Below, one piece after another: positions 1-64,000 of a DNA stretch of 64,000 bases. Made by a program: the position numbers and the translations under genes. How positions within the stretch are numbered: the first letter of the stretch is position 1; each line of letters starts with the position of its first letter. Source of the DNA: an uncultured Christensenellaceae bacterium (GTDB taxonomy: Bacteria > Bacillota > Clostridia > Christensenellales > CAG-1252); contig CAYMNK010000004.1 of assembly GCA_964391805.1 (NCBI GenBank), positions 91,986-155,985 on the forward strand. Reading direction: 5' to 3'. Below the pieces are notes generated by a model. It saw only the letters and a program-made list of their open reading frames with translations, made no database searches and had not been told where the DNA came from.

Positions 1-121
1 TTCTCTTAGTTTCTTTCTTAGTCAAAATATGGTTCTTACCCATCTTTGCTCTCTTAATCTTTCCGTTCTTGGTAACACGGAAACGTTTTCCAGCACCGGA
101 GTGCGATTTCATTTTTGGCAT
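1..121 (-). CDS. rpmI: 50S ribosomal protein L35 (partial; 3' end lies outside the window)
   Basis: Minus-strand translation from ATG at 121-119 gives [40 protein letters not shown], a typical L35 N-terminus. GGAGG lies upstream. It directly follows infC, as in the infC-rpmI-rplT operon. Confidence 0.9.
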
Positions 122-137
122 ATTATTACCTCCGCAA

Positions 138-644
138 TTATTTTTTGTTTTGTAATGCAAGCACCATTCTAATGGTGTTACCCTCTATAACGGGTCCTTG
201 CTCTTTAACGGCATTCTCCATCATGGAGAAGAACTCATTCATTACATTGATTCCCAATTCGGGACGCTTATTCTGACGGCCTTTCATTCTAATAACGACT
301 TTGACCTTATCACCGTTAGAAATAAATTCATTTGCTCTCTTCGCCTTGGTCCTCATATCGTTAGTATCGATGACGATGGAAAGCTGAACCTCTTTGATTT
401 TAATAATCTTTTGATTCTTTTTCGCTTCCTTCTCTTTCTTCTCGGTTTCGTAACGGAATTTGTCATACTGCATCAATTTACAAGTCGGGGTTTGCCCTTG
501 ACCAACCTTAACGAGGTCTAAGCCTACATCCTCGGCAATTTGCAGTGCGCTTTGAATCGACATGACTCCTAAAGATTTACCTTGGGTGTCAATGACCATT
601 ACTTCTCGATCTCTAATTTGATCGTTGATTAGATACTCTTTTAT
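138..644 (-). CDS. infC: translation initiation factor IF-3, probable non-canonical ATA start
   Basis: The ORF-track protein from [27 protein letters not shown]... to the end is typical IF-3 (168 aa). AGGAGG sits 8 nt upstream of ATA at 644-642. The 43 residues upstream in the ORF track are hydrophobic junk that overlaps a terminator hairpin. Confidence 0.85.
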
Positions 645-663
645 AAGAAAGTCCTCCTGACAT

Positions 664-693
664 AAAAAATTCGGTAAGCAGACGCTCCCGAAC
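664..693 (-). terminator. Leader hairpin plus U-run just upstream of infC (possible L20-leader-type attenuator)
   Basis: Minus strand reads GGTTCGGGAGCGTCTGCTTACCGAATTTTTT. The stem TTCGG/CCGAA with inner AGC/GCT is followed by a T6 run about 20 nt before the infC SD. Confidence 0.4.
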
Positions 694-909
694 CAAAACA
701 GAATCCACGCATAATACGTGCAAATATCAATTTTAGAACACAGGAACAACGGAATGTCCAAGGTGAGAATCATCTACTTCGCGAATATAATACCATTAAC
801 AACCATTATTGTCAACGGTTTTTAACCAATTTATTAAAATTTTTTTACATTTTTTGCAATTCACTCACGCTTAACTTTAACCTATAAAGATGAGCCAATT
901 GCAAATATA

Positions 910-2019
910 TTAATTGTTTTTTATCATTTTTGCAATTTGACGCGCAACTTCGCCTGCATCGTCACCTACCATAACTTCGGTATCACATATTTCGGAGTTA
1001 CGATATTCAAAATCGAGAGACATAATTCTTCTGGTCTTATCCTCTATATCGATATCTCTTGATATTATACTCTTTATCGCATCAGTCTTTTCACGATTGA
1101 GAAACACAAGCATTGCCTTATGACGATACAAGTTTTTAAGAGTTAGCGCTCCGCAAATATCTATAGGAATTACGGCTATATTGCCTTTTTCGACAATGGG
1201 AGAAATTTCCTTATCGGAGGTACCGTAATAATGGGAGCTATAAACAGTGGTCTCGATATAATTACCGTCATTCAGTTCGTCAAGAAATTGTTTCTCGGAA
1301 ATAAATCTATACGCATCATCGGTTTCTGCATCTCTTTTAGGTCTTGTGGTAGATGTCAACGGCTTTTCAAACCCTTCTATCAAAGATAGCTCGTTGGCAA
1401 TTTGGTTTTTAAGAGAGCCCGAAGGACCTACTAAACACAAAACACCGCCTGCTTTCAATTCGGGAAATTTTTCACGGAAGGAATTACATGCCATTTTACA
1501 AAGATGTAAAAAATCATCGTAACTGTTAACCGAAAGAAGCCCGGATAAGTTATTATTCCAAGGTTTACGGAACAAAACAGGATACGCAGCCTTAGAATTA
1601 GAAATGTTATGAGCACCGTCATCGAGAATTATATCAAGCGAGATAACGTCTTTTCTCGTACCCAATATAATATTTTGCATAGGTATTTCCGGAAAATCCT
1701 TAATAATTCTTTCGGCTCTCGCACTCATACATTGAGGAGGAACAGCGGTCACTATGAAAACATCGGCAATTTGAGAAAGCTTTCTAACGAATGCTTGTGC
1801 ACCCGGAGTAATCGGCTGAGTACGGACAAATTCCGGATCACCGTATAAAGCAATTCTCTCATCGGCATGTCTACCGACCTTACCCCAACCCTTGATATCC
1901 TCAAGTGTCATCGGTTCTTCGTCGGGATGACGCGCATTGATAATAGATAATGCATAAGAATTACACTCATACAAAGTATCGTCAACATCTAAACCTACTC
2001 TCATTCTATACTTTTTCAT
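910..2019 (-). CDS. Fusion protein: HAD-family 5'(3')-deoxyribonucleotidase-like N-domain plus guanylate-kinase-like C-domain
   Basis: N-terminus has GLDVDDTLYEC (DxDxT HAD motif I). C-terminus has LVGPSGSLKNQ (P-loop-like), TTRPKRDAETDDAYRFIS and YYGT, which are guanylate kinase signatures. GGAG lies about 10 nt upstream of the ATG. Confidence 0.7.
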   Translation of the reverse strand: MKKYRMRVGLDVDDTLYECNSYALSIINARHPDEEPMTLEDIKGWGKVGRHADERIALYGDPEFVRTQPITPGAQAFVRKLSQIADVFIVTAVPPQCMSARAERIIKDFPEIPMQNIILGTRKDVISLDIILDDGAHNISNSKAAYPVLFRKPWNNNLSGLLSVNSYDDFLHLCKMACNSFREKFPELKAGGVLCLVGPSGSLKNQIANELSLIEGFEKPLTSTTRPKRDAETDDAYRFISEKQFLDELNDGNYIETTVYSSHYYGTSDKEISPIVEKGNIAVIPIDICGALTLKNLYRHKAMLVFLNREKTDAIKSIISRDIDIEDKTRRIMSLDFEYRNSEICDTEVMVGDDAGEVARQIAKMIKNN

Positions 2020-2236
2020 TCGCGCTTATCTCCTTATGGAAAAATTATAATATATCTCGTTATCCTTGTCAAGATGTTTGGAAATATTAGAAGTGTAACA
2101 TTCTTACAGTAAATCATCTTTATCAATCGAGACAAATAAAACGTTTAAAAACGATAATAAATATGGTAATAAAATAATACAATAATAAAAAAATGAACAA
2201 AAAAATATTTTTTTTCAAAAACTAATAAAAAAATTG

Positions 2237-2265
2237 TTGCAAAATAATTAAATCTGTGGTATATT
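2237..2265 (+). promoter_or_regulatory. sigmaA-type promoter for the tRNA cluster
   Basis: TTGCAA (2237-2242), exact 17-nt spacer, TATATT (2260-2265). The first tRNA starts at 2280. Confidence 0.55.
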
Positions 2266-2279
2266 AAACCTACACGTAT

Positions 2280-2354
2280 GCGGGAGTGGCTCAGTGGTAG
2301 AGCGCTGCCTTGCCAAGGCAGATATCGCGGGTCCGAATCCCGTCTCCCGCTCCA
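2280..2354 (+). tRNA. tRNA-Gly (anticodon GCC), CCA encoded
   Basis: Hand-folded cloverleaf: acceptor GCGGGAG/CTCCCGC, anticodon stem CTGCC/GGCAG, loop TTGCCAA. The T-loop is an unusual TCCGAAT. Confidence 0.85.
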
Positions 2355-2360
2355 CTACGT

Positions 2361-2434
2361 GGCGACATCGCCAAGCGGTAAGGCTCGGGTCTGCAAAACC
2401 CTTATCCCCAGTTCGAGTCTGGGTGTCGCCTCCA
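2361..2434 (+). tRNA. tRNA-Cys (anticodon GCA), CCA encoded
   Basis: Acceptor GGCGACA/TGTCGCC, anticodon loop CTGCAAA, T-arm CCCAG-TTCGAGT-CTGGG, discriminator U. Confidence 0.85.
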
Positions 2435-2438
2435 AAAA

Positions 2439-2524
2439 GCCGAAGTGGCGGAATGGCAGACGCAAGGGATTTAAAATCCCTCGTAGGCAACTATGTGCGG
2501 GTTCGAGTCCCGCCTTCGGCACCA
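2439..2524 (+). tRNA. tRNA-Leu (anticodon TAA), class II long variable arm, CCA encoded
   Basis: Acceptor GCCGAAG/CTTCGGC, anticodon stem AGGGA/TCCCT with loop TTTAAAA, long variable arm, T-arm GCGGG-TTCGAGT-CCCGC. Confidence 0.85.
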
Positions 2525-2528
2525 GAAA

Positions 2529-2554
2529 AAGGCACGCGAAAGCGTGCCTTTTTC
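2529..2554 (+). terminator. Rho-independent terminator of the tRNA cluster
   Basis: AAGGCACGC-GAAA-GCGTGCCTT followed by a T-run. Confidence 0.8.
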
Positions 2555-2562
2555 AATTAAAT

Positions 2563-2630
2563 CCGCTTTCGCGGAATAAATCCACTGGAGGGGATGAAAT
2601 CGCTATGCGATGAAATCTTGCTTCGCAAAG
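2563..2630 (+). repeat. Tandem mini-hairpin array (4 short hairpins separated by ATGAAAT/AATAAAT linkers)
   Basis: CCGC-TTTC-GCGG, aataaat, CCACTGGAGGGG (imperfect), atgaaat, CGC-TAT-GCG, atgaaat, TTGC-TTC-GCAA. Same grammar as the arrays at 26.65, 31.3 and 42.55 kb. Confidence 0.6.
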
Positions 2631-2707
2631 TTAAGAATTTTTTTCTATCATCAATTCATTTATAGCTTTAATTTCCTGAAAGAATCTGAAAATTGAATTG
2701 ATTAAAA

Positions 2708-3550
2708 TCATTTTAGGCGTTGTTTCAATGTTGCAAAGCGACAAGCTCTTTTATATGCTTCGGCTATATATGTACTAATATCCATATTATTATAGATATC
2801 GTTATCGTGCCTTAAAGGCTTACTTTTTTTATTTATTTCAAACGTCAAAACATCGTTAAACCCATATTTATTAAGTCTTTTAGCAATATTTTCCCAGTCG
2901 GCTATTCCGTCATACGGTAATAAATGCAAATCATCGAGCCATGTTATCTTGCCATCAAAATCTCTTATCCCGAGATTATCGTTAAGATGAACATAGAATA
3001 ATTTTTCACCATATAAATCTAATAAGTTCCGACTGTGATTATAGCACATTTCGTGACCTGTATCCCAACAAAAACCAACATTGTAATTATTTTTAAAACG
3101 ATTCATTATTGCGGACAAATATTCTTCGCCTTCTGTATTCTCAAATGCAATTTTAATTCCTAACGCAGTTGCCCTATCTACAATTTTAGCAATATTTTGT
3201 AAACCGTACTCTGTCGGTGAATGCTCCTCAAACCCTATGAATGCATGCATTACAACTATAGGAACCCCTACCTTTTTAGCTTCATCAATACATTCTAATA
3301 GTTCATTTATCGCATCATTTGTATTTTCATTATATGTCCATAACGAATTCATCTTTTCAAAAGGTGCATGAATAGAATGAAAAATCATTCCGTTTTCGTC
3401 GGCAACTTTTTTTAGTACAGATAAGTCTTTTCCTTTTTCGTATTGTGCGAAAAACGCACCGAATCCGCATTTTTTTAATAGCTTTATTTGCTCAATTTCA
3501 TCAATATCGAATTGACTGCTTATATTTAAACAAAACACTTGATTCCACAT
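2708..3550 (-). CDS. Sugar phosphate isomerase/epimerase family protein (xylose-isomerase-like TIM barrel)
   Basis: Length and motifs are typical of the family: HAPF, VVMHA, FENTEG, WDTGHE, HLNDN. Confidence 0.6.
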   Translation of the reverse strand: MWNQVFCLNISSQFDIDEIEQIKLLKKCGFGAFFAQYEKGKDLSVLKKVADENGMIFHSIHAPFEKMNSLWTYNENTNDAINELLECIDEAKKVGVPIVVMHAFIGFEEHSPTEYGLQNIAKIVDRATALGIKIAFENTEGEEYLSAIMNRFKNNYNVGFCWDTGHEMCYNHSRNLLDLYGEKLFYVHLNDNLGIRDFDGKITWLDDLHLLPYDGIADWENIAKRLNKYGFNDVLTFEINKKSKPLRHDNDIYNNMDISTYIAEAYKRACRFATLKQRLK

Positions 3551-3709
3551 AATGATATCTCCAACTTAAATGCTTTTTATATTAACATAACGGTAATAAA
3601 ACTATAATGTAAACATTTACTGCAAAACTAATTTAACATAAAAAAAGAGCACCAATATTTCAATTATATTTAATAATCATATGATGCTCCATAATATCAA
3701 AACGCTATT

Positions 3710-5326
3710 TTATTCCATTACTATATCGTAGAAATAGTGTGATTGTCCACCGTCGTAGGTCATAACCTCAAGATCGGGATAAGCTTCTTCGATTGCCTCT
3801 ACCATAGCATCACATTCTTCTTCACTGACATCCTTACCGCGATATAATGTAATAATATCAACATCCTCGGTCCCGAATTTACCGACCAAGTCAACAAGCA
3901 CTTTTTGAATATTGTCGCCCGTTGTAAGAAGTTTCTTTTCGGATAAACCGATATAATTACCCTCTCTAACTCTCAATCCATTCATAATAACGCTTCTAAC
4001 CGCCTTAGTTACCGAACCGAACTTGAAGTCTTGGATTGCGGACATCATTCTATCGGCATTTCTTTCTGCAGAATCATCCGGTTTAAATTCGACCATGGCG
4101 GATAATCCTGCTTGGACGCATTCGGTAGGTATTACAACGCAATGTTTTTCGGAAACGTCGGCTGCTTGAATGGCTGCCAACAAAATATTTTTATTATTTG
4201 GTAATATAAGTATGTTATCGGCATTAACACGACGAATTGCAATATTAAAATCGTCAACGCTCGGGTTCATCATTTGTCCGCCTTCTACTATATAATCTAC
4301 ATTCATAGACTTATAGAGTTCGCTATATCCGGCACCCGAACATACGGCAATAACACCCAAAGGCTTCTTTTCTGCTTCACGTTTAGCAATAAGTGCTCTA
4401 TGTTGGATAAGCATATTTTCGATTTTAACCTTATCCAATTCACCCAATTCTACTGCGTAACCGAGGGCTTTACCGGGAGTATTGGTATGTACATGTACTT
4501 TGATTAACGACAAATCGCCGATGCAAATCAAACTATCACCGATATTGGATAGTTTTTCGCGAAGTTTCTCGATATCGGCTGTAGTTGTTTTAGGATAAAT
4601 ATTTGTGATAAAGAATTCGGTACAGTAGGCAAATCTAATATCTTCTAACTCGTCGAGATCGGGATCGACAACCTCTACCGACTCGGCTTTTTCTTCGGTA
4701 AATTCGATTTCTTCACCGGCGATAATCTTACGCATACCGTCGAGAACACAAATTAAACCATAACCGCCGGCATCCACAACGCCTGCCTTTTTAAGCACAG
4801 GAAGCATATTAGGCGTTTGGTTAAGAATATCTCTACCTAATGAAATAACATTTTCAAAAAACTTTTCAAACGATGTATTACGGTTAATCAAGGGGAATAT
4901 GTCCTCCGAAATAACTCTGATAACCGTCAATATTGTACCCTCTTTAGGTTTAGCAACTGCACCGTAAGCAGTCTTAGCGCCATTTTTGATAGCAACGGCG
5001 AAATCTCTCGGGGTAATATCCTCTTTATCTTGTAAACTTGTACAAATACCTTTAAAAATTTGACTAAGAATAACACCGCTATTACCGCGAGCACCACGCA
5101 AGGAACCCTTGGTTACACAATCACATACGTTAGCAATGGTAACATCTTGTAATTGTTCTAATTCACGAGCGGCTGCCTGAGCCGTCATTGTCATATTAGT
5201 ACCGGTATCGCCGTCGGGAACCGGGAAAACGTTTAACGAATCGACATAAGCCTTATTAGCATTAAGGTTCATGTATCCACCGACAAATATATTTTTTAAT
5301 AACTCACTATCCAATGTAATAATCAT
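3710..5326 (-). CDS. yloV: DAK2/DhaL-domain fusion protein YloV
   Basis: N-terminal NVFPVPDGDTGTNM DhaL motif and 538 aa length. It follows the asp23-like yloU and lies divergent from rpmB, as in Bacillus. Confidence 0.85.
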   Translation of the reverse strand: MIITLDSELLKNIFVGGYMNLNANKAYVDSLNVFPVPDGDTGTNMTMTAQAAARELEQLQDVTIANVCDCVTKGSLRGARGNSGVILSQIFKGICTSLQDKEDITPRDFAVAIKNGAKTAYGAVAKPKEGTILTVIRVISEDIFPLINRNTSFEKFFENVISLGRDILNQTPNMLPVLKKAGVVDAGGYGLICVLDGMRKIIAGEEIEFTEEKAESVEVVDPDLDELEDIRFAYCTEFFITNIYPKTTTADIEKLREKLSNIGDSLICIGDLSLIKVHVHTNTPGKALGYAVELGELDKVKIENMLIQHRALIAKREAEKKPLGVIAVCSGAGYSELYKSMNVDYIVEGGQMMNPSVDDFNIAIRRVNADNILILPNNKNILLAAIQAADVSEKHCVVIPTECVQAGLSAMVEFKPDDSAERNADRMMSAIQDFKFGSVTKAVRSVIMNGLRVREGNYIGLSEKKLLTTGDNIQKVLVDLVGKFGTEDVDIITLYRGKDVSEEECDAMVEAIEEAYPDLEVMTYDGGQSHYFYDIVME

Positions 5327-5344
5327 ACTTTATCCCTTACTGAC

Positions 5345-5695
5345 TTATTCCACCACGTCTACAATATAAACATTAACATGCTTAACAACCATACCTGTAA
5401 AATTCTCTACAGAATACTTAATCGTTGATTGTAAAGACTGAGAAACGGCATTAGCTGAAATACCACCCTTAATCTCTGCATAAACGTCAATATAAATATT
5501 GTGATCTACACAAGTAACCTTAACACCCTTAGTATTGGATGCACTACGAAATGCGGAAGCTAATATGTCGGTCAATCGGCGCGAAACCAAATTAACGACG
5601 CCCGGACATTCCATAGCGACGTTATGTGCAATCATTACTACCGCATCGTCCGATACGGTAATCTTACCATACGCATTACTTGTTTTAACAGCCAT
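5345..5695 (-). CDS. yloU: Asp23/Gls24 family envelope stress protein (YloU-like)
   Basis: 116-aa Asp23-family sequence (ITVSDDAVVMIAHNVAMECPGV...). Conserved position upstream of yloV. Confidence 0.8.
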   Translation of the reverse strand: MAVKTSNAYGKITVSDDAVVMIAHNVAMECPGVVNLVSRRLTDILASAFRSASNTKGVKVTCVDHNIYIDVYAEIKGGISANAVSQSLQSTIKYSVENFTGMVVKHVNVYIVDVVE

Positions 5696-5933
5696 AATTT
5701 ATCTCTATATAGTATTTTTGAATAAAAACATTAATTCTTATTCATATTAATAATACTATATAAGTTGAGATTTTGCAAGTTTTTTCTTCTAATGGAGTGA
5801 AAAAATAGTGAAAAATAATTATTTTTTTTGAAAATATGAAAAATAACTAAAAAAATCCCCTCAAAGTTCTTGATTATTTTCACATTAAGTGATAAAATAA
5901 CAAAAGTCAAAAATCCTTTGGAGGTATTTAATC

Positions 5934-6140
5934 ATGTCAAGAGTTTGCAGCGTTTGTGGAAAAAGCAAGATGGGTGGTAATACTGTTAGCCACAGTAACC
6001 GCAAGGCTCCCCGTCAATGGAATGCTAACGTGCAAAAGGTAAAAGTCGTTTCCGATAACGGTACCGTTTCCAGCGAATACGTTTGTTCAAGATGTCTTCG
6101 TAGCGGTAAAGTTGCAAGAGCGACAAAGGTTTCCGAATAG
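5934..6140 (+). CDS. rpmB: 50S ribosomal protein L28
   Basis: MSRVCSVCGKSKMGGNTVSHSNRKAPRQWNANVQKVKV is typical L28. GGAGG lies upstream. Confidence 0.9.
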   Translation: MSRVCSVCGKSKMGGNTVSHSNRKAPRQWNANVQKVKVVSDNGTVSSEYVCSRCLRSGKVARATKVSE

Positions 6141-6160
6141 TTTACTAATTGCAATCGTTT

Positions 6161-6196
6161 GGCTGTTGTCATTCTTTTTTGACGACAGCCTTTTTT
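6161..6196 (+). terminator. Rho-independent terminator after rpmB
   Basis: GGCTGTTGTC...GACGACAGCC followed by T6. Confidence 0.7.
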
Positions 6197-6266
6197 CGTA
6201 AATAAAATCAATTTTTGTTATTGACCTATTGCAATTAATCCGTTATAATTATTTAAAGGGAGTTAT

Positions 6267-7169
6267 ATGGAACTAATAACTATAAACAGTTTTGACGGCA
6301 CTCCGTTGCGTGTGCGTATATGGAAGGAGGTAGTTTCACCTATTGGAATCGTGCAGATATCTCACGGTATTTTTGAGCATAGCGAAGTATATTCCGATTT
6401 AGCCGAAAAACTTCAGTCACAAGGTTTTATAGTCTTCTGTAACGACCATAGAGGCTTAGGGCTTACCGAATCGACAGACGGATTAGGTTATCATGACGGA
6501 GATATTTTCGAGGATTCGGTAAACGATTTGATTTTTTTAAGCAGATATTTCAAAAGAGAATTCAATCTCCCCTGCTTCATTTTCGGTCACGAATACGGGA
6601 GTTTTCTCACTCAAACACTATTGGCTCGAGGAATCGAATATAAGGGCGTTATTCTATCGGGTTCAGCCTATGTAAACACATCCGATTATAAGACAAAACA
6701 CCTCTTTTACAGTTTAATAAACAAAAAGAATAGGTCTCAACTTTTAGCAATTTCTAATAAACGTAAATTGAATTCCTATTACGCAAAAGAGAAAGGTGAC
6801 CATTTATGGATTACATCTAATGAGCAAGTGAGAGCAAAGTTTGCAGATGATCCGCTCTGTAATGCAGTACTTAGCGGTAACTTCTATTCGAGTTTATTCA
6901 AAGGCTTAACTACCCTATCTCCGAAAAATATAAAGGATAAAGCGAACATTACAACTCCTATTGCGATTTTTTCGGGACGGAAAGACCCGATTGGCGGACG
7001 ACTCGCTTCTAAGGTAATCAAATTATATAAGTTATACAAAAAGATTGGATACAAAACGGTTCGTTTGTTTATATACGAAAAGTCAAGAAATCGTTTTTTG
7101 AGCGAAACGGATCGTGATGTTTATATGAAACATTGTATCACGTTTATCAATAGATGTTTTAAAGGATAA
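6267..7169 (+). CDS. Alpha/beta hydrolase fold protein (lysophospholipase/monoglyceride-lipase-like), nucleophile elbow reads GHEYG
   Basis: HG..EHS..Y and DHRGLG family motifs are present. The nucleophile elbow is FIFGHEYGS instead of GHSxG. An SD lies upstream. Confidence 0.7.
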   Translation: MELITINSFDGTPLRVRIWKEVVSPIGIVQISHGIFEHSEVYSDLAEKLQSQGFIVFCNDHRGLGLTESTDGLGYHDGDIFEDSVNDLIFLSRYFKREFNLPCFIFGHEYGSFLTQTLLARGIEYKGVILSGSAYVNTSDYKTKHLFYSLINKKNRSQLLAISNKRKLNSYYAKEKGDHLWITSNEQVRAKFADDPLCNAVLSGNFYSSLFKGLTTLSPKNIKDKANITTPIAIFSGRKDPIGGRLASKVIKLYKLYKKIGYKTVRLFIYEKSRNRFLSETDRDVYMKHCITFINRCFKG

Positions 7170-7175
7170 AGAAAA

Positions 7176-7207
7176 AAACGGACTTTATGAAGTGGTCCGT
7201 TTTTTTG
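7176..7207 (+). terminator. Rho-independent terminator after the hydrolase gene
   Basis: ACGGAC-11 nt loop-GTCCGT followed by T7. Confidence 0.65.
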
Positions 7208-7228
7208 TGATTTTTTGATTGATTTTTT

Positions 7229-7605
7229 CGTCCGCAAGATACCAAATTGTTGCACAATTTGATTCTCGCTACGCTCGAATTTCGACTTCGCTCAGTATGA
7301 CGGCGGACGAATTGTTCAATATGATGAGGACGGACGCAAACTCTTGTCTTTATGCGGATTTTAGATTCCGATGCTACGCATCGCCCTACGGGTTCGACTA
7401 CGTGTTTCACACTTCGCTCAGTATGACATTTGATGGTGCAGTGCTATTTAAAGTTTCGCTCAGTATGACATAATAGGCAAAAAAAGTTGGTACATAATAA
7501 AAAGCAAGTGCAATGACTTGCTTTTGGCGGGCGATTATTAATCGCCCCTACATTTTTGCAATATATTATTTACTTTTTTGTCAAAGAAATATGCATTATG
7601 ACATG
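7229..7605 (+). repeat. Mosaic intergenic repeat locus R1 (type-2 unit, type-1 unit, extra motif, double-hairpin module, tail module)
   Basis: Type-2 unit at 7229-7311 is closed by CGTCCGC/GCGGACG. Type-1 unit spans 7354-7440. CAGTATGAC occurs at 7293, 7419 and 7461. The double hairpin at 7499-7548 is shared with 37.78 and 58.0 kb. Confidence 0.85.
7494..7524 (-). terminator. Rho-independent terminator of the nth-obg-yhbY transcription unit, embedded in the repeat module
   Basis: Minus strand: AAAGCAAGT-CATTGC-ACTTGCTTT followed by TTATTAT. It lies about 110 nt downstream of the yhbY stop. Confidence 0.65.
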
Positions 7606-7632
7606 TTTTCTTTGCTTTGTTTTTATGTTCTA

Positions 7633-8130
7633 TTATTTCTTGCCGTATCTTTTACCGTTTTTGTACACGGTTACACCATTTTTCTTTTCTGGCGCATAGG
7701 CTTGTCTTGCTTTTTTCTTTGATAACTTACCACCTTCATTGGCAGATTTGCTGAAACGCTTATCAAAATGAGTTTTTATCTTCTTTTTAGGCTCCGCATT
7801 CTTGGGTTGAGCTTTTACTTCGGGCTTAGGATTACCGCTATAATCGATATGCTCGATACCTTCCTTATCGCTTCTTCTATAAATAATAAGTTTACTACCT
7901 ATTGCATGAATGGGCTCTGCAGATAATTTTTCACACAAAATATTGATGCACTCTTTTGCGGTAAAATCAGAGTTTCTTTGCACCCCTATTTTAATCAATT
8001 CGTGATCAAAAAGCATCTCGTCAATTTGGGCAATTACAGACTCTGTAATGCCGTATTTACCTATATAAACTGTCGGATTCAACTTATTAGCTAAAGCCAA
8101 CAAATTACTTCTTTCCTTACTATTCAACAT
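7633..8130 (-). CDS. yhbY: YhbY/CRM-domain RNA-binding protein with Lys-rich C-terminal extension
   Basis: N-terminal about 97 aa match the YhbY pattern (SKERSNLLALANKLNPTVYIGKYGITESV...). A strong AGGAGG lies upstream. Confidence 0.8.
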   Translation of the reverse strand: MLNSKERSNLLALANKLNPTVYIGKYGITESVIAQIDEMLFDHELIKIGVQRNSDFTAKECINILCEKLSAEPIHAIGSKLIIYRRSDKEGIEHIDYSGNPKPEVKAQPKNAEPKKKIKTHFDKRFSKSANEGGKLSKKKARQAYAPEKKNGVTVYKNGKRYGKK

Positions 8131-8149
8131 AATACTCCTCCTTAGTTCG

Positions 8150-9406
8150 TTAATCTAAAAATTCGAAGGCTATTTCGGCTATTCTTATCAAATCGCCGTC
8201 TTTTGCTCCACGTGCTCTCAATTCATCAAAGATACCGCGTTCTTTAAGTTTACGTTGGAAATACCTAAATGATTCGGGGTCCGATAGTACTACATTTCGA
8301 ACGAGCATATCGATAAAACCGCCGGTAACTTCAAACGATGCATCCGGGTATCTTACGATCTCGTAACTATCGTCGTCACGGTCATCATACTCCATAAATT
8401 CGGTTTCTGTCTCAACCGTATCGGGCAACGATACCACTATAGAAGATAATTGTTTGAGCAATTCTTCGATATTTTGGTGATAAGCTGCACAAAGCGGTAT
8501 AACCTTTTTACTAATGCTCTCTTCGAATAACTCTACACTGCCTTCCTCTGCAATATCAATCTTATTAGCGACGATTATTTCGGGTTTCTCGGCAAGTAAA
8601 GGACTATATGATTCTAATTCTTTCCTTATAGTGAAATAATCTTCAGTAGGATCTCTATCTTCAATACCGGATACATCGACTACGTGAACAAGCATCTTAA
8701 CTCTTTCGATATGGCGTAAAAAGTCGTGTCCTAAACCAACGCCCTCGCTCGCACCTTCTATAAGTCCGGGAATATCAGCTATTACGTAAGACTTTTCATA
8801 AAACTTGATAACGCCCAAATTCGGTGCCAATGTGGTGAAATGATAGTTAGCGATCTTAGGTCTTGCCTCGGTCAATACAGAAAGCAAGGTAGATTTACCA
8901 ACATTAGGAAATCCTACTAAACCTATATCTGCTATAGTTTTAAGCTCTAATACAACTTTATGCTCAATGGTCTTAAAACCGTCTTGTGCAAATGACGGTG
9001 ATCTTCTAGTAGGAGTCGCAAAGCAAGCATTTCCCTTACCGCCCCTACCGCCACGCTGTATAACCTTAGTCATTTTATCCTTATACATATCAGCAAGCAC
9101 ACCACCGGTAGCATCATCCTTAATAACGGTACCGACAGGAACTCTTATATATAGAGGTTCACCCGATTTACCTGTTTGATTATTAATTCCGCCGTTTTCG
9201 CCGTTTTGGGCACGATAATGCACCTTGAATTTAAAATCGATCAAGGTATTCATATTAGCGTCGGCAACAAATATAATGTCGCCACCGTTACCGCCGTTAC
9301 CGCCGTCGGGACCACCGCTTAGGTTGAATTTTTCTCTATGAAAATTCACCTTACCGTTACCGCCGTTACCGGCTTTAATATATATCTTAGCAATATCTAA
9401 AAACAT
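8150..9406 (-). CDS. obg: GTPase Obg/CgtA
   Basis: MFLDIAKIYIKAGNGGNG, the Gly-rich Obg fold, G-domain GFPNVGKST and a C-terminal OCT domain. Start placed at ATG 9406, which has a GAGGAG SD; the ORF-track start at 9472 would overlap nth. Confidence 0.9.
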   Translation of the reverse strand: MFLDIAKIYIKAGNGGNGKVNFHREKFNLSGGPDGGNGGNGGDIIFVADANMNTLIDFKFKVHYRAQNGENGGINNQTGKSGEPLYIRVPVGTVIKDDATGGVLADMYKDKMTKVIQRGGRGGKGNACFATPTRRSPSFAQDGFKTIEHKVVLELKTIADIGLVGFPNVGKSTLLSVLTEARPKIANYHFTTLAPNLGVIKFYEKSYVIADIPGLIEGASEGVGLGHDFLRHIERVKMLVHVVDVSGIEDRDPTEDYFTIRKELESYSPLLAEKPEIIVANKIDIAEEGSVELFEESISKKVIPLCAAYHQNIEELLKQLSSIVVSLPDTVETETEFMEYDDRDDDSYEIVRYPDASFEVTGGFIDMLVRNVVLSDPESFRYFQRKLKERGIFDELRARGAKDGDLIRIAEIAFEFLD

Positions 9407-9419
9407 AATTATCTCCTCG

Positions 9420-10064
9420 CTACTTATTCGAATTATGGTACTTACAAAGGGATTGTAAATTACACTCCACACATTGTGGATTGATGGCCTTACATCCGTA
9501 TCTACCCAAGAATATCAGTAAATGGTGCATTTCACGCCAATTACATTCGGGAATAACCTCATTAAGCTGTTTTTCGGTTTCTTCCGGCGTTTTAGCTTTC
9601 ACCAATCCTAACCTATTAGCGACTCTAAAAACATGGGTGTCTACCGCTATTGCATTACCGTTAAATGCTTCGGCATACACTACATTTGCAGTTTTACGAC
9701 CGACGCCGGCAAGCGACTGCAATGCATCTCTATCGGCAGGAACTTCTCCATTGAAGCGTTCAACCAATGCTTTACTGCACTCTATAATAGCCTTAGCTTT
9801 ATTATTGTAAAAACCGCAACTTCTAATGTAAGGAATCAATTCATCGACGTTAAGAGTCGCCATTTTAAACGGATCGTTACAAAAAGCAAAAAGCTTGGGC
9901 GTAACCATATTAACACGTTTATCGGTACATTGAGCAGACAAAATGACCGCTATCAACAACTCATAGGGCGTTAAATGGTCAAGTTCGCATTTTGCTTCGG
10001 GAAATCTTTCCCGCAACCGTTCCATTATTTCATTAACATCGAGATTCGCATCATTTGTACTCAT
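9420..10064 (-). CDS. nth: Endonuclease III
   Basis: HhH-GPD motifs (LAGVGRKTANVV) and a C-terminal 4-Cys cluster (CKAINPQCVECNLQSLC). Confidence 0.9.
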   Translation of the reverse strand: MSTNDANLDVNEIMERLRERFPEAKCELDHLTPYELLIAVILSAQCTDKRVNMVTPKLFAFCNDPFKMATLNVDELIPYIRSCGFYNNKAKAIIECSKALVERFNGEVPADRDALQSLAGVGRKTANVVYAEAFNGNAIAVDTHVFRVANRLGLVKAKTPEETEKQLNEVIPECNWREMHHLLIFLGRYGCKAINPQCVECNLQSLCKYHNSNK

Positions 10065-10150
10065 ACGCTAAAATTATATCATATTAATAAAATATTGTCC
10101 ACGTTTTTATTTTAATAATCGAACAATAATATCTATAAAAACCCGCATAT

Positions 10151-11266
10151 TTACGCTTTAAAGCGTTCAATTGCTCTCAAAAAAGCGTAAATATCGCCAA
10201 GTGTATTGTCAAAACCCAAACTCACCCTCACCAATCCGCTGTTGACGGTTCCGAGATATTTGTGCATTAATGGAGCACAATGAAGCCCTGCTCGCACCGC
10301 TATTCCGTTATAATTCAAATAGTCTGCAATTCGTTCCGAGTCCACTCCGTCAATAATAAATGCTACAATTCCCGATGCATTAGGCTTGGAATAAACACGA
10401 ACGCCGTTCATTCTTTTTAGTTCGGAAATAATAAATTCGGTATTATTCAAATTGCTTTCTGCCGTTATCTCGGTCCTTGGATCAACCCATTCGATAGCCT
10501 TTCCTAACGCAATAATTGCCGAAGCATTCAGTGTTCCGGACTCGAGGGCTTCGGGATAATTTTCGGGCTGAACAATGGATATACTCTCGGTTCCGGTACC
10601 GCCAAAAATAATTGGACGAAGTCGCATTCTCGTATTGAATACCAAAAATCCCGTACCTTGCAATCCATACAACCCCTTATGCCCGGACGAACATACAATA
10701 TCACAACCTAAACTGCCCATATCGATTCGTTTATGACCGGCTATTTGCGAAGCGTCTAAAATAGTTCTTATTCCGTTTTCGGCACAATATTTGCATATGT
10801 CCTCGTAATCGTTTTCGGTACCTGTAACGTTACTGCAAGCATTGAGTATCACCAATCTTGTTTCAAGTCTCAATGCACAGCGTATTCTATCAAGCGTAAC
10901 CCTTCCGCTTTTATCGGGACGGACATAAGAAACTTCGACTTTTTGTTTTCGTTCCAAATAGTTTAACGGACGTAAGACCGAATTATGTTCGGTAACCGTT
11001 GTAACGATATGACCACCCGAATATCCACCAAGTATTGCGATATTGAGCGCCTCGGTACAATTCTTAGTAAACACCGTTTCGCCGTCCAATAGTGAAAAAT
11101 AATTACAAATAATATCACGACAATGTTGGATTTTTAAGGCAGTTGCAATGCTATCATTATGTCCGCCTCTACCTGCATTACATTTATGCTTACATTCGGA
11201 AACGTAACATTTTAACACCTCTTTTGGCACATAACGAGAGGTTGCTGCATTATCTAAATATATCAT
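10151..11266 (-). CDS. Class V aminotransferase-fold PLP enzyme, cysteine desulfurase family
   Basis: YLDNAATS and SGHKGLYGLQGTG (PLP-Lys) motifs. An alternative upstream ATG at 11284 lacks an SD. Confidence 0.75.
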   Translation of the reverse strand: MIYLDNAATSRYVPKEVLKCYVSECKHKCNAGRGGHNDSIATALKIQHCRDIICNYFSLLDGETVFTKNCTEALNIAILGGYSGGHIVTTVTEHNSVLRPLNYLERKQKVEVSYVRPDKSGRVTLDRIRCALRLETRLVILNACSNVTGTENDYEDICKYCAENGIRTILDASQIAGHKRIDMGSLGCDIVCSSGHKGLYGLQGTGFLVFNTRMRLRPIIFGGTGTESISIVQPENYPEALESGTLNASAIIALGKAIEWVDPRTEITAESNLNNTEFIISELKRMNGVRVYSKPNASGIVAFIIDGVDSERIADYLNYNGIAVRAGLHCAPLMHKYLGTVNSGLVRVSLGFDNTLGDIYAFLRAIERFKA

Positions 11267-11348
11267 TTCTTCCTTAAACCTCATATAATACAGTATATTT
11301 TTGTTATCCGTTAGAGGTAACTAAAAAAAGACAAGCGAGGATATATAG

Positions 11349-11597
11349 ATGAATTATTTATTGATTGTTTTTGCAAGCAGAAGAGATGCCGTTTCTTTCG
11401 CCGAAAAACTGCAGTATAATAATGCACCGTTTGAAATAATAAATACCCCAAGACAGCTTAGTTTAAGTTGCGGAATTTCGGTAAAAACAAGCGAAAGAAG
11501 TATAAATACTGTGCGAAGAATCCTTAATTCATACCGTTTTTCTTCTTTTTCAGGTGTGTATATTTTTAAAAACTCTAATTATTATCTTTATCGGTAA
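11349..11597 (+). CDS. DUF3343-like small protein (putative S/Se carrier-associated)
   Basis: 82 aa with the pattern LIVFAS..DAV..EKLQ....FEIINTPRQLSLSCGISV, which resembles DUF3343. Divergent from the desulfurase gene. An SD is present. Confidence 0.5.
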   Translation: MNYLLIVFASRRDAVSFAEKLQYNNAPFEIINTPRQLSLSCGISVKTSERSINTVRRILNSYRFSSFSGVYIFKNSNYYLYR

Positions 11598-11600
11598 AAA

Positions 11601-11623
11601 GCGAACGCCAAAACGGCGTTCGC
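11601..11623. terminator. Bidirectional terminator hairpin between convergent genes
   Basis: GCGAACGCC-AAAAC-GGCGTTCGC, a 9-bp stem flanked by A/T runs. Confidence 0.6.
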
Positions 11624-11649
11624 TCTAAATGTTATTTTATTTTTATCGA

Positions 11650-12552
11650 TTATTTGAGGTCCTTTTTGTTATAACCGAGGATGTTGAGTATATTATTATC
11701 CTCACGCCAACCCGATTTGACCTTTACCCACAACTTTAGATATGTTTTTTGATCAAAAAGTTTTTCTATCTCAAGTCTTGCTGCGGTTGCAATACGCTTA
11801 AGCGTTTCTCCTCCCTTACCGATAATTATTGCCTTGTGATTGTCTCTTTCGGTAATAATATCCGCTTCAATACTAATAAGTCCGTCCTTTCTTTCGTCAA
11901 AAGACGTAATATCTATTCCTATACCGTGCGGAATTTCCTCTTGTAAGAATTTCAAAGCCTTTTCCCTAATAATCTCGGCTACTATAAATCTCATAGGTCT
12001 ATCGGTATACATATCTTCGGGATAGCATTCTTCGCCCTCGGGTAATACTTCGAGTATTTCATCTATTAGAGGTTCGAGATTCTTATGTTTTTCGGCACTT
12101 ATAGGAACTACCGATATCGATTCAATCGGGTTTAGCATCGATAGATTCTTAACAAAAACTTCCTCGTCGGCAATATCCATTTTATTGAGAACGACAATGA
12201 GTTTACTTGCTTGCTTTTTATAACTTTCAATATTAGCAAAATCCTCGTCGCTTATCTTCTTTTGACCATCTATAACGTATAAAATGACGTTTCCGTCTTT
12301 GGTGGCAGAAGAAATACTTTCGGACATATAATCGAAAAGTTTACCTTTACTATGGTTTATACCCGGCGTATCCGAGAATATCATTTGATATCTTTCGCCG
12401 TTTTTCTCGCCGTTGGCTATGCCGATTATCTTATTTCTCGTAGTTTGGGGACGCCACGAAACTATACTGACTTTCTCGCCGACAAGGGCATTGATTAGAG
12501 TAGATTTACCTGCATTCGGCTTACCTATTATTGAAATCGTACCTGTTTTCAT
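11650..12552 (-). CDS. era: GTPase Era
   Basis: GKPNAGKST G1 motif, DTPG, NKMD and a C-terminal KH domain. Its start overlaps the ybeY stop. Confidence 0.92.
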   Translation of the reverse strand: MKTGTISIIGKPNAGKSTLINALVGEKVSIVSWRPQTTRNKIIGIANGEKNGERYQMIFSDTPGINHSKGKLFDYMSESISSATKDGNVILYVIDGQKKISDEDFANIESYKKQASKLIVVLNKMDIADEEVFVKNLSMLNPIESISVVPISAEKHKNLEPLIDEILEVLPEGEECYPEDMYTDRPMRFIVAEIIREKALKFLQEEIPHGIGIDITSFDERKDGLISIEADIITERDNHKAIIIGKGGETLKRIATAARLEIEKLFDQKTYLKLWVKVKSGWREDNNILNILGYNKKDLK

Positions 12553-13016
12553 CTTGAAATACCTAAGTCCTCCATTATTGCCTTTTGATGCTCGAGCATC
12601 TCCTCTTCATCCTCTTTTTCGATATGGTCGAATCCGAATAAATGAAGCATACCGTGAACAAATAGATACACGAGTTCTCTTAGTTCGCTATGACCGAATT
12701 CTTTGGCTTGTTCCCTTATCTTACTCTTACAAATCATTATATCGCCCAAGAATAAATTACCGGTGTCGGGATCGACTTCGCCTTTATAAGAACAAGGGCA
12801 TATAGGCCATTTAATCTCAACGGAAGGGAAACTCAAAACATCGGTTACTCTGTCAACTCCTCTATGCTCGAGATTAAGCGATCTAATTGATTCTCTACCT
12901 ATAACCGAAATATCGGCATCGAACCAATCGGTCAATTCAAGGTTTTTCAAAACAGCAAAATAAGCTTTTGAAAGTATTTCTTTGTCCTGCTTAGACATAT
13001 TATATGTATTAATCAT
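12549..13016 (-). CDS. ybeY: rRNA maturation endoribonuclease YbeY
   Basis: HGMLHLFGFDH zinc motif; conserved position upstream of era. Confidence 0.9.
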   Translation of the reverse strand: MINTYNMSKQDKEILSKAYFAVLKNLELTDWFDADISVIGRESIRSLNLEHRGVDRVTDVLSFPSVEIKWPICPCSYKGEVDPDTGNLFLGDIMICKSKIREQAKEFGHSELRELVYLFVHGMLHLFGFDHIEKEDEEEMLEHQKAIMEDLGISR

Positions 13017-13019
13017 AAT

Positions 13020-14486
13020 TTACCTCAATAACTTTTTTCTTGTAGGATAGGTGATTCTCGTATGCGCGTTACCTGCTAAAGCTTCAACCAATGTATCGCG
13101 GACAATGGCAAGTTGCTTCATTGTAATATCACAAGAATCGAATTGTCCTGCATCACGCTTATCTCTAATAATCTTATCAACGAGTGTTTCCATGCCTTCT
13201 CTATTATTAAAACTCATGGATCTCGATGCAGCCTCTACGCTATCGGCAATCATTATTATTGCACTTATTCTCGTGGTCGGCTTAGGTCCCGGGTAACAAT
13301 AATCCGATGAGTCAACATCACCTTCGGTGATATTCAACGCTTTAACATAGAAATAATTCAATGAACTGTCTCCGTGGTGTTCACGCGCAACATCGCAAAT
13401 AATCTTCGGGAATTTATTATCAACAAGCATTTCATAACCGATTTGAGTATGTCTGGTAATGATTTTGACACTCGTTTCAAAAATGAGATCGTCGTGAGGA
13501 TTATAATTGTCTGCTTGATTCTCGGTGAAAAATTCGGGGCTTTCCATTTTACCGATATCGTGGAAATACGCGGAAGCCTTAGCAATATTTACATTTTCAC
13601 CTATAGCGTACGCACAGCGTTCGGCAAGATTACCTACTTGAATGCTATGGTTAAACGTACCGGGTGCTTTTTCAGCCAATTCTTTAAGTAACGGCTGGTC
13701 GAAACTGATATATTGCAAAAACTGCATACTCGTTTCCAATCTGAATACCCATTCCAATACGGGGGATAATAATAGCGACAAAACCGTAGCACCAAATTCG
13801 GCACAGAACATCCAAACCGCATTCATAACAGATTCGATGAATACCGTTTTTAATATAAACAGGTTAAAGATTAATGATAGTATAAACGCCAAACACGCAG
13901 AAAGCGTTCCTACAGTAACAACGTTTAATCTATTAAAGGTCGGCTTATATAATACGATGAGCATTAAACTCGTAATGACTTTGATGACAAGGGTAATCAA
14001 AACCGAATAATCGGGTGTATCCAACGCGTATTCGTTATATATGTAAATAAACACAATAAATACGCTACTTGTCAAAAGCAAGGACACAAGCGCCTCACGT
14101 TTAGACAATACAAGAACAATTATCAAGGATGAAAGCGAGAAAAGAATAACATCAAAAGATATGTATTTCATCAAAATAGCCGAAGCACCCAATGAAATAA
14201 CCGATACAATACCGATTACAGTAGCAGAATTGTTATCCGTGCCGAAACATATTCTCGAAAATCTAAAAATTAGTATCAACACGATTGACAAGATAAGCCA
14301 TACCACAAAAGGCGGTAACCCTGTAAAAAAGAACTCACCGTCATAGCACAGACAAACCATGATTATGGTAAATATTGCAGATAAAACAGCGGATAACAGC
14401 ATCATATACAGAGTTTCTTTTCCTGTACCGTTATCCTTGTTTTTAAACGCTTTATTTTGATTTTTTAACTCATCGACATTTTTCAT
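13020..14486 (-). CDS. pgpH: 7TM-HD membrane phosphohydrolase (PgpH/YqfF-type cyclic-di-AMP phosphodiesterase family)
   Basis: Multi-TM N-terminal half plus a C-terminal HD domain (YFHDIGK). Located between phoH and ybeY as in Bacillus. Confidence 0.8.
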   Translation of the reverse strand: MKNVDELKNQNKAFKNKDNGTGKETLYMMLLSAVLSAIFTIIMVCLCYDGEFFFTGLPPFVVWLILSIVLILIFRFSRICFGTDNNSATVIGIVSVISLGASAILMKYISFDVILFSLSSLIIVLVLSKREALVSLLLTSSVFIVFIYIYNEYALDTPDYSVLITLVIKVITSLMLIVLYKPTFNRLNVVTVGTLSACLAFILSLIFNLFILKTVFIESVMNAVWMFCAEFGATVLSLLLSPVLEWVFRLETSMQFLQYISFDQPLLKELAEKAPGTFNHSIQVGNLAERCAYAIGENVNIAKASAYFHDIGKMESPEFFTENQADNYNPHDDLIFETSVKIITRHTQIGYEMLVDNKFPKIICDVAREHHGDSSLNYFYVKALNITEGDVDSSDYCYPGPKPTTRISAIIMIADSVEAASRSMSFNNREGMETLVDKIIRDKRDAGQFDSCDITMKQLAIVRDTLVEALAGNAHTRITYPTRKKLLR

Positions 14487-14488
14487 TT

Positions 14489-15442
14489 TTAGTGTTTTTT
14501 ATTGTAGTTTTCGTATGCATTAACTATCTTTTGTACGAGATCATGTCTAACGACGTCCTTTGAACCGAGTTTACATATCGCCACGCCTTCAACCTCGGAT
14601 AAAACGTCAATGGCATGCAACAATCCCGAACGAACACCCGAGGGCAAATCTATCTGAGTAGCATCGCCTGTAACGATCATCTTACTACCCTCGCCCATAC
14701 GAGTCAAGAACATCTTCATTTGTTCCTTGGTGGTATTTTGCGCTTCGTCTAAAATTATAAAGGCGTTAGATAACGTTCTTCCTCTCATATATGCAAGAGG
14801 TGCAACCTCGATTATTCCTCGTTCTATCATTTTACCGTAATTCTCGTATCCGAGCATTTCACGCAATGCATCATACAACGGTCTAAGATAGGGATCTATC
14901 TTTTGCTGAAGGTCGCCCGGTAAAAATCCCAATCTTTCTCCTGCTTCAACTGCCGGTCTCGTGAGAATAATGCGGTCAACCTCTCTGTTTTTATAAGCGG
15001 TAACCGCCTTGGCTACGGCAAGATAGGTTTTACCGGTTCCGGCAGGACCAATACAGAAACAAAGGGCGTTTTTATCGATAGCTTTCACATATTTACGCTG
15101 TCCTACCGTTCTACATTTGATAGGCTTACCGAGAGCGGTGATCGCTATCGAATCGATAAGTTCGGTTGCCTCGATGGGTGCGCCGTCGCGTTCGATTTCG
15201 AGAAGCATTCTAAAATGATAAGGTTTCAACCTCTCTCCACGTTCGATAAGGGTAATAGCAGACATAAGCGTTTTAGCAGCTATATCCACATTATCGTCTT
15301 CACCGCTAACAAAAATAACGCTATCATCGGCATTAACATCTACGTGCAAGCTTTTAGAAAGCTCATCGATATTCTCATCGTAATTCCCAAATAAGATACT
15401 TACAACTTCGGCATCTTCTATGGGTAATTTAACCACTCTCAT
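14489..15442 (-). CDS. phoH: PhoH-family ATPase
   Basis: GPAGTGKTYLAV Walker A, ILDEAQN Walker B and conserved synteny. Confidence 0.9.
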   Translation of the reverse strand: MRVVKLPIEDAEVVSILFGNYDENIDELSKSLHVDVNADDSVIFVSGEDDNVDIAAKTLMSAITLIERGERLKPYHFRMLLEIERDGAPIEATELIDSIAITALGKPIKCRTVGQRKYVKAIDKNALCFCIGPAGTGKTYLAVAKAVTAYKNREVDRIILTRPAVEAGERLGFLPGDLQQKIDPYLRPLYDALREMLGYENYGKMIERGIIEVAPLAYMRGRTLSNAFIILDEAQNTTKEQMKMFLTRMGEGSKMIVTGDATQIDLPSGVRSGLLHAIDVLSEVEGVAICKLGSKDVVRHDLVQKIVNAYENYNKKH

Positions 15443-16565
15443 CTATAACTCCTACTTGATCTATGTACTCCACTAAACCCTTTAGTGTATAAGTACTCAT
15501 AATATTATTAATTATACACCATTTTCTTACTATTTGTACATCTTTTTTTAGTGATTCGGTCATTTTATCTAACATTTCCTGCTGAATTGTTGTTTTTACC
15601 TCGTCAAGTGGTAAATATATCATACTTTCAGTAGTTTCAATTCGTTTATATTCGACTATTTTAAAAGGAAAATCAATAGGTTGTATCTCAATAATTTCCT
15701 CTCGATAAGCGTCAAAATCACTGTCTTTTATTCTTGATAACGGTTTTTCGCCAAAGTATAATATCCTTTGAATTTCTACCCTTCCCGTTTCTTGCTGTAC
15801 AATATTGTATTCCTTATACTCCCGAACTTCCTCTAAATATACCCGCGCATATACACTTCCACGAGCAGGAACCGTCTCCGTAATCGATTCATTGGCATCG
15901 ATAATCGAATATGGCGCTATAAGAATATCGCCCTTCTTGACGGTTTGTCCTTTGGTTACAAGCGCAGTTCCGCTCTCTACGATTATTTGCTCTATTATGC
16001 AATCGGCATTGGCAACAATTGGTTTATAATTATCCTCTATTATCACTCCGTCATTCAGTTCTTCGTTGATATCTACATGCAATATAACACCTTTAATGTA
16101 AACCGACACCAATGCAACGTTATCCAACGTTGATATATTCTTTTTCAATTCAGTACAATCAATTTTACTCTTAAAAGACGGGACATCTATGCCTTCTTCT
16201 TGTAATATCGATAATATTTCATTATAATCAACATCAACAAGCGGAGAAATCTCTACCCTGATAACCGAATTAAACAAAATGACCGATAAAATGATCGATA
16301 AAATAAGACCTACGATAAATCCGAATGTGCGTCTTAATATACCGAGAGATGATGTGGATGAGAGCATCATAATTCTATATTCTATCAATTTTTCGTCAAA
16401 ATATCGTTCGACGGTATCGAGATAACGTACATCGACGGTTAAAATTAGTCTTTTATATTCTCTCTTAATTTTAAGCAACGGAATACCTTGCTTTATCAAA
16501 TAATTGACGTGCTTAGAATGATTCAAACTATCTATAACAACAGTAGCATATCCGTTAGGTCTCAT
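15429..16565 (-). CDS. yqfD: Sporulation protein YqfD
   Basis: Size, the single central TM segment and the position between yqfC and phoH. Confidence 0.75.
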   Translation of the reverse strand: MRPNGYATVVIDSLNHSKHVNYLIKQGIPLLKIKREYKRLILTVDVRYLDTVERYFDEKLIEYRIMMLSSTSSLGILRRTFGFIVGLILSIILSVILFNSVIRVEISPLVDVDYNEILSILQEEGIDVPSFKSKIDCTELKKNISTLDNVALVSVYIKGVILHVDINEELNDGVIIEDNYKPIVANADCIIEQIIVESGTALVTKGQTVKKGDILIAPYSIIDANESITETVPARGSVYARVYLEEVREYKEYNIVQQETGRVEIQRILYFGEKPLSRIKDSDFDAYREEIIEIQPIDFPFKIVEYKRIETTESMIYLPLDEVKTTIQQEMLDKMTESLKKDVQIVRKWCIINNIMSTYTLKGLVEYIDQVGVIDESG

Positions 16566-16809
16566 CGAACAAAACCCCCTTGATAATGCCCTGAATATAG
16601 GCTTCTGCGTTGGATAAATATACTATTTTGAGATCTGTTCCGATAAGTTTGATATACGTTTTCTTTATAATAAAAACAATTTCATTATCGGTATACACCT
16701 TTAACCCTTTATGTCCGTTGATAACTGCATAGGTATTATCAACTAATTGTATTGGTGTATCTCCCTGCGAGATGGGCAAAAGGTTTCGAATATCGTCAAA
16801 AAAAGCCAT
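16555..16809 (-). CDS. yqfC: Sporulation protein YqfC (YabP family)
   Basis: 84-aa YabP-like protein immediately upstream of, and overlapping, yqfD. Confidence 0.7.
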   Translation of the reverse strand: MAFFDDIRNLLPISQGDTPIQLVDNTYAVINGHKGLKVYTDNEIVFIIKKTYIKLIGTDLKIVYLSNAEAYIQGIIKGVLFDET

Positions 16810-16857
16810 ATTATAGCATATTCACACTTAACGGATTTATGATTACTATATGTCTAA

Positions 16858-16882
16858 TTAAAAAGGTCGCCTAAGCGACCTT
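16858..16882 (-). terminator. Terminator hairpin after the ppx / small-membrane-protein unit
   Basis: AAGGTCGC-TTAG-GCGACCTT followed by TT on the minus strand. Confidence 0.5.
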
Positions 16883-16891
16883 AAATGATTT

Positions 16892-17173
16892 TTATTCTTG
16901 AATATCAGAATCATTGAATGTTTGGGACTCGATTTCATCACGAAGTTTATTCAACTTCTTATGGTGAAATACAATTATAACCACAACCAACGCTATCAAT
17001 AACGCCAATAATACAGCCGAAACGATTATAACAGCAAGAATCCAATGCAATGTTTGCTCTGTTTTCAGTCCGTTACGAGAAGACTCGGTAGCAAATATCG
17101 CAGAAACGAAAACAATGCAAATAACACAAAGAATGCATAAGACAACCTTGACGGTATAATCAAGCTTAGTCAT
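16892..17173 (-). CDS. Small membrane protein (2 predicted TM helices), unknown function
   Basis: 93-aa ORF with two long hydrophobic segments, tightly packed after ppx. No family recognised. Confidence 0.5.
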   Translation of the reverse strand: MTKLDYTVKVVLCILCVICIVFVSAIFATESSRNGLKTEQTLHWILAVIIVSAVLLALLIALVVVIIVFHHKKLNKLRDEIESQTFNDSDIQE

Positions 17174-17174
17174 A

Positions 17175-18695
17175 TTATAGAATTTCCAACGACTTACCGT
17201 ATGCTGCCTTAAATTGATTCCTACAACTTAATGCATCTTGAATTTCTAACGAGCAGTCACTTTCGGAAACGGTTTGCATAATAACGCTGTCACCCAAAAC
17301 ATCGCAGTTAATTTCGGTAATCAGTCCGCACATACTTCTATCAAAGCTTTCGGCGATCTTAAGGATCACACCGAGTTTATATACGGCGTCGATATCCTCG
17401 GGAGTAAGCATAGGTTTATATCTCGCGAATTCTTCAAACGGTTCGCCCCTCTTATGAGCGGACGCAACACACGCGGCCATAACGATATCCTTTTGGGAAA
17501 TCCCGTATACATTACAGTTCATAATGATATATGCGGAATGATTTGGATGATCGTAATACTTAATAGTTGTACCGGTATCGTGCAAAACGGATGCCACTCT
17601 CAAAACCTTGAAATATTGTCTGGGAAGTTTATGTATAACCTTCAATTGTTTAAATAACTGCATCGAAAGTTCGGCAACATGCTTAGCATGCGTTTCATTC
17701 GCATTAAAATATCTAATCAAGGTCTGTAAACTATAGCCCAAAACATCGCTGATAGGCTTCTCGTTAACTGAAGGAACGGCATACTTGAACATTGCACCCT
17801 CTCTCAATCCGCAAGCCGATATGGTTACCTTTTGGAACTTCGCGCAGTCAAATACTGCCTTAATCGCTGCTAACGCACTCGGGAAGATATCCGCTCTACC
17901 GCTCGACAATCCCTTAATCTTCATCGTTCTATCTAATGGAAGAACCTTAATTGTGTTATAAATAACATTGAACTCTTGAAGCGAAACGGGATAATTATGA
18001 GCTTTATCCAAAGGATAATGCTTCATTCTTCTCGAAATCTTACCTAAATTACGGAAGGAACCGCCTACACCGATGAATTGAATATCGGGATCGACATTAT
18101 TCAACCATTCGATAGGCTCGATGGATTCGTGTATAAATTCCTCGATCTTTTCGGCTTTTTCCTCGGGTTTAAGTCCGCTACCCTTGTAAAAATCGGTAAG
18201 AGTAACCGATCCAAAAGGTAAAGTGGATTGAGCCAAAATATTTTTACGGTTATAATAAACGAACTGAGTCGAACCGCCACCCATATCCATAATGATACCC
18301 TTAGGAATATCCATCGAATTGATAACGCCGGTATATGTAAATTGTCCTTCCTCTTCGGAGGATAAGACTTTCAACTTAATGCAACATGAAACCGCTATCT
18401 CGTCGATAAAACTCCTTTGGTTTTTAGCGCGTCTAACTGCACTGGTGGCATACGCAAGTATCTTTTCAACTCCGTTACTATCGCAAAAACGACGGAACAT
18501 AAGAAGCGTCTTCTTAGTCTGTTCAATTCTGCTCTGGCGAAGGAATCCGTCTATCTCCATATCTTGACCGAGACGAACATTTTCCTTTAATTCATCGAAT
18601 ACAACAAAATAGCCACCGTCATAGACGTTAACCAAAACCAAACGTGCGGTGTTCGACCCTAAGTCAATAATACCTATTTTTTCACATTCTGCCAT
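17175..18695 (-). CDS. ppx: Ppx/GppA-family phosphatase with C-terminal HD-like domain
   Basis: IGIIDLGSNTARLV and DMGGGSTQ actin-fold ATPase motifs. Start placed at ATG 18695, which has a GGAG SD. Confidence 0.85.
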   Translation of the reverse strand: MAECEKIGIIDLGSNTARLVLVNVYDGGYFVVFDELKENVRLGQDMEIDGFLRQSRIEQTKKTLLMFRRFCDSNGVEKILAYATSAVRRAKNQRSFIDEIAVSCCIKLKVLSSEEEGQFTYTGVINSMDIPKGIIMDMGGGSTQFVYYNRKNILAQSTLPFGSVTLTDFYKGSGLKPEEKAEKIEEFIHESIEPIEWLNNVDPDIQFIGVGGSFRNLGKISRRMKHYPLDKAHNYPVSLQEFNVIYNTIKVLPLDRTMKIKGLSSGRADIFPSALAAIKAVFDCAKFQKVTISACGLREGAMFKYAVPSVNEKPISDVLGYSLQTLIRYFNANETHAKHVAELSMQLFKQLKVIHKLPRQYFKVLRVASVLHDTGTTIKYYDHPNHSAYIIMNCNVYGISQKDIVMAACVASAHKRGEPFEEFARYKPMLTPEDIDAVYKLGVILKIAESFDRSMCGLITEINCDVLGDSVIMQTVSESDCSLEIQDALSCRNQFKAAYGKSLEIL

Positions 18696-18962
18696 ATATA
18701 CTCCTAACACTTTATACAAAGTGAATTATAATGAATAGTCAATTTGTTTTAGTTTTACAACACATAGCATCCGTATTATAAAACATCAAATAGATTATAC
18801 CATACTTTTTGGAATTTTTAAACATTTTTTTAAATATTTAATAAAAATATTATTTTTCTCCAAAGAAATGTGTTTATTTCACGGAAAATGTCAAATTAAC
18901 GACTTTTTTAATCAACTATTCGCAAAAAGTTGACATTAACCCTTGCGAATAGTTTGATTCAA

Positions 18963-19829
18963 CTACATCCTCGACTTGGAATGGAAGATTATTGCCGTAG
19001 TTCCCGGACCACAGTGTGCTCCGATAACAGGTCCTACAGGATAATGCCATATTTCGGATGAAGGATATTTTTCTCTAATCGTCTCTTCGAGTTTACCGCC
19101 CAACTCGGGATTATCCGCATCGAGAACGACGATGGGATATTTTTCAAGTTCGCTACCTAATTCATCGAGTTTTTCCATAAAGTATTTGATTGCTTTTTTC
19201 TCGCCTTTTACTTTATCTACAACCTCGAGTTTACCTTCGTCGGTAATCGTAATCATCGGCTTAATTGCCAATACAGAACCTAAGATTGCCGAACTCTTAC
19301 TGAGTCTACCACCGCGATGTAAATGCATCAAATCGTCCACCATAAAACAAACGCCTACATGATGTGTGAATTCCTTAAGAAATTCAACTGTTTCTTCAAC
19401 ACTGTGTCCCTCTTGGAAATATTTGATTGCAAAATAAACTTGATAACCTGCACCGAAAGAAATACTCTTGGTGTCGAATCTGGTAAATTTAACTCCGGGA
19501 TACTTTTCGTTTAATTCTCTTAATGCAACCTCTAAATGGTTAAACGTACCGCTCATTTGGTCGGAAAAACTTATGTAGAAAATTTCTTCGCCCTTAGCAA
19601 AATACGGCTCGAATATCTCAATATATTGGGTAGGATTCAATGCAGATGTAATGGGCATCGATCCTTTACGGATTCTCGAATAGAAATCCTTAAAATCGGT
19701 ATTTCTACCAAGGTCGTAGAAAGTTTCTTCGCCATCGATGGTATAAGGCATTTTGATAACTTGTGCACCGAGCTCGTCGGCTTGAGTATACCACAATTCA
19801 CAGTCTGTATCAAAGAAAATTACGCTCAT
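18963..19829 (-). CDS. degV: DegV-family fatty-acid-binding protein
   Basis: Typical DegV length and N-terminus (IFFDTDCELWYTQADELG...), with C-terminal GPVIGAHCGPGT. Confidence 0.85.
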   Translation of the reverse strand: MSVIFFDTDCELWYTQADELGAQVIKMPYTIDGEETFYDLGRNTDFKDFYSRIRKGSMPITSALNPTQYIEIFEPYFAKGEEIFYISFSDQMSGTFNHLEVALRELNEKYPGVKFTRFDTKSISFGAGYQVYFAIKYFQEGHSVEETVEFLKEFTHHVGVCFMVDDLMHLHRGGRLSKSSAILGSVLAIKPMITITDEGKLEVVDKVKGEKKAIKYFMEKLDELGSELEKYPIVVLDADNPELGGKLEETIREKYPSSEIWHYPVGPVIGAHCGPGTTAIIFHSKSRM

Positions 19830-19929
19830 TTTTATTTCTCCTTTTTCGTTTTATCTAAAAATATTGCTATAAATAAACAACGAGGCTTATTAAACACAAG
19901 CCCCGTTATCAATTTAAAGATTTCAATTA

Positions 19930-20397
19930 TTAAAAGTTTTCATCGATTTTTACGACTTCACTTAGTTCGTATTGATTGATAGCCTTTGCATCATTGTCAT
20001 ACTTACAAGTGATTCTCTGCTTATAGTACTTAGTATATACGATTACTGACCATTCTTGACTCTTTAACTTGGAACTTGTACTTAATATAATATGTATGGA
20101 ATCATCGCTACAAGATGTTACGTTTGTACCTGTGTTATCATCAATAACAAGATCAGGCATATCTTGTTTTAGAAGTGCCGTCAAACCATCTTTAGTCTCT
20201 TTATAATCGTCCAATGAAATATAATACTGAAGTTGAGTCTTCAAGCTGGAAGCTGCATCAGTAACGGGTGTTTTACGCGCATTGTTCAAAACAGCAATGG
20301 TAGCCACTGTAGCGGTACCAGCCAAAATCGCAAGAATTGCGATAACTACTACTAATTCAACGAGGGTGAAACCTCTTTTCTTTTTAAATATTCTCAT
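19930..20397 (-). CDS. Prepilin-type N-terminal cleavage/methylation-domain protein (type IV pilin / pseudopilin-like)
   Basis: MRIFKKKRGFTLVELVVVIAILAIL is the class III signal. Start placed at ATG 20397, which has GGAGG 5 nt upstream. Confidence 0.8.
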   Translation of the reverse strand: MRIFKKKRGFTLVELVVVIAILAILAGTATVATIAVLNNARKTPVTDAASSLKTQLQYYISLDDYKETKDGLTALLKQDMPDLVIDDNTGTNVTSCSDDSIHIILSTSSKLKSQEWSVIVYTKYYKQRITCKYDNDAKAINQYELSEVVKIDENF

Positions 20398-20487
20398 AGA
20401 TTCCTCCATAACTTCTTCATTGCGAAATCAAAAATATTATACTATATTCGCTTTTCGCTTGTCAATAGTCAATAAATTATAAAACTA

Positions 20488-21456
20488 TTATTTTTTCTTA
20501 TTTAATGCTAATTTCTTTAATTTTTTCTGTATTCTTACATTTTTTGCGCCCCTTTTCAACAATAAAAGAACGGTTGATATCCCTAATACTATTCCGAAAT
20601 AACTAAAAAACGGATAAACTGTAGTCACCATAGAATCAAACGGGAATACCGATATCAAAAAACAAAATACAAAAGTAAACGCGTAAACAGTTTTATTGTC
20701 AAAGTATCTCTTACCGAATTCGTTACTGATTTCTAAGCAGTTCACCATCGTTGAATAAATGGCTAAAATAATTACAATATAGGCTAACCACCCTAATCCG
20801 TGAGCATTGCTCGATACAAGAAAGGGCATCACGTCACTTATGGGCAAACACGCTTTTCGCATGCATATTATCAACACACCTATTCCAACGCTAACCGCTA
20901 ATCCGCATAATGAAATATCTTTACCCGACATTTCCCGTCCTTCTCGATACATTAGTGCACTTTCGAAGAATATATTCATACAAGAATATCCAAAGCCCTT
21001 TAAGAATAAAAAATTCCCTTCGATTTTCCCGTTATTGATAATCGCTACCGCCAAAACAGCAATTATGATCATGGCCACGGCAATTACATTGAATATTTTC
21101 ATTGCTCTATTGCCGAAAACCGAAATAAGCATACAAGCAGTTAGGGATATAAGTACTATAAAAGGGGAATGCGCTATTTCTTGTATTGCCGAAAGCATTA
21201 TTCCGACCGTCACCAATCCCGAAATCGCAAACACTCCGCCGAGAATTAGTTCGCTTTTTTCGTTTAACAATCTCTTTTTGCCGGCATACAACATCAAGGA
21301 GCATAATCCGCCTGCAGTAACGGCGGAAATTAATATGGTAAATATATCGGACGAATCAAAGTATAATTGCACTTCTTGTCCAGTGGCGAAGCCTGCTCCG
21401 ACCATAGTTCCTATATATACAAGGGCGACTCTTAACCAATTTGCTCTATTCTTCAT
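20488..21456 (-). CDS. YkvI-family polytopic membrane protein
   Basis: IGTMVGAGFATGQE motif near the N-terminus and about 10 TM segments. The start is uncertain (ATG 21456 or TTG 21483). Confidence 0.65.
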   Translation of the reverse strand: MKNRANWLRVALVYIGTMVGAGFATGQEVQLYFDSSDIFTILISAVTAGGLCSLMLYAGKKRLLNEKSELILGGVFAISGLVTVGIMLSAIQEIAHSPFIVLISLTACMLISVFGNRAMKIFNVIAVAMIIIAVLAVAIINNGKIEGNFLFLKGFGYSCMNIFFESALMYREGREMSGKDISLCGLAVSVGIGVLIICMRKACLPISDVMPFLVSSNAHGLGWLAYIVIILAIYSTMVNCLEISNEFGKRYFDNKTVYAFTFVFCFLISVFPFDSMVTTVYPFFSYFGIVLGISTVLLLLKRGAKNVRIQKKLKKLALNKKK

Positions 21457-21539
21457 AAAAAAGATTATGATTTGTAATTTCAATATAAAACCACACTTCT
21501 AAAAAACACATTTACAAAGGTTGATGCATATTATTATTT

Positions 21540-21797
21540 ATGGACGATCTCGAACTACTGAAAAACTTATTATCACTATCGGGTGTGAAGAATCAAAAAC
21601 TGTGCAAAACCTTGACAATGCTCGAATCTGTCCGAAAAATAAACAAGGAAGGATTTAGTCAAGAATCGGTAGTCGGACTACTATCTCAATACAATCCAAA
21701 ACTCAAACCGCTGGTTGCGATTCTTAAAAACGAGGGCAAAAAAGATGCTAACGCCGATAAGGGCGATTCGGTGCAATATAATCGTCCATTTAAGTAA
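21540..21797 (+). CDS. Hypothetical small protein
   Basis: 85-aa ORF with no SD and no recognised family. It is closely followed by the next small ORF. Confidence 0.4.
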   Translation: MDDLELLKNLLSLSGVKNQKLCKTLTMLESVRKINKEGFSQESVVGLLSQYNPKLKPLVAILKNEGKKDANADKGDSVQYNRPFK

Positions 21798-21808
21798 CGA
21801 GGAGTGTA

Positions 21809-22075
21809 ATGAAATCAATCAAAGAACAAATTAAAAAGAAAAACAAAAACGCTAAGGTGGAAAACTCAATCGATATGAATCAATCAATTGAGGAATTGTC
21901 TCAAAAAAGCGAAAGCGAACTAATGAGTGAACTATTATCGGTCGCAAGCGCAAAAAGAAAAGACGGAACGCTCGATAACTCTTCTTTAGAAGAATTCCAC
22001 AAGGCAATCGCTCCGTCCTTAAATAACGAACAACTAAATAAACTGAACGAAATAATCGATATGTTAAAGAAATAG
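21809..22075 (+). CDS. Hypothetical small helical protein
   Basis: 88-aa ORF with GAGGAG SD at correct spacing. No recognised family. Confidence 0.55.
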   Translation: MKSIKEQIKKKNKNAKVENSIDMNQSIEELSQKSESELMSELLSVASAKRKDGTLDNSSLEEFHKAIAPSLNNEQLNKLNEIIDMLKK

Positions 22076-22100
22076 TTTTACAAAACGATTTTTGATAATG

Positions 22101-23348
22101 CTATTTTGAGAGAATTTCAAGTGCTTTAACGATTTCTGCATCCTCGTTAAGTGTGTGAATGTCGCTCTTAGCAACCGTGATATCGGGCACGATTCCGTTC
22201 TCATGAATACAGTATCTACCCTCTTCGTATGACGGATCTATTATATAATAGTAACCACTTACAAGCATTATATAGTAACTGTCATTAATGGCTTCCGACG
22301 TATCTGTAATGTCTTCGATTTTGGGCGAACTCGATTGAAAAACGCCTTTACCGAATGTTTTATTACCTATTACTGTAGTATTTTGAGAATTATATGCCCT
22401 AAGTGCACCTGTGAGTGCTTCAGCGGCGGAAGCGGTGTTTTCATCTACTAAAACGGTGACGGGAATATCTACATAGTTATCTTCGCTGACCTTTACCATT
22501 ACTTCGGCATTTTCCTTGGCGTATGTGAGACTGAGAATATCTCGAGGTTGTCCGTCATCGAGTGGCACAAAGTATGATGCAATATGCGATAATATGGAAG
22601 CTGAACCGCCGGGATTACCACGAAGATCGAGTATAAGAGAAGATTTGCCGTCATCGACCAATGACGCCATACAAGCATCAAATTCGTCTTTAACACTTAC
22701 AACAATTCCGCTCGATAGTTTTGTCTCGGAAAAATCGGTAAGTTTAATGTAGCCCACTTCATCGCTTATATCCGATAGATAGTAAGCACGAGGTACGTAT
22801 TTTTCCACCTTTGTATACGAATAATCGCCGATTATCTCGCCGTTTCTCTTGATCGTAAAGACAAGCTCGGTACCGACTCCGCCTGCATTGAGGCTGTTAA
22901 ATAGGGTGTACGAAGCTCCCTCTACCCTCTCGCCATTGATTGCATATATAAAATCACCTCTCATTAAGTGGAAACCGTCCGATTTCACTTCATCGGCAGG
23001 AAAACCGTCATAGATATGGTTGATTATATATTCGTTATACTTAGTGCGAGAAATGCTAATTCCTATGGTAGCATTCGATATCGTAGAAACCGTGTCGTCA
23101 GTCAAATATGAAAAATCGTCAAGTGCAGTAATTAATGCATATGCTGTCATATAGTCCATTTTGTCAAGGTCGACATCGCCTATATAGTTTGCCTTGACAT
23201 ACTCGACAACCTTACCAAGCAGGTCAAAATCATCGCTCCAATCACCTTTCGGCGTATTATTCCCCGTAACAATATATCCGCAAGAACATGCAAGCAATAC
23301 TGATAATATAATCATTATACAAAGAGTTATTTTGATAGTTCGTTTCAT
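22101..23348 (-). CDS. S41-family C-terminal processing peptidase, lipoprotein
   Basis: Signal peptide ending in the lipobox LLACSC. LILDLRGNPGGS and TASAAE S41 catalytic-region motifs, plus a PDZ-like middle region. Confidence 0.8.
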   Translation of the reverse strand: MKRTIKITLCIMIILSVLLACSCGYIVTGNNTPKGDWSDDFDLLGKVVEYVKANYIGDVDLDKMDYMTAYALITALDDFSYLTDDTVSTISNATIGISISRTKYNEYIINHIYDGFPADEVKSDGFHLMRGDFIYAINGERVEGASYTLFNSLNAGGVGTELVFTIKRNGEIIGDYSYTKVEKYVPRAYYLSDISDEVGYIKLTDFSETKLSSGIVVSVKDEFDACMASLVDDGKSSLILDLRGNPGGSASILSHIASYFVPLDDGQPRDILSLTYAKENAEVMVKVSEDNYVDIPVTVLVDENTASAAEALTGALRAYNSQNTTVIGNKTFGKGVFQSSSPKIEDITDTSEAINDSYYIMLVSGYYYIIDPSYEEGRYCIHENGIVPDITVAKSDIHTLNEDAEIVKALEILSK

Positions 23349-23424
23349 ATGTATTTTTCCTATTAAAGTGAAGTGTTTTTGATAAAATTACTTACTGCGT
23401 AAGTAACATTCTATTTTTACAATA

Positions 23425-24450
23425 CTAAGCACAATAAATGAGTCGCTCGGTAACTTTGTCGTACAATGCAATTTTATCAAGATCGAGGTCCACTGAAGAC
23501 GAATCGACAGCAGAATAAAACTCGACTCCGTTAATCATAATCAAATGTATATTTCCGGTCGTGGTAGTCAAAGAATGAATGCTTTGAGCGGGTATTTCTC
23601 CATCTATCAATGCATCGGGTTTAAATCCCAATAAAACACTCTTTCCAATGTAACTTTCGGCTAAAGTTTCCTCTAATGATAACTCAAAATGGTGGTCAAG
23701 AAGTTCAAAACCGCTCTCTTTCAATAAGACTTCCACTTTATTGTAGAATGGAAAAAATAATTCCGCAGTTTGTAAACATTTGGGCTTTTTCAAAAATTCC
23801 GATGGTAATCCGCTCTCAAGATTGTAGCCATACGATAAAACAAGGGTAGAACGATTAAGCAATTCGACTTCTTCCGCATTATCGGTTGCGTATATAATAA
23901 TCGAATCGGTACAGAACATATATTTCGCGAGCAGTGCAAATGTTCTCCGTCTTTCGGACGGATTAAGACAAGCAAGAGGGTTATCGAGAACAATAACTTT
24001 GCTTTGACGATAAAAAGCTCTAATCAATGCACTTTTGACTCTATCTTCATTGGATAAACGAAAAACGGCATCATCGAGCAAATAACGAGAAACCCCGAAT
24101 TTATCAAGCCATTCATTGATAATATCATTGCGTTCTTCAATAGGGATTTTACGCAACTTCAACGGATAATGAAGGTTATATTTAAGACTTCTACGCTCAA
24201 AAAAAGCAAGATCGTCAAAAACCATATTAACAGATGTGTTTCTATCTAATAATATGTTTTCTTCATCAAGTGTAATCGAACCGTCGTGAACATAGTTGAT
24301 ACCGGCTATTGCTTTCAAAAGGCTTGTTTTACCCGAACCGACATTGCCAAAAACTACATTCACACCCTCAGTGAAAATATGTGTTATAGAATGCAAGCAA
24401 TCGGCATGTCCAAAATAGTTAAGTGTTACTTCGTTTATTTTTAGTTCCAT
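23425..24450 (-). CDS. Orphan MalK/UgpC-like ABC ATPase homologue with degenerate catalytic motifs
   Basis: Walker A GNVGSGKTS is intact. The signature reads LSNED, Walker B reads VIVLDNP and the H-loop region reads YATDN. No adjacent permease gene. Confidence 0.7.
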   Translation of the reverse strand: MELKINEVTLNYFGHADCLHSITHIFTEGVNVVFGNVGSGKTSLLKAIAGINYVHDGSITLDEENILLDRNTSVNMVFDDLAFFERRSLKYNLHYPLKLRKIPIEERNDIINEWLDKFGVSRYLLDDAVFRLSNEDRVKSALIRAFYRQSKVIVLDNPLACLNPSERRRTFALLAKYMFCTDSIIIYATDNAEEVELLNRSTLVLSYGYNLESGLPSEFLKKPKCLQTAELFFPFYNKVEVLLKESGFELLDHHFELSLEETLAESYIGKSVLLGFKPDALIDGEIPAQSIHSLTTTTGNIHLIMINGVEFYSAVDSSSVDLDLDKIALYDKVTERLIYCA

Positions 24451-24514
24451 AAAAATATTATATATTTTTGTATTATCAATGTCAAGAGCGTTAGAAAAAT
24501 AACGTTTTACAATA

Positions 24515-24680
24515 AAAAGTATGCATTATTATATAATTTTTTTTCTGCGGATTTTAGATACCGACGCTATGCGTCGCCCTTCGGGTTCGACTACAGGACG
24601 GTGTCCTTCCGCTAAGTATGACGGGACGGGAATCAGTATGACATGATTGGGCGCTGACGCTTGCCATGATTGCGATACTT
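24515..24680 (+). repeat. Mosaic intergenic repeat locus R2 (one complete type-1 unit)
   Basis: GATACC, H1 (CGACGC-TAT-GCGTCG), H2 (CCC-TTC-GGG), GTTCGACTAC, H3 (AGGAC-GGT-GTCCT), TCCGCTAAGTATGAC, ...CAGTATGACATGATTGGGCGCTGACGCTTGCC. Confidence 0.85.
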
Positions 24681-24694
24681 TTACAAATAAAGCG

Positions 24695-26011
24695 TTAGTT
24701 TAAGCTATTAACTGTTCCTGAGAAAAGTACTGCACCGTAAGTATCGGTAATAACGAAACCAAAGGCTCTGTCAACAATATAGTCATGATATACCTCTGTG
24801 TATCCTTCCAGAGGACCTGCGGCTCCTGCCATCGGCATAATTGTTACGGCAGCACCTTCGATTCCTCTATCGGTTACATCGATGCTACATTTATGAATGA
24901 CCGCGTCGCAAGCAATTTCCTCATCGGTTATATTTGAAAAATCACATTCTTCACTATTGAACAAACTATTGATTCCGAAATCGTTTTTAAGAATGTCGGC
25001 AAGGTCATCGTCATATGAAGCATTATATTCGGGAAATAAGACTCTTGTATTATGCAACAGTTTATTTTCTTCGTCAATATATCCGTAATTGCCAATATTG
25101 TTGATATTGTATAAATTTTCCGTTGTAAATACTTCGTTAAGGGTTCGTCCGTCTGTAGGTACGATAAATTTTATATTGAAACCATGTTCCGTTCTTGTAT
25201 AGAATGAAGTGTATCCATCGCCCTGATAAATATTCCCTGCAAAATAATATCCGCTTAACAACTTAGTAGTTTTTACCGTTCCGTCTACATTTTTAAAATC
25301 GTAGGCTTTATCGGTAAACCTAAGTTCATCGCCATCTTCGTTCCAAACCTCTTTGAGGTAAAAAGTGTTGATAAGTGTAAATAGTGTTTCGGGAGACAGT
25401 TCTATATCTCCGTCAATAATGCCGTGAGTCTTTTCTTTGATATAGGCATTGATTGCTTTTTTGGCTTCATATGTTTTATAGTCCACGTTAAACATGTCGC
25501 AATTGTAATTGTGCGCAAGATTGTTTATTCCATCATCTTTAAGTGACGTGCCTTTATTTACCCAAATCGAATTGGCAAGTTCCTCGAATGCAACAATCTT
25601 TTTATTATTCAAAATATCGGTATAGTAGAATTCGCGATTGGAAAAAGCATATAAAAACTTAGTAAAATTATTTACTTCGTCGTAAGTAACACCCACTGCA
25701 TTCAATATTTCATCTCTCGTTTCACCGTTCGCACACTCGGTTGCAAGAGCAAGTGCCATATAAACCGAAACAGGTGAAATGCTAATATTTGATTTTTTAT
25801 CACTATCCGCGTATACCTCATAGGTCAATTTAACGGAAAAAGCGTCCAATTTATCAAGAAATTCTGCATAACCCTCCTGTTTAGAATCAGAATAATTAAC
25901 TTCAATCGCATCCGAAGCATAAGCGATAGTATAATCACCGAGATTAACCGAACAAGATGAAAAAGCAATACACATTATTACGATGAGTATTAAGGCTATT
26001 ATTTTCTTCAT
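24695..26011 (-). CDS. Serpin-family protease inhibitor, predicted lipoprotein
   Basis: Serpin-length protein with hinge/RCL region DRGIEGAAVTIMPMAGAAGP near the C-terminus. Signal peptide with FSSC lipobox. Start at ATG 26011 has GGAGG 8 nt upstream. Confidence 0.8.
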   Translation of the reverse strand: MKKIIALILIVIMCIAFSSCSVNLGDYTIAYASDAIEVNYSDSKQEGYAEFLDKLDAFSVKLTYEVYADSDKKSNISISPVSVYMALALATECANGETRDEILNAVGVTYDEVNNFTKFLYAFSNREFYYTDILNNKKIVAFEELANSIWVNKGTSLKDDGINNLAHNYNCDMFNVDYKTYEAKKAINAYIKEKTHGIIDGDIELSPETLFTLINTFYLKEVWNEDGDELRFTDKAYDFKNVDGTVKTTKLLSGYYFAGNIYQGDGYTSFYTRTEHGFNIKFIVPTDGRTLNEVFTTENLYNINNIGNYGYIDEENKLLHNTRVLFPEYNASYDDDLADILKNDFGINSLFNSEECDFSNITDEEIACDAVIHKCSIDVTDRGIEGAAVTIMPMAGAAGPLEGYTEVYHDYIVDRAFGFVITDTYGAVLFSGTVNSLN

Positions 26012-26267
26012 AAATTTGACCTCCATTTAGGTTATGCGATAGTGATTTAATGATACGCATAAAACATTGAGTATAGTGAAAATTGTATAATTCTACCATT
26101 TCTTTAGCATTTACCATAAATCATTACTTATATTATACACCATATGCTTTGTTAATTCAACCGCATAAACAAAAAATAGTGAAGATCCCCATTGCTTTGT
26201 TAATGTGGATATGGCGATTACTAATCGTCGCTATAAGATTTAAAATATATTATTGTTTGCAATAAAA

Positions 26268-26770
26268 AAGTATGCACACAAACAAACTCTTTCTTGTAAG
26301 GATTTAGATTCCGACGCTATGCGTCGCCCTAACGGGTTCGACTACGGGTTGTCACCCTTCGCTCAGAATGACATTTGATGGAGTCCGCCGTCATACTGAG
26401 CGTAGCGTAAGCGGAGTCGAAATTCGAGTGTAACGAGAATCAAACGGCGAAGGCGTTTGGTATCTTGCGGACGATAAAGAATAGTCAATTGAACGACTTC
26501 CTTTTTTAATGTGGAATAAGATACCGACGCGTTGCGTCGCTGCTACGCAGTTCGACTTCAGGGCGATGCCCTTTCGCTCAGTATGACAGCGGACGAAATT
26601 GGCTCAGTATGACGGCGGATGAAACCGACTTAGTTAGATATATATTTATCCGCAATATTGCGAAGCAATACATCATTTGCCGTAAGGCAAACATCATTCA
26701 TCATTATGCGTAGCATAACATCATTTACAATGAAGGGACGGAACAGTATGACATTGATGGTATCTGCGTA
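26268..26770. repeat. Mosaic intergenic repeat locus R3 (two type-1 units, one inverted type-2 unit, mini-hairpin triplet)
   Basis: Type-1 units at 26299-26383 and 26511-26625. The type-2 unit at 26384-26473 is the reverse complement of 7229-7311. Three hairpin+ACATCATT units span 26657-26725. Confidence 0.85.
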
Positions 26771-26787
26771 AAAATTGGTGATAATAA

Positions 26788-26819
26788 TGCGAAAACGGTG
26801 GGAGCAAAGCTACCCACCG
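26788..26819 (-). terminator. Rho-independent terminator of the ABC transporter operon
   Basis: Minus strand: CGGTGGG-TAGCTTTGCT-CCCACCG followed by TTTTCG. Confidence 0.6.
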
Positions 26820-26891
26820 CCGCATAAGGGGATAAAGAGGAAATTTATGATTCAACATTGTGTATTGTTGATGTCAATATATATCAATCTA

Positions 26892-28697
26892 CTATAGCGG
26901 TAGATCTTTCTTGGTAAATCTTATAGAACCTACTATGTATCCAAGCAAACCCATAACTATAAGTATTGCAAACTTCCATATGAAAGTTGTAGTATTTTCG
27001 ATAATCGATATTACATCGAATAACGATATTATTGTTACGTAATTAAAGTAATTTAGTGCTTTTAGACGAACTACCGATGGAATCACAGGACTTCCAAACA
27101 AGCCAAGCATTGCTGCAACCAACGCAAAAATACTCAATCCGCCACCGATTGCCATCGAGTGCTTGCTTCTATCGAAGAAACACGATGTAAAGAAACACAA
27201 TCCCGAAAGTGCAAACAATACAAGGAAAGCGCCTACATTGAGCAATATTAAGTTCCCATAACTCAACCCGACTTCTTCACCAACTATCGCTAAACAAACA
27301 CAGCCTGTTGCCGTCGTCAATCCGAACATCGCTAACAATGAACCTATTAAAAATACGCTTTGGGTAAATACTACCGTTTCTCTTTTTGTAGAGGTTGACA
27401 GTACATATGCCATAGATCCGCTATCTACTTGCCCTGCTATTAGGTTATTGGATGCCATAATCATATAGATTATCGGCAATAAAAGCCCTGCTAATTTATA
27501 GAAAATCGATCCGACAATCAAAGTATATAAGTTTGCTTTACCTACCTCTTCGAGCGCTTCGGATACCGAACTTGGAAGTGTTGTTAAAAAACTTGAAGAA
27601 ATTTCGGTTGCAAGATCGCTTTGCATACTCTTTACTGCCGTCGCATACTCTTCATCTGTCAATTCACCGTTATCGAGTTTTTCTTTTAGAAGCTCGGTTT
27701 CATATTCTACCCTTCCGCGATATGTAACAATGGAAGTTTTCGCCATACCCTTGACTGCATCGTAGGTATATCCAAACGAATCGAATTTTTCCTTAGTAAC
27801 GCCGTAACTCGATAATGCGTCGGTAAGCAACTCTACGTTTTCCGCTTTAAGCATATTACCCGCAAGGAATATTGCCGAACTGTCGAATGCTCTATCATCG
27901 CGATAGTCTATTCTTTCTCTCGACTTTACGTATTCATCGACTGTGCCAGATTGTATAGAGTTGATAATAGACATAAAGTCATAATCTTCGGGAATCGACT
28001 CTCCGTTTTCGATATAAAAATCGTCGAACATTCCGTTGGGATTTAATGCGTACATTACACTTCCTAACATCTCTTGCGCTTCGGACGAATTCTCGTCATA
28101 ACCTAATTTTTCCGCTTTTAATAGTATATATGCCTGTAAATCTGCACATGCATCGGTATATACTTTGGTAATTCCGTTTTCAACAGTAGCGGGAGATTGC
28201 GCTTGCCAATCGGCAATTGCGTTGAGATACTCGGTATTGTCAGTATAGTTACTTTCCTTCGGTTTGGAATTATTCCACTCGGTTACACTATCCGCATATG
28301 CCATCCCTGTGGATGTTGACATTTCGGGACACTGTAATGACCACAATAACAATGAGGATACATATGCACCGTTATCCTCAAAATCGGCTTCGTCGGGCAT
28401 TTTGGAACACCATAATAGATAACTCACGACATCATTTGCCTTCTCGCTAAATAACGAATCGAAATGAGCCAATCCGTCGGTAATATCCGAATAATAGCTC
28501 AAACCGCGTTTTTGTAATTGTGCATCGACTTCTTTAACTATAATGGTATCTTGGACCGAATCTTTTACTTCTCCTATATTTCCGTTGCCCGATATAAGCA
28601 TTACACAGGCAAGCATAAAGCAAACTGCAAACGTTATGATCGCCCACATTGTTCCGTTCGCTTTACATGATTGTTTAAATAAAGCTTTACTAAACAT
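26892..28697 (-). CDS. ABC transporter permease with large extracytoplasmic domain
   Basis: One N-terminal TM helix, a soluble region of about 380 aa, then about 5 C-terminal TM helices. Directly downstream of two ABC ATPase genes. Confidence 0.7.
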   Translation of the reverse strand: MFSKALFKQSCKANGTMWAIITFAVCFMLACVMLISGNGNIGEVKDSVQDTIIVKEVDAQLQKRGLSYYSDITDGLAHFDSLFSEKANDVVSYLLWCSKMPDEADFEDNGAYVSSLLLWSLQCPEMSTSTGMAYADSVTEWNNSKPKESNYTDNTEYLNAIADWQAQSPATVENGITKVYTDACADLQAYILLKAEKLGYDENSSEAQEMLGSVMYALNPNGMFDDFYIENGESIPEDYDFMSIINSIQSGTVDEYVKSRERIDYRDDRAFDSSAIFLAGNMLKAENVELLTDALSSYGVTKEKFDSFGYTYDAVKGMAKTSIVTYRGRVEYETELLKEKLDNGELTDEEYATAVKSMQSDLATEISSSFLTTLPSSVSEALEEVGKANLYTLIVGSIFYKLAGLLLPIIYMIMASNNLIAGQVDSGSMAYVLSTSTKRETVVFTQSVFLIGSLLAMFGLTTATGCVCLAIVGEEVGLSYGNLILLNVGAFLVLFALSGLCFFTSCFFDRSKHSMAIGGGLSIFALVAAMLGLFGSPVIPSVVRLKALNYFNYVTIISLFDVISIIENTTTFIWKFAILIVMGLLGYIVGSIRFTKKDLPL

Positions 28698-28703
28698 TGT
28701 CTT

Positions 28704-29606
28704 CTACTCCTTTGACTTCGATTTTGTTAATATTTTTTTGAAATGCATTTCTAAGGTATAAGGTAATTCGGATATAAATTTAACATCATACTCCCGGAGT
28801 GATTTCAGTAAATCGCCCGTATCGTGCGATCCGATCCTTATAGTCACCTGATTGTATTGCTCTTGAATCCTTATTTTATCAAACGGCTTTGATAAAAAAG
28901 CAGTAAAATCGGATGCATTATTAAATTCGATTTTAAAATCCTTAACTTCGCTATTACGTATACTATTCATATCGCAAATATCTATTAAATGCCCGTCATT
29001 TATCAATGCCACCTTATCACAAGTCTTTTCAAGTTCGTCAAAACTGTGACTACTCATAAATACCGTTTTTCCGCGCGAATGCTCTTCTTGAATTATATCA
29101 AGAAAAGTTGCACGCATAAGCGGATCGAGTCCCGTTGTAGGTTCATCCAAGATAATTATCGGTGAATTATTCATTAGCGCCGAGACAAGTGCCGTTTTTT
29201 GTTTCATACCTTTACTCATTCTCTTAAGATTGGCACGTGGATCGAGTTGCAAACGCTCTATCAATTCGTTTGCATAATTCATATCGGTCATTCCTAAAAA
29301 TTCCGCTTGACACTTAAGAAACTCGATTCCTGTTTTGAGATCGGGAAAAGCTATCTCACCGGGAACATAACCGATACTTTTGACTATCTCGTTCGAATGC
29401 TCCCAAGAGGTAAGTCCGTTTACGTATGAATTACCTTGATCGGGCTTCAAAAATCCTAATATGTGTCTAATTGTTGTCGTTTTACCGCTTCCGTTTGTTC
29501 CGACATATCCAATCATTTCGCCTTCTTCGATTGATAAGTTTAAATCAAAGATTCCGCATCCGTTTCCATAATCTTTGGAAAGATTTTTTAATTCAATTAC
29601 GCTCAT
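28704..29606 (-). CDS. ABC transporter ATP-binding protein
   Basis: GTNGSGKTT Walker A, MSKGMKQK signature variant, IIILDEPTTGLD Walker B. Confidence 0.85.
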   Translation of the reverse strand: MSVIELKNLSKDYGNGCGIFDLNLSIEEGEMIGYVGTNGSGKTTTIRHILGFLKPDQGNSYVNGLTSWEHSNEIVKSIGYVPGEIAFPDLKTGIEFLKCQAEFLGMTDMNYANELIERLQLDPRANLKRMSKGMKQKTALVSALMNNSPIIILDEPTTGLDPLMRATFLDIIQEEHSRGKTVFMSSHSFDELEKTCDKVALINDGHLIDICDMNSIRNSEVKDFKIEFNNASDFTAFLSKPFDKIRIQEQYNQVTIRIGSHDTGDLLKSLREYDVKFISELPYTLEMHFKKILTKSKSKE

Positions 29607-30568
29607 TTCAATGCACCTCCGTAATTGTTGTCTTCCTTGTAAAACTTCATAAAATAGTCTTCGAGAGTTTCTTTTCGATTGCTAAACAACGAAACGGAAA
29701 GTTCGGATAACATCGATATTAAAGTATTCAAATCGCTATCTTCTACCGAAATGTATACCGTATTTTCACTTACACTAAGTAACATCATCGAAGAAATTTG
29801 ATCCTTTTCCAATAAGAAATTAGATAAATCATCATCCATTTCGAATGTGATATTATAGTTTTTTCGTGTAGCATGTTTTAAGTCATCCGCGACAAACTCT
29901 GATACTATCTTGCCGTCCTTAATGATCGCAATTCTATCACAAGTATTATCGATTTCGGAGAAGATGTGACTCGATAAAAGTATTGTCTTGCCTCTTGCTT
30001 TCTCTTCGTGAATAAAGCGAATAAACACTTCTTGCATCACCGGATCGAGCCCACTTGTAGGTTCGTCTAAAATCAAAACTTCGGGATCCGACATAAATGC
30101 TGTAACAACAGCAAGTTTGCGCTTAACACCTAAACTCATTCGCTTAGTTTCACAGCAAAGAACTTTGTCATCGAGTTCGAACAAAGTTAGCATATCGCTT
30201 AGTCGTTCTTCATTATGGATTCCTTGCAAATTTTGCATCATCCTTATAAATTCCCAGCCTGTTAAACCTTGGGGTAATGCTATTTCTCCCGGGATATATC
30301 CCACCTTGTTGAGTATTTGATGATATCGATCAAAGCTTTCCATTCCAAAGATTTTTGTACTTCCTGTATCAGGTTTAGAAAAGCCCATCAAATGTCTGAT
30401 CGTAGTGGACTTTCCTGCGCCGTTTGGTCCTAAAAAGCCAAAAACTTCACCCTTTTTTACATGAAAGCTAACATCAAAAACTCCTCTCGAAAAACCATAA
30501 TCTTTGGTCAAATGATCAATTTCGATAATATTTTCATTCAAAATAACCGATTTTTCTTCGTTTTCCAT
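29603..30568 (-). CDS. ABC transporter ATP-binding protein
   Basis: GPNGAGKST, MSLGVKRK and VLILDEPTSGLD motifs. Start at ATG 30568 has GGAGG 7 nt upstream. Its stop overlaps the next ATG (ATGA). Confidence 0.85.
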   Translation of the reverse strand: MENEEKSVILNENIIEIDHLTKDYGFSRGVFDVSFHVKKGEVFGFLGPNGAGKSTTIRHLMGFSKPDTGSTKIFGMESFDRYHQILNKVGYIPGEIALPQGLTGWEFIRMMQNLQGIHNEERLSDMLTLFELDDKVLCCETKRMSLGVKRKLAVVTAFMSDPEVLILDEPTSGLDPVMQEVFIRFIHEEKARGKTILLSSHIFSEIDNTCDRIAIIKDGKIVSEFVADDLKHATRKNYNITFEMDDDLSNFLLEKDQISSMMLLSVSENTVYISVEDSDLNTLISMLSELSVSLFSNRKETLEDYFMKFYKEDNNYGGALK

Positions 30569-30598
30569 CTTTTTAGCCTCCTTATTTTTTTTGAACAC

Positions 30599-30639
30599 TG
30601 TTGACATTTGAACATTGTTATATTATAATTATGTCAACA
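30599..30639 (+). promoter_or_regulatory. Consensus sigmaA promoter for the tetR-family gene, overlapped by a 9-bp inverted repeat (candidate operator)
   Basis: TTGACA (30601-30606), 17-nt spacer, TATAAT (30624-30629). Inverted repeat TGTTGACAT (30599-30607) / ATGTCAACA (30631-30639). Confidence 0.6.
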
Positions 30640-30718
30640 ACAAAAAGAAAGTACACATTTTTATTCAATGTTAATATTTAAACAGAGTAAATAAATTTGT
30701 GTAAAGTTAGGAGAAACA

Positions 30719-31285
30719 ATGAAGGTACAAAACAAAAATAGGTCTTCCATAAAGACAAAAAGAATAATTAGAAAAATGTTTGCCGAAATGCTTTCGGAGA
30801 AAAAAGATCTTGGTAATATTTCGATAAGCGAACTTTGTGAACGTGCTGAGATTTCACGCGGGACCTTTTACGCCCACTATGACGATATCTACGGTGTTGC
30901 CGAGGAGTATGAAAACGAACTTATCGATACGTTCTTCAGCAATGTCGAATCGATAAATCCGCATAATATTATGGATGTAATGGATACTATATTTCAATTT
31001 ATTAAACAAAATAATGAGAATTATCAGTTATTATGTAAGTCAAATGAGATTCTTTTTGCAGCAAAAAAATTGACTCAAACCACATCGACTAAGCTATTAG
31101 AGATTATCGAAAGAGATTTTAAAACAAAAAATAACAAATTTATCGAATTAGATATAACCATTTTCTTAGACGGTATTTTTTGTGAATATGTCAAAAGTTG
31201 CAGAGGTTATTCCAATAAATCGCTCGACGATTTATATGAGTATAGTAAATATTGGTTATCAAACTTTATTAAGTTAATAGGATAA
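30719..31285 (+). CDS. TetR/AcrR-family transcriptional regulator
   Basis: N-terminal HTH (ISISELCERAEISRGTFYAHYDDIY). AGGAG SD. Divergent from the ABC operon. Confidence 0.85.
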   Translation: MKVQNKNRSSIKTKRIIRKMFAEMLSEKKDLGNISISELCERAEISRGTFYAHYDDIYGVAEEYENELIDTFFSNVESINPHNIMDVMDTIFQFIKQNNENYQLLCKSNEILFAAKKLTQTTSTKLLEIIERDFKTKNNKFIELDITIFLDGIFCEYVKSCRGYSNKSLDDLYEYSKYWLSNFIKLIG

Positions 31286-31700
31286 GCGCTAACGCGAATG
31301 ATGTTATGCTTTGCATAATGATGTTACTTCGTAATGAGGTTTGCCTCTGGCAAATGAGGTTTTGCGTTGCAAAATTGTGGATGCAGATACCGACGAGTTG
31401 CATCGCCCTACGGGTTCGACTACAACATGACATGATATATGTCGATATCGTTCGCAAGATACCAAATTGTTGCACAATTTGATTCTCGTTACGCTCGAAT
31501 TTCGACTACGCTCAGTATGACGGCGAACGAAATTTGCTTGCCTTGAGGTGTATTTAGATTCCGACGCTATGCGTCGCCCTATCGGGTTCGACTACGGGTT
31601 GTCACCCTTCGCTCAGTATGACTATATTGGGCGCTATCGCTTACCTTGATATGGATAAGGCATCTACTAAACGCCCTCATGATGTAATATATTATTTCTT
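31286..31700. repeat. Mosaic intergenic repeat locus R4 (5 mini-hairpins, truncated type-1, type-2, type-1 unit)
   Basis: Hairpins with AATGATGT/ATGAGGT linkers span 31286-31373. The type-2 unit at about 31450-31525 is closed by CGTTCGC/GCGAACG. The type-1 unit at 31545-31650 has a core identical to 26299-26370. Confidence 0.85.
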
Positions 31701-31720
31701 TTATTGCAAAGATGTACCAC

Positions 31721-32740
31721 TTACTTACTCTTACTCCCCTTAAAGCCATTGGCGTAATCTTGTATTATTTCTGTACCGTATATTGGGCGAGGTTTTGTGC
31801 CTCTACTAATTCCTTCTTCTATCAATAGAGTCAATAATTTTGCAAAATCTAATCCGATTGCCGAAAATAGATAGTATGAAAGCGATCCGGGAATTGTATT
31901 AATTTCATTGACATATAATTTTTCTCCCGCCAATAAATAATCTATTCGAACAACGCCAAATAATCCAAGTTTTTGATATATTTCGACACTCGTTTTTTGA
32001 ATTTTATTTCTTAATTCATCACTTATTTTCGCGGGAATTTCTCTCTCTCCATTACGATATTTATCGTCAAAATCAAGATATTTCCCTTTATGCAATGGTT
32101 TTTCCACCTCGGACGGTATCGGAATGCCGTCTTTAATAACAACCGCACAATTAAGTTCTATCGAATCTTGCAAAAATGGTTCTATTATGTAACTGCCGAA
32201 GTATTTTGCATTTTCCTTGCCTTTTTCTAAAGTTTCTTTATCATTTGCTATCGATATTCCTATGCTTGAACCCAAAACTGTCGGTTTAATAATGCAAGGA
32301 TAATCTTTTCCGTTCCATTCTTCAACAACGTCAAAACCTAAACACCTCAATCTCTCTTTAGTTAAAGCTTTATCCATACATATATATGAAGATGCCATAT
32401 CGCAAGAAGTGTAAGGTATGGAATAATACTCCAATAGCGCCGATAAAGTGCCATCTTCGCCCTCTCCGCCATGCGTCGCCACAAGTGCACAATCAACCGC
32501 CGCGAATTTCCTTCCAATCTTCAATCCGCCTTTTGTAAAGATCGCTTTTTTGTCTTTATTGTCCTTTATGTAAGATGAGAAAGTGCGAAAATTCCTTTTA
32601 ATATAGAGTAATCCGTCCTTCATATATACAGGGATAACATTGTAATCGTCGGGGAAGAATGTCCCTGCTTGAATTGCAGTTAATATTGATATTTCGTGTT
32701 CATAAGACCTACCGCCATAAAATAATGCAACTGTTAACAT
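31721..32740 (-). CDS. ddl: D-alanine--D-alanine ligase
   Basis: FYGGRSYEHEISILTA N-terminus, ATP-grasp motifs and a C-terminal EINTIPGS motif. Confidence 0.9.
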   Translation of the reverse strand: MLTVALFYGGRSYEHEISILTAIQAGTFFPDDYNVIPVYMKDGLLYIKRNFRTFSSYIKDNKDKKAIFTKGGLKIGRKFAAVDCALVATHGGEGEDGTLSALLEYYSIPYTSCDMASSYICMDKALTKERLRCLGFDVVEEWNGKDYPCIIKPTVLGSSIGISIANDKETLEKGKENAKYFGSYIIEPFLQDSIELNCAVVIKDGIPIPSEVEKPLHKGKYLDFDDKYRNGEREIPAKISDELRNKIQKTSVEIYQKLGLFGVVRIDYLLAGEKLYVNEINTIPGSLSYYLFSAIGLDFAKLLTLLIEEGISRGTKPRPIYGTEIIQDYANGFKGSKSK

Positions 32741-32752
32741 ACTATCTCCTTA

Positions 32753-34252
32753 TTATAATTCATAACTTGTGGGAATATCTGCAAGTATCAAAAGTGTATC
32801 ACCCGATACAAGCAACTCGGAATATATCTTGATACATTCTTGCATATCACGCGCTATTCGAAAGGGAATCCTTTCACCAATAATATCAAGCATTGCTTTT
32901 TTATTCTTATTACCGAGAATTATAAGCATATCTGCACATTCTTCTACCTTATCAATCAACATATTCAAGGCTTGTTTGTCATTGCTTCCTTGTTCGACAA
33001 AGCCCGACGAAGTCACTATTTTCCTCCCATTTGCGGTTTTCAAAACATCTAATGCCGAAATTGCACCTAACGGATTGATATTGAAACTGTCATCTATAAT
33101 CGTGATACCCTTATCGTTCTTAATTAATTCCATCCTATGCGGTACAGCCTTGACCGAAGGTAGTGAATTAACGATATCGTCTATGTCGATACCAAGTCTA
33201 ATCGCTACACCTATTGCCAATATTAAATTGTCCGCATTCACGTTACCTAAGAGTTTAGATCGAATAGTTAATTCTTTACCGTCTATAACTGCATTTATTA
33301 TTGTACCGTCAACCGTGCATTGTTTAGAAATACACTGACTTTCACCGAAAAATACCGTATTACTTGGAAAATCATCACCTGCCCATTTGCATTTTTCATT
33401 GGCAAAACTCATATGAGATGCCTTTAAAAGCTTCACTTTTTCGCTAAATACCGCACCGATATCCCCAAATGTTTCAAGATGCTGTGGAGAAATGGCAGTC
33501 AATATCCCAATATCAACGGGTACGATATCTAATAAGCAGTCAATATCTCCTTTATGTCTTGCTCCGTACTCTACTATAAAAATATCGGTATCCGACGGCA
33601 TTGTCGAGATAGAACGCACCAGCCCCATAGGTGTATTGTAGCTTTTCGGTGTTACGTAAATCTTTCCGAGCGGTGCAAGCAACACTTTCAATATCTCTTT
33701 GACAGTCGTTTTACCTGCACTTCCGGTTATTCCTATTACCATTGGCTTAACGGTAGACAATTTAGTTTTCGCATCTAAAATGTAGCGATTATTTATTCGT
33801 TTTTCAATAGGATGCATAATAAGCAACGATATGTAAGCGAATATTCCGCTAAGTGCAACAATTATTCCATATGAATAGACATACTCTTTAACCCACCAAA
33901 TGGGAAGCGAAAGAGAAACAACTATCACGCTATATAGCGAATAACATCTAATAAGTCTATGTGTAAAAGTTACCCTCAACCCGATGTAGCGAATCGCTTT
34001 ATATACTCCCGAAATCAAGCTCGGTATCATTGTTATCAAACAAGCAACTGACGCGTCAAGAAAGTTTGAGAACTTAAAAATCAAGCTTAATACTACGGCA
34101 ATGATAAATGTCAAAGTATCTATAACTATAAGTTTTGTTACACCAAACAAGCAGTCCTTAGGCTCGTAACTTTTAGACTGAAATCCACCAAAGTAAAAAT
34201 ATGAATTGAGCAAAAATAAAAATAATCCAAATAGAAAAATCACAATATTCAT
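32753..34252 (-). CDS. murF: MurF-like Mur ligase with polytopic membrane N-terminal domain
   Basis: GITGSAGKTTVKE P-loop, central Mur ligase domain and C-terminal PHRMELI...IIDDSFNINP. The N-terminal 170 aa or so contain 5 hydrophobic helices. ATG 34252 overlaps the upstream stop (ATGA). Confidence 0.75.
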   Translation of the reverse strand: MNIVIFLFGLFLFLLNSYFYFGGFQSKSYEPKDCLFGVTKLIVIDTLTFIIAVVLSLIFKFSNFLDASVACLITMIPSLISGVYKAIRYIGLRVTFTHRLIRCYSLYSVIVVSLSLPIWWVKEYVYSYGIIVALSGIFAYISLLIMHPIEKRINNRYILDAKTKLSTVKPMVIGITGSAGKTTVKEILKVLLAPLGKIYVTPKSYNTPMGLVRSISTMPSDTDIFIVEYGARHKGDIDCLLDIVPVDIGILTAISPQHLETFGDIGAVFSEKVKLLKASHMSFANEKCKWAGDDFPSNTVFFGESQCISKQCTVDGTIINAVIDGKELTIRSKLLGNVNADNLILAIGVAIRLGIDIDDIVNSLPSVKAVPHRMELIKNDKGITIIDDSFNINPLGAISALDVLKTANGRKIVTSSGFVEQGSNDKQALNMLIDKVEECADMLIILGNKNKKAMLDIIGERIPFRIARDMQECIKIYSELLVSGDTLLILADIPTSYEL

Positions 34253-34935
34253 ACAATCCCCCTTGCAAACTCGGTAACTAATGAATAAAACCTTGTCGGC
34301 TCTTCTAAAAAACAAAAGTGTCCGCAGTTTTCGAATATAACCGTTTTATGCTTAGATATGTTACGCTCCAACTTTTTGAGCATATATATAGGCGTTTCCC
34401 TATCCTTTTCACCCCATATAAGCATTGTAGGTACGCTGATTATCGTTGTTAGTTTAGATAAATCCTCGTTAACGACATTGACAAAGGTCTTCTTCATTGT
34501 ACCGGTTAGCCGTTTATAGTCCTCAGAACCCATACTCGACGAAATTCTCATTCTTTTTAGAATTTTATATACCCCAACCTTGATGAAATAATCTAAACAA
34601 CGTTTTGGTTTTATTCCTGCCGAATCGACTAGAACAAGCCCTGCTACACGCGTATTGGATGCAAGTTTAATAGCAACCCTTCCCCCAAAGGAATGCCCTA
34701 TAACTATCACGTCTTCCATATTATAATAACGCATTATCTCTTCTACCGCTTGTACGAAATAATCGAGATTAATGGGAAAGGGAGGTGAGGGAGATCCACC
34801 GAAACCGTAAAAATCAAGCCTTGTTACGGTAAAGCCCTGTAAATTGTCCGCCGTTTTGAATATTTCTTTATCACAACCCCATCCATGCAAAAACAAAAGT
34901 TCCGCGCCACTACCGTTGCGTTCGTGTGAAAGCAT
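34249..34935 (-). CDS. Alpha/beta hydrolase (esterase family)
   Basis: HGWG oxyanion motif, GHSFGG nucleophile elbow, C-terminal GH. GGAGG SD. Confidence 0.8.
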   Translation of the reverse strand: MLSHERNGSGAELLFLHGWGCDKEIFKTADNLQGFTVTRLDFYGFGGSPSPPFPINLDYFVQAVEEIMRYYNMEDVIVIGHSFGGRVAIKLASNTRVAGLVLVDSAGIKPKRCLDYFIKVGVYKILKRMRISSSMGSEDYKRLTGTMKKTFVNVVNEDLSKLTTIISVPTMLIWGEKDRETPIYMLKKLERNISKHKTVIFENCGHFCFLEEPTRFYSLVTEFARGIV

Positions 34936-34965
34936 TTCCCCTCCTATTCGATTATTAATCGGATT

Positions 34966-35403
34966 TTAGTCGCGATACAACCAATAAATCAAAGCGTCTT
35001 CGCCGTCCATGTAATAATGAGGTCTTACTCCGACGCATTTAAACAAATACTTCTCATATAAACCGATGGCTTTTACATTACTTCTCCTAACCTCTAAGGT
35101 CAAATTATCAAGCCCCTGCGTAAGAGTTTGACTAAGCAACGATTCCATCATCGCACTGCCGTAGCCGAAGCCTTGAAAACAAGGAAGTATCGCTACGTTC
35201 ATTATATGCGCTTCGTTAAAAATGTGTAAATAACTGTAGTAACCTATAACTTGTTCGTCCAAATAAAAAAGGCTGTATGTCGTATTGCTCTGCCCAACCT
35301 CGCTTTCGAGCATACCATAACTCCAAGGATCGGGAAAACATTGCTTCTCGATATCCTCTAAAGTCTTACAATCTTCGATACTTGCCTCTTTAATACTAAA
35401 CAT
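34966..35403 (-). CDS. rimI: Ribosomal-protein-alanine N-acetyltransferase
   Basis: GNAT fold motif (QGFGYGSAMME). Conserved tsaE-tsaB-rimI order. Confidence 0.8.
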   Translation of the reverse strand: MFSIKEASIEDCKTLEDIEKQCFPDPWSYGMLESEVGQSNTTYSLFYLDEQVIGYYSYLHIFNEAHIMNVAILPCFQGFGYGSAMMESLLSQTLTQGLDNLTLEVRRSNVKAIGLYEKYLFKCVGVRPHYYMDGEDALIYWLYRD

Positions 35404-35981
35404 TATTCTTTTTTACCCTCTCTCATTCTTTCTGCTTGAGATTTTTTTAGGTACATAGGTTCAAGCGGTTTTAATTCATTATGCTCAACCATATATACAG
35501 CCTTAGTAAACAATGCGGAAATATACTCGTCATCAGTCACTTCTCTGCCGTATTCGCTCTCCATATATCTATAACTAAAATCGGAATAAGACACAATCTC
35601 TTCCATAGATTTCTCACCGTATTCGCCGTCTAATCTGTAATAGCAATAACCACGTCTTGACGGAATAACAGCCAATCCTTCACCGAAGCCGTCAAATACG
35701 TTCAATCCGGATTTAGCAATATCCGCACCGAAACTTAGCGCGTTAGCAGTACAAACGCCTATTCTTATACCTGTAAACGATCCCGGACCTACAAGTGCAA
35801 ATACACAGTCAATATCTTGCAATTTAAGCTTAGATTCGGTCAATACGCTATCGATAAACGGAATAATAGAAGACGAAGTCGTACCCTTATTACCCGATCC
35901 GAATTTTTTATATATAGTACCGTCTACAAAAGTTGCAACAAGCATTCTGTCTGCCGTAGTATCTATCAATAACAGTTTCAT
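35403..35981 (-). CDS. tsaB: tRNA t6A37 biosynthesis protein TsaB
   Basis: MKLLLIDTT N-terminus, GPGSFTGIRIG motif and position between tsaE and rimI. Confidence 0.85.
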   Translation of the reverse strand: MKLLLIDTTADRMLVATFVDGTIYKKFGSGNKGTTSSSIIPFIDSVLTESKLKLQDIDCVFALVGPGSFTGIRIGVCTANALSFGADIAKSGLNVFDGFGEGLAVIPSRRGYCYYRLDGEYGEKSMEEIVSYSDFSYRYMESEYGREVTDDEYISALFTKAVYMVEHNELKPLEPMYLKKSQAERMREGKKE

Positions 35982-35982
35982 A

Positions 35983-37230
35983 TCAAATTCCCTCTATCGT
36001 AATTGTTCTCTCGGTTTCTGATAAATAGTCGATGTTCACGGTAATGACCTTGGCTCCGTAGTATTCTTGAGCGACAGTCCATTCAATAAGGCATACACTA
36101 TCCGCTAAACCATAATACTCCTCGAATCCGTAATCGATGTCACTTCCCGACGGTAACCTGTACATATCGAAATGATACATTTTAAGTCTACCCGATTCGT
36201 AACTATTCATTAAAGTAAACGTAGGACTTGTAATAGTTTCGCTAATACCCAAACCAAGTGCTATTCCCTTAGAAAAAGTAGTTTTACCCGCACCCAATTC
36301 GCCGTTCAAAAGAATAACCTCTCCGCCCGATAGCCGAGATGCCAATTTGACGCCTAAATTCATAGTTTGTTCTTGAGTACAAGTTACGTATTCCATAGTA
36401 GAATTATACAACGACTCGTCGTTTTTGGCAATAATATTTGAGTTATTTACGTTGTCCTGTGTATTATTGCCCTTCTTTTGGGCGTTAAATCGCTTATTTG
36501 TCGCTTTAATCAACTTAGATAACGGCTTGTATACAAGAAATACCGCTACAGATAATAAAACAGTTTTTATAAGATTAAATAATACCGCCCAATACCATAC
36601 GTCTAAATAAAACGCCATACCGTCAAGCCAAGGTGTATCCATATATACGCCAAGATAGAACGGAAAAGTCAACAAATAATTGATAGGCACCGAAAATGCC
36701 GTTTGAGCAATGACAGCACAAACAAGCATAATGATTACAGCCTTGATTCCCTTATGTTTTTTATAGGCAAACGAAGGAATCAATACATAAGGAAGCATTA
36801 ATAAAATATTGGCAAGTTCGCCCACTCCTACTGTTTGAGAAAAGGTCAAAGCGTGCAATAATTCTTTTAAAACTCCGACTATTATAGCCGACAACGGTCC
36901 CATGGTAAGTCCCGAAATCAATACAAAAACATTGGAAAAGTCAATTTTTAGAAATGGAACAGCAGGAAAAATGGGAAATTCAAATGTAGGTAAATAAAGA
37001 ATATATGCTATTGCCGTAAACAATGCCATATAGGTCAATCTTAACGGTGTAAAATACTTGGTTCTTATAACTTTTTCGTCCGTTTTCTCTTCGATTAAAA
37101 TAGGCTTATCAAAGTCGTTTGGCTCAATCGATTCATTGTTTTGAGAAGCTAACGAAGATTGCATTTGAACATTAGTACCGCTTGTTACATCATTAACAAC
37201 AGTGCTTTCGATATCTTGAATTTGGTCCAT
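35983..37230 (-). CDS. Single ORF fusing a RibU-type ECF S-component (riboflavin transporter) with TsaE
   Basis: Residues about 60-240 are RibU-like (FLKIDFSNV, 5-6 TM helices). The last 137 aa, from an in-frame Met at 36396, are TsaE (LNGELGAGKTTFSKG, SPTF, FDMYR). No stop codon lies between them. Confidence 0.75.
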   Translation of the reverse strand: MDQIQDIESTVVNDVTSGTNVQMQSSLASQNNESIEPNDFDKPILIEEKTDEKVIRTKYFTPLRLTYMALFTAIAYILYLPTFEFPIFPAVPFLKIDFSNVFVLISGLTMGPLSAIIVGVLKELLHALTFSQTVGVGELANILLMLPYVLIPSFAYKKHKGIKAVIIMLVCAVIAQTAFSVPINYLLTFPFYLGVYMDTPWLDGMAFYLDVWYWAVLFNLIKTVLLSVAVFLVYKPLSKLIKATNKRFNAQKKGNNTQDNVNNSNIIAKNDESLYNSTMEYVTCTQEQTMNLGVKLASRLSGGEVILLNGELGAGKTTFSKGIALGLGISETITSPTFTLMNSYESGRLKMYHFDMYRLPSGSDIDYGFEEYYGLADSVCLIEWTVAQEYYGAKVITVNIDYLSETERTITIEGI

Positions 37231-37267
37231 ATTATAAACCTCGAAATAGATTTAAAGCCGTTCCTTG

Positions 37268-37293
37268 AAAAAATATCCCGATATCTCGGGGTA
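37268..37293 (-). terminator. Expression-platform terminator of the FMN riboswitch
   Basis: Minus strand: 8-bp stem (TACCCCGA...TCGGGATA) with a 4-nt loop, followed directly by T6. It lies about 35 nt upstream of the ribU ATG. Confidence 0.65.
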
Positions 37294-37310
37294 ACAAACT
37301 AAAGTAGTTT

Positions 37311-37425
37311 CATTCTTTTCTCATCCGGACTGTTACCGTAGGTACGGGAATTTCACCCGTTCGGGACCGAAGTCTTCGTGGACTATACCACCTGTGGGGA
37401 TTTACACCCCGCCCCAAAGAATAAC
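37311..37425 (-). promoter_or_regulatory. FMN riboswitch (RFN element) aptamer
   Basis: Minus strand: UUCUUUGGGGCGGGGUGUAAAUCCCCACAGGUGGUA...GGGUGAAAUUCCCGUACCUACGGUAACAGUCCGGAUGAGAAAAGAAU. This matches the conserved RFN core. P1 is UUCUUU/AAAGAA. It lies upstream of a RibU-like gene. Confidence 0.9.
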
Positions 37426-37496
37426 TTTATTAATTGAAGTATATCACTAAATATATTTGGTGTCAATAATTAGTGAAGTATTTATTGACTTTTCAT

Positions 37497-38090
37497 TCTT
37501 TAATGGATTTTTGATTCCGATGCCATTGGCATCGCTACTACGCAGTTCGAATACAGACTTCGTCTCACTCAGTATGACATGATTGAACGCTGACGCTTGC
37601 CTTAATATGGATTGTAGATACCGATGCCGATGGTATCGCTGCTACGCAGTTCGACTCCGCTTGCGCTACGCTCAGTATGACGGGACGGAAATTAGTATGA
37701 CGCTCAGTATGACATGATTGAACGATTGCGCTTGCTTTTATGTGGATAATTGATAGATTGTTGACAAAAATAAATCCAAAATAAAAAGCAAGTGCGATGA
37801 CTTGCTTTGGCGGGCGATTACTAATCACTCTTGTTTTTATAATATATTATTAGCGTTTTTTGTAAAATTCTATGTGCTACTTTTGCTTTTTTTACACGGA
37901 ATCAGATACCGATGCCGATGGCATCGCTGCTTCGCAGTTCGACTTCGGGCTTCACCCTTCGCTCAGAATGACAAGATGGCGGGCGATTACTAATCGCTCC
38001 TATTTTTTTGTAATATAATGTCGTATCTTTGTAATATATTATTGTATTTTCTGTAAATTTTATATGCTTTTTATGCTTTTAAATTTAGCA
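37497..38090 (+). repeat. Mosaic intergenic repeat locus R5 (three type-1 units, double-hairpin modules, tail modules)
   Basis: Type-1 cores start at about 37511, 37617 and 37903. CAGTATGAC occurs at 37570, 37673 and 37705. Double hairpin at 37783-37830. GGCGGGCGATTACTAATCGC recurs at 37977. Confidence 0.85.
37783..37808 (-). terminator. Terminator hairpin (repeat-borne) downstream of scpB
   Basis: Minus strand: AAAGCAAGT-CATCGC-ACTTGCTTT followed by TTATTTT. Confidence 0.55.
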
Positions 38091-38102
38091 TTCATTGAAG
38101 AC

Positions 38103-38912
38103 TTAATCGTTTTCGCCTTCTTCGTCGGAAACATCTTCCGATAAATCTTCATCGGCGACATAATCGTCTTCGATATCTTCGTCGGCAGTTACATCGGATA
38201 AATCATCATTGGATATATAATCGTCTTCCAGGTCATCCTCTAATTCACCCGCGCCCATAGATAGGCTGACATCGGATATATCTTCTTCATCGAGTTTGAT
38301 AAAATTCTCATCGATTTCAAGCTTAGCAAAGTCGGAAGGAACTTCTTTAAACAATGACTTCTCTTCACAAGCTTCGGTGATTGCTTTCAACCTATTTTGA
38401 ATCTCTGCCGACTCGGTAAGTTCATAGATATTCTTAAGTTGGAAACGAAGAAGGAATTCTTGAGTTGTGCTATATTCTCTCGGCGTTCCTAAAGTATTAC
38501 GTTTACCCGATACGTAAATCAACTTAGCTGCTTGCAATACGTTGATAGCATAATCACAGTTGACTCCTCTAATTCTTTCGATTTCGCCTTTGGTTACGGG
38601 TTGTTCGTATGCAACAATGGCAAGGGTTTCAAGCAATACGCCGGTCAACTCTTTTTGCTTGTCCTTTAACAAAATATCGCCTACTTGTTCACCGACCTTG
38701 GAATATGTAGATATGCTGAGTAACTCGCCGAAATCATTGAGAACCAGACCGCTGGTACCGTCGTTGGGGTACTTTTGTTTAAGTTGATAAATTGCAAGTT
38801 CCAACTCGCTTGGATCGATATTCGATTTTTCTAAAATAGTATCTCGAGTTACGCCTCTTTTACCTGCTGCGTAAATTACGCCCTCAACTAATATTTGAAC
38901 ATTATTATCCAT
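38103..38912 (-). CDS. scpB: Segregation and condensation protein B with long acidic C-terminal tail
   Basis: ScpB winged-helix region (EAIVYEQPVTKGEIERIRGVN). Follows scpA. Confidence 0.85.
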   Translation of the reverse strand: MDNNVQILVEGVIYAAGKRGVTRDTILEKSNIDPSELELAIYQLKQKYPNDGTSGLVLNDFGELLSISTYSKVGEQVGDILLKDKQKELTGVLLETLAIVAYEQPVTKGEIERIRGVNCDYAINVLQAAKLIYVSGKRNTLGTPREYSTTQEFLLRFQLKNIYELTESAEIQNRLKAITEACEEKSLFKEVPSDFAKLEIDENFIKLDEEDISDVSLSMGAGELEDDLEDDYISNDDLSDVTADEDIEDDYVADEDLSEDVSDEEGEND

Positions 38913-38914
38913 GA

Positions 38915-39802
38915 TTATTCTCCTTTATTATCGTTAGTAGCATTGTCCTTGGTTTCGCTCTTTACTTTCTTTTTCTGCTTAGGATCGTCAAATTCGTAGA
39001 TATCGTAATCGGCTGCAAATAATTTTTCAAGGTTCATATTTGCACCGCTTTCAGATAATTTGATTTTGATTTCACCGCATATAAAATCTTGTTCAACCTC
39101 GGCAAATTGACATTTGAGTAATTCAAGCAACGCTAAAAATGCATTGATTTTTTCACTCTTGGTGTAGTCCTCGTGTGCGATATCCTCAAAAGTTATTTCC
39201 TTTTTGTCCTTAAGTATTATGATTATTTCATCAATCTTATTACGTACGGTAAATCTGTCCTTAACTATCGTTTTTGGTTGTTCAACCTTATTGGTTCCTC
39301 TTACCGCCTCTATTTCCTTTACAGACAAGTATGCCTCTATAAGCTCGCTTAAAGAAAAGTTTTCGATACAATAATTGCAATCCTCTTCGGTAAACTCGGG
39401 TTCTACGAAGTGACGGCACTTGACCTCGGTGCTCTCGAGATTTTTACGCATATCATTGAGCAACTTACGAATGGAAAGCATATCCAAGAAACTGCTCGTG
39501 TCCTCTTCAAGTTGGTAAGTTTCCTCATCGGTTTTGGGCATCATGGTCCTAACCTTGAGATCCAACAAAATGGATGCGTAATAAGCAAATGAATTGGCTT
39601 TTTCTACATCAAGATTTTCCAATGTTCTAATGTATTCAAGATATTGGAAGGTCAAATCGGATATAAAAAGGTCCTCGATAGCAAGATCTCTCTCGTCTAT
39701 CATCTCCAATATTCTATCAAGAGGTTCATATTCTCCGTTACGTAGTTGAAACGGGTAATCCTCCATTACTTCATCGATAAATTCACTTTCACGTCTTAAC
39801 AT
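38915..39802 (-). CDS. scpA: Segregation and condensation protein A
   Basis: ScpA/kleisin pattern. Immediately upstream of scpB. Confidence 0.8.
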   Translation of the reverse strand: MLRRESEFIDEVMEDYPFQLRNGEYEPLDRILEMIDERDLAIEDLFISDLTFQYLEYIRTLENLDVEKANSFAYYASILLDLKVRTMMPKTDEETYQLEEDTSSFLDMLSIRKLLNDMRKNLESTEVKCRHFVEPEFTEEDCNYCIENFSLSELIEAYLSVKEIEAVRGTNKVEQPKTIVKDRFTVRNKIDEIIIILKDKKEITFEDIAHEDYTKSEKINAFLALLELLKCQFAEVEQDFICGEIKIKLSESGANMNLEKLFAADYDIYEFDDPKQKKKVKSETKDNATNDNKGE

Positions 39803-39812
39803 AAGTGTTCTC

Positions 39813-40532
39813 CTAACCTATTCCTAAAATCAGATTTATCAGCGATAAAACAGCATCTTGAATAACTCCAATATACATACTGAGAATATTACAAGGAATA
39901 CCGGTACGATCTCCTATAATATCCAATGCAATAAGCAACAAGAATACATAACGGCTATATTTATACATAAACGTAACGTACTTGTTACCGGGCTTAGTCA
40001 ATGTTTCTACCAAACGGAAACCGTCAAGCGGTGCTATCGGAAGCAAATTAAACGCTATAAGCGATACGTTTATCATAGTTCCGAATAAACCTAAGTAATA
40101 AAACAGTTTAACTACTATTACCGCTATGTCGCTGACGATCTCTCCCTTAAGTATTATTGCTTCCATTCCAAGCAACAAGCAGAAATTAACTATGGCAAGT
40201 ATAAGATTCACGCCTACTCCCGCCAACGATACCGTAATCATTCCTTTTTTATAATTGCGAAAATTATTAGGATCGACAGGCACGGGACGAGCCCAACCCA
40301 TACCGATAAGTAGCATCATTGCAAAGCCCAACGGATCTAAATGTCTCAAAGGATTCAACGATAACCTGCCGTTAATCATAGCCGTATCGTCACCGTTTAA
40401 ATGCGCGACATAACCGTGACCGACTTCATGAAGAACGATAGCAAGATATATCGTAACGACATACGCTACAATTGTTAAAAACTTATCCTGTAATGAAGCA
40501 TCTTGGAATATAAGATTTAACAGCATCGACAT
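39813..40532 (-). CDS. M50-family site-2 metalloprotease-like membrane protein
   Basis: HEVGHG zinc motif in a TM helix, LPIAPLDG second motif, polytopic. Confidence 0.8.
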   Translation of the reverse strand: MSMLLNLIFQDASLQDKFLTIVAYVVTIYLAIVLHEVGHGYVAHLNGDDTAMINGRLSLNPLRHLDPLGFAMMLLIGMGWARPVPVDPNNFRNYKKGMITVSLAGVGVNLILAIVNFCLLLGMEAIILKGEIVSDIAVIVVKLFYYLGLFGTMINVSLIAFNLLPIAPLDGFRLVETLTKPGNKYVTFMYKYSRYVFLLLIALDIIGDRTGIPCNILSMYIGVIQDAVLSLINLILGIG

Positions 40533-40615
40533 CTTCTCCTTTATTTCTTCTATTTATTATAAAATAAAAAAATCAATTATGCAACATTTTTATTTAATAA
40601 ATAAACATAAATTAC

Positions 40616-40648
40616 ACATAAAAATTGGGTAACGATAAATTACCCAAT
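40616..40648 (-). terminator. Rho-independent terminator after the carboxypeptidase gene
   Basis: Minus strand: ATTGGGTAA-7 nt-TTACCCAAT followed by TTTTTAT. Confidence 0.65.
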
Positions 40649-40669
40649 CAACAAATATTATAGATTCGT

Positions 40670-41860
40670 TTAGGATGTTTTAACGCTCCATCCGCCCATT
40701 ACTCTACCTATGCAATCTCCGTAAGTCTCTTTTTCGACATTTTCCATAAGAATCACATCAGCTCTATCACATTCTTTTCCATTCTTTACGGTAAAGGCTG
40801 TACCTATTACGCTTCCTTTTTCAAGCGGAGCTTTTATGTCCGACAGTTCGATAATTAGTTTTCCGTCGTTTTCACTACCGCGTTTTGTAAAAATTCCTAT
40901 GTCGCGAGAAACTGTTACATCAACTGCATTTTTACTGCCCTTGAGTCTAACCTCGCCCAACGATTCTCCGCTTACCGCAAGTCTATCGAAAGTATATGAT
41001 GCAAAAGCATAATTCAAAAGTTTTTTACTGTCTTCGAATCTCTTGGTACTATCCGACTCGCCTATTACTACCGATATTACCCTCATTCCGTCTTTTACGG
41101 CTGTAGCCGTCAAGCAAAAACCTGCTTCATTGGTAAATCCTGTTTTTCCGCCGTCACATCCTTTATAAAATCTAATCAACTTATTGGTATTGGTAAGTAC
41201 CGTGGTTCTTCCGTCGGGATGTGTGTAATTTTCCAACCATATAGTAGAATAATCATGATAGCGTGGGTGTTTAAGAAGTTCGGATAACATGACCGCACAG
41301 TCATGCGCACAACTGTAACCGTTGACACAGGGTAAGCCCGTACAGTTTACAAAATTTGTATTAGTCATCTTAAGTTCTTGAGCCCTTTCGTTCATTTTGT
41401 TAACAAAATGCCCTTCGCTTCCCGATATTCTCTCGGCTACCGCTACCGAGGCATCGTTTGCACTCGCAACCACTATGCCCAATAAAAGATCACTCATGGG
41501 GTATTCTAAACCTTCTTCAAGAAACATTTGTGATCCACCCATGCTCATTGCCTCGTGACTAATCGATATATTCTCATCAAGACTTAGCCGTCCCGAATCG
41601 ATTTCCTCAAATGCTAAAAGCAATGTCATCATCTTGACCATGCTCGCAATGGGATATCTTTCCCTTGAATTATATTCGTATATCTCCTCGGTAAAATTGC
41701 TATCGGTAAGGTATGCCGATTTCGCTTCGGTCATCTTTGTTTCGGTACCTGTAGTAAAAGTTTGAGACGTTTTTACATCGTTACTTTCCGCCAATGAAAC
41801 CGTAGGCGTTAAAAACAAACAACCTACCATTATACATACTAACAATATTGCTTTTTTCAT
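40670..41860 (-). CDS. D-alanyl-D-alanine carboxypeptidase (S11 family, DacB/DacF-like)
   Basis: Signal peptide and the SMVK (SxxK), SAND (SxN) and KTGFT (KTG) motifs. Confidence 0.85.
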   Translation of the reverse strand: MKKAILLVCIMVGCLFLTPTVSLAESNDVKTSQTFTTGTETKMTEAKSAYLTDSNFTEEIYEYNSRERYPIASMVKMMTLLLAFEEIDSGRLSLDENISISHEAMSMGGSQMFLEEGLEYPMSDLLLGIVVASANDASVAVAERISGSEGHFVNKMNERAQELKMTNTNFVNCTGLPCVNGYSCAHDCAVMLSELLKHPRYHDYSTIWLENYTHPDGRTTVLTNTNKLIRFYKGCDGGKTGFTNEAGFCLTATAVKDGMRVISVVIGESDSTKRFEDSKKLLNYAFASYTFDRLAVSGESLGEVRLKGSKNAVDVTVSRDIGIFTKRGSENDGKLIIELSDIKAPLEKGSVIGTAFTVKNGKECDRADVILMENVEKETYGDCIGRVMGGWSVKTS

Positions 41861-41922
41861 TATTTCCTCCGCTGTTAGTATATACCGTGACAGTTATAAT
41901 ATTCAAAAATAATTCCTAATGC

Positions 41923-42510
41923 TTAGACCACGTTAACAAAAAGGTTAATTACTCCGCCTATTATGATGTTTACAACAAAAAGACATAAAAAGGCAATTCC
42001 TATCACCTTACCGCTTTTTATAAGTAAAGGCATATTGTTTTTTAAAGTTCCGCATATGGGCGATTCCAATGCTTTACAATAAGCGTAATAAACGGATAAA
42101 ATGAGTATAAATGCATTGGGTATCACGAATAGAATAATTGATAAGATCCCCCAAAAAACACTTTCGCCTATCGAAAAAACACAGATTCTACCGAATATAT
42201 ATCCAATAAATACAATATCCAAAATCAAAGCGACGATAAAACCTTTTTTCCAAGCAGTAAAGAGGCACAACAAAACAGAAAAGATAAGAATCGCCGAATA
42301 CATCCACAAACTTTTGAAAGGTTCAAATTCGTTTGAGAGTATCAAAGTAAATGCACCTGAATAATCGCTTTCGGCATTGTTTGCCACCACAATTCCGACA
42401 ATTAGCCCTAACGAGAATAAACCAATTACTGCAAATAATTGTTTTGAATAGCGAGTTAGAAAGTTCTTGATGTCGTGGGGAATGTAATAAAAAGAAGAAA
42501 ACCTTTTCAT
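41923..42510 (-). CDS. spoIIM: Stage II sporulation protein M
   Basis: SpoIIM-like polytopic profile and size. Start placed at ATG 42510, because the ORF-track TTG at 42549 runs into the repeat array. Confidence 0.65.
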   Translation of the reverse strand: MKRFSSFYYIPHDIKNFLTRYSKQLFAVIGLFSLGLIVGIVVANNAESDYSGAFTLILSNEFEPFKSLWMYSAILIFSVLLCLFTAWKKGFIVALILDIVFIGYIFGRICVFSIGESVFWGILSIILFVIPNAFILILSVYYAYCKALESPICGTLKNNMPLLIKSGKVIGIAFLCLFVVNIIIGGVINLFVNVV

Positions 42511-42544
42511 ATAAATATGATATGGTTTTACAATTAGATAATAT

Positions 42545-42900
42545 GACAAGAATGCAAGCTGTGCTTACGCAATATGTGTCTAACGACACACGATATAGCT
42601 TCGCTACGATATGTGCCTTTGGGCACGCGATATGTTGCTTCGCAAAAGTTGCGGATAAGGATTTTAGATTCCGACACTTTGTGTCGCCCTACGGGTTCGA
42701 CTACAGACTTCGTCTTTCGCTCAGAATGACATTTGATGGTGCACGTTATCGTCCGCAAAATATAAAACTGACTTTTAGTTACCGTCCAAGATACTGCTCG
42801 GCTCTGCCTCGCACTGCTTAGGCAGTTCGACTACAGACTTCGTCTTCCGCTCAGTATGACGGGACGGGAACAAGTATGACGGCGGACGGACGCTGACACG
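42545..42900 (+). repeat. Mosaic intergenic repeat locus R6 (5 mini-hairpins with CGATATG linkers, two type-1 units)
   Basis: Mini-hairpins span 42556-42644. Type-1 cores start at about 42665 and 42790, both with H3 = AGAC-TTC-GTCT. CAGTATGAC at 42852. Confidence 0.85.
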
Positions 42901-42909
42901 TAAATGATG

Positions 42910-43929
42910 TTATGCGCTTTGAGCAGTTTCAAATAAGAAATCAGAATATATTCCGTAACCTTTGAGAGTATCGCCGACCATAACATGGGTGACTGCACCT
43001 ATTAATTTGCCGTTTTGTATTATGGGGCTTCCCGACATTCCCCTTGTAATACCGCCTATAGCAATTAAACGCTCGTCGGTTGCCTTAAGTAGTATCCCCT
43101 TTTCTTTGATTTTCGGCTGAAGGCTTAGCGACAATATTTCAACATCGTAATAATCGGGTTTGGTGCCGTGAATTGTAGTGTATATTTGAGCCTTACCCAA
43201 TGAAGCTAATATTCTCGATTGTGTACTTATAGCGGTTACACTATAATCTTTGGTTAGCATCTTACCGTATACTCCGTATTCTGTATTCTTATCGATTATT
43301 CCTATCGGACCGTCTTTACTAAAATCGCCATTCAGTTTACCGGGTGCATTGGGCGCAGACGGAGTGACACCCTCAATAGTACAACTATACAAATAACCCT
43401 TGTTTATCACTACATTACTGCCACCTTCGTTTTGAATGGGATGTCCTAAAGCCGAAAAATATCCGTTTTCGGTTATAAAAGTGACAGTTCCTATTCCGTC
43501 AATTCCGTCCGATAAAAACAAACCAAGTACCGAATTATTTAGTTTAATATCCCTATAACAAGGTGTTTTTACTGTGTATTTCTTCACTCCGTCGGTGAAC
43601 ACGAGGACGTTTTGGCTATCCGTTACAATCGCCTTTGCGACATCTTCACGGCTATTTACGGTAAATCCGTTGACGGACAAAAGTATATCCCCCTTAGATA
43701 TTCCCTTGCCGTCCAATGGTTTAAACGCCCCTTTTTCGGTTGTAACCGTTGCCAAATCCTCTACATATAACCCCTCACCCAATGTGGATATACCGACAGG
43801 GAAACCGCCTAAAAAGACCTTTTCGGGCAACAAAAAACCGCAAGGGTATTCTTCGGCAAAAGCCTGCCCGCTTGCGGTAACAAATATAATCAATATAAAA
43901 ATCAATAATGCCTTTGAGAATTTCTTCAT
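42910..43929 (-). CDS. spoIVB: SpoIVB peptidase (S55)
   Basis: PDZ plus S55 motifs (GIGTVTF, GMSGSPI). Located downstream of recN. Confidence 0.9.
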   Translation of the reverse strand: MKKFSKALLIFILIIFVTASGQAFAEEYPCGFLLPEKVFLGGFPVGISTLGEGLYVEDLATVTTEKGAFKPLDGKGISKGDILLSVNGFTVNSREDVAKAIVTDSQNVLVFTDGVKKYTVKTPCYRDIKLNNSVLGLFLSDGIDGIGTVTFITENGYFSALGHPIQNEGGSNVVINKGYLYSCTIEGVTPSAPNAPGKLNGDFSKDGPIGIIDKNTEYGVYGKMLTKDYSVTAISTQSRILASLGKAQIYTTIHGTKPDYYDVEILSLSLQPKIKEKGILLKATDERLIAIGGITRGMSGSPIIQNGKLIGAVTHVMVGDTLKGYGIYSDFLFETAQSA

Positions 43930-44040
43930 AATACTCCTAAGGCTTATTGTGTGAAATAGTTAGTTTATTATACCAAATAAAACACGATACATCGGTTTTA
44001 CGAATATAATAGCGTTCTATGTAAATAACAACTTTAATAA

Positions 44041-45738
44041 CTACCCATTTACTAATTTTGCCTTTTTAATAGCGTGCGCATTATCTATCATTTGTTTAGC
44101 GTGCAATTTACCTGCCTCGGTGATGGCCCCGGCTAAACGAGAGACTTCTTCAACCCTTTCTTCCTCATTGAGAGCAACTAACGATGTGAGTGTTTTACCG
44201 CCGACTACGCTCTTACTGATAAGGAAGTGAGTATCAGCAAAAGATGCAAGTTGTGGTAAATGGGTAACCGCTATAACTTGCTTACCGACGCTGATATTGA
44301 ATAGTTTTTCGGCAACGGTTTGAGCAACTCTACCCGATATACCTGTATCGATTTCGTCAAATACCATGGTTTCGATGCCGTCTAAACCTGCTATTATATT
44401 TTTAATGGCAAGCATAAATCTGCTCATTTCACCGCCCGACGCTATCTTACTCAAATTTTTAAGCGGTTCGCCTACATTGGGAGAAATTAAAAACTCCACG
44501 GTATCGAAGCCGTTAGATGACATATGCTCTAAGAAGTTAGTTTCGTTAACTTCTTCGCCGAATGATACCTTAAATTCGGTGCCTTTCATTGCCAAATCGT
44601 TCAATTCTTTGAGAATGGCTTTTTCAAACTTCAAAGCAGTACGGCGTCTTTCTTGACTAAGTTCGAACCCTGATTTATATAGCGACTCTTCCAACTTCGC
44701 CAGTTTATCTTGTAATTTAGCAATGTTTTCATCCGAATTAGCGAGTTCGTCATACTCTTCTTCGAGTTTATTTAATTCTTCGAGTATTTCTTCGACCGAT
44801 GATCCGTATTTACGCTTCAAAAGCTTAATGGTATCTACTCTGCGCTCCACTCTGTCAAAACTGCGTTGGTCGAAATCGAAGTTATCCGAATAGCCTTCCA
44901 AGGTATCGGCTATATCTACTATTTCTATACGAGCATCTTCTAAACGTGATTCGAGTTCGGCTAACGATTCGTCATAATTGGATACTAATTTTAAGTATCT
45001 AATCGCTTGGGTGAGCATTCCGCTAACCGAAAAATCTTCGCCGTCAAGCGAATTATACGCACCGCTGACACCTTCCATAAGTTTCTCGGCGTTACGATAT
45101 TTATCGCGCAATTTAATAAGTTCCTCTTCTTCTCCCTCTTTTAATTCTGCTTTTCTAATCTCGTCGATTTGATACTCTAAAGATTCCTTTCTGCGCTCCC
45201 TTTGTCTACTGTCACCAAAAGATTGTAATGCCGATTGAGTTTCTTTGTATTCGTTATAAATCTTGGTGTATTTATCAAGAAGGCTACCTGCTTTACCCGA
45301 ATACTTATCGATTATAGCAAGGTGCGAACTGACCTTCAACAACGATTGATGTTCGTGCTGTCCTAAAATGTCTACTAAAACCGAGGTAAGACGCTTGAGC
45401 ATAGACAAATTAAACGGATTACCGTTAACTCTTATCTCGTTACGAGTTTCGGTCATTGTACGCTTGATAATAAGCATATTGTCCTGCTCTAAACCTAATT
45501 CCTCCATGATCGGGAACAGTTCCTCGCCAACTTCGAAAACTCCCTCGACAGACGCCTGTGTCGCTCCGTACCTTATGAGTGATTTATCCGCTCTACCGCC
45601 TAAAACAAAACTGAGCGAGTCTATAACGATAGACTTACCCGCACCTGTTTCACCCGATAAAACGTTCACTCCTTTATTGAATTCAACCGAGCATTCCTCG
45701 ATCAACGCTATATTTTTAATACGAAGCGATACTAACAT
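44041..45738 (-). CDS. recN: DNA repair protein RecN
   Basis: GETGAGKS Walker A, long coiled coil, C-terminal SGGE signature. Confidence 0.92.
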   Translation of the reverse strand: MLVSLRIKNIALIEECSVEFNKGVNVLSGETGAGKSIVIDSLSFVLGGRADKSLIRYGATQASVEGVFEVGEELFPIMEELGLEQDNMLIIKRTMTETRNEIRVNGNPFNLSMLKRLTSVLVDILGQHEHQSLLKVSSHLAIIDKYSGKAGSLLDKYTKIYNEYKETQSALQSFGDSRQRERRKESLEYQIDEIRKAELKEGEEEELIKLRDKYRNAEKLMEGVSGAYNSLDGEDFSVSGMLTQAIRYLKLVSNYDESLAELESRLEDARIEIVDIADTLEGYSDNFDFDQRSFDRVERRVDTIKLLKRKYGSSVEEILEELNKLEEEYDELANSDENIAKLQDKLAKLEESLYKSGFELSQERRRTALKFEKAILKELNDLAMKGTEFKVSFGEEVNETNFLEHMSSNGFDTVEFLISPNVGEPLKNLSKIASGGEMSRFMLAIKNIIAGLDGIETMVFDEIDTGISGRVAQTVAEKLFNISVGKQVIAVTHLPQLASFADTHFLISKSVVGGKTLTSLVALNEEERVEEVSRLAGAITEAGKLHAKQMIDNAHAIKKAKLVNG

Positions 45739-46190
45739 TAGAACATCCCCTTGAGTTTATCGGCAAAGACCATTGCCGCGTCATCCGATGATAATATGAT
45801 TAAAACGGTATCGTCGCCCGCAATGGTTCCTAATTTTGCGTTATAATGAAATTCGTCCAATATGGCGGCAACACTACCTGCCGTACCCGGTTTCGAGCGT
45901 AAAACTACCATATTATTGACTTGATTGACGCTGATAACCACTTCTCTATATAGATTGATCATCCTATCGTCCGCATGATCGTTTTTCTCTGCTTGTTTAA
46001 GTACGGTATATCTATATCTTCCGTTGATATTCTTCTTGATAAGATTAAGTTCCTTGATGTCGCGCGAAACGGTTGCTTGTGTAACCTTATAGCCCAATGC
46101 AATAAGTTCGTCAACAAGTTGTTCTTGCGTCTCGATTGCCTTATTCTTAATGATTTCGATAATACTTAATTGTCTTTCAGATCTCGTCAT
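45738..46190 (-). CDS. argR: Arginine repressor
   Basis: N-terminal winged helix (TQATVSRDIKEL) and C-terminal GTIAGDDT motif. Confidence 0.9.
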   Translation of the reverse strand: MTRSERQLSIIEIIKNKAIETQEQLVDELIALGYKVTQATVSRDIKELNLIKKNINGRYRYTVLKQAEKNDHADDRMINLYREVVISVNQVNNMVVLRSKPGTAGSVAAILDEFHYNAKLGTIAGDDTVLIILSSDDAAMVFADKLKGMF

Positions 46191-46199
46191 ATGTTCCTC

Positions 46200-47003
46200 T
46201 TAACTGTTACTTTCAACAGTCCATTGTAATAATTTTTCTTGTAACTTTTTATAAAAACTCGAATCCGATATCTTGATAAGTTTAAAAACTTTTTGAGATA
46301 AACGAACTTCTATTTCACATTTTCCGTCAACCCCTTCAATCGGTCTACCGTCTATGTTGATAATTGCATTATTTTCCGCGCCTATAATCAGTCGGTCTTC
46401 CCCGAATACCATGGGACGCGAAAACAGTACGTGAGCGCATACGGGAGTCATAACCATAGCACGCAAAGTCGGTTCTAAAATCGGTCCACCGCATGATAAG
46501 GAATATGCCGTTGAACCCGTAGGAGTAGCGAGCATTATTCCATCTGATGAAAAACTCGTAATGATTTTATCGTCTTTACCTACATATGCTCTAATAACAT
46601 TGACATCGCTTGACTTGGTAATCGATATATCATTCAATGCATAATAGATTACGCCTCGATATGTGGTCTCGAGAAGTGCTCTCTCCTCGATTTCGTAGTC
46701 ACCCGAAATAATTCTATCTACTGCATCGTCTATCTTGGATAAATCGCTAACTTCGGACAAAAAACCTACTCTACCGGTATTAAAACAAATAACCGGAATA
46801 TCCGCTTTTACCGCTCCGTCTACCGTCATAAGCATGGTTCCGTCACCGCCGATAACAAATATGAAATCCAAGTTTTCTACGTTAATCAATTCGGTAGCCA
46901 CATAAAAAGTTACATCCGAATATGTAGAAAGTCTATTGACTATTATTCGGGCAGTTTCTTCACTCCCCTTTTTAGTGTGGTTGACGATAATTGCAATTTT
47001 CAT
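46200..47003 (-). CDS. nadK: NAD kinase
   Basis: GGDGT motif and ATPTGSTAYSLSCGGP. Confidence 0.9.
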   Translation of the reverse strand: MKIAIIVNHTKKGSEETARIIVNRLSTYSDVTFYVATELINVENLDFIFVIGGDGTMLMTVDGAVKADIPVICFNTGRVGFLSEVSDLSKIDDAVDRIISGDYEIEERALLETTYRGVIYYALNDISITKSSDVNVIRAYVGKDDKIITSFSSDGIMLATPTGSTAYSLSCGGPILEPTLRAMVMTPVCAHVLFSRPMVFGEDRLIIGAENNAIINIDGRPIEGVDGKCEIEVRLSQKVFKLIKISDSSFYKKLQEKLLQWTVESNS

Positions 47004-47123
47004 ATTTCAATTTTATGATTTTTTATGCAAAAAATCAAGCATTATGCATAATTTAGAGGTAATTATTTATATATTTTTTAATGTTTAGTCATATTAAACA
47101 TTTTTATGCAATTAAAAAATGCG

Positions 47124-47837
47124 TTACGCCTTTAATAAATATGCTAAATATTCAACGTTTTTATTGTCAAACAAATCGGGCGTTTCGGTGTAACCCAACG
47201 AATGCAAGCCTACACTTTCTGCATATGTTAGCACATTATCGACTGCCTTTAACGCGATTTTATCGGACTTAACTATACCAGTCTTGGTTAGATTCGATTT
47301 ACCGACTTCGAATTGAGGTTTAATTAGAATTATCGCTCTACCGCCTTTAACCAAAAGTCTCGATATTTCGGGCAACACCTTAGTTATGGAAATGAAACTC
47401 AAATCTGCCGTGATTATATCGGCACAACCGTCATCCATAGGAACAGCCTTAGCATTAGTTTTATCCATAACAACAACCCGACTATCGTTAACAAGTCTAT
47501 CGGGGAGTGCACATTCGCCTACATCGACTGCGACCACCTTTTCGGCACCGCATTCCAATAAAACATCGGTAAAACCGCCGTTTGACGAACCGAGATCGAT
47601 ACAAGTACCATTGACGGCAATATCAAAATATCTAATCGCTTTTATAAGTTTAAGTCCGCCCAAAGACGCATATCTAATGAGGTCGTCAACCTCTACTAAA
47701 TCGCTATCGTTTACGTCAAATGAGGGTTTATTTATCTGTTTACCGTTGACTTTGACACCGCCTAATTTGATAAGATTAAGTCCCCTTGTACGAGATTCGA
47801 CAAAGCCTTTTTCAAAAAGATAACTATCTATCCTCAT
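47124..47837 (-). CDS. tlyA: TlyA-family rRNA 2'-O-methyltransferase
   Basis: N-terminal S4 domain plus FtsJ-like SAM domain (DLGSSNGGFT). Confidence 0.85.
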   Translation of the reverse strand: MRIDSYLFEKGFVESRTRGLNLIKLGGVKVNGKQINKPSFDVNDSDLVEVDDLIRYASLGGLKLIKAIRYFDIAVNGTCIDLGSSNGGFTDVLLECGAEKVVAVDVGECALPDRLVNDSRVVVMDKTNAKAVPMDDGCADIITADLSFISITKVLPEISRLLVKGGRAIILIKPQFEVGKSNLTKTGIVKSDKIALKAVDNVLTYAESVGLHSLGYTETPDLFDNKNVEYLAYLLKA

Positions 47838-49524
47838 CTTCGTCGTCTCCCGAGAGCTCTTGTTTCAAATAAGCGTAAATTTTACCCTTGGACATACCTT
47901 GTTCAAAAAGTATCTCCTCAGTCGTTGCCGATGTAGGAACACTTGTCAATACGAATGCTTTATCTATGTGTATATATTTAGATAGCTTGTCGAAGAAACC
48001 GCCTTCGGTGTAACTCTCGTCCACAAGATAGTTTTTAGAGTATTTACCTATAAATCTACCGTCTATAATACTCGGCACACGAGCATTAACTATATCAACC
48101 GATATATCGCTGTATGACAGCATTTCGGAAACATATTTTGCATTTTTTAAACTTTGAGCGCCTACTGCAAATATGACGGTGTCGGCTTTTCCGCTACCCG
48201 AAACTAACTGCCAACGTGGATAATCGGTATCAAACGCATTTTCGGAATATTCTTCTTTGGGAATTGCCAAAGCATAAGGTGCGTTTTGATTTACACTCCA
48301 CCTGAGCATGGTTTCTAATTCTTCTACGCCCGACGGGTACATTACGCTAACGTCGCTCGATGCAAACGTTTGATACGCAAATATTCCTTGATGGGTACAT
48401 CCGTCTCCGCTAATTATACCGCTTCTTCCTAATATGTAGATTATCGGCAAGCCTTTGGCTTCTATAAGAATTTGATCGTAAGCGCGTTGCATAAAAGTCG
48501 AATAAATACAAACGATAGGTCGCATTCCCGCTCTTGCTAAGCCCGAAGCAACGCTAACCGCCAATCCCTCTGCAATACCTACGTCGATATATCTATCGGG
48601 AAATTCCTTGGCAAACTCACCGAGTCCGTTACCCTCGCCCATTGCGGAAACTATCACAACTATTCTATCGTCTTCACGAGCTAATTTGAGAATGGCTTCT
48701 CCCTCATAGGACGAAAAACCTGTATCCGAACCTACCGAATGATTACGAATAGGATCCATCTCGGCAGGTGCATAACCTTTACCCTTGGTGGTGGTTATAT
48801 GAACAATTACACTTCTATCGGTTTGTTTCGCTAATTCGAACGCATCTATTAGAGACGAAATATCGTGCCCGTCTACAACACCTATATAATCACAATCGAG
48901 ATGCGCAAAAGTTTCTCCGTCTACCGTTCCGTCGTATGCTTTATTTCTAAGTCTCTCAAAAAATTTACCGTAACCGCCTACCGTTTTTTCGATAGAATAG
49001 CGATTATCGTTCAATACAATAATTTGTTTACCGAATTCATTGACGTTATTAAGCGATTCGAGCGTCAATCCGTTGGCAAAAACGCCGTCACCTAAAACCG
49101 AAACATTATAGTGCGATTCGCCTTTAAGTTTATCGGCTATAGCGTATCCTATTCCTTCGGCAAGAGCCGTTCCTGCATGTCCTGCTACGAGTTTATCGTA
49201 TTTACTCTCATTGGGATCGGGAAATCCGCTTATACCGCCATGACGACGAAGTTTAGAAAAACTGTCTTTACGGTCGGTCAATATCTTATAAGCATAACAT
49301 TGATGTCCTACATCGAATAAAATTCTATCGTTAGTTGCGTCAAACGAATATAAAAGAGCCACCGTCAATTCGACGGCGCCCAATGATGACGCTAAGTGTC
49401 CTCCCGAACGCAACACCGTAATGGTGATATAATCACGAACTTCCTTACATAAATCGGCTAAAGCGCGATTATCGAGTTCTTTGATACCTTCGGGTAATTT
49501 GATTTTATCTAAGTAATCGGACAT
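47824..49524 (-). CDS. dxs: 1-deoxy-D-xylulose-5-phosphate synthase
   Basis: GGHLASSLGAVELT, DVGHQCYAYK and LGDG TPP motifs. Confidence 0.9.
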   Translation of the reverse strand: MSDYLDKIKLPEGIKELDNRALADLCKEVRDYITITVLRSGGHLASSLGAVELTVALLYSFDATNDRILFDVGHQCYAYKILTDRKDSFSKLRRHGGISGFPDPNESKYDKLVAGHAGTALAEGIGYAIADKLKGESHYNVSVLGDGVFANGLTLESLNNVNEFGKQIIVLNDNRYSIEKTVGGYGKFFERLRNKAYDGTVDGETFAHLDCDYIGVVDGHDISSLIDAFELAKQTDRSVIVHITTTKGKGYAPAEMDPIRNHSVGSDTGFSSYEGEAILKLAREDDRIVVIVSAMGEGNGLGEFAKEFPDRYIDVGIAEGLAVSVASGLARAGMRPIVCIYSTFMQRAYDQILIEAKGLPIIYILGRSGIISGDGCTHQGIFAYQTFASSDVSVMYPSGVEELETMLRWSVNQNAPYALAIPKEEYSENAFDTDYPRWQLVSGSGKADTVIFAVGAQSLKNAKYVSEMLSYSDISVDIVNARVPSIIDGRFIGKYSKNYLVDESYTEGGFFDKLSKYIHIDKAFVLTSVPTSATTEEILFEQGMSKGKIYAYLKQELSGDDEDEDR

Positions 49525-49742
49525 TATTCGTTATCTATAGGTAAATCTTCGGCTGTGACCTTGTCCATCTCTTTTTTGAGAAGAACAATTTTTCCCTTAG
49601 CCTCGCTCAATGCTGTAAGGCATTCTTTACTAATCCTTATACCCTCGTCAAAAAGACGGATTCCATCGTCAAGGGTGGTTTGAGGATCGTCAAGTTTACT
49701 TATAGTTTGTTCAAGCTGTTTCAATAATTGTTCAAATTCCAT
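49524..49742 (-). CDS. xseB: Exodeoxyribonuclease VII small subunit
   Basis: 72-aa helical protein directly after xseA. Confidence 0.85.
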   Translation of the reverse strand: MEFEQLLKQLEQTISKLDDPQTTLDDGIRLFDEGIRISKECLTALSEAKGKIVLLKKEMDKVTAEDLPIDNE

Positions 49743-49755
49743 ATATATCTCCCGA

Positions 49756-50934
49756 TTATTTTGCTTTTTTTGAGTTTACGGTGGCGTTTACGGTACCTTC
49801 GAGCATTATCACCTCGATATTGTCGCCCTTTTCGAGTTCGTCAAAAGAAATGATCTTATTATCCTTCCACACTCTAAAGTAACCGTTTTGAAGAAGTTTA
49901 AGCGGATTTTTTGAATCTAACATCGCTAAATAATTCATAACTGCTTGTTCCTTACGAAGCACCATATTGTCGGCTTTATTAATCATATTATGCATTAGCA
50001 TCGATGTTTCGCTTTCTGCCTTCTCGATCTTACGAAGGGCCTTATCCTCCAATGCTCTGATATGATTACGAAGCATGTCCTCTTTACGCAATGCTATTCG
50101 TTCAAGTTGACTACACATGTCGCCTACAGATGCAACTATTTGCTCTTTAAGCGCATCTTCGTCAAATGCGACAAGTTCACCCGCAGCCGTAGGTGTTGCG
50201 GCACGTGCGTCTGCTACAAAGTCGGATATAGAAAAGTCGGTTTCGTGTCCTACAGCCGAAATGATAGGTGTATTCATTGCATATATGGTGCGAGCCAAAT
50301 TCTCGTCGTTAAAGGGCATCAAGTCCTCGAATGAGCCTCCCCCTCTTGCCAATATAATACAGTCGAAACCTAAGGTGTCCATAATCTTAAGTCCGCGACT
50401 GATATCTTCCGCGGCGGTGTCTCCTTGAACTCTGACGTCAAATACGCTAATATTCAATATTCTGTTTTTATTTCTAACTGTACGGACGATATCTCTGATA
50501 ACCGCTCCGGTTTTACTGGTAACAACGCCTACCGAGCGACAAAAACGAGGAATTGCCTTCTTATGACTCTCTGCAAATAAACCTTCTTGTAAAAGTTTCG
50601 CTTTGAGTTTTTCGAGCATAATATGCAAGTTGCCCTTACCTACCGGCTGAATGGTATCGACTATAAGCGATAATTTACCCGATTTGGTATAATAGTCAAC
50701 CTTACCCGTACAAATGACAGATTCGCCGTCCTTAGACGGATTATAGGTCTTCTTAGCATAAAAACAAGAGCACGGTATTGCGCCATCCTTATCCTTTAAC
50801 GTAAAATATGCATGCACACCCGAATATTTAAAAGAAGAAACTTCCCCAAAGACTGTAATTTTTTGGAGGAAGTCCTGCTTAACAATAGCTAATTTTATAT
50901 ATTCGTTCAGTTGGGCAACGGTTAGCGGTTCCAT
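49756..50934 (-). CDS. xseA: Exodeoxyribonuclease VII large subunit
   Basis: OB-fold N-terminus, GVVTS..GA.IRD and ARGGGS motifs. Confidence 0.9.
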   Translation of the reverse strand: MEPLTVAQLNEYIKLAIVKQDFLQKITVFGEVSSFKYSGVHAYFTLKDKDGAIPCSCFYAKKTYNPSKDGESVICTGKVDYYTKSGKLSLIVDTIQPVGKGNLHIMLEKLKAKLLQEGLFAESHKKAIPRFCRSVGVVTSKTGAVIRDIVRTVRNKNRILNISVFDVRVQGDTAAEDISRGLKIMDTLGFDCIILARGGGSFEDLMPFNDENLARTIYAMNTPIISAVGHETDFSISDFVADARAATPTAAGELVAFDEDALKEQIVASVGDMCSQLERIALRKEDMLRNHIRALEDKALRKIEKAESETSMLMHNMINKADNMVLRKEQAVMNYLAMLDSKNPLKLLQNGYFRVWKDNKIISFDELEKGDNIEVIMLEGTVNATVNSKKAK

Positions 50935-51332
50935 TATTTATCCTTATTGATGCCCGATAAGATACCGTTTACAAAGCCTACGCTCTTTTCACCGCCGAAC
51001 TGCTGAGATAGATTGATTGCTTCGCTGATTACTACGCCCACAGGAATTTCGGGAGCGTACAATAATTCATAAGCACCGTATAATAATGCCGTATAATCCG
51101 CTCTATTCAATCTTTCGGGAGAACTGTATCCCTTAGCATATTCCATTACCTTATCGGTAAGAATGTCAAAATGCTCGATAATACCGTTAAGGGTACTCTC
51201 TACATATTGTTTATCTTCCTCGGTAAGATTGATACCTGCCAACAATAACAGCTTAGTATGCTCGTTAACGACCTTGGAAAACGTGTATTCGAATACTAAC
51301 TTGTATACCGCATCTCTCGCATCTTTTCTCAT
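50934..51332 (-). CDS. nusB: Transcription antitermination factor NusB
   Basis: NusB-length helical protein in the conserved position before xseA. Confidence 0.85.
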   Translation of the reverse strand: MRKDARDAVYKLVFEYTFSKVVNEHTKLLLLAGINLTEEDKQYVESTLNGIIEHFDILTDKVMEYAKGYSSPERLNRADYTALLYGAYELLYAPEIPVGVVISEAINLSQQFGGEKSVGFVNGILSGINKDK

Positions 51333-51655
51333 TTAAAAACTACTCCTACTACATTTACATTGACCGATTTAACTCTATACGGCGTAGCGGTCTCCACCTT
51401 TTGTTTAACCGCTCTCTGTATTGTATAAGCAAGCTCGGGTACTCTATATCCGTAATATGCCTTGATGGATATATCGATTATAGCACTTTTTTCCACAATG
51501 GTCACCTGCACACAGTTGGCGGTGGATCTAAAAAGTTTACCCGAAAAAGTCGCTCCGCTATCGAGCGATAAATCGGCAACTCCATCAATCTGAGATACGG
51601 TAGAAGCACTCAACGATGAAATAATGTTTTCGTATTTTTGTTGCTCTAATGACAT
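51329..51655 (-). CDS. Asp23/Gls24 family protein (YqhY-like)
   Basis: Asp23-type sequence in the conserved position upstream of nusB. Confidence 0.75.
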   Translation of the reverse strand: MSLEQQKYENIISSLSASTVSQIDGVADLSLDSGATFSGKLFRSTANCVQVTIVEKSAIIDISIKAYYGYRVPELAYTIQRAVKQKVETATPYRVKSVNVNVVGVVFK

Positions 51656-51782
51656 AATCTACTCCGTAAAATGTATTTTTTACTTATATTTATTATATAT
51701 TATAACACTTATATAAAAAAAATTCAATTACTGTTTGACAGAATAATTGAATTTTTTATAGTTTATTCGTTTTTTTATCTCG

Positions 51783-52277
51783 TTAACTGACGGTTGAGTA
51801 CGGTACTATTATCACGTTTGTCGCCTTACACCCAGTTTCTTCGGTCACAATTCCCAAAATCTGTGCTACGTCGGTCGACGATAAATCGGCATCCTTAACC
51901 ACCACGTTAACATTTTCGGTCGACATAGTCACACAAGCATCTTCGAATCCCCTTGCCTTAATCAAGTTTTCGAGAACAAGTTCGCTATCCGAATATTTGA
52001 TAAGATTTAGCTTTTGCTGTTCCGCTTCTGCCTTTGCTTCTTCGGACGATGTTTCCGATTGTAAAATGGAATCGAGATATGTAAAACTTTGAGCTCTTAC
52101 TCCATCTCTGTCCGTTTTCATGGCGCTAAACACCGATACCGTGCCTTGATTGGCAACATTGTTTGAGTCTCCTGTGCCCGAGTCTGTTTTGTTGGCTAAC
52201 AGTACATTCAAATACGCCGCCGCGACAAGCATGACAACCATGGTACAAATGATAACAATCTTCTTTTTATTTGACAT
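51783..52277 (-). CDS. spoIIIAH: Stage III sporulation protein AH
   Basis: N-terminal TM anchor. Last gene of the 8-gene spoIIIA cluster. Confidence 0.7.
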   Translation of the reverse strand: MSNKKKIVIICTMVVMLVAAAYLNVLLANKTDSGTGDSNNVANQGTVSVFSAMKTDRDGVRAQSFTYLDSILQSETSSEEAKAEAEQQKLNLIKYSDSELVLENLIKARGFEDACVTMSTENVNVVVKDADLSSTDVAQILGIVTEETGCKATNVIIVPYSTVS

Positions 52278-52311
52278 TTTTTACCCCCTTTTATTTCGCT
52301 TTATTGTTTTT

Positions 52312-52740
52312 CTACCCGTTATCCATTTCAAATATTCTTATCTTATCCACGGACACGCCGGTAGCTGTTTGAATTGCTCTTAGTATACGAACTTCGCACT
52401 CGGGATCGCCTGCGCCCTCGCTTACTACGATTATTCCTATGATTTCCTTAGGCATTTTACCGTCATCGGTATACGACGAATAGCTCTTACTATCCGAATA
52501 GGTTATGTATACGCGGGTTTTGCCCACTCCTTTTATTTCGGATAACACACACTCCAGAGATGATTGCGAATATGTATCGCTATCCGTTTCCTTGCCTAAA
52601 CCCGATAGAAAATAAATTCCGATTGCCAATACACATACCGTTACTGCTATTATTATTTCTATGTTTTTAATTCCCGCCAATTTACCGAGAAACTTGTTAT
52701 TTTTTAGCTTTTCTTTGAAACTATTACCTATTTCACTCAT
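52312..52740 (-). CDS. spoIIIAG: Stage III sporulation protein AG
   Basis: Position and topology within the spoIIIA cluster. Confidence 0.7.
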   Translation of the reverse strand: MSEIGNSFKEKLKNNKFLGKLAGIKNIEIIIAVTVCVLAIGIYFLSGLGKETDSDTYSQSSLECVLSEIKGVGKTRVYITYSDSKSYSSYTDDGKMPKEIIGIIVVSEGAGDPECEVRILRAIQTATGVSVDKIRIFEMDNG

Positions 52741-53179
52741 AGACTTCCACTATATCCTCGCTTACGGATAGCATTTCGGATACAACCCTCTTGACCGTAT
52801 CCGCATTATCTATCTCGCTTATTCGGACAGAAACGCTTGTAATACTATTTATATTTCCGTCCGAAATCGTTAGAACCACTTTTTCCGTCTTTATTCCTCG
52901 ATTGTCGAGTTCTTTTGCTATTCTCGACTCGAGAGCGGTTACTTCTCTATCGCTAACCTCGGAAATAAAATCGGTATCTATCGCTATCTCATCGCCCCCA
53001 ATTATGTCCGATATATTAAAATCTGCATTTTTTAATTTGATTATCGGTGTAACAAGTGTAAGAATTACAAGCAACGAGAAAATACCTTTGATATATTTAT
53101 TCGTTTGCCCCGACGGCAACAAAACATCTGCTAACACCGACAAAAGTACGACTCCAACCAATCCTAATAACCAATTCAT
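52733..53179 (-). CDS. spoIIIAF: Stage III sporulation protein AF
   Basis: Two N-terminal TM helices; position within the cluster. Confidence 0.7.
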   Translation of the reverse strand: MNWLLGLVGVVLLSVLADVLLPSGQTNKYIKGIFSLLVILTLVTPIIKLKNADFNISDIIGGDEIAIDTDFISEVSDREVTALESRIAKELDNRGIKTEKVVLTISDGNINSITSVSVRISEIDNADTVKRVVSEMLSVSEDIVEVYE

Positions 53180-54342
53180 ACCGAATTCAATGTAAATAAC
53201 AACATGGATATCGACAGTACGAATACGAATCCTACCCCCAATACCGCACCTAACAACTGCCTAACGCTTTCTGAAACATTGTTGATAAAACTCGAAAGTT
53301 TTTTATCAGTTATCGGTTCTATAATGCCTGCTGTAAGTTTAAGCCCGACTGTAAGGGCAAACAATTTGATAGCAGGCGACAATACTATCAAAACTACGGC
53401 GATTATACCCGATACTCCTACGGCATTTTTTACTATAACCATACCTACCCTCACTAAATCCACACCCTGAGAAAGATATCCACCTATTACGGGTACATAG
53501 GACGATACGAGATACTTTGTTGCCTTAATAGATGCCGAATCCACAGTACCTCCTATAAGCCCGGATAAGGACAAATATGCTATAAGTCCGCCAAAGGTCA
53601 AACTCATTACTCCGCTTCCTATGTACCGCGATGCCGACTGAAGTTTGTCAAGTTTGACATTGTCCGAAATACTGCCGACTATAGAAAATACAACAGTTGC
53701 GATAAATAATGGCAATACTACTATCGTCATAATGTTACCCACTACCGACGCTACCACCGCAAGTCCCGGATTGAATAGTCCCGTGCTTACCCCTCCGCCT
53801 ACTGCGGTAAGAAGGGTTATTAAAGGGGGATAGACTGCATTGACTACTCCGCTAAGGATTTCTATCGTCCGCTTGATGTCCTTAACCAATCCTGCAACCA
53901 TCGCAACTACCGTCGTGATTATGGCTGAATAACACACAAAATAAACTATGTCTACCGTTTGCTTCCTTAAAAAGTTTTGAGTTAAACCAAAAATGATACT
54001 GAATAGCACCGCTATAACTATTATTCCAATCAGCGTCGGTATCACCTCGGTTATGCCTCCTGCAAGATATGATAATAGTGCATCGATAATAGTACGTGGC
54101 GTTAACGAAATCTCTCCTTCGGTAAGGTCCTTAATAAACTCCTTAATTCCACCGCTGTTATAGAACAGTTCCAAGTCTTTTACATACTTTTCAAACTCTT
54201 CTAAATCAAGGTCTTCTATAGTTTTATCGACTTCCTCGTTAAGTTGGGCTTGTCCGTCGGTTTCTTCGGCAAAACATATGGTCGTCGGACAAACAAGTAT
54301 GCAAGCAAAAACAATAACCAAAACTATCATGCTCTTTTTCAT
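53176..54342 (-). CDS. spoIIIAE: Stage III sporulation protein AE
   Basis: 388-aa polytopic protein with a signal peptide; position within the cluster. Confidence 0.8.
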   Translation of the reverse strand: MKKSMIVLVIVFACILVCPTTICFAEETDGQAQLNEEVDKTIEDLDLEEFEKYVKDLELFYNSGGIKEFIKDLTEGEISLTPRTIIDALLSYLAGGITEVIPTLIGIIVIAVLFSIIFGLTQNFLRKQTVDIVYFVCYSAIITTVVAMVAGLVKDIKRTIEILSGVVNAVYPPLITLLTAVGGGVSTGLFNPGLAVVASVVGNIMTIVVLPLFIATVVFSIVGSISDNVKLDKLQSASRYIGSGVMSLTFGGLIAYLSLSGLIGGTVDSASIKATKYLVSSYVPVIGGYLSQGVDLVRVGMVIVKNAVGVSGIIAVVLIVLSPAIKLFALTVGLKLTAGIIEPITDKKLSSFINNVSESVRQLLGAVLGVGFVFVLSISMLLFTLNSV

Positions 54343-54722
54343 ACTAATTCCCCTATCGCCTCGATAAGCCCTCGTATTATCGGCAATGACATCAAAAATA
54401 TGGTCAGCTTACCGCCTAACTGTATCTTATTGCCCACTGATGACGCTCCGTAATCCTCGCATATGCTTGCTCCGTATTCGGTGAGGTACCCGATGCCTAT
54501 TATCTTCAACACGCCACCGAATAGACTTGTATCCAATCCGCTTCCCGCAATAAGCGTATCGAAGGCGGTTATCGCTTCGGTCATAGAGGACAAAACCAAT
54601 ACCAATAAAATCATCCCCGTTGCTAACGTAATTATCAGCGAAAACTCGGGATTGTTCCTTTTGAGTAAGCTCGATATGATCACACCGACTATGCCTATAC
54701 CGACTATCTTGACTATTTCCAT
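54339..54722 (-). CDS. spoIIIAD: Stage III sporulation protein AD
   Basis: 127-aa, 4-TM protein following spoIIIAC. Confidence 0.8.
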   Translation of the reverse strand: MEIVKIVGIGIVGVIISSLLKRNNPEFSLIITLATGMILLVLVLSSMTEAITAFDTLIAGSGLDTSLFGGVLKIIGIGYLTEYGASICEDYGASSVGNKIQLGGKLTIFLMSLPIIRGLIEAIGELV

Positions 54723-54723
54723 A

Positions 54724-54921
54724 TCAGTACAGTTCGAATATGGATCGAATATTGTCGAACAATCCTGCTATCATATCTAATACAATAGCAAGCGCTATAA
54801 CCAAAGATGCCAACGTTACTATGGTTGCTATTTCGTCCTTATCGCTCTTTTTTAAAATGAGGTTGACCATTGCGGTCAATATCCCCAATCCTGCTAATTT
54901 GAATAATACACTTATGTCCAT
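54724..54921 (-). CDS. spoIIIAC: Stage III sporulation protein AC
   Basis: 65-aa, 2-TM protein resembling B. subtilis SpoIIIAC (..FKLAGLGILTA..). Confidence 0.8.
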   Translation of the reverse strand: MDISVLFKLAGLGILTAMVNLILKKSDKDEIATIVTLASLVIALAIVLDMIAGLFDNIRSIFELY

Positions 54922-54922
54922 A

Positions 54923-55372
54923 CTATATAATCAATATTACTATAGCTATTCCGCCCAATATGCAGAGTTTCATTATCATTCCGCCCTTGTTTTTGACGTC
55001 CGTTTCACAGCCCATAACCACTTCATCAATCCGTAATCTTTCACGTGAAATTGTATCTATGGTCGCTTGATAATCAGATGCTCCGAACTTGTCGAAAAAA
55101 TCTTTGATATCGTTCCCCTCGTTGTTACCAATATAGCGAGGTAAAACGGAATCGTTAAGATATTTATTAAAGTCCGCACCTAATGATGAAGAAATTCTTT
55201 GATTTATATCATTCTTGCTCCCCTTAACACTTCGTACTGTTTCAAAAGCAAGCAGTAAATATTTTTGATAATCCTTATAAAAAGCGAGCCGTTGCTTCTT
55301 ACGTTTATTGATAAAGATGCCTATAAAACACACCGAGCAAAAGGCTATTGCAGATGTAATTGCTTTAACCAT
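54923..55372 (-). CDS. spoIIIAB: Stage III sporulation protein AB
   Basis: N- and C-terminal TM helices; position after spoIIIAA. Confidence 0.75.
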   Translation of the reverse strand: MVKAITSAIAFCSVCFIGIFINKRKKQRLAFYKDYQKYLLLAFETVRSVKGSKNDINQRISSSLGADFNKYLNDSVLPRYIGNNEGNDIKDFFDKFGASDYQATIDTISRERLRIDEVVMGCETDVKNKGGMIMKLCILGGIAIVILII

Positions 55373-56147
55373 ATCGCACCTCTTGAATACTTCCTAAGGA
55401 TGGATACCTACTCAACAATACCTTGATTTCAAAGTTCGAACATTGCGCGGGCAAGTTGTCTAAGTCGCTACCGTGAACAGACGATACTATATTTATACCG
55501 CTCCGATATATGCGCTCGCTGACTTTATATTCGTCTTCTCCGAATAATTCATCGGTCACCACTGTTTCGGGGGATAGACTTCTAATAATTCCTTCGTATA
55601 ATGAATCCTTAGATATGCCGGAAAGAACTAAACTATTGCCCAAATCAAGCACTCCCATACCGCACAATTCATGTCTTTCATCTACAACTACTGTCTGGCG
55701 AATATGCGAAATGCGCCTCGCAAGATCCCTCAAAAAGGTGGTTTTTCCAGCATAAGGCTTACTCACAACCAAAATATTGCGATTCAAATACTTGTCGGGA
55801 ATAACAGAGGAACATCCGATTATCTCATGCGGGATTCTAATCACGAGTCCCTGCAAATGCTTTATTACCTTATGACCGCTACCGTTAACAACATAATCAC
55901 CCGCAAGACCTATCCTAACACCGCCTTTATATGTTAGATACCCCTCTTGAGCATATTCTCCAACCGCATACACCGAATCATCGGTTACAAGCCTTAGAAC
56001 ATCTTTCAACAAATCATCGGTCACAATTTTATCGATTACAATCGACCGATTGGCCAACTTATACATAATGTGCCTACCGAGAATAAGCACTATTTCATTG
56101 GCGGATAAAGGAATATCGGGGGATAAAAGCTCAAGCAGTCTATTCAT
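55365..56147 (-). CDS. spoIIIAA: Stage III sporulation protein AA (ATPase)
   Basis: Walker A KPYAGKTTFLRDLAR and Walker B-like VVVDE. First gene of the cluster. Confidence 0.85.
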   Translation of the reverse strand: MNRLLELLSPDIPLSANEIVLILGRHIMYKLANRSIVIDKIVTDDLLKDVLRLVTDDSVYAVGEYAQEGYLTYKGGVRIGLAGDYVVNGSGHKVIKHLQGLVIRIPHEIIGCSSVIPDKYLNRNILVVSKPYAGKTTFLRDLARRISHIRQTVVVDERHELCGMGVLDLGNSLVLSGISKDSLYEGIIRSLSPETVVTDELFGEDEYKVSERIYRSGINIVSSVHGSDLDNLPAQCSNFEIKVLLSRYPSLGSIQEVRYG

Positions 56148-56280
56148 ATTCTTATTGTATGCTTGTACATCTCAATAATGAATGTACCGACTTAATTAGA
56201 GTAAATGCGACGATTTTCCGCATTTAAAAAAGTGGGATTATTTACTATGTGGAATTATGTTTAATCGCACGACGACGAGC

Positions 56281-56330
56281 GATTTCTCAATATGACGGGA
56301 TCAGCATGACAATAAACGGAAGTATGTATA
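56281..56330 (+). repeat. Degenerate relic of the mosaic repeat tail
   Basis: TTCTCAATATGACGGGATCAGCATGACAATAAACGG, compared with CGCTCAGTATGACGGGACGGGAATCAGTATGACATGATTG at 24.6 kb. Confidence 0.45.
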
Positions 56331-56362
56331 ACATAACAAACAATTGCTCTTTTTGAGTAGAA

Positions 56363-56397
56363 AAAAGTATGCACTTCAACTGTGACATACTTTTTTT
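56363..56397. terminator. Bidirectional terminator hairpin downstream of the islet gene
   Basis: AAAAAAGTATG-13 nt-CATACTTTTTTT. Confidence 0.55.
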
Positions 56398-56558
56398 ATT
56401 AAACTATAGAGAATATAAAAATTAATGACATAGAATTAGTCAGTATAATCAAGACAACTTTAAATTACTGTGCCTTTTTATGGGATAACCAAATGTAATC
56501 ATATATAGAATGTAGTTTTGACATATCTTCTACAAATTATTTTGTACGCAACAAAATA

Positions 56559-57443
56559 CTAAATATAGACCTGATGGCCATTATTAATTTCAACTAAAGA
56601 ACTAATCGAGTCACATTCTATTAATTGTACTAATACTGGCAATGAACCACTTTTCGATGATCTCACTACTGACATATATCCAATTATTGAAATACCGTTT
56701 TGTTCAAGATAATTAATTATCGAGTCAATCTCTATGTGATAATCGGCAAACAATTCAGTATCTAAAAGTTTTTCAACTACGAGTTTATGCTTTTGTAAAT
56801 AACTAAGTTTTTCTGTGATTTTATTTTGATACCCGGCTTCTGTATCAAGCATCTCCGTATATTCACTTGCTACATTTATGAAAATACATGGCGAATCTTC
56901 TGATAGTCCTGTCTTAATAGCAAAAGAATAAGTAAGCAATATTTCGTTCCACTTTGATATATAGTCATTTATCTCGCTCAACACTAAGTTATGTTTTAAT
57001 GAAAATAATAGATTTCCATTATCGAACTCACCTTCACCATATAAATTGGTGGCCTCTTCTAACGATTCAGCAGATGTTTGGTTACAGACAAAAGTTTTGT
57101 TAGTAGTATATAAACCATCTAAACCGTTTTGAACAAATCGCCTATTATTATCTATAATACTTTTTTTTCTTTGAAAAACTTTAATACTCTTGGACACATA
57201 TTCAATATTCACAAATTGAGTTACATTTCCTACTATTGTTGTTTTATCTGATAGTTTATCAATCTCAACTAATTCGTTCTTAACTAAATAGTATTCATAA
57301 TCGTAACGCCCAAATCCAATATATTTCGATTTACGAAAATATACTTGAGAACCGCGACCAAACAGCTCAATTAAATATGTAAAGCAAGTTTCAACAGTAT
57401 TTTTATATGTATCATCCTTAAACGGATTAAGAACGATATGCAT
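56559..57443 (-). CDS. Hypothetical protein in an AT-rich islet; the ORF appears N-terminally truncated by a homopolymer frameshift
   Basis: 294-aa ORF with no recognised family. The upstream same-frame codons encode KKRIIRLIATSVISICILICIISST (a signal anchor). They are cut off from GGAGG+ATG at 57526 by an A7 run. Confidence 0.6.
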   Translation of the reverse strand: MHIVLNPFKDDTYKNTVETCFTYLIELFGRGSQVYFRKSKYIGFGRYDYEYYLVKNELVEIDKLSDKTTIVGNVTQFVNIEYVSKSIKVFQRKKSIIDNNRRFVQNGLDGLYTTNKTFVCNQTSAESLEEATNLYGEGEFDNGNLLFSLKHNLVLSEINDYISKWNEILLTYSFAIKTGLSEDSPCIFINVASEYTEMLDTEAGYQNKITEKLSYLQKHKLVVEKLLDTELFADYHIEIDSIINYLEQNGISIIGYMSVVRSSKSGSLPVLVQLIECDSISSLVEINNGHQVYI

Positions 57444-57839
57444 AGTGCTACTTATTATGCATATTAAAATACAGATACTTATTACGCTTGTCGCAATTAA
57501 TCGAATAATTCGCTTTTTTTAGCCATAATTATCCTCCATCAATAAACTATTTACTACTCAATGGTTATTTTAATATTTCCCTCCACCGTGCTCTTATAAA
57601 ACCTCACAGCAATCTTATATTTCTTTCCATTCAGTAAATTAATCCTATCCTTATAGTTTCCCTTAAATAAAAATCGTTTTTACTACTCTCGTTAATATTA
57701 TACCACATAATAAAAGAATTCTCACTACACGTTTTATACATTTCTAAAATCTTAAATAAAGTTTAATATTACATTTTAATAATAAAATGAGATTATTTAC
57801 GATGCTCAATTATGTATAAAAGAAAGAAAGTTTAGTATG

Positions 57840-58125
57840 ATGCTGATAAGACGCTGACGCTTACTTTGATTAAGGATTAAGATACCGACGCATTGCGTCG
57901 CCCTATCGGGTTCGACTTCGCTTACGCTCAGTATGACATGATTAGACGCTAATGCTTACATTGATATGGATGATTGATAGACTGATGACAAGTTTAATGC
58001 AAAATAAAAAGCAAGTGCGAGGACTTGTTTTGGCGGGAGATTACTAATCTCCCCTACACATTTGTTATATATTGTTATCGTCGCTTGTGAAAGGTTATGC
58101 ATTATGACATGCTTTTTTTATGCGG
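57840..58125 (+). repeat. Mosaic intergenic repeat locus R8 (single near-full-length composite copy)
   Basis: Tail fragment, type-1 core (57885-57937), tail, double hairpin (57998-58050), then a tail module ending in TATGCATTATGACATG. Confidence 0.85.
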
Positions 58126-58131
58126 AATAGA

Positions 58132-59787
58132 TTATTCGCGACCCATTAGTGCTCTAATGTAATCCAATTCGAAATCTATATTGTCGATATTGATCCCGTT
58201 AAAGGTACAATAATCTTCTAAAAATATTTTTTGCGTACCATGTTCTTCGAGTGCGACACAAATGGCTGCTCTCGCTATTTTTGACATATCCAATTTGTAA
58301 TGCTCTTCGTCTTGATTTATCTTCTCATATATGGAAAACAAATACTTATGACAAGAGTTTTCACTATCGGCAAGCAATGAAAAGGACTCGGCATATGCTT
58401 CACGAAGTAATTCGTCATAGGATGAATAGGAAGGCGGACGCTTTATATTAATATTCATATAGTATCCGTCGGCATTATAGAAGAATTTACCTTTATATCC
58501 TTTATAGACCATCGCTTTGATGAAAAACCTCTTCATCGGTTTGGGCGTATTGATGTCGGAATTTAAACGCTTCAATAAGTAATGTTCATCATCCGGATGT
58601 AAGTTATCAAAATATTTGATCAAATCGGCACCGTACTCATAATTATAGTCGGTGAAAAGGTATACTATAGCCCTTTTGAGCGATTCGCTCATTTTTTTAC
58701 CTTTGACTTCTTTCAAATCCTTGGACACCATACGGAAAATTCTCTTATCGAATACATCGGGGACGATCTTTCCGATTTCTAAATAATCGGGGAAACGAAG
58801 TCTTTCGATATAGTCCACAGGATATTTTACCCTCATGGTATAAAGCAAGGCAAAATACTTTTTCTTACTTTGCTCTTTTTCGCCACGATTCCATCTAATG
58901 AGCGTCTGCATTATCCTATAACAGATAGCATTAGGATGCGATGCAATAAGACTATCTACAACTGATTGAGCATACTCGAATTCACCGTATCTATTGGCTA
59001 AAGATGCAACTTCTTTCATTGCCCAATCGTCATCGGAAAATCTAAATAATTTGAACAAATCTACCACTTCGGGATAACTATTCTTATAATGCAAAAAGTC
59101 CGGTAATATGCCTTGAGTAGGTTTAAGTTTAATGGCTATATGCGCTATTTCGAGTACCCTTTCGCGATTACCGAGTGCGTCTTGAACAAGAGCCTCCGCT
59201 CTAATCCTTTCGTAACGATCGGATTCGGTATCGTATAAACTCTTTATCAATTGCAATGCGCCCTCGTAGTCGTCATGCACCATCAATTTATGTGCGCGAA
59301 GTAGAGTTTCACCATTATAACGAATGCGCTCGGCATCGGCAAACTGCAATTTCGATTTTCTCATTTCGTTGGCACGCTCGACAAAATCTTTATAGGTGTC
59401 TTCGATCATGGTTTCCGTAATCTCGAAGTCTTCGTCGGTTCCGTACGTATTGAGAAAATGGAACGCGGCTAAATGTCTACCTCTATCATCTAAACATCCT
59501 GCTATACAACCCGATAAGTATTCTAAGTCCACTCTCGTGGGTCTATAGGACGCCATAAGTTCGGCAACACAAGCTAAAGCCATTTCTTGATTATCGAGAG
59601 AATAGTAAGCTTGAGGCAAAATGAAAAAGAGTTCTCGGTCCTTTCCTAAGTCATACGCATTATTGGCATGCATAATTGCCTCGTCAAACTCTTCGTTTTC
59701 AAGACAATCGTTCGCCATTTCGATGTAATCGTTTTTACTGATCGAAAAACTTATAGTTCCTGTATTCTTATCGATATTTTTAGACAT
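58132..59787 (-). CDS. Hypothetical helical-repeat (TPR-like) protein
   Basis: 551-aa ORF with a GGGGG SD, 19 nt downstream of hslO. No family recognised; helical-repeat character judged by eye only. Confidence 0.6.
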   Translation of the reverse strand: MSKNIDKNTGTISFSISKNDYIEMANDCLENEEFDEAIMHANNAYDLGKDRELFFILPQAYYSLDNQEMALACVAELMASYRPTRVDLEYLSGCIAGCLDDRGRHLAAFHFLNTYGTDEDFEITETMIEDTYKDFVERANEMRKSKLQFADAERIRYNGETLLRAHKLMVHDDYEGALQLIKSLYDTESDRYERIRAEALVQDALGNRERVLEIAHIAIKLKPTQGILPDFLHYKNSYPEVVDLFKLFRFSDDDWAMKEVASLANRYGEFEYAQSVVDSLIASHPNAICYRIMQTLIRWNRGEKEQSKKKYFALLYTMRVKYPVDYIERLRFPDYLEIGKIVPDVFDKRIFRMVSKDLKEVKGKKMSESLKRAIVYLFTDYNYEYGADLIKYFDNLHPDDEHYLLKRLNSDINTPKPMKRFFIKAMVYKGYKGKFFYNADGYYMNINIKRPPSYSSYDELLREAYAESFSLLADSENSCHKYLFSIYEKINQDEEHYKLDMSKIARAAICVALEEHGTQKIFLEDYCTFNGINIDNIDFELDYIRALMGRE

Positions 59788-59805
59788 TTTGCCCCCTAAA
59801 TAACA

Positions 59806-60696
59806 TTACTTTTTCTTGTGAATCCTATCGTATTCCTGCCAAAGGTCTATAACCGCTTGTTTGTCGAAATTGTATTTCTTATTACAGAATTGACAAACAA
59901 CCTCTATACTTCCTCTCTCCATAAGTATATTGACACATTCGTTCCTACCTAAACTTCTAACGACACCTTTGATATACTCTTCGTTACAAGTACATTTATA
60001 TTCGGGCTTTTGAGGCTCGAAATATTCTATTTCAAAATGTCCGAAATGGTCGTCAATAAGTTGATGAGGATCGCGCCTTGCGACATATTTATCGATATTA
60101 ACGAAGTTCATGGAGATATCTTCGAGAATAACCAATATTTCCTCGGTGCAACCGGGCATGGGTTGTATAACAATACCGCCGGCAGAGGTGCATTCGCCCG
60201 ATTCGTCGAGATTAACAGACAATGCCAATGCTGTCGGTACACCTTCGCTCTTGGTGAAATACCAAGCGAAATCCTCGTCTACATTACCGTTGACAAGTTC
60301 GCTGGTGCCCGAATACGGATCTTTTAATCCAAGGTCCTTTATAACCTTGAGATAACCGCCTTTAATAGCGCCCTTAACGTTTTGCTTACCGTTGCCCAAA
60401 GGCTCGATAGAAATATTAGGATTTTCAACATATCCTCTAACATTCATTGCACCGTTGGATGCAACTACTATTCGACCGATTTCGCCTTCCGAATCGACGG
60501 TAATAGAAAGTTTATCACCCTTATTTTTGAGTGAATTACTCATAAAAGAGGCTATACTCAACACCTTACCGAGGGCAACCGTTGCCACGGGAGAGGTATT
60601 ATGTATTTTACTTGCTTCACGAACTAAATCGGTGGTATCAAAGGCTGTAACCTCTACCAATCCGTTAAAAACTAATGATTTACATACACTATCCAT
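59806..60696 (-). CDS. hslO: Redox-regulated chaperone Hsp33
   Basis: Hsp33 fold sequence with C-terminal zinc centre CTC...CQFC. Confidence 0.9.
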   Translation of the reverse strand: MDSVCKSLVFNGLVEVTAFDTTDLVREASKIHNTSPVATVALGKVLSIASFMSNSLKNKGDKLSITVDSEGEIGRIVVASNGAMNVRGYVENPNISIEPLGNGKQNVKGAIKGGYLKVIKDLGLKDPYSGTSELVNGNVDEDFAWYFTKSEGVPTALALSVNLDESGECTSAGGIVIQPMPGCTEEILVILEDISMNFVNIDKYVARRDPHQLIDDHFGHFEIEYFEPQKPEYKCTCNEEYIKGVVRSLGRNECVNILMERGSIEVVCQFCNKKYNFDKQAVIDLWQEYDRIHKKK

Positions 60697-60707
60697 TATT
60701 AACTCCT

Positions 60708-61433
60708 TTACTCCTTTTCAAGTACGAAGATGATGCGTTCGCTTTTTTCGCGAGGTTTCAAGAAACGCTCGTCTAACACCTTAACTATTTTGAAACCAAC
60801 ATCGGTTGCCGAGTGCTCAATAAATTCTTTTGAATGAGCAAATTGACGCTGAGATTCGTCTCGTCTAACATATAGGCCGTCCGATGTTCTTTCAAAAAAA
60901 GTTAGGTCCATTTTGACGCTTTTGTCTTTTTTTCTCAAACTGTTTTGCCAAAAAAGCACTATATCGTCATAATCTTCGTAATAAAGTTCGTTACCTAATA
61001 TATTGATAAGTTTATATTCAGATGACATATCGAAGATAAAGCGTCCGCCCGATTTTAAAGCATCGTAAACACGCTTAAAAAAAGGTTCAATCTCGGCATC
61101 GCGCAAATAATTAATGCCGTCAGACGTCGCAGTTATGATATCATACGGCGAATTATACTTAAATTCCAAAGCGTTCTCTTGCTTGAAAATTATTTTAACG
61201 CCGGCTTTCGACGCGTTCGATAGCGCTTCCCCCAACATCTCGGTCGAAAGGTCGCTACCCTCTACCTTAAAACCCTTTTGCGCAAGCATTATAGTAAACC
61301 GACCTGTTCCGCAAAATAAATCTAAGGCTTTACCGCTTAAGTGCTTTTCTAACGCTAAATCGAGCACCCTTTCATACGGATACTCGATCATTCTGTCATA
61401 ATATCTACCTAATACTTGATAGGCGTTATCCAT
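60708..61433 (-). CDS. Class I SAM-dependent methyltransferase
   Basis: ALDLFCGTGR motif I and DIITATSD post-I region. Confidence 0.8.
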   Translation of the reverse strand: MDNAYQVLGRYYDRMIEYPYERVLDLALEKHLSGKALDLFCGTGRFTIMLAQKGFKVEGSDLSTEMLGEALSNASKAGVKIIFKQENALEFKYNSPYDIITATSDGINYLRDAEIEPFFKRVYDALKSGGRFIFDMSSEYKLINILGNELYYEDYDDIVLFWQNSLRKKDKSVKMDLTFFERTSDGLYVRRDESQRQFAHSKEFIEHSATDVGFKIVKVLDERFLKPREKSERIIFVLEKE

Positions 61434-61435
61434 TT

Positions 61436-62515
61436 TTATCTCTTATTTCCGCCTTTATGTTTATAGGAAGAATTATAGCTGTTTTTATTTTGTTGCTGTT
61501 TTTCCTTTCTCTTCTCGGCTCTCGTCTTTTCTTCCTCGGGCTCTGCATTCTTTTTCTTCGCGCCAACGTATTCTTTAACTTCCTTAGCAGTTCTCTTTTT
61601 GATAGCAACTTCGATTCTATTACCGTTAACGTCTACTTGAGTACATATAAAGTTGTCGAATAAGTATTGAGCGTATCCTGTCCACATCATAGCAAGGAAG
61701 AAGAATCCAAGCAATGCCAACAATACGGGAATTAAGAAGGAGAATAGACTGACCTTACTCAACATGCATAATCCTACCGTAATACCCAACATAAATATAG
61801 ACGGAACAAACATAATGATATTTAAGAACAATGCATTCTTAAGATGATCGCGAAGTTTAAAATCGTAGCATGCAATGGAAGGAAGTAAAACTAAGACGAA
61901 TATTATCGCCAATGCGCCTACAATACCGACCACGGCTGCAACTAAATAACTTGCCCAATAAGCCTCGGATAACTCCAAAAGAGTATGATGCCATTCGAAT
62001 CCGTATAAGCAACCTGCTAACACTACACAAGATATAGCACCGATGAGCATGAAGGGTTTCCACATTTTCTTGATACCGCGGAAGAAGGATTTGATATTAA
62101 CCTTCTCTCCCCACATATATCCTCTCGAACAATGGAATACTCCCGATAAACCAACGAAAGCGATAAATACCGAACCGATAATGCAGGGGAACAGGAAAAT
62201 TCTATTGACATATTGCTGATATAAAACAGCTTCGGAATAACTGTCCGCTACACCGGGGAATCCAAAACCGAAATTACCGATAAAATGTCTATCGGAATAA
62301 ACGTAATTATGAACCAAATTCGGCAAAATGAATAAACTGAATATCAAAGGTAAAGCAAAAATACACATGTAGATAAGGTTTGTCCAAAAGATATTCTTAA
62401 TGTTAGCATTAAATCGTTTGAAGAAATACGAAATTCTACCGCCCGTTTCAACGGGTTCAACGGTACGCTTGTCCTTACCTACGGTAAGATTTAAGATTAG
62501 ATCTGCTCTTGACAT
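61436..62515 (-). CDS. DUF624/YesL-like polytopic membrane protein with basic C-terminal tail
   Basis: Six or more TM helices. Start at ATG 62515 has a GGAG SD. The Lys/Arg/Glu-rich tail is about 60 aa. Confidence 0.6.
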   Translation of the reverse strand: MSRADLILNLTVGKDKRTVEPVETGGRISYFFKRFNANIKNIFWTNLIYMCIFALPLIFSLFILPNLVHNYVYSDRHFIGNFGFGFPGVADSYSEAVLYQQYVNRIFLFPCIIGSVFIAFVGLSGVFHCSRGYMWGEKVNIKSFFRGIKKMWKPFMLIGAISCVVLAGCLYGFEWHHTLLELSEAYWASYLVAAVVGIVGALAIIFVLVLLPSIACYDFKLRDHLKNALFLNIIMFVPSIFMLGITVGLCMLSKVSLFSFLIPVLLALLGFFFLAMMWTGYAQYLFDNFICTQVDVNGNRIEVAIKKRTAKEVKEYVGAKKKNAEPEEEKTRAEKRKEKQQQNKNSYNSSYKHKGGNKR

Positions 62516-62713
62516 AAAAACTCCTTGAGTCTTGGCGGGAAATCTCAAATTACCCACTATAACTATAATAATACTTATAAATAATACAACATTTTTTATA
62601 ACTTTGCAAGTTATTTATGTAAACATTTAAGTCCTAAAAATCATGCAAAAGCAATAATAAGTATTTTTTTGTTTATAATGCAATATTTAACTTGCAAAAA
62701 TCGAGGCAAAACA

Positions 62714-63715
62714 TTGAAAAAAAAGAAAAACAAAATTTTAGCAATTATCGGGGCCACGGGGCTGGTCGGACGTACGGTATTGAAGGTTCTCGAAGAAAGA
62801 AAACTTCCTTTTGACGATTATTTACTATTCGCATCGGCTAAAAGCGAAGGGGCTTTACTCGCTTTTTTAGGAAAAGAATATACCGTACATGCCCTGACGA
62901 TTGAAAATGTACTCGACAAGGGAATCACTCATGCTATATTAGCGGTAAACTGCAATATCAGTAAGGAGTTCGCACCAATACTTAGGGAAAACGGCATAAT
63001 TGTGGTGGACAACAGTAGTTATTGGCGATTAGATAAAAATTGTCCGCTCGTCGTCCCCGAAGTAAATCCGGAATGTTTATATAATCATAAAGGAATAATC
63101 GCAAATCCTAATTGCACAACTACCATTACTTCGGTTGTTTTAAAGCCGTTACACGATATATTCAAAATCAAAAGAATAGTCTACTCTACCTATCAATCGG
63201 TATCGGGTGCAGGAATGCAAGGGATAGCCGATCTCGAAAGAGGAATTAACGGAGAAATGCCTGTAAAATTTGCATTTCCGATTTTTTCGAACCTTATTCC
63301 TCTAATAGACACAGTAATGAACGACGGTTATACTAAAGAAGAGTACAAAATGATAAATGAGACAAGGAAAATACTAAATAAACCAAAGTTACCGATTACT
63401 GCGACAGCGGTAAGAGTTCCGGTATACATATCTCACGGTATAAGCATTAACGTAGAATTTAAACGAAGATGCGATACATCATTAATCAGACAAGTGCTGA
63501 GTAATTCTAAGGGAGTAACCATTGTAGACGACACAAAAAATGGCGTTTACCCTATGCCGATTTATGCGAAAAATAAAGATACGGTATATGTAGGAAGAAT
63601 TCGAAAAGATAATTCTGTCAAGTACGGGTGTAATTTGTGGATCGTGGGTGATAACCTTAGGAAAGGTGCGGCAACAAATGCAGTACAAATTTTGGAGTTA
63701 TTGGTAGGTTTTTAG
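62714..63715 (+). CDS. asd: Aspartate-semialdehyde dehydrogenase
   Basis: IIGATGLVG NAD motif and IANPNCTT active-site Cys. Probable TTG start at 62714 has a GAGG SD; the ORF track extends to 62669. Confidence 0.88.
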   Translation: MKKKKNKILAIIGATGLVGRTVLKVLEERKLPFDDYLLFASAKSEGALLAFLGKEYTVHALTIENVLDKGITHAILAVNCNISKEFAPILRENGIIVVDNSSYWRLDKNCPLVVPEVNPECLYNHKGIIANPNCTTTITSVVLKPLHDIFKIKRIVYSTYQSVSGAGMQGIADLERGINGEMPVKFAFPIFSNLIPLIDTVMNDGYTKEEYKMINETRKILNKPKLPITATAVRVPVYISHGISINVEFKRRCDTSLIRQVLSNSKGVTIVDDTKNGVYPMPIYAKNKDTVYVGRIRKDNSVKYGCNLWIVGDNLRKGAATNAVQILELLVGF

Positions 63716-63720
63716 TAAAT

Positions 63721-63948
63721 GGTATGTGCTTTTTTACACTTTTTTACAAGGATTTTAGATACTGCAAGGCAAGCCTTGCACTGCTTCGCAGTTCGACTCC
63801 AGGGCAATACCCTTTCGCTCATTATGACAAGATGGGGCGCTATCGCTTACCCTAATTTGGATAAGGGGATTACTAATCGTCCCTATTTCTTGTAATATAT
63901 TATTAGTACTTTTGTAAATAGTATGCGACTTTATGATGTTTTTCGTGG
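63721..63948 (+). repeat. Mosaic intergenic repeat locus R9 (one type-1 unit with divergent H1, tail and tail module)
   Basis: GATTTTAGATAC, H1 (TGCAAGGC-AA-GCCTTGCA), H2 (TGC-TTC-GCA), GTTCGACTCC, H3 (AGGG-CAATA-CCCT), TTCGCTCATTATGAC, ...GGGGATTACTAATCGTCCC...TTGTAATATATTATTAGTA. Confidence 0.8.
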
Positions 63949-63949
63949 A

Positions 63950-64000
63950 ATTAATCTTCGTACTTTTCGACGGTAAGACCGGCCTCGTTGAACATTTCCA
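63950..64000 (-). CDS. 3' end of an unidentified CDS (partial)
   Basis: Minus-strand frame reads ...MFNEAGLTVEKYED-stop, with TAA at 63952-63950. Only 16 codons are visible. Confidence 0.3.

Follow-up and report, generated by a model that had tools for sequence, protein, structure and literature searches.

Genes and repeats at the locus

The minus strand holds approximately 95% of the coding length in the window, by which we mean the whole 64,000-nucleotide stretch of DNA analyzed here, in agreement with the preliminary description, which had placed nearly all genes on that strand. The GC skew of the plus strand is negative throughout. The 9-mer CAGTATGAC has 16 exact matches in the window, a number that none of 100 shuffled sequences attains (0.24 expected). 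Of these, 15 are intergenic, with 14 on the plus strand and one on the minus strand (26390); the preliminary description had reported the same 15 copies, each of whose positions is exact on recount, and had rightly put the chance expectation below 1. The sixteenth copy, at 462 on the minus strand, lies within the infC ORF (138-773), where it may well be a chance occurrence. One-mismatch variants number 18 against approximately 8 expected, with 13 on the plus strand and 5 on the minus strand. All 11 intergenic variants are on the plus strand, so the earlier statement that every variant is plus-strand holds between genes but not overall; the minus-strand variants AAGTATGAC at 19996 and CATTATGAC at 53726 each lie within an ORF, at about chance level. 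The exact copies fall into 8 intergenic regions, in each of which the plus orientation predominates (two-sided p ~0.008 with regions as independent units). As had been proposed, CAGTATGAC marks co-oriented repeats, antisense to the minus-strand genes on either side, and this orientation bias is both real in the window and seen again in related genomes.

We find that a modular, multi-hairpin repeat of roughly 75 bases has CAGTATGAC as its conserved 3' end. The elements of the window are listed below, with cmsearch scores in bits.

7228..7311, plus: C-variant element, outer stem CGTCCGC/GCGGACG, 9-mer at 7293 (family D15)
7356..7430, plus: A element, three hairpins, ends in CAGTATGAC at 7419; 93.9 bits
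7453..7469, plus: orphan 3' end, TTTCGCTCAGTATGAC only
Ending at 24642, 26613, 26752 and 37713: further orphan 3' ends of the same kind
24549..24625, plus: A element, 3' end AAGTATGAC; 83.6 bits
26299..26375, plus: A element, 3' end CAGAATGAC; 95.7 bits
26385..26478, minus: inverted C-variant element with the sole intergenic minus-strand 9-mer (26390); 28.7 bits
26512..26590, plus: A element, 9-mer at 26579; 83.4 bits
31378..31434, plus: shortened A element, hairpins 1-2 and GTTCGACT only; 32.8 bits
31448..31531, plus: C-variant element, 95% identical to 7228-7311, 9-mer at 31513 (family D15)
31549..31625, plus: A element, 9-mer at 31614; 94.7 bits (repeat family D3)
37505..37581, plus: A element, 9-mer at 37570; 74.4 bits
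37576..37620, plus: B linker module (GACATGATTGAACGCTGACGCTTGCCTTAATATGGAT; family D1)
37609..37684, plus: A element, 9-mer at 37673; 68.3 bits
37897..37975, plus: A element (CAGAATGAC), hairpin 2 and T-run directly 3'; 79.8 bits
38029..38043, plus: AT box TTGTAATATATTATT, after hairpin 2
42659..42733, plus: A element (CAGAATGAC); 91.4 bits
42749..42890, plus: nested pair, degenerate outer element closed by CGTCCGC/GCGGACG; 47 bits
42782-42863, plus: inner A-type element of the nested pair, CCGTCC/GGGACGG closure, 9-mer at 42852
57873..57940, plus: A element without hairpin 3, 9-mer at 57929; 75.7 bits
63750..63831, plus: A element, TGC..GCA subtype (CATTATGAC); 59 bits

The A element at 26299..26375 and the inverted C element at 26385-26478 form the only head-to-head dimer in the window (9-mer ends 26364/26390), and the A element at 31549..31625 is 97% identical to 26302-26372. 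Other copies of the B linker start at 24640, 31620, 37711, 57935 and 63826 (6/6 on the plus strand, 0 expected), and further AT boxes are found at 7556, 26240, 31682, 37837, 58062 and 63890, all on the plus strand. The A units combine with linker B, the AT box and module D, a putative terminator in both directions, into mosaics of ~270 nt, which occupy gene-poor gaps, mostly after gene 3' ends.

Repeat architecture and covariation

The repeat has the layout AG-[AT..]-hairpin1-hairpin2-GTTCGACT-hairpin3-TTCGCTCAG-[..AT]-GAC, or more fully, for the A unit, AG-[AT xyz]-hairpin1-hairpin2-GTTCGACTnC-hairpin3-TTCGCTC-[z'y'x' AT]-GAC. A closing helix of 4-5 bp surrounds an interior of ~55-65 nt with the three hairpins. 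AG-AT...AT-GAC is invariant, and the next three closing pairs covary between subfamilies (AAG with CTT, 9/12; GAA with TTC, 3/3; GGA with TCC, 2/2). Read on the complementary strand, an unpaired TGTC/CGTC tag comes first, followed by a stem that opens with AT. The tag is TGTC or CGTC in 104/106 copies (3' of ...ATGAC, 99 copies have A, 5 have G and 2 have T), and 13/14 plus-strand copies in the window fit it; the tag strand has the tail CT(A/T)AA / CTCATCC.

Across 145 copies, the stems of the three hairpins are 97.9% paired, versus 75.9% in shuffles. These stems contain 341 double-change cells, a number that 0/500 shuffles reach and that collapses in slid controls, and the joining sequences GTTCGACT and TTCGCTCAG are kept while the stems covary. 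DNA folds of single elements have modest z-scores (-1 to -2); the C-variant element at 7228..7311 folds at -16 kcal/mol (z = -2.5). Among 1438 cells, 18 are G·T/T·G and 13 are A·C/C·A. Because G·T is no commoner than A·C, the covariation points to hairpins that act at the DNA level and not as RNA. We consider it an even bet that the family is of the REP/BIME type, non-coding and non-autonomous.

Module D and predicted transcription termination

The preliminary description had proposed that a double-hairpin module forms intrinsic terminators on the minus strand at three sites, downstream of yhbY, scpB and a gene of 551 aa. The hairpins are located at these sites and beside these genes, ~105, ~295 and ~100 nt past the stop codons (7.5, 37.8 and 58.0 kb, respectively).

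7500..7525, minus: hairpin 1, predicted intrinsic terminator after yhbY; -10.3 kcal/mol, then UUUUUAUUAU
37785..37808, minus: hairpin 1, predicted terminator after scpB; -9.5 kcal/mol, then UUUUUAUUUU
58009..58030, minus: hairpin 1, degenerate (A·C mismatch); -3.2 kcal/mol on the minus strand, -8.9 on the plus strand
7529..7547, plus: hairpin 2 (GGGCGATTAnTAATCGCCC) and T-run, plus-strand terminator-like; -11 to -14 kcal/mol

A GC-containing stem-loop with a U-run past the stop codon, as expected of a Rho-independent terminator, is present at 7525-7500 and 37808-37785, making the first two minus-strand terminators plausible, but not at 58030-58009, where the minus-strand hairpin is weak (z = +0.19) and was not picked up by the terminator scan. 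Nor is module D confined to the minus strand. It is predicted to be bidirectional, with hairpin 2 and its T-run forming a putative plus-strand terminator at 7529-7547 and 37981-37999; other copies of hairpin 2, at 26213, 37813, 37982, 58036 and 63865, have the same orientation, with one compensatory stem change. The A elements bearing CAGTATGAC have no U-run in either orientation, and several elements (7228-7470, 37505-37684 and 57873-57940) lie beyond predicted terminators. We therefore reject the main repeat as a terminator cassette.

Element orientation in related genomes

We compared orientation with GC skew and gene direction in 8-kb loci from other Clostridia MAGs. A genome-wide orientation map had been suggested in the preliminary description, and the bias in these loci is non-random: the repeat lies on the C-rich strand in 41 intergenic regions and on the G-rich strand in 10 (p = 1.5e-5). 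Equivalently, the tag-first strand is the G-rich strand in 41/51 regions, a count in which skew is confounded by the coding strand, as local skew in 8-kb loci is mostly coding-strand composition (coding effect ~0.085, replication effect ~0.044) and gene and replication directions are therefore largely collinear. The imbalance is 32 to 3 in regions with |skew| >= 0.05, and exact 9-mers give 122 on the C-rich strand versus 39. Orientation agrees with skew by 12:3 in convergent gaps and 4:0 in divergent gaps (16:3 combined). Coding-corrected skew predicts orientation in 41/51 regions and gene majority in 34/51; where the two conflict, in cases that are few and not independent, skew wins 12:5 (8:2 for strong signals). 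Of the two, coding-corrected GC skew is thus the better guide to orientation.

Neighboring copies are arranged head-to-tail in 43 instances, head-to-head in 3 and tail-to-tail in 3. The gene on the tag side points at the element in 58/72 cases, and in tandem gaps 13 elements are antisense and 5 sense. Elements are enriched in convergent gaps (15/37 versus 48/262 background) and rare in divergent ones.

Relationship to known repeats

The closest likeness is to the CGTC-tagged REP superfamily, which includes Neisseria dRS3 and Rickettsia RPE-4/6 and for which no transposase is known (Di Nocera, De Gregorio & Rocco 2013, PMC3733652). In both, one end carries an unpaired CGTC/TGTC tag, for which the superfamily also allows CCTC, and the adjoining stem opens with two A-T pairs; both also have heterogeneous stems with complementarity kept, and an intergenic location chiefly in tandem or convergent gaps and seldom in divergent ones. 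In two other loci (L049 and L001), classical CGTC REPs and intermediate forms adjoin full-size relatives of the window element. However, classical units are 20-40 bp with an 8-9 bp stem and a 4-5 nt loop (PMC3733652), which the window repeat lacks, having instead its 4-5 bp closing stem around three hairpins and two conserved joints of 8-9 nt (~70 nt). Their tail is CCA, which among our sequences is confined to the classical copies in L049, whereas ours is CT(A/T). They occur mainly as head-to-head dimers, head-to-tail dimers being called negligible (PMC3733652), whereas 43/49 adjacent pairs here are head-to-tail and the strand bias is strong. Finally, the present host belongs to the Clostridia, which are absent from the survey text of PMC3733652.

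Similarities to other systems are more partial. Like E. coli REP/BIME, RAYT (TnpA-REP) and REPIN systems (PMC3333891, PMC3116915), the repeat is a mosaic of palindromic units with defined linkers, has a conserved unpaired tetranucleotide at the hairpin foot, is amplified in tandem as composite units and is sited after gene 3' ends; processing of single-stranded DNA on the lagging-strand template has been proposed there as well. In contrast, the E. coli tag is GTAG, the basic REP/RAYT unit is an inverted doublet from which no net polarity is expected, and that system is defined by a single-copy Y1 gene flanked by REPs, of which a weak tblastn search gave no sign in the window or in 54 loci. With IS200/IS605 elements (IS608, ISDra2) and their non-autonomous derivatives the repeat shares asymmetric ends and subterminal hairpins in place of terminal inverted repeats, and it would share a single active strand. 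IS608 and ISDra2 use the lagging-strand template both as the source for excision and as the target for insertion (PMC6006769, PMC3333891), an activity that leads to replichore-dependent orientation (PMC6006769) and that the polarity seen here would fit. We identified no tnpA/tnpB, no separate left and right ends, and no counterpart of their insertion 3' of a fixed tetra- or pentanucleotide, without target duplication, or of their ssDNA circle junction. Pneumococcal BOX, RUP and SPRITE (Croucher et al. 2011, PMC3049150) are likewise intergenic repeats of a Firmicute; BOX is modular, and SPRITE recalls module D in its likeness to a Rho-independent terminator and in its enrichment downstream of convergent genes. 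These families differ in having terminal inverted repeats linked to IS elements and an orientation bias of only ~61-63% that mirrors coding bias, and they have no sequence similarity to our repeat.

A proposed model of strand-specific propagation

We propose, with a probability of approximately 0.5, that these REP/BIME-like elements spread strand-specifically via the lagging-strand template. The elements would be recognized as hairpins in single-stranded DNA and copied or inserted in a strand-specific manner coupled to replication, as for IS608/ISDra2 and, as proposed, REP/RAYT. The tag-first strand (5'-YGTCAT...) would thereby end on the G-rich lagging-strand template, and the outcome would be head-to-tail, co-oriented arrays that only seem antisense to co-directional genes, with module D supplying terminators incidentally. 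The preliminary description had offered two explanations, strand-specific insertion and selection as terminator cassettes; we lean to the former because skew is followed in convergent and divergent gaps, because skew prevails in the discordant cases, and because there is no G·U excess. A tblastn search with an approximate IS200 TnpA query, a weak test, gave no significant HUH/Y1 or other transposase in the window or in 54 loci, and ORFs between inverted copies in two loci (L045 and L016) proved spurious. No empty/filled pair of orthologous sites was recovered among relatives, whose short-read contigs break inside repeats. More tentatively, and as a reading less likely than not, we suggest that the repeats are an undescribed, enlarged branch of the CGTC-tag superfamily that has lost inverted-dimer symmetry and whose polarity would be the first to expose the active strand 5'-YGTCAT on the lagging-strand template. 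If true, this would imply a replication-coupled ssDNA enzyme that mobilizes CGTC repeats across phyla.

An alternative that we consider unlikely, if worth weighing, is selection linked to transcription. Elements would insert either way, and the survivors would have the tag end facing the 3' end of the upstream gene, either because 3'-UTR hairpins shield mRNA from 3' exonucleases or because the opposite orientation harms read-through transcripts; the bias should then track gene direction and not replication. The direction of tag-side genes and the antisense excess in tandem gaps agree with this, as do the convergent enrichment and divergent rarity, also described for REPs (PMC3733652) and for pneumococcal repeats (PMC3049150). 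Some copies (24549-24684, 37897-37975) come after a stop codon but before the first terminator or promoter, and a relative whose repeat content differs likewise has the A element antisense to yhbY. However, the three groups of elements named above are past predicted terminators on both sides and probably outside transcripts, the A elements lack a U-run, and a G·U excess is absent on both strands. Skew is moreover followed in convergent and divergent gaps, where flanking transcription lacks polarity, and gene majority is the poorer predictor of orientation.

Historical contingency is improbable. Here a small number of composite blocks would have multiplied by duplication, or by recombination and gene conversion between gaps of one replichore. 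The shared orientation would be a legacy of those ancestral blocks and of the price paid for inverted repeats (inversions), with no strand-specific mechanism. Copying and turnover are evident: copies 95-97% identical sit 5-24 kb apart, composite units of ~270 nt are common to three gaps (73% column identity), 276-bp units stand in tandem in one other locus (L003), and modules A, B, D and the AT box all have one orientation. A strain with 98.5% identity (L069) has the mosaic in a reshuffled form, and the content after yhbY is replaced in a relative at 91.6% (L068). Tandem duplication of composite units does account in part for co-orientation within gaps. Contingency would not explain why the same skew-relative polarity recurs in dozens of gaps on many contigs of several MAGs, why single A units are found in differing module contexts, or why stems diversify with compensation, which needs selection on the hairpins themselves.

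Least probable are small structured plus-strand RNAs, with a four-way junction whose joining strands are conserved, that would terminate at hairpin 2 and act as antisense or trans-acting regulators: the conserved joints and covarying stems, the A elements followed by hairpin 2 and a T-run at 37897-38010 and 63750-63890, and the degenerate hairpin 1 at 58.0 kb, which stays paired on the plus strand only, via G·U, are set against G·U pairs no more frequent than A·C, a copy number, truncations, nesting and orphan ends typical of repeat DNA, no credible match of the repeat regions to Rfam even at E <= 10 (above the gathering threshold, the Rfam 15 covariance models give just the FMN riboswitch and tRNAs), and no convincing plus-strand promoter, the best having 9/12 matches, at background frequency.

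The host of the repeat described here is an uncultured spore-forming gut Clostridia bacterium. Related forms are present in MAGs of Clostridia, Bacteroidota, Acidobacteriota and Patescibacteria.

Orientation and modular structure of the repeats in the window

The 9-mer CAGTATGAC, which marks the 3' end of a three-hairpin intergenic repeat (the A element), has 16 exact copies in the window, where 0.24 would be expected. Fourteen copies are on the plus strand, all at exactly the positions reported in the preliminary description, and the minus-strand copy that it placed at 26390 is confirmed; one further minus-strand copy, at 462 within infC, could have arisen by chance. One-mismatch variants number 18 (~8 expected). 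The earlier statement that these are all on the plus strand holds for the intergenic variants (11 of 11) but is a slight overstatement overall, as five variants within ORFs, about the chance level and including one AAGTATGAC and one CATTATGAC, are on the minus strand. The CATTATGAC variants at 7594 and 58100 are explained by a conserved box, TATGCATTATGACATG(T/C)TTTT, found at 7588-7610 and 58094-58116 between the stop codon of a minus-strand gene and the AT box, a further repeat module. The 9-mer copies cluster into eight intergenic gaps, with plus as the majority orientation in all eight, and the proposed orientation bias is real and wider in reach than was visible at first. About 95% of the coding length in the window is on the minus strand. 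The GC skew of the plus strand is negative over the whole window, and therefore the minus strand is the leading-strand sequence and the lagging-strand template.

The A element is a ~75-nt unit of the form GGAT..AGATWCC-hairpin1-hairpin2-GTTCGACTnC-hairpin3-TYCGCTCAGWATGAC, with the 9-mer at its 3' end. The window holds 13 A elements, on the plus strand, and five of the 9-mers are orphan 3' ends. Three C variants, two on the plus strand and one on the minus strand, are closed by an outer stem (CGTCCGC/GCGGACG). The inverted one is as follows:

26385-26478, minus strand: inverted C variant that carries the single minus-strand 9-mer (26390) and makes the window's only head-to-head pair

A units form mosaics with a linker (module B; 6/6 copies on the plus strand), a double-hairpin module (module D; uniform in orientation for hairpin 1, 3/3, and hairpin 2, 6/6) and the AT box TTGTAATATATTATT (7/7 intergenic copies on the plus strand), and a composite of ~270 nt is found again at 7.3-7.6, 37.6-37.9 and 57.9-58.1 kb. 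A recurrent pattern, GTATGAC-GGGACGG-RAAY-nAGTATGAC (24612-24642, 37673-37713, 42852-42880 and 26579-26613), consists of a right stem arm and a second, orphan 3' end directly behind a complete element; nesting of one element in another accounts for it at 42749-42890, and at the other sites the left partner is absent.

Covariation of the stems

Using a covariance model trained on ten window copies and run on the window and 54 loci from other genomes, we found 145 copies. In their alignment, the 12 modelled pairs are Watson-Crick or wobble in 97.9% of cases versus 75.9% in shuffles, and 341 cells are changed at both partners; no shuffle reached the observed values, and sliding the 3' partners abolishes the signal. 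Between subfamilies, covariation extends to an additional closing helix, AG-[AT xyz]...[z'y'x' AT]-GAC. From the window alone, AGATWC/GWAT lacked support as a covarying pair (6/10 by eye), and gained it only across subfamilies. Single-sequence fold energies are modest. ATGACA was rejected as a -35 box given that its spacing to -10-like hexamers is wrong and promoter-like hits occur at background frequency.

Relation to CGTC-tagged REPs

Di Nocera et al. described the CGTC-tagged REP superfamily, which has two defining features: an unpaired tag (CGTC/TGTC) and, behind it, a stem that opens with A-T (PMC3733652). The window element shares both features: on its complementary strand it reads YGTC-AT...AT-CT, and 104 of 106 copies carry TGTC or CGTC as the tag. 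However, the 8-9 bp stem, 4-5 nt loop, CCA tail and mostly head-to-head dimers of these REPs are not found in it, and 43 of 49 adjacent element pairs are head-to-tail. We therefore do not count the element as a standard member, but as a variant that is both enlarged and asymmetric. REP/BIME-like non-autonomous DNA elements of the CGTC-tag type are the best-supported interpretation of the family.

In a scan of species-representative genomes, a set that lacks the window's own genome, the motif was present in several MAGs of uncultured Clostridia (Christensenellaceae, Eubacteriales, Clostridia), and shorter forms were present in MAGs assigned to Pedobacter, Bacteroidales, Acidobacteriaceae and Patescibacteria; a scan of viral contigs gave no hits, and a metagenome scan gave seven short, uninformative loci. 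SpoIVB and SpoIIIAA mark the window organism, likewise one of the Clostridia, as a spore former. Minimal relatives have the form AGATAC-GTTCGACT-hairpin-TTCGCTCAGTATGAC, and in a Patescibacteria-binned contig (L049) and a Pedobacter MAG (L001) they adjoin short repeats such as CGTC-ATTCCCGA..TCGGGAAT-CCA and CGTC-ATTTC...GAAAT-CT. In L001 (3400-4260), three tandem 294-bp units lie between two minus-strand genes, each comprising a head-to-head pair of differing CGTC-type repeats (AGATAC..GTATGACG facing CGTCATTTCGAC..GAAATCT) and a third (GATTGCTTCGTACCTCGCAATGACG). The 5.8-kb contig L049 carries two full-architecture A elements (585-658 and 2909-2981; 58-60 bits), which are sense to the local ORFs yet on the C-rich strand; the explanation is either spread between phyla or wrong binning of the contig.

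Orientation in other genomes and mode of spread

To tally orientation beyond the window, we took the intergenic regions of the other genomes' loci as units. The AGAT..ATGAC strand is on the C-rich strand in 41 regions and on the G-rich strand in 10 (p = 1.5e-5), or 32 versus 3 at |skew| >= 0.05, and the exact 9-mer also favours the C-rich strand (122:39). The main rival explanation is that selection on transcripts sets element orientation; gene and replication directions are largely collinear, and in tandem gaps the count is 13 antisense to five sense. In convergent and divergent gaps, where flanking transcription gives no polarity, the C-rich to G-rich split is 12:3 and 4:0, respectively. Convergent gaps are enriched for elements (15/37 versus 48/262 background) and divergent gaps are poor in them, as reported likewise for REPs and pneumococcal repeats (PMC3733652, PMC3049150). 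In these genomes the coding strand contributes more to skew (~0.085) than replication does (~0.044), which makes uncorrected local skew in part a readout of gene direction; for this reason raw 8-kb GC skew was rejected as an independent replication proxy and a coding-corrected estimator substituted. Corrected skew predicts orientation in 41 of 51 regions and gene majority in 34 of 51, and where the two conflict skew wins 12:5 (8:2 for strong signals), a result that is suggestive rather than conclusive because regions sharing a locus are non-independent.

Block duplication accounts for part of the co-orientation within gaps, but it leaves the recurrence across contigs and genomes unexplained. 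Copies that are 95-97% identical are found 5-24 kb apart, and related MAGs hold 276-bp composite units in tandem. The repeats are unlikely to represent plus-strand sRNAs. Of 1438 cells, 18 are G·T/T·G and 13 are A·C/C·A, such that the G·U tolerance expected for a selected RNA is absent on both strands, consistent with hairpins read as DNA. Rfam gave no family for the repeats, either at the gathering threshold across the window or at E <= 10 on repeat regions from the window and the Pedobacter locus, and a full-text literature search with the motif strings matched unrelated primers only.

For a REP-like DNA element, models of strand-specific propagation are available from IS608/ISDra2 and the proposed REP/RAYT scheme (PMC6006769, PMC3333891). 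By analogy with these, the element hairpins may be recognised in single-stranded DNA, and propagation would be strand-specific and coupled to replication. Judged by GC skew, the tag-first strand would be on the lagging-strand template, as such a model predicts. A tblastn search of the window and 54 loci for a Y1 transposase, a weak test with an IS200 TnpA query, returned only noise, and a weak Y1 hit between inverted copies in another locus (L045) was rejected as non-coding.

Most REP families are symmetric inverted pairs, and this hides any strand preference. An asymmetric, abundant family that is ~80-90% co-oriented with replication and gene direction is a direct handle on REP spread: the co-orientation predicts the active strand and an orientation switch at ori and ter, and the element supplies defined ssDNA substrates for an enzyme hunt. 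CGTC-tagged REPs are not known to have an associated transposase (PMC3733652).

Predicted terminators and promoters

The double-hairpin module had been described as an intrinsic terminator of minus-strand operons at three sites. This prediction is supported at two of the three, and the activity would belong to module D, not to the 9-mer element.

7.5 kb, minus strand: module D hairpin 1, -10.3 kcal/mol with a U-run; picked up by the terminator scan
37.8 kb, minus strand: module D hairpin 1, -9.5 kcal/mol with a U-run; picked up by the terminator scan
58.0 kb, minus strand: module D hairpin 1 with an A·C mismatch, only -3.2 kcal/mol (z = +0.19); missed by the terminator scan
7529-7547 and 37981-37999, plus strand: module D hairpin 2 with a T-run, terminator-like

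Given the plus-strand hairpin 2 and T-run, module D is predicted to be bidirectional. A elements lack a U-run in both orientations. Those at 7.2-7.5, 37.5-37.7 and 57.9 kb lie past predicted terminators and before the next promoter (in one case TTGACA-17-TATACT, of an FMN riboswitch operon) and are probably untranscribed, whereas those at 24.5 and 37.9 kb are likely within 3' UTRs or read-through regions. The FMN riboswitch (102 bits; 37309-37425, minus strand) has a near-consensus promoter at 37466-37438 and precedes a 415-aa ORF (35983-37230, minus strand) with an ECF-transporter S-component region and a C-terminal TsaE domain, followed by TsaB-like and acetyltransferase genes. Directly downstream of the 24.5-kb repeat cluster, at 24451-24500 on the minus strand, is a perfect TTGACA-17-TATAAT promoter for an ABC ATPase gene (23425-24450); the repeats therefore occupy the space from one gene's stop to the next gene's promoter. 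Such terminator-like hairpins in mosaics can confuse the annotation of operon ends.

Possible turnover between strains

Exact-protein look-ups place the window organism at 100% identity in Logan sample SRR10277277, where its contigs are short and end inside repeats; mosaics of this kind cause assemblies of Christensenellales-like gut bacteria from short reads to break. One contig from this sample (L069, 1-2400) is 98.5% identical to window 37440-38102 with the mosaic reshuffled: a dUTPase gene replaces scpB upstream of the riboswitch operon, linker B is missing and other pieces are in. The cause is either a rearrangement at the repeats that distinguishes strains or a chimeric assembly. In a 91.6% relative (L068), repeat content differs after yhbY, and an A element is antisense to yhbY here too.

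Tandem mini-hairpin arrays occur in the window (31286-31380, plus strand; 26638-26725, inverted; 42550-42650; 2590-2640), in L068 (690-790) and in L069 (1545-1630). Their units are ~20 nt long, with stems of 4-6 bp that vary per unit and a conserved 5-8 nt spacer (TGAKG, GATAT or GTGAAGT). Most adjoin an A element and, unlike the other modules, are variable in orientation relative to it.

Follow-up and report, generated by a model that had tools for sequence, protein, structure and literature searches.

BOX elements of Streptococcus pneumoniae, a low-GC Gram-positive bacterium, are modular boxA-boxB-boxC intergenic repeats that are predicted to fold stably and that differ in how many modules they have. 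In the attC sites of integrons, which lie at cassette boundaries, short inverted boxes enclose a variable, covarying stem, and the site works as a folded single strand with a strand bias. Rolling-circle Rep/HUH origins carry a hairpin with an invariant loop and a covarying stem and occur once per replicon, beside the rep gene. REP, BIME and REPIN sequences are short, high-copy intergenic palindromes that carry an unpaired conserved tag and are thought to form single-stranded DNA hairpins (PMC6006769, PMC3337134, PMC3733652). The REP tag is an unpaired 4-nt GTAG or CGTC at the end of the palindrome (PMC3733652).

Here, we describe a repeat in a 64-kb stretch of DNA (the window). The unit taken as exemplar belongs to a DNA repeat that is modular, intergenic and present in many copies in the chromosome of a spore-forming member of Clostridia. 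The repeat is real, covarying and intergenic, its copy number is lineage-specific, and its arrays lie at indel junctions. On balance, and with considerable reserve, we favour a REP/BIME-like repeat that functions as single-stranded DNA in folded form and is read by a putative enzyme. The kind is already known, since REP, BIME and MITE-like sequences are structured repeats as well; what distinguishes this family is that its loop is invariant, its expansion points are fixed, its units can nest in one another and its core recurs across phyla.

Like REP and BIME sequences, the units may stand alone, form inverted doublets or be combined with other short modules in mosaic arrays; their stems vary with pairing kept, and their copy number differs between lineages. 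They are also short, high-copy, extragenic palindromes, with 16 units in 64 kb and minimal units of ~26–45 nt. However, the conserved part is a loop with words of 8–13 nt and not a 4-nt tag at the stem foot, a unit can have as many as three additional hairpins and can be nested, and 15 of the 16 window units are in direct orientation rather than alternating, inverted doublets and pairs being found in other genomes. Reading TTCGACTNC as a GTAG tag (GNAG on the other strand) was rejected because its N is free and all four bases occur there; the CGTC-containing H1 stem is just one of many H1 variants. No RAYT (Y1_Tnp) gene was found among the ~55 ORFs of the window or the unit-flanked ORFs of the loci listed, and the REP/RAYT literature searched describes no family in Firmicutes or Clostridia.

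The repeat shares with attC its conserved short words, variable covarying stem, strand bias and position at gene-block boundaries, but the R''/R' core of attC (RYYYAAC ... GTTRRRY) is absent, the window holds no intI or other integrase gene, several units stand side by side without a gene, and each block between arrays consists of whole operons that have promoters of their own. The subterminal hairpins of IS200/IS605 elements and PATEs are similar in that single-stranded DNA hairpins are combined with short unpaired words for guiding or cleavage and insertion is strand-specific, tied to the lagging-strand template (PMC6006769), whereas here no adjacent tnpA or tnpB, no distinct left and right hairpins and no defined target tetranucleotide were seen. 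BOX is likewise a modular intergenic repeat, but there is no sequence similarity, and BOX is confined to one genus while the present core recurs in several phyla. Unlike rolling-circle origins, the repeat has hundreds of chromosomal copies and no rep gene.

Sixteen units lie between the genes of the window

The window has a base composition of ~38% GC. Nearly all of its genes are on the − strand, the + strand has a negative GC skew, and strong Shine–Dalgarno sequences precede most ORFs. Pfam identified spoIIIA, spoIVB, yqfD, ddl, murF, scpAB, obg and infC among the housekeeping and sporulation genes, and these genes place the host in the spore-forming Clostridia. Proteins exact or near-exact to those of the window were found only in a few Logan assemblies, indicating that the host is uncultured and rare in public data; an exact-protein look-up for the gene adjoining the exemplar unit returned no record.

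A covariance model from 56 copies detected 16 units in the window, all intergenic, 15 on the + strand and one on the − strand. They fall in eight spacers and, together with their accessory modules, make up ~4% of the window as counted from coordinates. Two constant words were over-represented (17 matches vs. 2.7 expected and 19 vs. 0.68). The original prediction had described the words as constant and single-stranded, but CGCTCAGTATGAC is not wholly unpaired: the GTAT within it forms base pairs with ATAC in AGATACC.

The exemplar is an open unit (24547–24628, + strand) that scored 68.6 bits with the covariance model (E 6e-18). It begins with the leader GCGGATTTTAG (24547–24557), followed by the closing helix P0, in which ATAC (24558–24561) pairs with GTAT (24616–24619). 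Within P0 lie H1, formed by CGACGC (24562–24567) and GCGTCG (24571–24576); H2, formed by CCC (24577–24579) and GGG (24583–24585); and H3, formed by AGGAC (24595–24599) and GTCCT (24603–24607), all four helices being supported by covariation. Two words were read from the sequence of the + strand, TTCGACTAC (24586–24594) between H2 and H3 and TCCGCTAAGTATGAC (24608–24622) after H3. The unit is followed on the same strand by the tail GGGACGGGAATCAGTATGAC (24623–24642), which comprises the orphan 3' half of a closing stem, GGACGG, and then the 3' word once more. This tail also stands after other units, at 37682–37701 and 42861–42880. At 42780–42866 (+, 54.3 bits) a 5' half, CCGTCC, matches GGACGG, so the unit there is closed, with the outer stem CCGTCC/GGACGG.

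The other open units, all on the + strand, differ mainly in their stems. Two of them share H1 CGACGC with the exemplar: 26297–26378 (H1 from 26312, H2 CCC, H3 GGGT; 86.8 bits) and 26510–26593 (H2 CTGC/GCAG, H3 AGGGC; 76.5 bits). The same H1 sequence, CGACGC/GCGTCG, begins at 24562 in the exemplar and at 31562 in the unit at 31547–31628 (79.2 bits). H1 is CGATGC/GCATCG (from 7369) in the unit at 7354–7433, which has H2 CCC and H3 GTGT (83.5 bits), and CGATGCC/GGCATCG in the units at 37503–37584 (from 37518; 62.1 bits) and 37895–37978 (from 37910; 77.6 bits). Between these two, the unit at 37607–37687 (61.5 bits) has a G–T pair in H1 (CGATGCC/GGTATCG) and the filler GCTTGCGCTAC instead of H3. 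H1 is CGACAC/GTGTCG (from 42672) at 42657–42736 (85.1 bits) and TGCAAGGC/GCCTTGCA (from 63763) at 63748–63834 (62.1 bits), and the unit at 57871–57943 is without H3 (63.1 bits). H2 takes the forms CCC-TAC-GGG or (C)TGC-TAC-GCA(G), and H3 the forms GTGT/ACAC, AGGAC/GTCCT, GGGT/ACCC, AGGGC/GCCCT, AGAC/GTCT and AGGG/CCCT. These are the stem variants that the original prediction had named, and all of them were read in the sequence.

Closed type-2 units lie at 7228–7307 (+, 28.4 bits; H1 AAATTGT/ACAATTT, without H3), at 31448–31527 (+, 28.2 bits) and at 26384–26474 (36.1 bits; H1 AAACG/CGTTT), the last being the sole − strand unit. Their closing stems, predicted to covary, were found as CGTCCGC/GCGGACG (7229/7304) and CGTTCGC/GCGAACG (31449/31524), and belong to a variable outer stem with more than 35 sequences. 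A truncated + strand unit at 31376–31437 (21.4 bits) has H1 and H2 and ends after TTCGACTAC.

Arrays combine units with other short modules in a mosaic fashion. One accessory module that accompanies units (37785–37870) consists of two terminator-like hairpins placed back to back and then TTGTAATATATTATT, and further copies lie at 7500–7590 and 58008–58090. The units themselves were rejected as intrinsic terminators, because no T-run follows them and the terminator-like hairpins are separate modules.

Helices covary between copies

To score pairing, 56 copies from several genomes were aligned with MAFFT without structural information, and 17 pairs were evaluated. Complementary bases were found in 97.2% of cells, compared with 82.4% in shuffles and at most 43% when the partners were slid, and 14 of the 17 pairs showed double changes (147 cells). 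The three predicted hairpins therefore covary as claimed. In 150 copies aligned by the covariance model, an alignment that leans towards the model, 97.6% of cells paired, with 601 double-change cells and 44 pair types beyond the first. A structure-blind mutual-information scan with average-product correction placed the proposed pairs at ranks 1–7 and at 11 of the top 15. Column 14/77 also correlated with leader type, so that signal is partly subfamily structure. RNAalifold alone recovered H1 and H2, and each of the nine pairs that it predicted showed compensatory changes.

The covarying helices comprise P0 and H1–H3 in type-1 units and a fifth, the outer stem, in closed units. Variants of H1, H2 and H3 occur in all combinations in the window (for example, GACGC+CCC, GACGC+CTGC, GATGC+CCC and GATGCC+CTGC), indicating that units are mosaics and not a few clonal subfamilies, an explanation that had been named as able to undo the covariation claim. 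In addition, a nested doublet 3' of a dnaC-like gene is present at the same locus in at least four species, between which one compensated G–C to A–T double change and ~4 uncompensated stem changes were observed. This conserved doublet could have a host function.

A core hairpin with two fixed expansion points

The universal core is a hairpin of ~26–45 nt with the loop (T)TCGACTNC...(Y)CGCTC(A), whose words are invariant. Units end in AGAT-N(1–3) ... N'(1–3)-ATGAC; P0, a helix absent from the original prediction, is formed by the AT-N(1–3) that follows AG and its complement preceding ATGAC, so that GATACC occurs with GTATGAC, GATTCY with GAATGAC and GATCCC with GGATGAC. In minimal units of other lineages the P0 triplets are TTC/GAA, CCT/AGG, ATT/AAT, GTC/GAC, TCT/AGA, GTT/AAC and TCC/GGA; the triplet is free to vary while complementarity is kept. 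It was perfectly complementary in 36 of 55 independent exact-core IMG/VR matches (1/64 expected; 9 triplet types), and a relaxed IMG/VR scan together with locus L105 gave 57 complementary-triplet units with 13 triplet types. In the window, P0 is mismatched in 4 of 15 units, and its constraint looks looser there.

Optional hairpins are inserted at two fixed positions of the loop, H1 and H2 before TTCGACT and H3 after it. Many units, those of the closed type, also have a variable outer stem of 6–11 bp; stems of at least 6 bp were present in 50 of the 153 units from the window and the matches listed, compared with 4.4 expected. An entire inverted unit can also occupy the H3 position, and its own outer stem then constitutes H3. 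Such nesting was found at no fewer than 13 of the loci listed, the outer unit being always of the GATCC type and the inner one of the GATTCC type in 12 of 13 and of the GATACC type in L070. Other genomes contain palindromic composites of ~290 nt in which half-units are the inverted ends. In the composites L004, L033 and L074 these ends are 45 nt long; inverted ends recall MITEs, but the flanks are inverted and not direct repeats, and no target-site duplication was recognised at the units and composites examined.

Among open, closed and nested copies, hairpins of 10 to more than 90 nt thus stand between words that stay invariant. Hairpins that vary only at two fixed points fit a folded single strand and not a duplex binding site. 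Since these hairpins occur only between the invariant words and five helices covary, a folded single strand as the functional form has fair support. The earlier claim that selection acts on a folded nucleic acid is supported by the covarying helices, the fixed-point hairpins and the double change at the orthologous dnaC locus. Part of the perfect complementarity could nevertheless come from templated palindrome correction during replication and not from selection.

Two further structural readings were set aside. A leader pairing predicted for the exemplar (GCGGA/TCCGC) was rejected, because each of the two leaders, GCGGA and AAGGA, is found with TCCGC as well as with TTCGC. Insertion of units into pre-existing host hairpins as the source of outer stems is doubtful, because the 5' arm is pyrimidine-rich and ends in CG in all outer stems but is G-rich in simple H3 stems.

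Pairing, orientation and the nature of the folded strand

Functional RNAs typically have a conserved core from which stems of variable length arise at fixed points, and the helices here covary strongly. The repeat could accordingly be a structured RNA element, located in the 3' or intergenic parts of mRNAs or in a small RNA, that stabilises mRNAs, provides a binding site for an RNase or protein, or cleaves itself as a ribozyme. The terminator-like + strand hairpins 3' of several window arrays and the conservation of the doublet 3' of the dnaC-like gene in four species are also in line with transcription products. We consider this explanation unlikely. Among 2,293 paired cells, 2,207 were Watson–Crick, 30 were G–T or T–G, 28 were A–C or C–A and 28 were other mismatches. 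Wobble pairs made up 1.3% of the cells and were no commoner than A–C, their equivalent on the opposite strand, showing essentially no wobble tolerance or strand asymmetry. This scarcity argues against RNA, as typical RNA families behave differently. The original prediction had taken a single G–T pair at 37.63 kb as weak evidence for a plus-sense RNA or plus-strand single-stranded DNA; the pair was located (37622/37632), but with G–T and A–C about equally frequent it is uninformative about the strand. Covariation noticed by eye was thus genuine, but the step to RNA needed a wobble and strand test, which it failed here.

Folding and database scans also count against an RNA. The exemplar folded no better than shuffled sequence (z = 0.35 for + RNA, −0.99 for − RNA and −0.71 for DNA), and no promoter was found for + strand transcription of the arrays. 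At the gathering threshold of Rfam 15, the window gave an FMN riboswitch and three tRNAs but no match to the repeat, and a scan of two arrays up to an E-value of 10 gave chance-level matches only. A tRNA-like (T-arm) reading of the words was rejected: the bases flanking TTCGACT are unpaired (G opposite a variable N) and the G run pairs into H2; ARAGORN called just the three true tRNAs and no unit.

The orientation of the units depends on their type. Closed units were randomly oriented, both to genes (23:23) and to GC skew (25:26), a further result against a plus-sense RNA. Open units with the GGAT leader, from the window and one Christensenellaceae MAG, ran antisense to genes in a ratio of 34:3, again at odds with an RNA, and favoured the C-rich strand by 38:7, whereas IMG/VR minimal units were biased the opposite way, co-oriented with genes (27:8), as would suit an RNA, and on the G-rich strand (35:8). 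A strand specificity comparable to that of the open units, arising from lagging-strand template use, is known for IS200/IS605-type elements (PMC6006769). Moreover, complete units nested in inverted orientation inside others place the words on both strands, which again speaks against RNA. Taken together, the Watson–Crick-only pairing, the random orientation of closed units and the nested inverted copies suggest that the folded strand is DNA, although this part has weaker support than the fold itself.

Arrays at gene-content junctions between relatives

The window was compared with locus L104, whose proteins are 75–99% identical and which is collinear with window positions 17.5–39.2 kb with two exceptions. 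Both large indels lie exactly at arrays, where homology ends. The first is a 7.3-kb segment (24500–31717) with serpin and ABC-2 transporter genes and a Pfam-less ORF that is absent from L104. It is bounded and subdivided by arrays at 24547–24650, 26200–26740 and 31290–31710, the array inside it separating the serpin block from the transporter block, and in its place L104 has 150 nt with a single unit, at an empty ddl/ABC junction. At the second, a three-unit array with accessory modules (37473–38166) stands in place of a four-gene block of L104 and L105, and L104 has the unit remnant AGATACCGACG directly after scpB, at the junction with this block. The more distant L105 has the gene order of L104, so the state of the window is derived. 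The units bounding both indels are in direct orientation.

Unit number differs as well, with one unit in 18 kb of L104 against about eight in the corresponding part of the window, and L105 contains about nine minimal units, some of them in spacers that are unit-free in the window. A type-2 unit also occupies the 31448 site, next to ddl, in the relatives L100 and L101. Four H1 base pairs of the unit at this site differ between the window and L100, which suggests copy replacement rather than stepwise change. No empty site was seen at nucleotide resolution; an all-against-all comparison of the loci gave too little orthology.

These junctions raise a sharper version of the favoured reading, in which the units are integron-like or nick-site-like sites where a recombinase or HUH nickase moves gene blocks, so that arrays would be functional cassette boundaries and not selfish passengers. 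The direct-orientation units at both indels, the splitting of the 7.3-kb segment by an array, and the single unit and the remnant that L104 has at its two junctions are consistent with it, as is a design common to attC and rolling-circle origins, namely conserved short boxes or a loop, variable stems and strand bias. We nonetheless hold it to be very doubtful: the comparison covers two junctions only, the repeats may simply gather where insertions are tolerated, and the lack of attC boxes, the many arrays with several units and no gene between them, and the absence of an integrase or HUH gene from window ORFs and unit-adjoining ORFs all count against it.

The least probable alternative is a duplex-DNA architectural or protein-binding repeat (compare gyrase and IHF at BIMEs), with palindromes kept by templated (quasi-palindrome) mutation or gene conversion and not by selection for the fold; strictly Watson–Crick pairing with mismatches equal on both strands, mosaic exchange of modules between copies and the ratio of about 4 to 1 of uncompensated to compensated stem changes at the orthologous locus would fit it, but hairpins of 10 to more than 90 nt would part half-sites whose words are invariant, local templated correction poorly explains a closing triplet that is complementary across a 12–100-nt loop, and two subsets show a strong strand bias.

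Copies in other genomes

The pattern GTTCGACTNC-N(6–24)-CGCTCAGWATGAC was scanned against one genome per GTDB species and matched at least 91 stretches, with ~10 chance matches estimated. Most of the matches listed came from MAGs of gut and rumen Clostridia (Oscillospiraceae, Christensenellaceae and "Eubacteriales"), and two, in an archaeon and in Nocardia, lie inside coding DNA and are apparently due to chance. At least 153 units, 149 of them distinct, were extracted from the window and the matches listed, in which the covariance model found at least 199. Minimal units were identified in the close relative L105 (GATTTC-TCGACTAC-GCTC-GAAATGAC) and in a Chloroflexota MAG (GAGATTC-GTTCGACTCC-GCTGCGCTGC-GCTCAGAATGAC), with similar forms in Planctomycetota, Verrucomicrobia, Abditibacteriales, Balneolaceae and Bacteroidales. 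The 8–13-nt words are conserved across genomes of 37% to 65% GC in several phyla. IMG/VR contigs contain the minimal hairpin, and the full three-hairpin pattern is nearly absent from them (2 matches). BLAST of a unit against plasmid and phage collections gave no match.

The literature searched holds no description of the family, and queries with words, variants and pseudo-peptides returned only unrelated primers. Short AGAT...ATGAC repeats presumably give rise to pseudo-ORFs in many phyla, and this was partly borne out at L004, L010, L021, L053, L060 and L079 and in IMG/VR.

The genes flanking units are unrelated housekeeping genes. No transposase, integrase or HUH gene was found among the ~55 window ORFs scanned or among the ORFs adjoining units in the 92 loci listed, and ordinary genes were all that emerged when the matches listed were searched for a protein recurring next to units or for an autonomous element enclosed by inverted units.

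Discussion

By analogy with REP–RAYT, the ends of IS200/IS605 elements and attC (PMC6006769, PMC3337134, PMC3733652), a trans-acting enzyme may read the words of this REP/BIME-like repeat and propagate it. The element would act as a folded single strand, most likely single-stranded DNA, with its invariant words read in trans by a putative protein, either a transposase or nickase of the HUH/Y1 type or a recombinase, that would copy or move it. Only copies whose hairpins fold would stay competent to spread, and we propose that pairing is kept in this way while stem sequence drifts. Arrays would accumulate between operons, where they might act as, or mark, the places of gene-block insertion and loss. 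Several findings weigh against this model: no candidate enzyme gene was found among the ORFs of the window or beside the units listed, neither an empty site at nucleotide resolution nor a target-site duplication was seen, the nested doublet stays at one locus in at least four species, words of 8–13 nt across phyla are unusual for REP-type repeats, which share a 4-nt tag (PMC3733652), and minimal units in IMG/VR are strand-biased in the opposite direction. The Watson–Crick-only pattern might also stem from templated palindrome correction.

A bolder extension, which we judge quite unlikely, is that the repeats form a cross-phylum class of folded single-stranded DNA recombination or nick sites, attC-like without an integron, in which the loop TCGACTNC...GCTC in a freely covarying stem would be read by a putative conserved enzyme that drives gain and loss of gene blocks in gut Clostridia. 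Should the favoured reading hold, the family has a recognition code that is simple and testable, in which the loop is invariant, the stem free and the expansion points fixed. Its abundance in poorly studied gut Clostridia, together with minimal forms in several other phyla, would then imply that an as yet unmatched enzyme or process which acts on folded single strands is widespread.

The repeats are also of practical relevance. As they mark gene-content junctions between related genomes, they may serve in strain typing and in finding flexible regions, and they are expected to seed spurious ORF calls. They break short-read assemblies, and the contigs of close relatives end inside them.

Gene content and assembly breaks at the repeat arrays

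Comparison of the window with the collinear relative L104 revealed only two large differences, at 24500–31717 and 37473–38166, and both coincide exactly with repeat arrays. At 24500–31717, the window carries 7.3 kb that are extra relative to L104, including a serpin gene, ABC-2 transporter genes and an ORF lacking a Pfam match, whereas at 37473–38166 a four-gene block of L104 (NadD-HD-RsfS, Fe-ADH and two unknown genes) is absent from the window. Furthermore, short-read contigs from the same or closely related organisms terminate within repeat arrays: contig L092 stops at window position 58002, and contigs L095–L100 stop 77–135 nt past ddl. The repeat family is a cause of assembly fragmentation.

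The lowest GC content of the window (30.5%) was found at 56000–58000, which may represent acquired DNA; an ORF without a Pfam match in this stretch (56559–57443) directly adjoins the array at 57844–58075. Separately, the Ppx/GppA protein (ORF 17175–18719; stretch 17535–18695) is 99.5% identical to its L104 counterpart, compared with 75–94% for its neighbours, an excess for which a recent exchange is one possible source and a chimeric assembly at the contig end another.

Additional elements of the arrays

A composite accessory module is present at 7500–7590, 37785–37870 and 58008–58090, with partial copies at 26200–26260, 31655–31710, 37977–38060 and 63868–63925. It comprises a terminator-like hairpin on the minus strand, AAAGCAAGTCATCGCACTTGCTTTTT, followed by a terminator-like hairpin on the plus strand, GGGCGATTAnTAATCGCCC with a T-run, and after these TTGTAATATATTATT...TTGTAAA, which is promoter-like when read on the minus strand. 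A very short transcript might be encoded here, or this may be just one more mosaic module. In addition, strings of four to five mini-hairpins adjoin the unit arrays at 31290–31380, 26650–26740 and 42570–42650. The mini-hairpins within a string differ in sequence, but their spacer is constant (ATGATGTT, ATGAGGTT or ACATCATT). The strings have the appearance of another small repeat family, the second in the window.

Units in other genomes

The nested doublet, in which one unit lies inverted within the H3 (optional third hairpin) position of another, as at 4632–4791 of locus L066, is conserved among four species (L031, L007, L065 and L066), in each of which it occupies the same site, downstream of a dnaD/dnaC-like operon. 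Among the IMG/VR contigs (L106–L185), minimal units with perfectly complementary triplets showed ratios of 27:8 for gene co-orientation and 35:8 for the G-rich strand, the reverse of the orientation bias of open units in the window's lineage.

Other features of the window

An FMN riboswitch (102 bits) was identified on the minus strand at 37309–37425, with its near-consensus promoter TTGACA-17-TATACT at 37466–37438 (minus strand). Downstream on the same strand lies an ORF (35983–37230) encoding a RibU-like ECF-type substrate component fused to TsaE, whereas the more distant relative L105 carries the two as separate genes. A tRNA Gly-Cys-Leu cluster occupies the plus strand at 2280–2524, while nearly all protein genes lie on the other strand.

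Follow-up and report, generated by a model that had tools for sequence, protein, structure and literature searches.

The locus described here lies in a 64,000-nucleotide stretch of DNA (the window) from a metagenome-assembled genome (MAG) of an uncultured gut Christensenellales bacterium, which comprises 28 contigs and is 94.8% complete. It consists of an FMN riboswitch, a single ORF encoding both the riboflavin transporter component RibU and the ATPase TsaE, and the genes tsaB and rimI, all on the minus strand (Table 1).

Table 1. Genes, domains and predicted regulatory sites of the ribU-tsaE locus, in the direction of transcription (window coordinates).
Feature	Position	Strand	Basis
Promoter-like site TTGACA-17-TATACT, TG-extended, 5' of the riboswitch	37438..37466	minus	consensus match only, 11/12
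FMN riboswitch aptamer (RFN element), RF00050	37309..37425	minus	covariance model
Terminator-like hairpin CCCGAGATATCGGG then ATATTTTTTC, putative expression platform	37267..37290	minus	terminator scan, fold
Shine-Dalgarno GAGG, 8 nt before the ribU ATG at 37230	37239..37242	minus	read from sequence
ribU-tsaE ORF, 415 codons	35983..37230	minus	ORF list, translation, domain searches
Disordered N-terminal extension, aa 1-51	37078-37230	minus	AF2, pLDDT below 50
RibU (ECF riboflavin S component) domain, about aa 64-245	36496..37041	minus	PF12822, structure matches, AF2
Linker, aa 246-278, basic then Asn/Lys-rich, contains the predicted internal promoter	36397..36495	minus	AF2, alignment
Internal sigma-70-type promoter TTGCCA-17-TATAAT (predicted)	36403..36431	minus	11/12 consensus matches, conservation
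-35 box TTGCCA	36431-36426	minus	consensus scan
-10 box TATAAT, ends 6 nt before ATG 36396	36408-36403	minus	consensus scan
ATG of Met279, predicted TSS and leaderless start of free TsaE	36394..36396	minus	comparison
TsaE domain, aa 279-415, Walker A GELGAGKTT	35986..36396	minus	profile and structure matches
Stop codon TGA of the ribU-tsaE ORF	35983-35985	minus	sequence
tsaB, Shine-Dalgarno GAGGGA, start 1 nt past the TGA of the fusion	35403..35981	minus	TIGR03725
rimI, start overlaps the tsaB stop	34966..35403	minus	TIGR01575

The aptamer matches the covariance model RF00050 over its full length (model positions 1-138) with 102.3 bits against a gathering score of 66.2, in agreement with the RFN element named in a preliminary description of this DNA, and is the only FMN riboswitch found by a search of the genome. 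Where a terminator had been claimed past the aptamer there is a terminator-like hairpin with a short stem of 5 pairs and a T-run, located 19 nt downstream at 37290-37277; one terminator-like site was found against 1.9 expected in shuffled sequences, and support for this hairpin comes mainly from its position. The fold of the riboswitch leader RNA was no more stable than those of shuffled sequences, a comparison that is uninformative for such a riboswitch. An RFN aptamer directly upstream of the gene, followed in the window by a putative expression platform, likewise characterizes the FMN riboswitch-controlled ribU (ypaA) of Bacillota such as Bacillus subtilis. Unlike the latter, ribU in the window runs into tsaE without a stop, so that read-through of the riboswitch would also transcribe tsaE, tsaB and rimI.

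The transporter half of the encoded protein contains an ECF_trnsprt domain (PF12822; aa 64-234, 6e-22, 78.9 bits against 30.7), and the only transporters that it matches among solved structures are RibU 3P5N (1.3e-15), 5KBW and 5KC0. The RibU-specific NCBIfam model did not match the fused protein, for which only folT-family models were retrieved, below the cut-off. The genome encodes one EcfT (PF02361, 161 bits). According to the AF2 model, the protein comprises two independent folded domains, the RibU helical bundle (about aa 52-253) and the TsaE fold, whose first beta-strand begins at aa 278, with a disordered linker between them (aa 254-277; pLDDT below 50 for aa 253-275). The assignment of RibU in the preliminary description therefore stands, while its extent, given there as the first 280 residues or so, is refined to a disordered extension of 51 residues, a fold at aa 52-253 and the linker. 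In the alignment of fusion proteins the linker is not conserved except for the pattern Y-N-x-x-M. A genome search for ribH found no such gene, which makes dependence of the cell on RibU probable; the riboswitch may thus be kept open much of the time.

In bacteria the TsaBD machinery for t6A37 synthesis is reset by an ATPase, TsaE, normally a small soluble protein. In the window TsaE is complete within the last 137 residues of the ORF, as previously proposed: the domain searches matched PF02367 (aa 285-409, 3.4e-34) and TIGR00150 (115.8 bits against a cut-off of 60.1), the Walker A motif is present, and the solved structures retrieved are 5MVR (1.8e-24) and 6N9A. The motifs GELGAGKT, SPTF, H-D-YR and EW are invariant across 31 aligned fusion proteins. 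This is the only copy of tsaE found in the genome. Met279 aligns with the start methionine of free-standing TsaE in relatives, where stop codons lie 1-30 codons upstream. The sequence preceding its ATG, GAGTCGTTGTATAATTCTACT, contains no Shine-Dalgarno, as had been noted.

The products of the two downstream genes match TIGR03725 (TsaB, 80.7 bits against a cut-off of 69.3) and TIGR01575 (RimI, 110.1 bits against 86.4), which, together with their positions, confirms the gene order given before. The order tsaE-tsaB-rimI is the same as in operons of the tsaE-tsaB-rimI(-tsaD) type, namely ydiB-ydiC-ydiD-ydiE of B. subtilis and the Mycobacterium tuberculosis alr-groEL1 operon, and as in such operons tsaB and rimI are tightly coupled.

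The ORF list and the translation place ribU and tsaE in one frame without any stop codon, as the preliminary description had claimed. A real stop or frameshift between the two genes could have been missed by sequencing or assembly, the genome being a MAG in 28 contigs, but such an error is extremely improbable: the same open frame is present in six independently assembled Logan contigs of 92% identity (P0001/L070) and in the relatives G002/L003/L022 (CAZUET01, CAZUET010000017) of 81-82% identity, and the DNA at the junction is nearly identical to that of the window. The three fused lineages differ by substitutions only, with no indels or stops. Judged from these sequences, the RibU-TsaE fusion was not created by assembly; the fused ORF is genuine and has been conserved. 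No terminator-like site was found in a scan of the ribU/tsaE junction of the window, and the RNA fold around it was no more stable than shuffled sequences (z = -0.3).

Relatives with two separate genes, which the preliminary description had set against the fusion, do occur. In the same-genus relative G006 ribU and tsaE are separated by an insert of about 630 nt, and tsaE is free-standing at most of the promoter-bearing loci considered below. A possible relation of the G006 insert to the hairpin repeats located 5' of the window riboswitch was discarded, as blastn-short gave no match at E <= 0.01.

The TATAAT-like box mentioned earlier at about 36405 proved to be part of a complete promoter-like sequence, TTGCCA-17-TATAAT, contained in the linker codons. 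Such a consensus can arise by chance in AT-rich coding DNA, and 12 promoter-like sites were found in the 2.4 kb scanned against 8.1 expected; the argument for this promoter therefore rests on comparative conservation. Among 59 tsaE loci of the same genus, family and order and of other Christensenellales MAGs, 37 carry TTGxxx-17-TATAAT-N6-8-ATG directly before tsaE, and the start codon in this arrangement is always ATG. In most of these 37 loci tsaE is free-standing: stops in the same frame lie 1-30 codons upstream and a Shine-Dalgarno is lacking, which leaves only the ATG as the start. In the window genome 29 ORFs of 100 codons or more begin with TATAAT-N6-ATG, and about 20 of them look like true gene starts; the other spacings between 0 and 20 nt are found at 3-22 such ORFs each (3-13 for spacings of 2-15 nt). 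The distribution of the arrangement before tsaE points to it as the ancestral promoter of a leaderless tsaE.

The same sequence is retained in the fused genes. Compared with the G002 orthologue, which is 82% identical, the window shows 90-97% DNA identity over positions 36458-36340 and about 80% elsewhere; only the aptamer, 97-100% identical to that of the G002 orthologue, is better conserved, whereas the linker codons adjoining the promoter are only 70-73% identical. In a three-way alignment of the fused lineages the -35 and -10 boxes, the 6-nt gap to the ATG and the ATG itself are all invariant, while the spacer between the boxes varies. The high identity extends about 55 nt into tsaE, and part of it may have a cause other than promoter function. 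Two more distant fused genes (L024 and L027) keep TTGCAA-17-TATAAT-N6-ATG, visible in the protein as Y-N-x-x-M; their linkers are otherwise unalignable. A palindrome in the spacer, AACGAC-GA-GTCGTT, was considered as an operator and dropped, since it is not conserved in the 92% relative.

The conserved promoter within the fused gene most likely still provides free TsaE from a leaderless mRNA, and leaderless initiation, rather than an obligate fusion, would account for the missing Shine-Dalgarno at Met279. In leaderless mRNAs the -10 box is placed about 7 nt before the 5' AUG (Zheng et al., 2011, BMC Genomics 12:361, as cited in PMC5335608). The tsaE loci agree with this description in the TATAAT located 6-8 nt before the ATG and in the lack of a Shine-Dalgarno. 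The window departs from the leaderless type so described in that its promoter is also translated, TAT AAT being the Y-N of the linker, and in that the same ATG, as proposed here, would encode an internal methionine on one transcript and form the 5'-terminal start on another. For the M. tuberculosis alr-groEL1 operon, PMC5335608 states that leaderless architecture does not occur at all; in the window and its relatives, by contrast, tsaE has a leaderless-type promoter, which in the window lies inside the reading frame of the upstream gene. A literature search found nothing on a RibU-TsaE fusion or on leaderless tsaE, and the preliminary description likewise knew of no account of either of its two readings of the locus.

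The locus thus probably gives two transcripts and two forms of TsaE, one free and one tethered to RibU; a rough probability of 0.7 may be assigned to this reading. The internal promoter in the linker codons would start transcription at or beside the A of ATG 36396, and the resulting leaderless tsaE-tsaB-rimI mRNA would yield ordinary free TsaE, constitutively and independently of FMN. At low FMN the riboswitch would let transcription run on into ribU. As ribU has no stop and no terminator precedes tsaE, ribosomes would pass the end of ribU and make a RibU-linker-TsaE protein, with its TsaE domain on the cytoplasmic side of the membrane, and this transcript would add some expression of tsaB and rimI. 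From the sequence we infer the TSS at 36396, the leaderless translation, and the synthesis and activity of the fusion protein.

Since the internal promoter would give free TsaE, TsaB and RimI, the t6A genes are probably not hostage to FMN. The second reading of the preliminary description, that these genes are placed behind an FMN-repressed terminator, is consequently probably not the whole truth, given the conserved TTGCCA-17-TATAAT before ATG 36396; a regulon prediction that extends FMN control from the upstream riboswitch to every gene of the operon would probably err at this locus. The first reading, a TsaE tethered to the membrane, is still plausible in the light of a second group of fusions.

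These fusions (L023, L025, L026, L029 and L067) belong to a separate Christensenellales clade, termed here clade b. They share with the window the order of domains and the downstream synteny of tsaB, rimI, an alpha/beta hydrolase gene and a membrane MurF-like gene. They differ from it in lacking the riboswitch, the internal ATG and the promoter, and they directly follow a PAP2 gene. A search of their junctions for an internal promoter or an alternative start found none; the only candidates in frame are TTG or GTG codons, and these have no Shine-Dalgarno before them. In each of the genomes of clade b the fusion is the only TsaE, so that a membrane-tethered TsaE can plausibly be real and viable. 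An obligate fusion can thus replace free TsaE, and an internal promoter is not logically required.

This bears on whether the fusion in the window is obligate as well, with the internal promoter a dead relic and all TsaE made as the C-terminal domain of RibU. The genes tsaE, tsaB and rimI would then depend on riboswitch read-through, and the capacity for t6A synthesis would follow flavin status. The single ORF, the lack of a Shine-Dalgarno at Met279 and of a terminator before tsaE, the single tsaE and the example of clade b all fit this possibility, as does the probable dependence on RibU, under which the riboswitch may often stay open. It is nevertheless quite unlikely, because the module from promoter to ATG is invariant in lineages diverged by about 20% while the adjoining linker codons drift. 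Moreover, clade b has lost the riboswitch along with the internal promoter, which suggests that an FMN-gated sole TsaE is not tolerated, and stopping a near-essential tRNA modification at high FMN would make little physiological sense.

Retention of the internal promoter is also compatible with a neutral read-through, in which t6A synthesis rests entirely on free leaderless TsaE and the TsaE tail of the fusion, inert or clipped off, is merely tolerated. Should free TsaE be supplied in any case, the fusion protein may be a neutral by-product without function; the disordered and variable linker and the separate genes of the close relative G006 accord with this. That the fused form is nothing more is, however, unlikely, since clade b indicates that tethered TsaE suffices as the only copy; the persistence of the fused frame in three lineages of the window group also speaks against it, weakly, as this is subject to ascertainment.

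The fusions do not share a single origin, which was rejected by an AU test on the TsaE tree (p = 5e-14; the tested group was defined by the fusion trait itself, after the first tree had been seen). Parsimony on this tree requires 3-4 changes for the fusion. Phylogenetically, the RibU-TsaE fusion thus arose at least three times independently, clade b being one independent event on the TsaE tree. The ancestral arrangement would have been a tandem of riboswitch-controlled ribU and leaderless tsaE, in which loss of the ribU stop produced the in-frame fusion. As a leaderless gene can do without a ribosome-binding site, and translation can pass through its promoter as codons, stop loss in ribU would easily fuse the two genes. 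Taken together, the relatives hint at a possible succession. It would begin with separate genes, insulated by a terminator overlapping the promoter, pass through a fusion in which riboswitch and internal promoter persist, as in the window, and end in an obligate fusion from which both have been lost. The locus suggests how an upstream gene can absorb a leaderless neighbour that still keeps independent expression, the promoter of the latter surviving as linker codons; one ATG would serve as both internal methionine and 5'-terminal start.

It is doubtful that the repeated joining of TsaE to flavin uptake reflects more than an accident of gene order, for example a function of tethered TsaE at the ECF transporter, or a coupling of t6A machinery turnover to flavin supply. 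On that view the window would represent an intermediate stage, with free and membrane-bound TsaE isoforms produced from nested promoters. Clade b poses a testable question for t6A synthesis, namely whether membrane-tethered TsaE can do its job. In NCBI MAG records its proteins are annotated only as 'TsaE'. Annotation pipelines give this bare name to such fused proteins, as in the window, and thereby overlook the half that is a transporter as well as a likely internal start.

The preliminary description of this locus, an FMN riboswitch followed by a 415-codon ORF that joins a RibU part to a complete TsaE with no stop codon between them, with tsaB 1 nt further on and then rimI, is borne out by profile and domain searches (table). 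The closest solved structures by sequence are RibU 3P5N, 5KBW and 5KC0 and TsaE 5MVR and 6N9A. An AlphaFold2 model based on 31 fusion homologues comprises two folded domains, with residues 1-51 and 253-275 disordered and the first TsaE strand starting at residue 278. The disordered N-terminal extension of RibU (about 51 residues, 37078-37230) is poorly conserved and common only to the closest relatives, DNA identity to the Christensenellaceae genome G002 falling to 47-70% over it; the distant fused loci L024 and L027 carry an extension of different sequence.

Features of the ribU-tsaE locus in the window and of the ribU/tsaE junction in relatives
Feature	Position	Strand	Evidence
Promoter-like site TTGACA-17-TATACT	37466-37438	-	promoter scan
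FMN riboswitch aptamer, full length	37309-37425	-	RF00050, 102.3 bits vs gathering score 66.2
Terminator-like short hairpin with T-run	37290-37267	-	scan and fold
Shine-Dalgarno GAGG	between terminator-like hairpin and ATG 37230	-	sequence
ribU-tsaE ORF, 415 codons	ATG 37230 to 35983	-	ORF read
ECF S component (PF12822)	aa 64-234 of fusion ORF	-	Pfam
TsaE, complete (PF02367)	aa 285-409 of fusion ORF	-	Pfam; TIGR00150, 115.8 bits vs cut-off 60.1 (NCBIfam)
Internal promoter TTGCCA-17-TATAAT	36431-36403	-	promoter scan, 11/12 consensus positions
tsaB	1 nt after fusion stop	-	gene call and profile match
rimI	overlaps tsaB end	-	gene call and profile match
Conserved hairpin, tandem-separate locus	L005:1413-1507	-	
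Conserved hairpin, tandem-separate loci	L030:3267-3361, L032:3163-3257, L035:3834-3928, L036:3198-3290, L037:3118-3212, L043:3323-3417, L044:3212-3306, L047:4307-4401, L052:3307-3399, L055:514-608, L056:5285-5379		

The fusion is not an artefact, since the same fused frame is present in relatives and the junction DNA of the two nearest differs from that of the window by substitutions only. These are P0001, a 92% identical protein found in six Logan contigs of one study, and the fusion of G002 (CAZUET010000017, an "uncultured Christensenellaceae" MAG), 81-82% identical. About 30 protein-database clusters contain both Pfam domains; NCBI records call the fused proteins just "TsaE". Searches of 40 relatives spread over the order showed ribU with its FMN riboswitch adjoining tsaE in almost every one, in tandem in some and divergently in others. 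Across these loci, together with 46 more taken from GTDB species representatives, tsaE is mostly a separate gene. The genome containing the window (28 contigs, 94.8% complete) encodes one TsaE, one FMN riboswitch and one EcfT. The absence of a detectable ribH (lumazine synthase) from this assembly, together with the single riboswitch, makes it probable that the organism is auxotrophic for riboflavin and relies on the RibU of the window.

As first noted from the sequence, no Shine-Dalgarno motif precedes the internal Met279 (ATG 36396). The TATAAT in the linker belongs to a near-consensus promoter whose -10 box stops exactly 6 nt short of this ATG. Because such a site alone is only a consensus match, it was compared with the tsaE genes of relatives. 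In 37 of 59 loci, a count that takes in the window and two duplicate records, tsaE starts at an exact TATAAT-N6-8-ATG with a TTGxxx hexamer 17 nt before the -10 box. Most of these loci have a separate tsaE without a Shine-Dalgarno motif and with in-frame stops just 1-30 codons upstream. Such geometry is characteristic of a leaderless mRNA and places the predicted transcription start at the A of the ATG or beside it. In the genome of the window 29 ORFs of at least 100 codons begin with TATAAT-N6-ATG (for example C16:1580+, C6:69205- and C10:61046+), whereas the other spacings counted from 0 to 20 nt give 3-22 each (3-13 at spacings of 2-15). Some 20 of the 29 resemble genuine gene starts, with a TTG-type -35 and almost no upstream open frame, so that leaderless genes seem to form a regular class here. 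Given the same geometry in relatives and genome-wide, the lack of a Shine-Dalgarno at Met279 is what is normal for tsaE in this lineage. A different arrangement occurs in G006, of the same genus (L004:2200-2815, same as L031), where an approximately 630-nt non-coding insert separates ribU from tsaE, the TATAAT-N6 promoter is lost and an AAGGAAA Shine-Dalgarno-like motif lies 9 nt before the ATG; blastn-short found no match between this insert and the hairpin repeats of the window.

Within the fused genes the promoter seems to be maintained by selection. Against a background of about 80% DNA identity between the window and G002, the segment 36458-36340 reaches 90-97%, second only to the riboswitch aptamer, while the linker codons just upstream show 70-73%. 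In a three-way alignment including the 92% relative, the -35 and -10 boxes and the ATG with the 6 nt in front of it do not vary, and substitutions sit in the -35/-10 spacer. The distant fused genes L024 and L027, both of which retain the riboswitch, also keep TTGCAA-17-TATAAT-N6-ATG, with TTGAA-type -35 hexamers, visible in the protein as Y-N-x-x-M (TAT AAT nnn nnn ATG) within a linker that otherwise cannot be aligned.

A separate clade, referred to as clade b (L023, L025, L026, L029, L067 and most of the metagenomic proteins in the fusion alignment), has neither an internal ATG nor a promoter, and no riboswitch in front; its fusion gene begins 8 nt downstream of a PAP2 gene. None of the five clade b genomes has another TsaE, which suggests that a tethered TsaE can work, and four have no other RibU-like gene; one genome retains an FMN riboswitch before ribD instead. 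TsaE motifs are invariant in all fusions aligned. The riboswitch is absent where TsaE depends wholly on the fusion, and the internal promoter is present where the riboswitch is kept, a pattern arguing that these lineages avoid having an FMN-gated gene as their sole source of TsaE. Downstream, the window (32753-34935) and clade b (L023:4697-6113) share tsaB, rimI, an alpha/beta hydrolase gene and a Mur-ligase-like gene whose product has a multi-helix membrane domain at its N-terminus, so that the membrane-anchored MurF-like protein is not unique to the genome of the window.

Judging from these patterns, TsaE is most likely made in two forms, free from the internal promoter and RibU-linked from the riboswitch transcript; the transcription start, leaderless translation and existence of both proteins are what we infer. 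The internal promoter would yield a leaderless tsaE-tsaB-rimI mRNA and free TsaE irrespective of FMN. At low FMN the riboswitch transcript would read through ribU into tsaE, and with no stop codon between the genes ribosomes would produce RibU-linker-TsaE. On this long transcript the internal AUG is unlikely to initiate, lacking a Shine-Dalgarno. The C-terminus of ECF S components is cytoplasmic, as in the structures of RibU, ThiT and BioY, and the tail after the last RibU helix is strongly basic (KLIKATNKRFNAQKK), so the TsaE domain would lie on the cytoplasmic side, attached through about 25 linker residues. Of the two readings offered in the preliminary description, a possibly tethered TsaE stands, whereas expression of the t6A genes most likely does not hinge on the FMN riboswitch, since tsaE retains its ancestral leaderless promoter inside the fusion.

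Read-through also fits the structure of the junction. Twelve tandem-separate loci from other families share a conserved hairpin of 12 pairs, five showing compensatory changes, that holds the -10 box in its loop; its 3' arm is formed by the tsaE ATG and codons 2-3, and a run rich in T comes next. The hairpin resembles a ribU terminator superimposed on the leaderless tsaE promoter and start codon: transcripts from ribU would stop there, and those starting at the ATG would be without the 5' arm. If so, the conserved M-A-V-F-I-S N-terminus of these TsaE proteins would double as stem and U-tract. No such hairpin occurs at the junction in the window, where a terminator scan and folding found no terminator or stable RNA structure before tsaE.

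All the parts are of known kinds: FMN riboswitches with ribU, tsaE-tsaB-rimI operons, leaderless promoters and domain fusions. A literature search found no description of their combination, nor of a RibU-TsaE fusion or a leaderless tsaE. The only paper found on transcription of a tsaE operon reports that the M. tuberculosis operon lacks leaderless architecture (PMC5335608), in contrast to the leaderless-type promoter before tsaE in the window and its relatives.

In the TsaE tree the window groups with genomes of the same genus (support 95), among which the genes are separate in G006 and ribU is divergent in G004. Clade b comes out as a group of its own (support 97), and L024 and L027 lie among tandem-separate loci. 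Parsimony requires 3-4 state changes, and a single fused-gene group costs 123 log-likelihood units (AU p = 5e-14), with the proviso that this group was chosen by the trait itself and after a first tree. The result speaks against a single origin, and by this tree there were at least three fusion events. Their recurrence may plausibly be explained by architecture: with a leaderless gene no ribosome-binding site has to be kept and the promoter can be translated, so that loss of the upstream stop would suffice. In a comparison that took in L006-L020, the RibU of the window (36496-37041) is closest to those of other families (58-68% identical, or 58-76% over G006 and other families together) and only 30-37% identical to the riboswitch-linked RibU beside tsaE in most genomes of the same genus or family, while its TsaE is closest to that of the same genus. 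Thus, ribU may have been replaced at the tsaE site in this sub-lineage before fusing. Two loci, L060 (JBLNCA010000014, "Burkholderiales bacterium") and L026 (JAMPDA010000019, "Roseburia sp."), have record titles that do not fit their content, since their ribU-tsaE modules are of Christensenellales or Bacillota type and both loci fall among Bacillota MAGs in the trees; these bins are probably mislabelled or contaminated.
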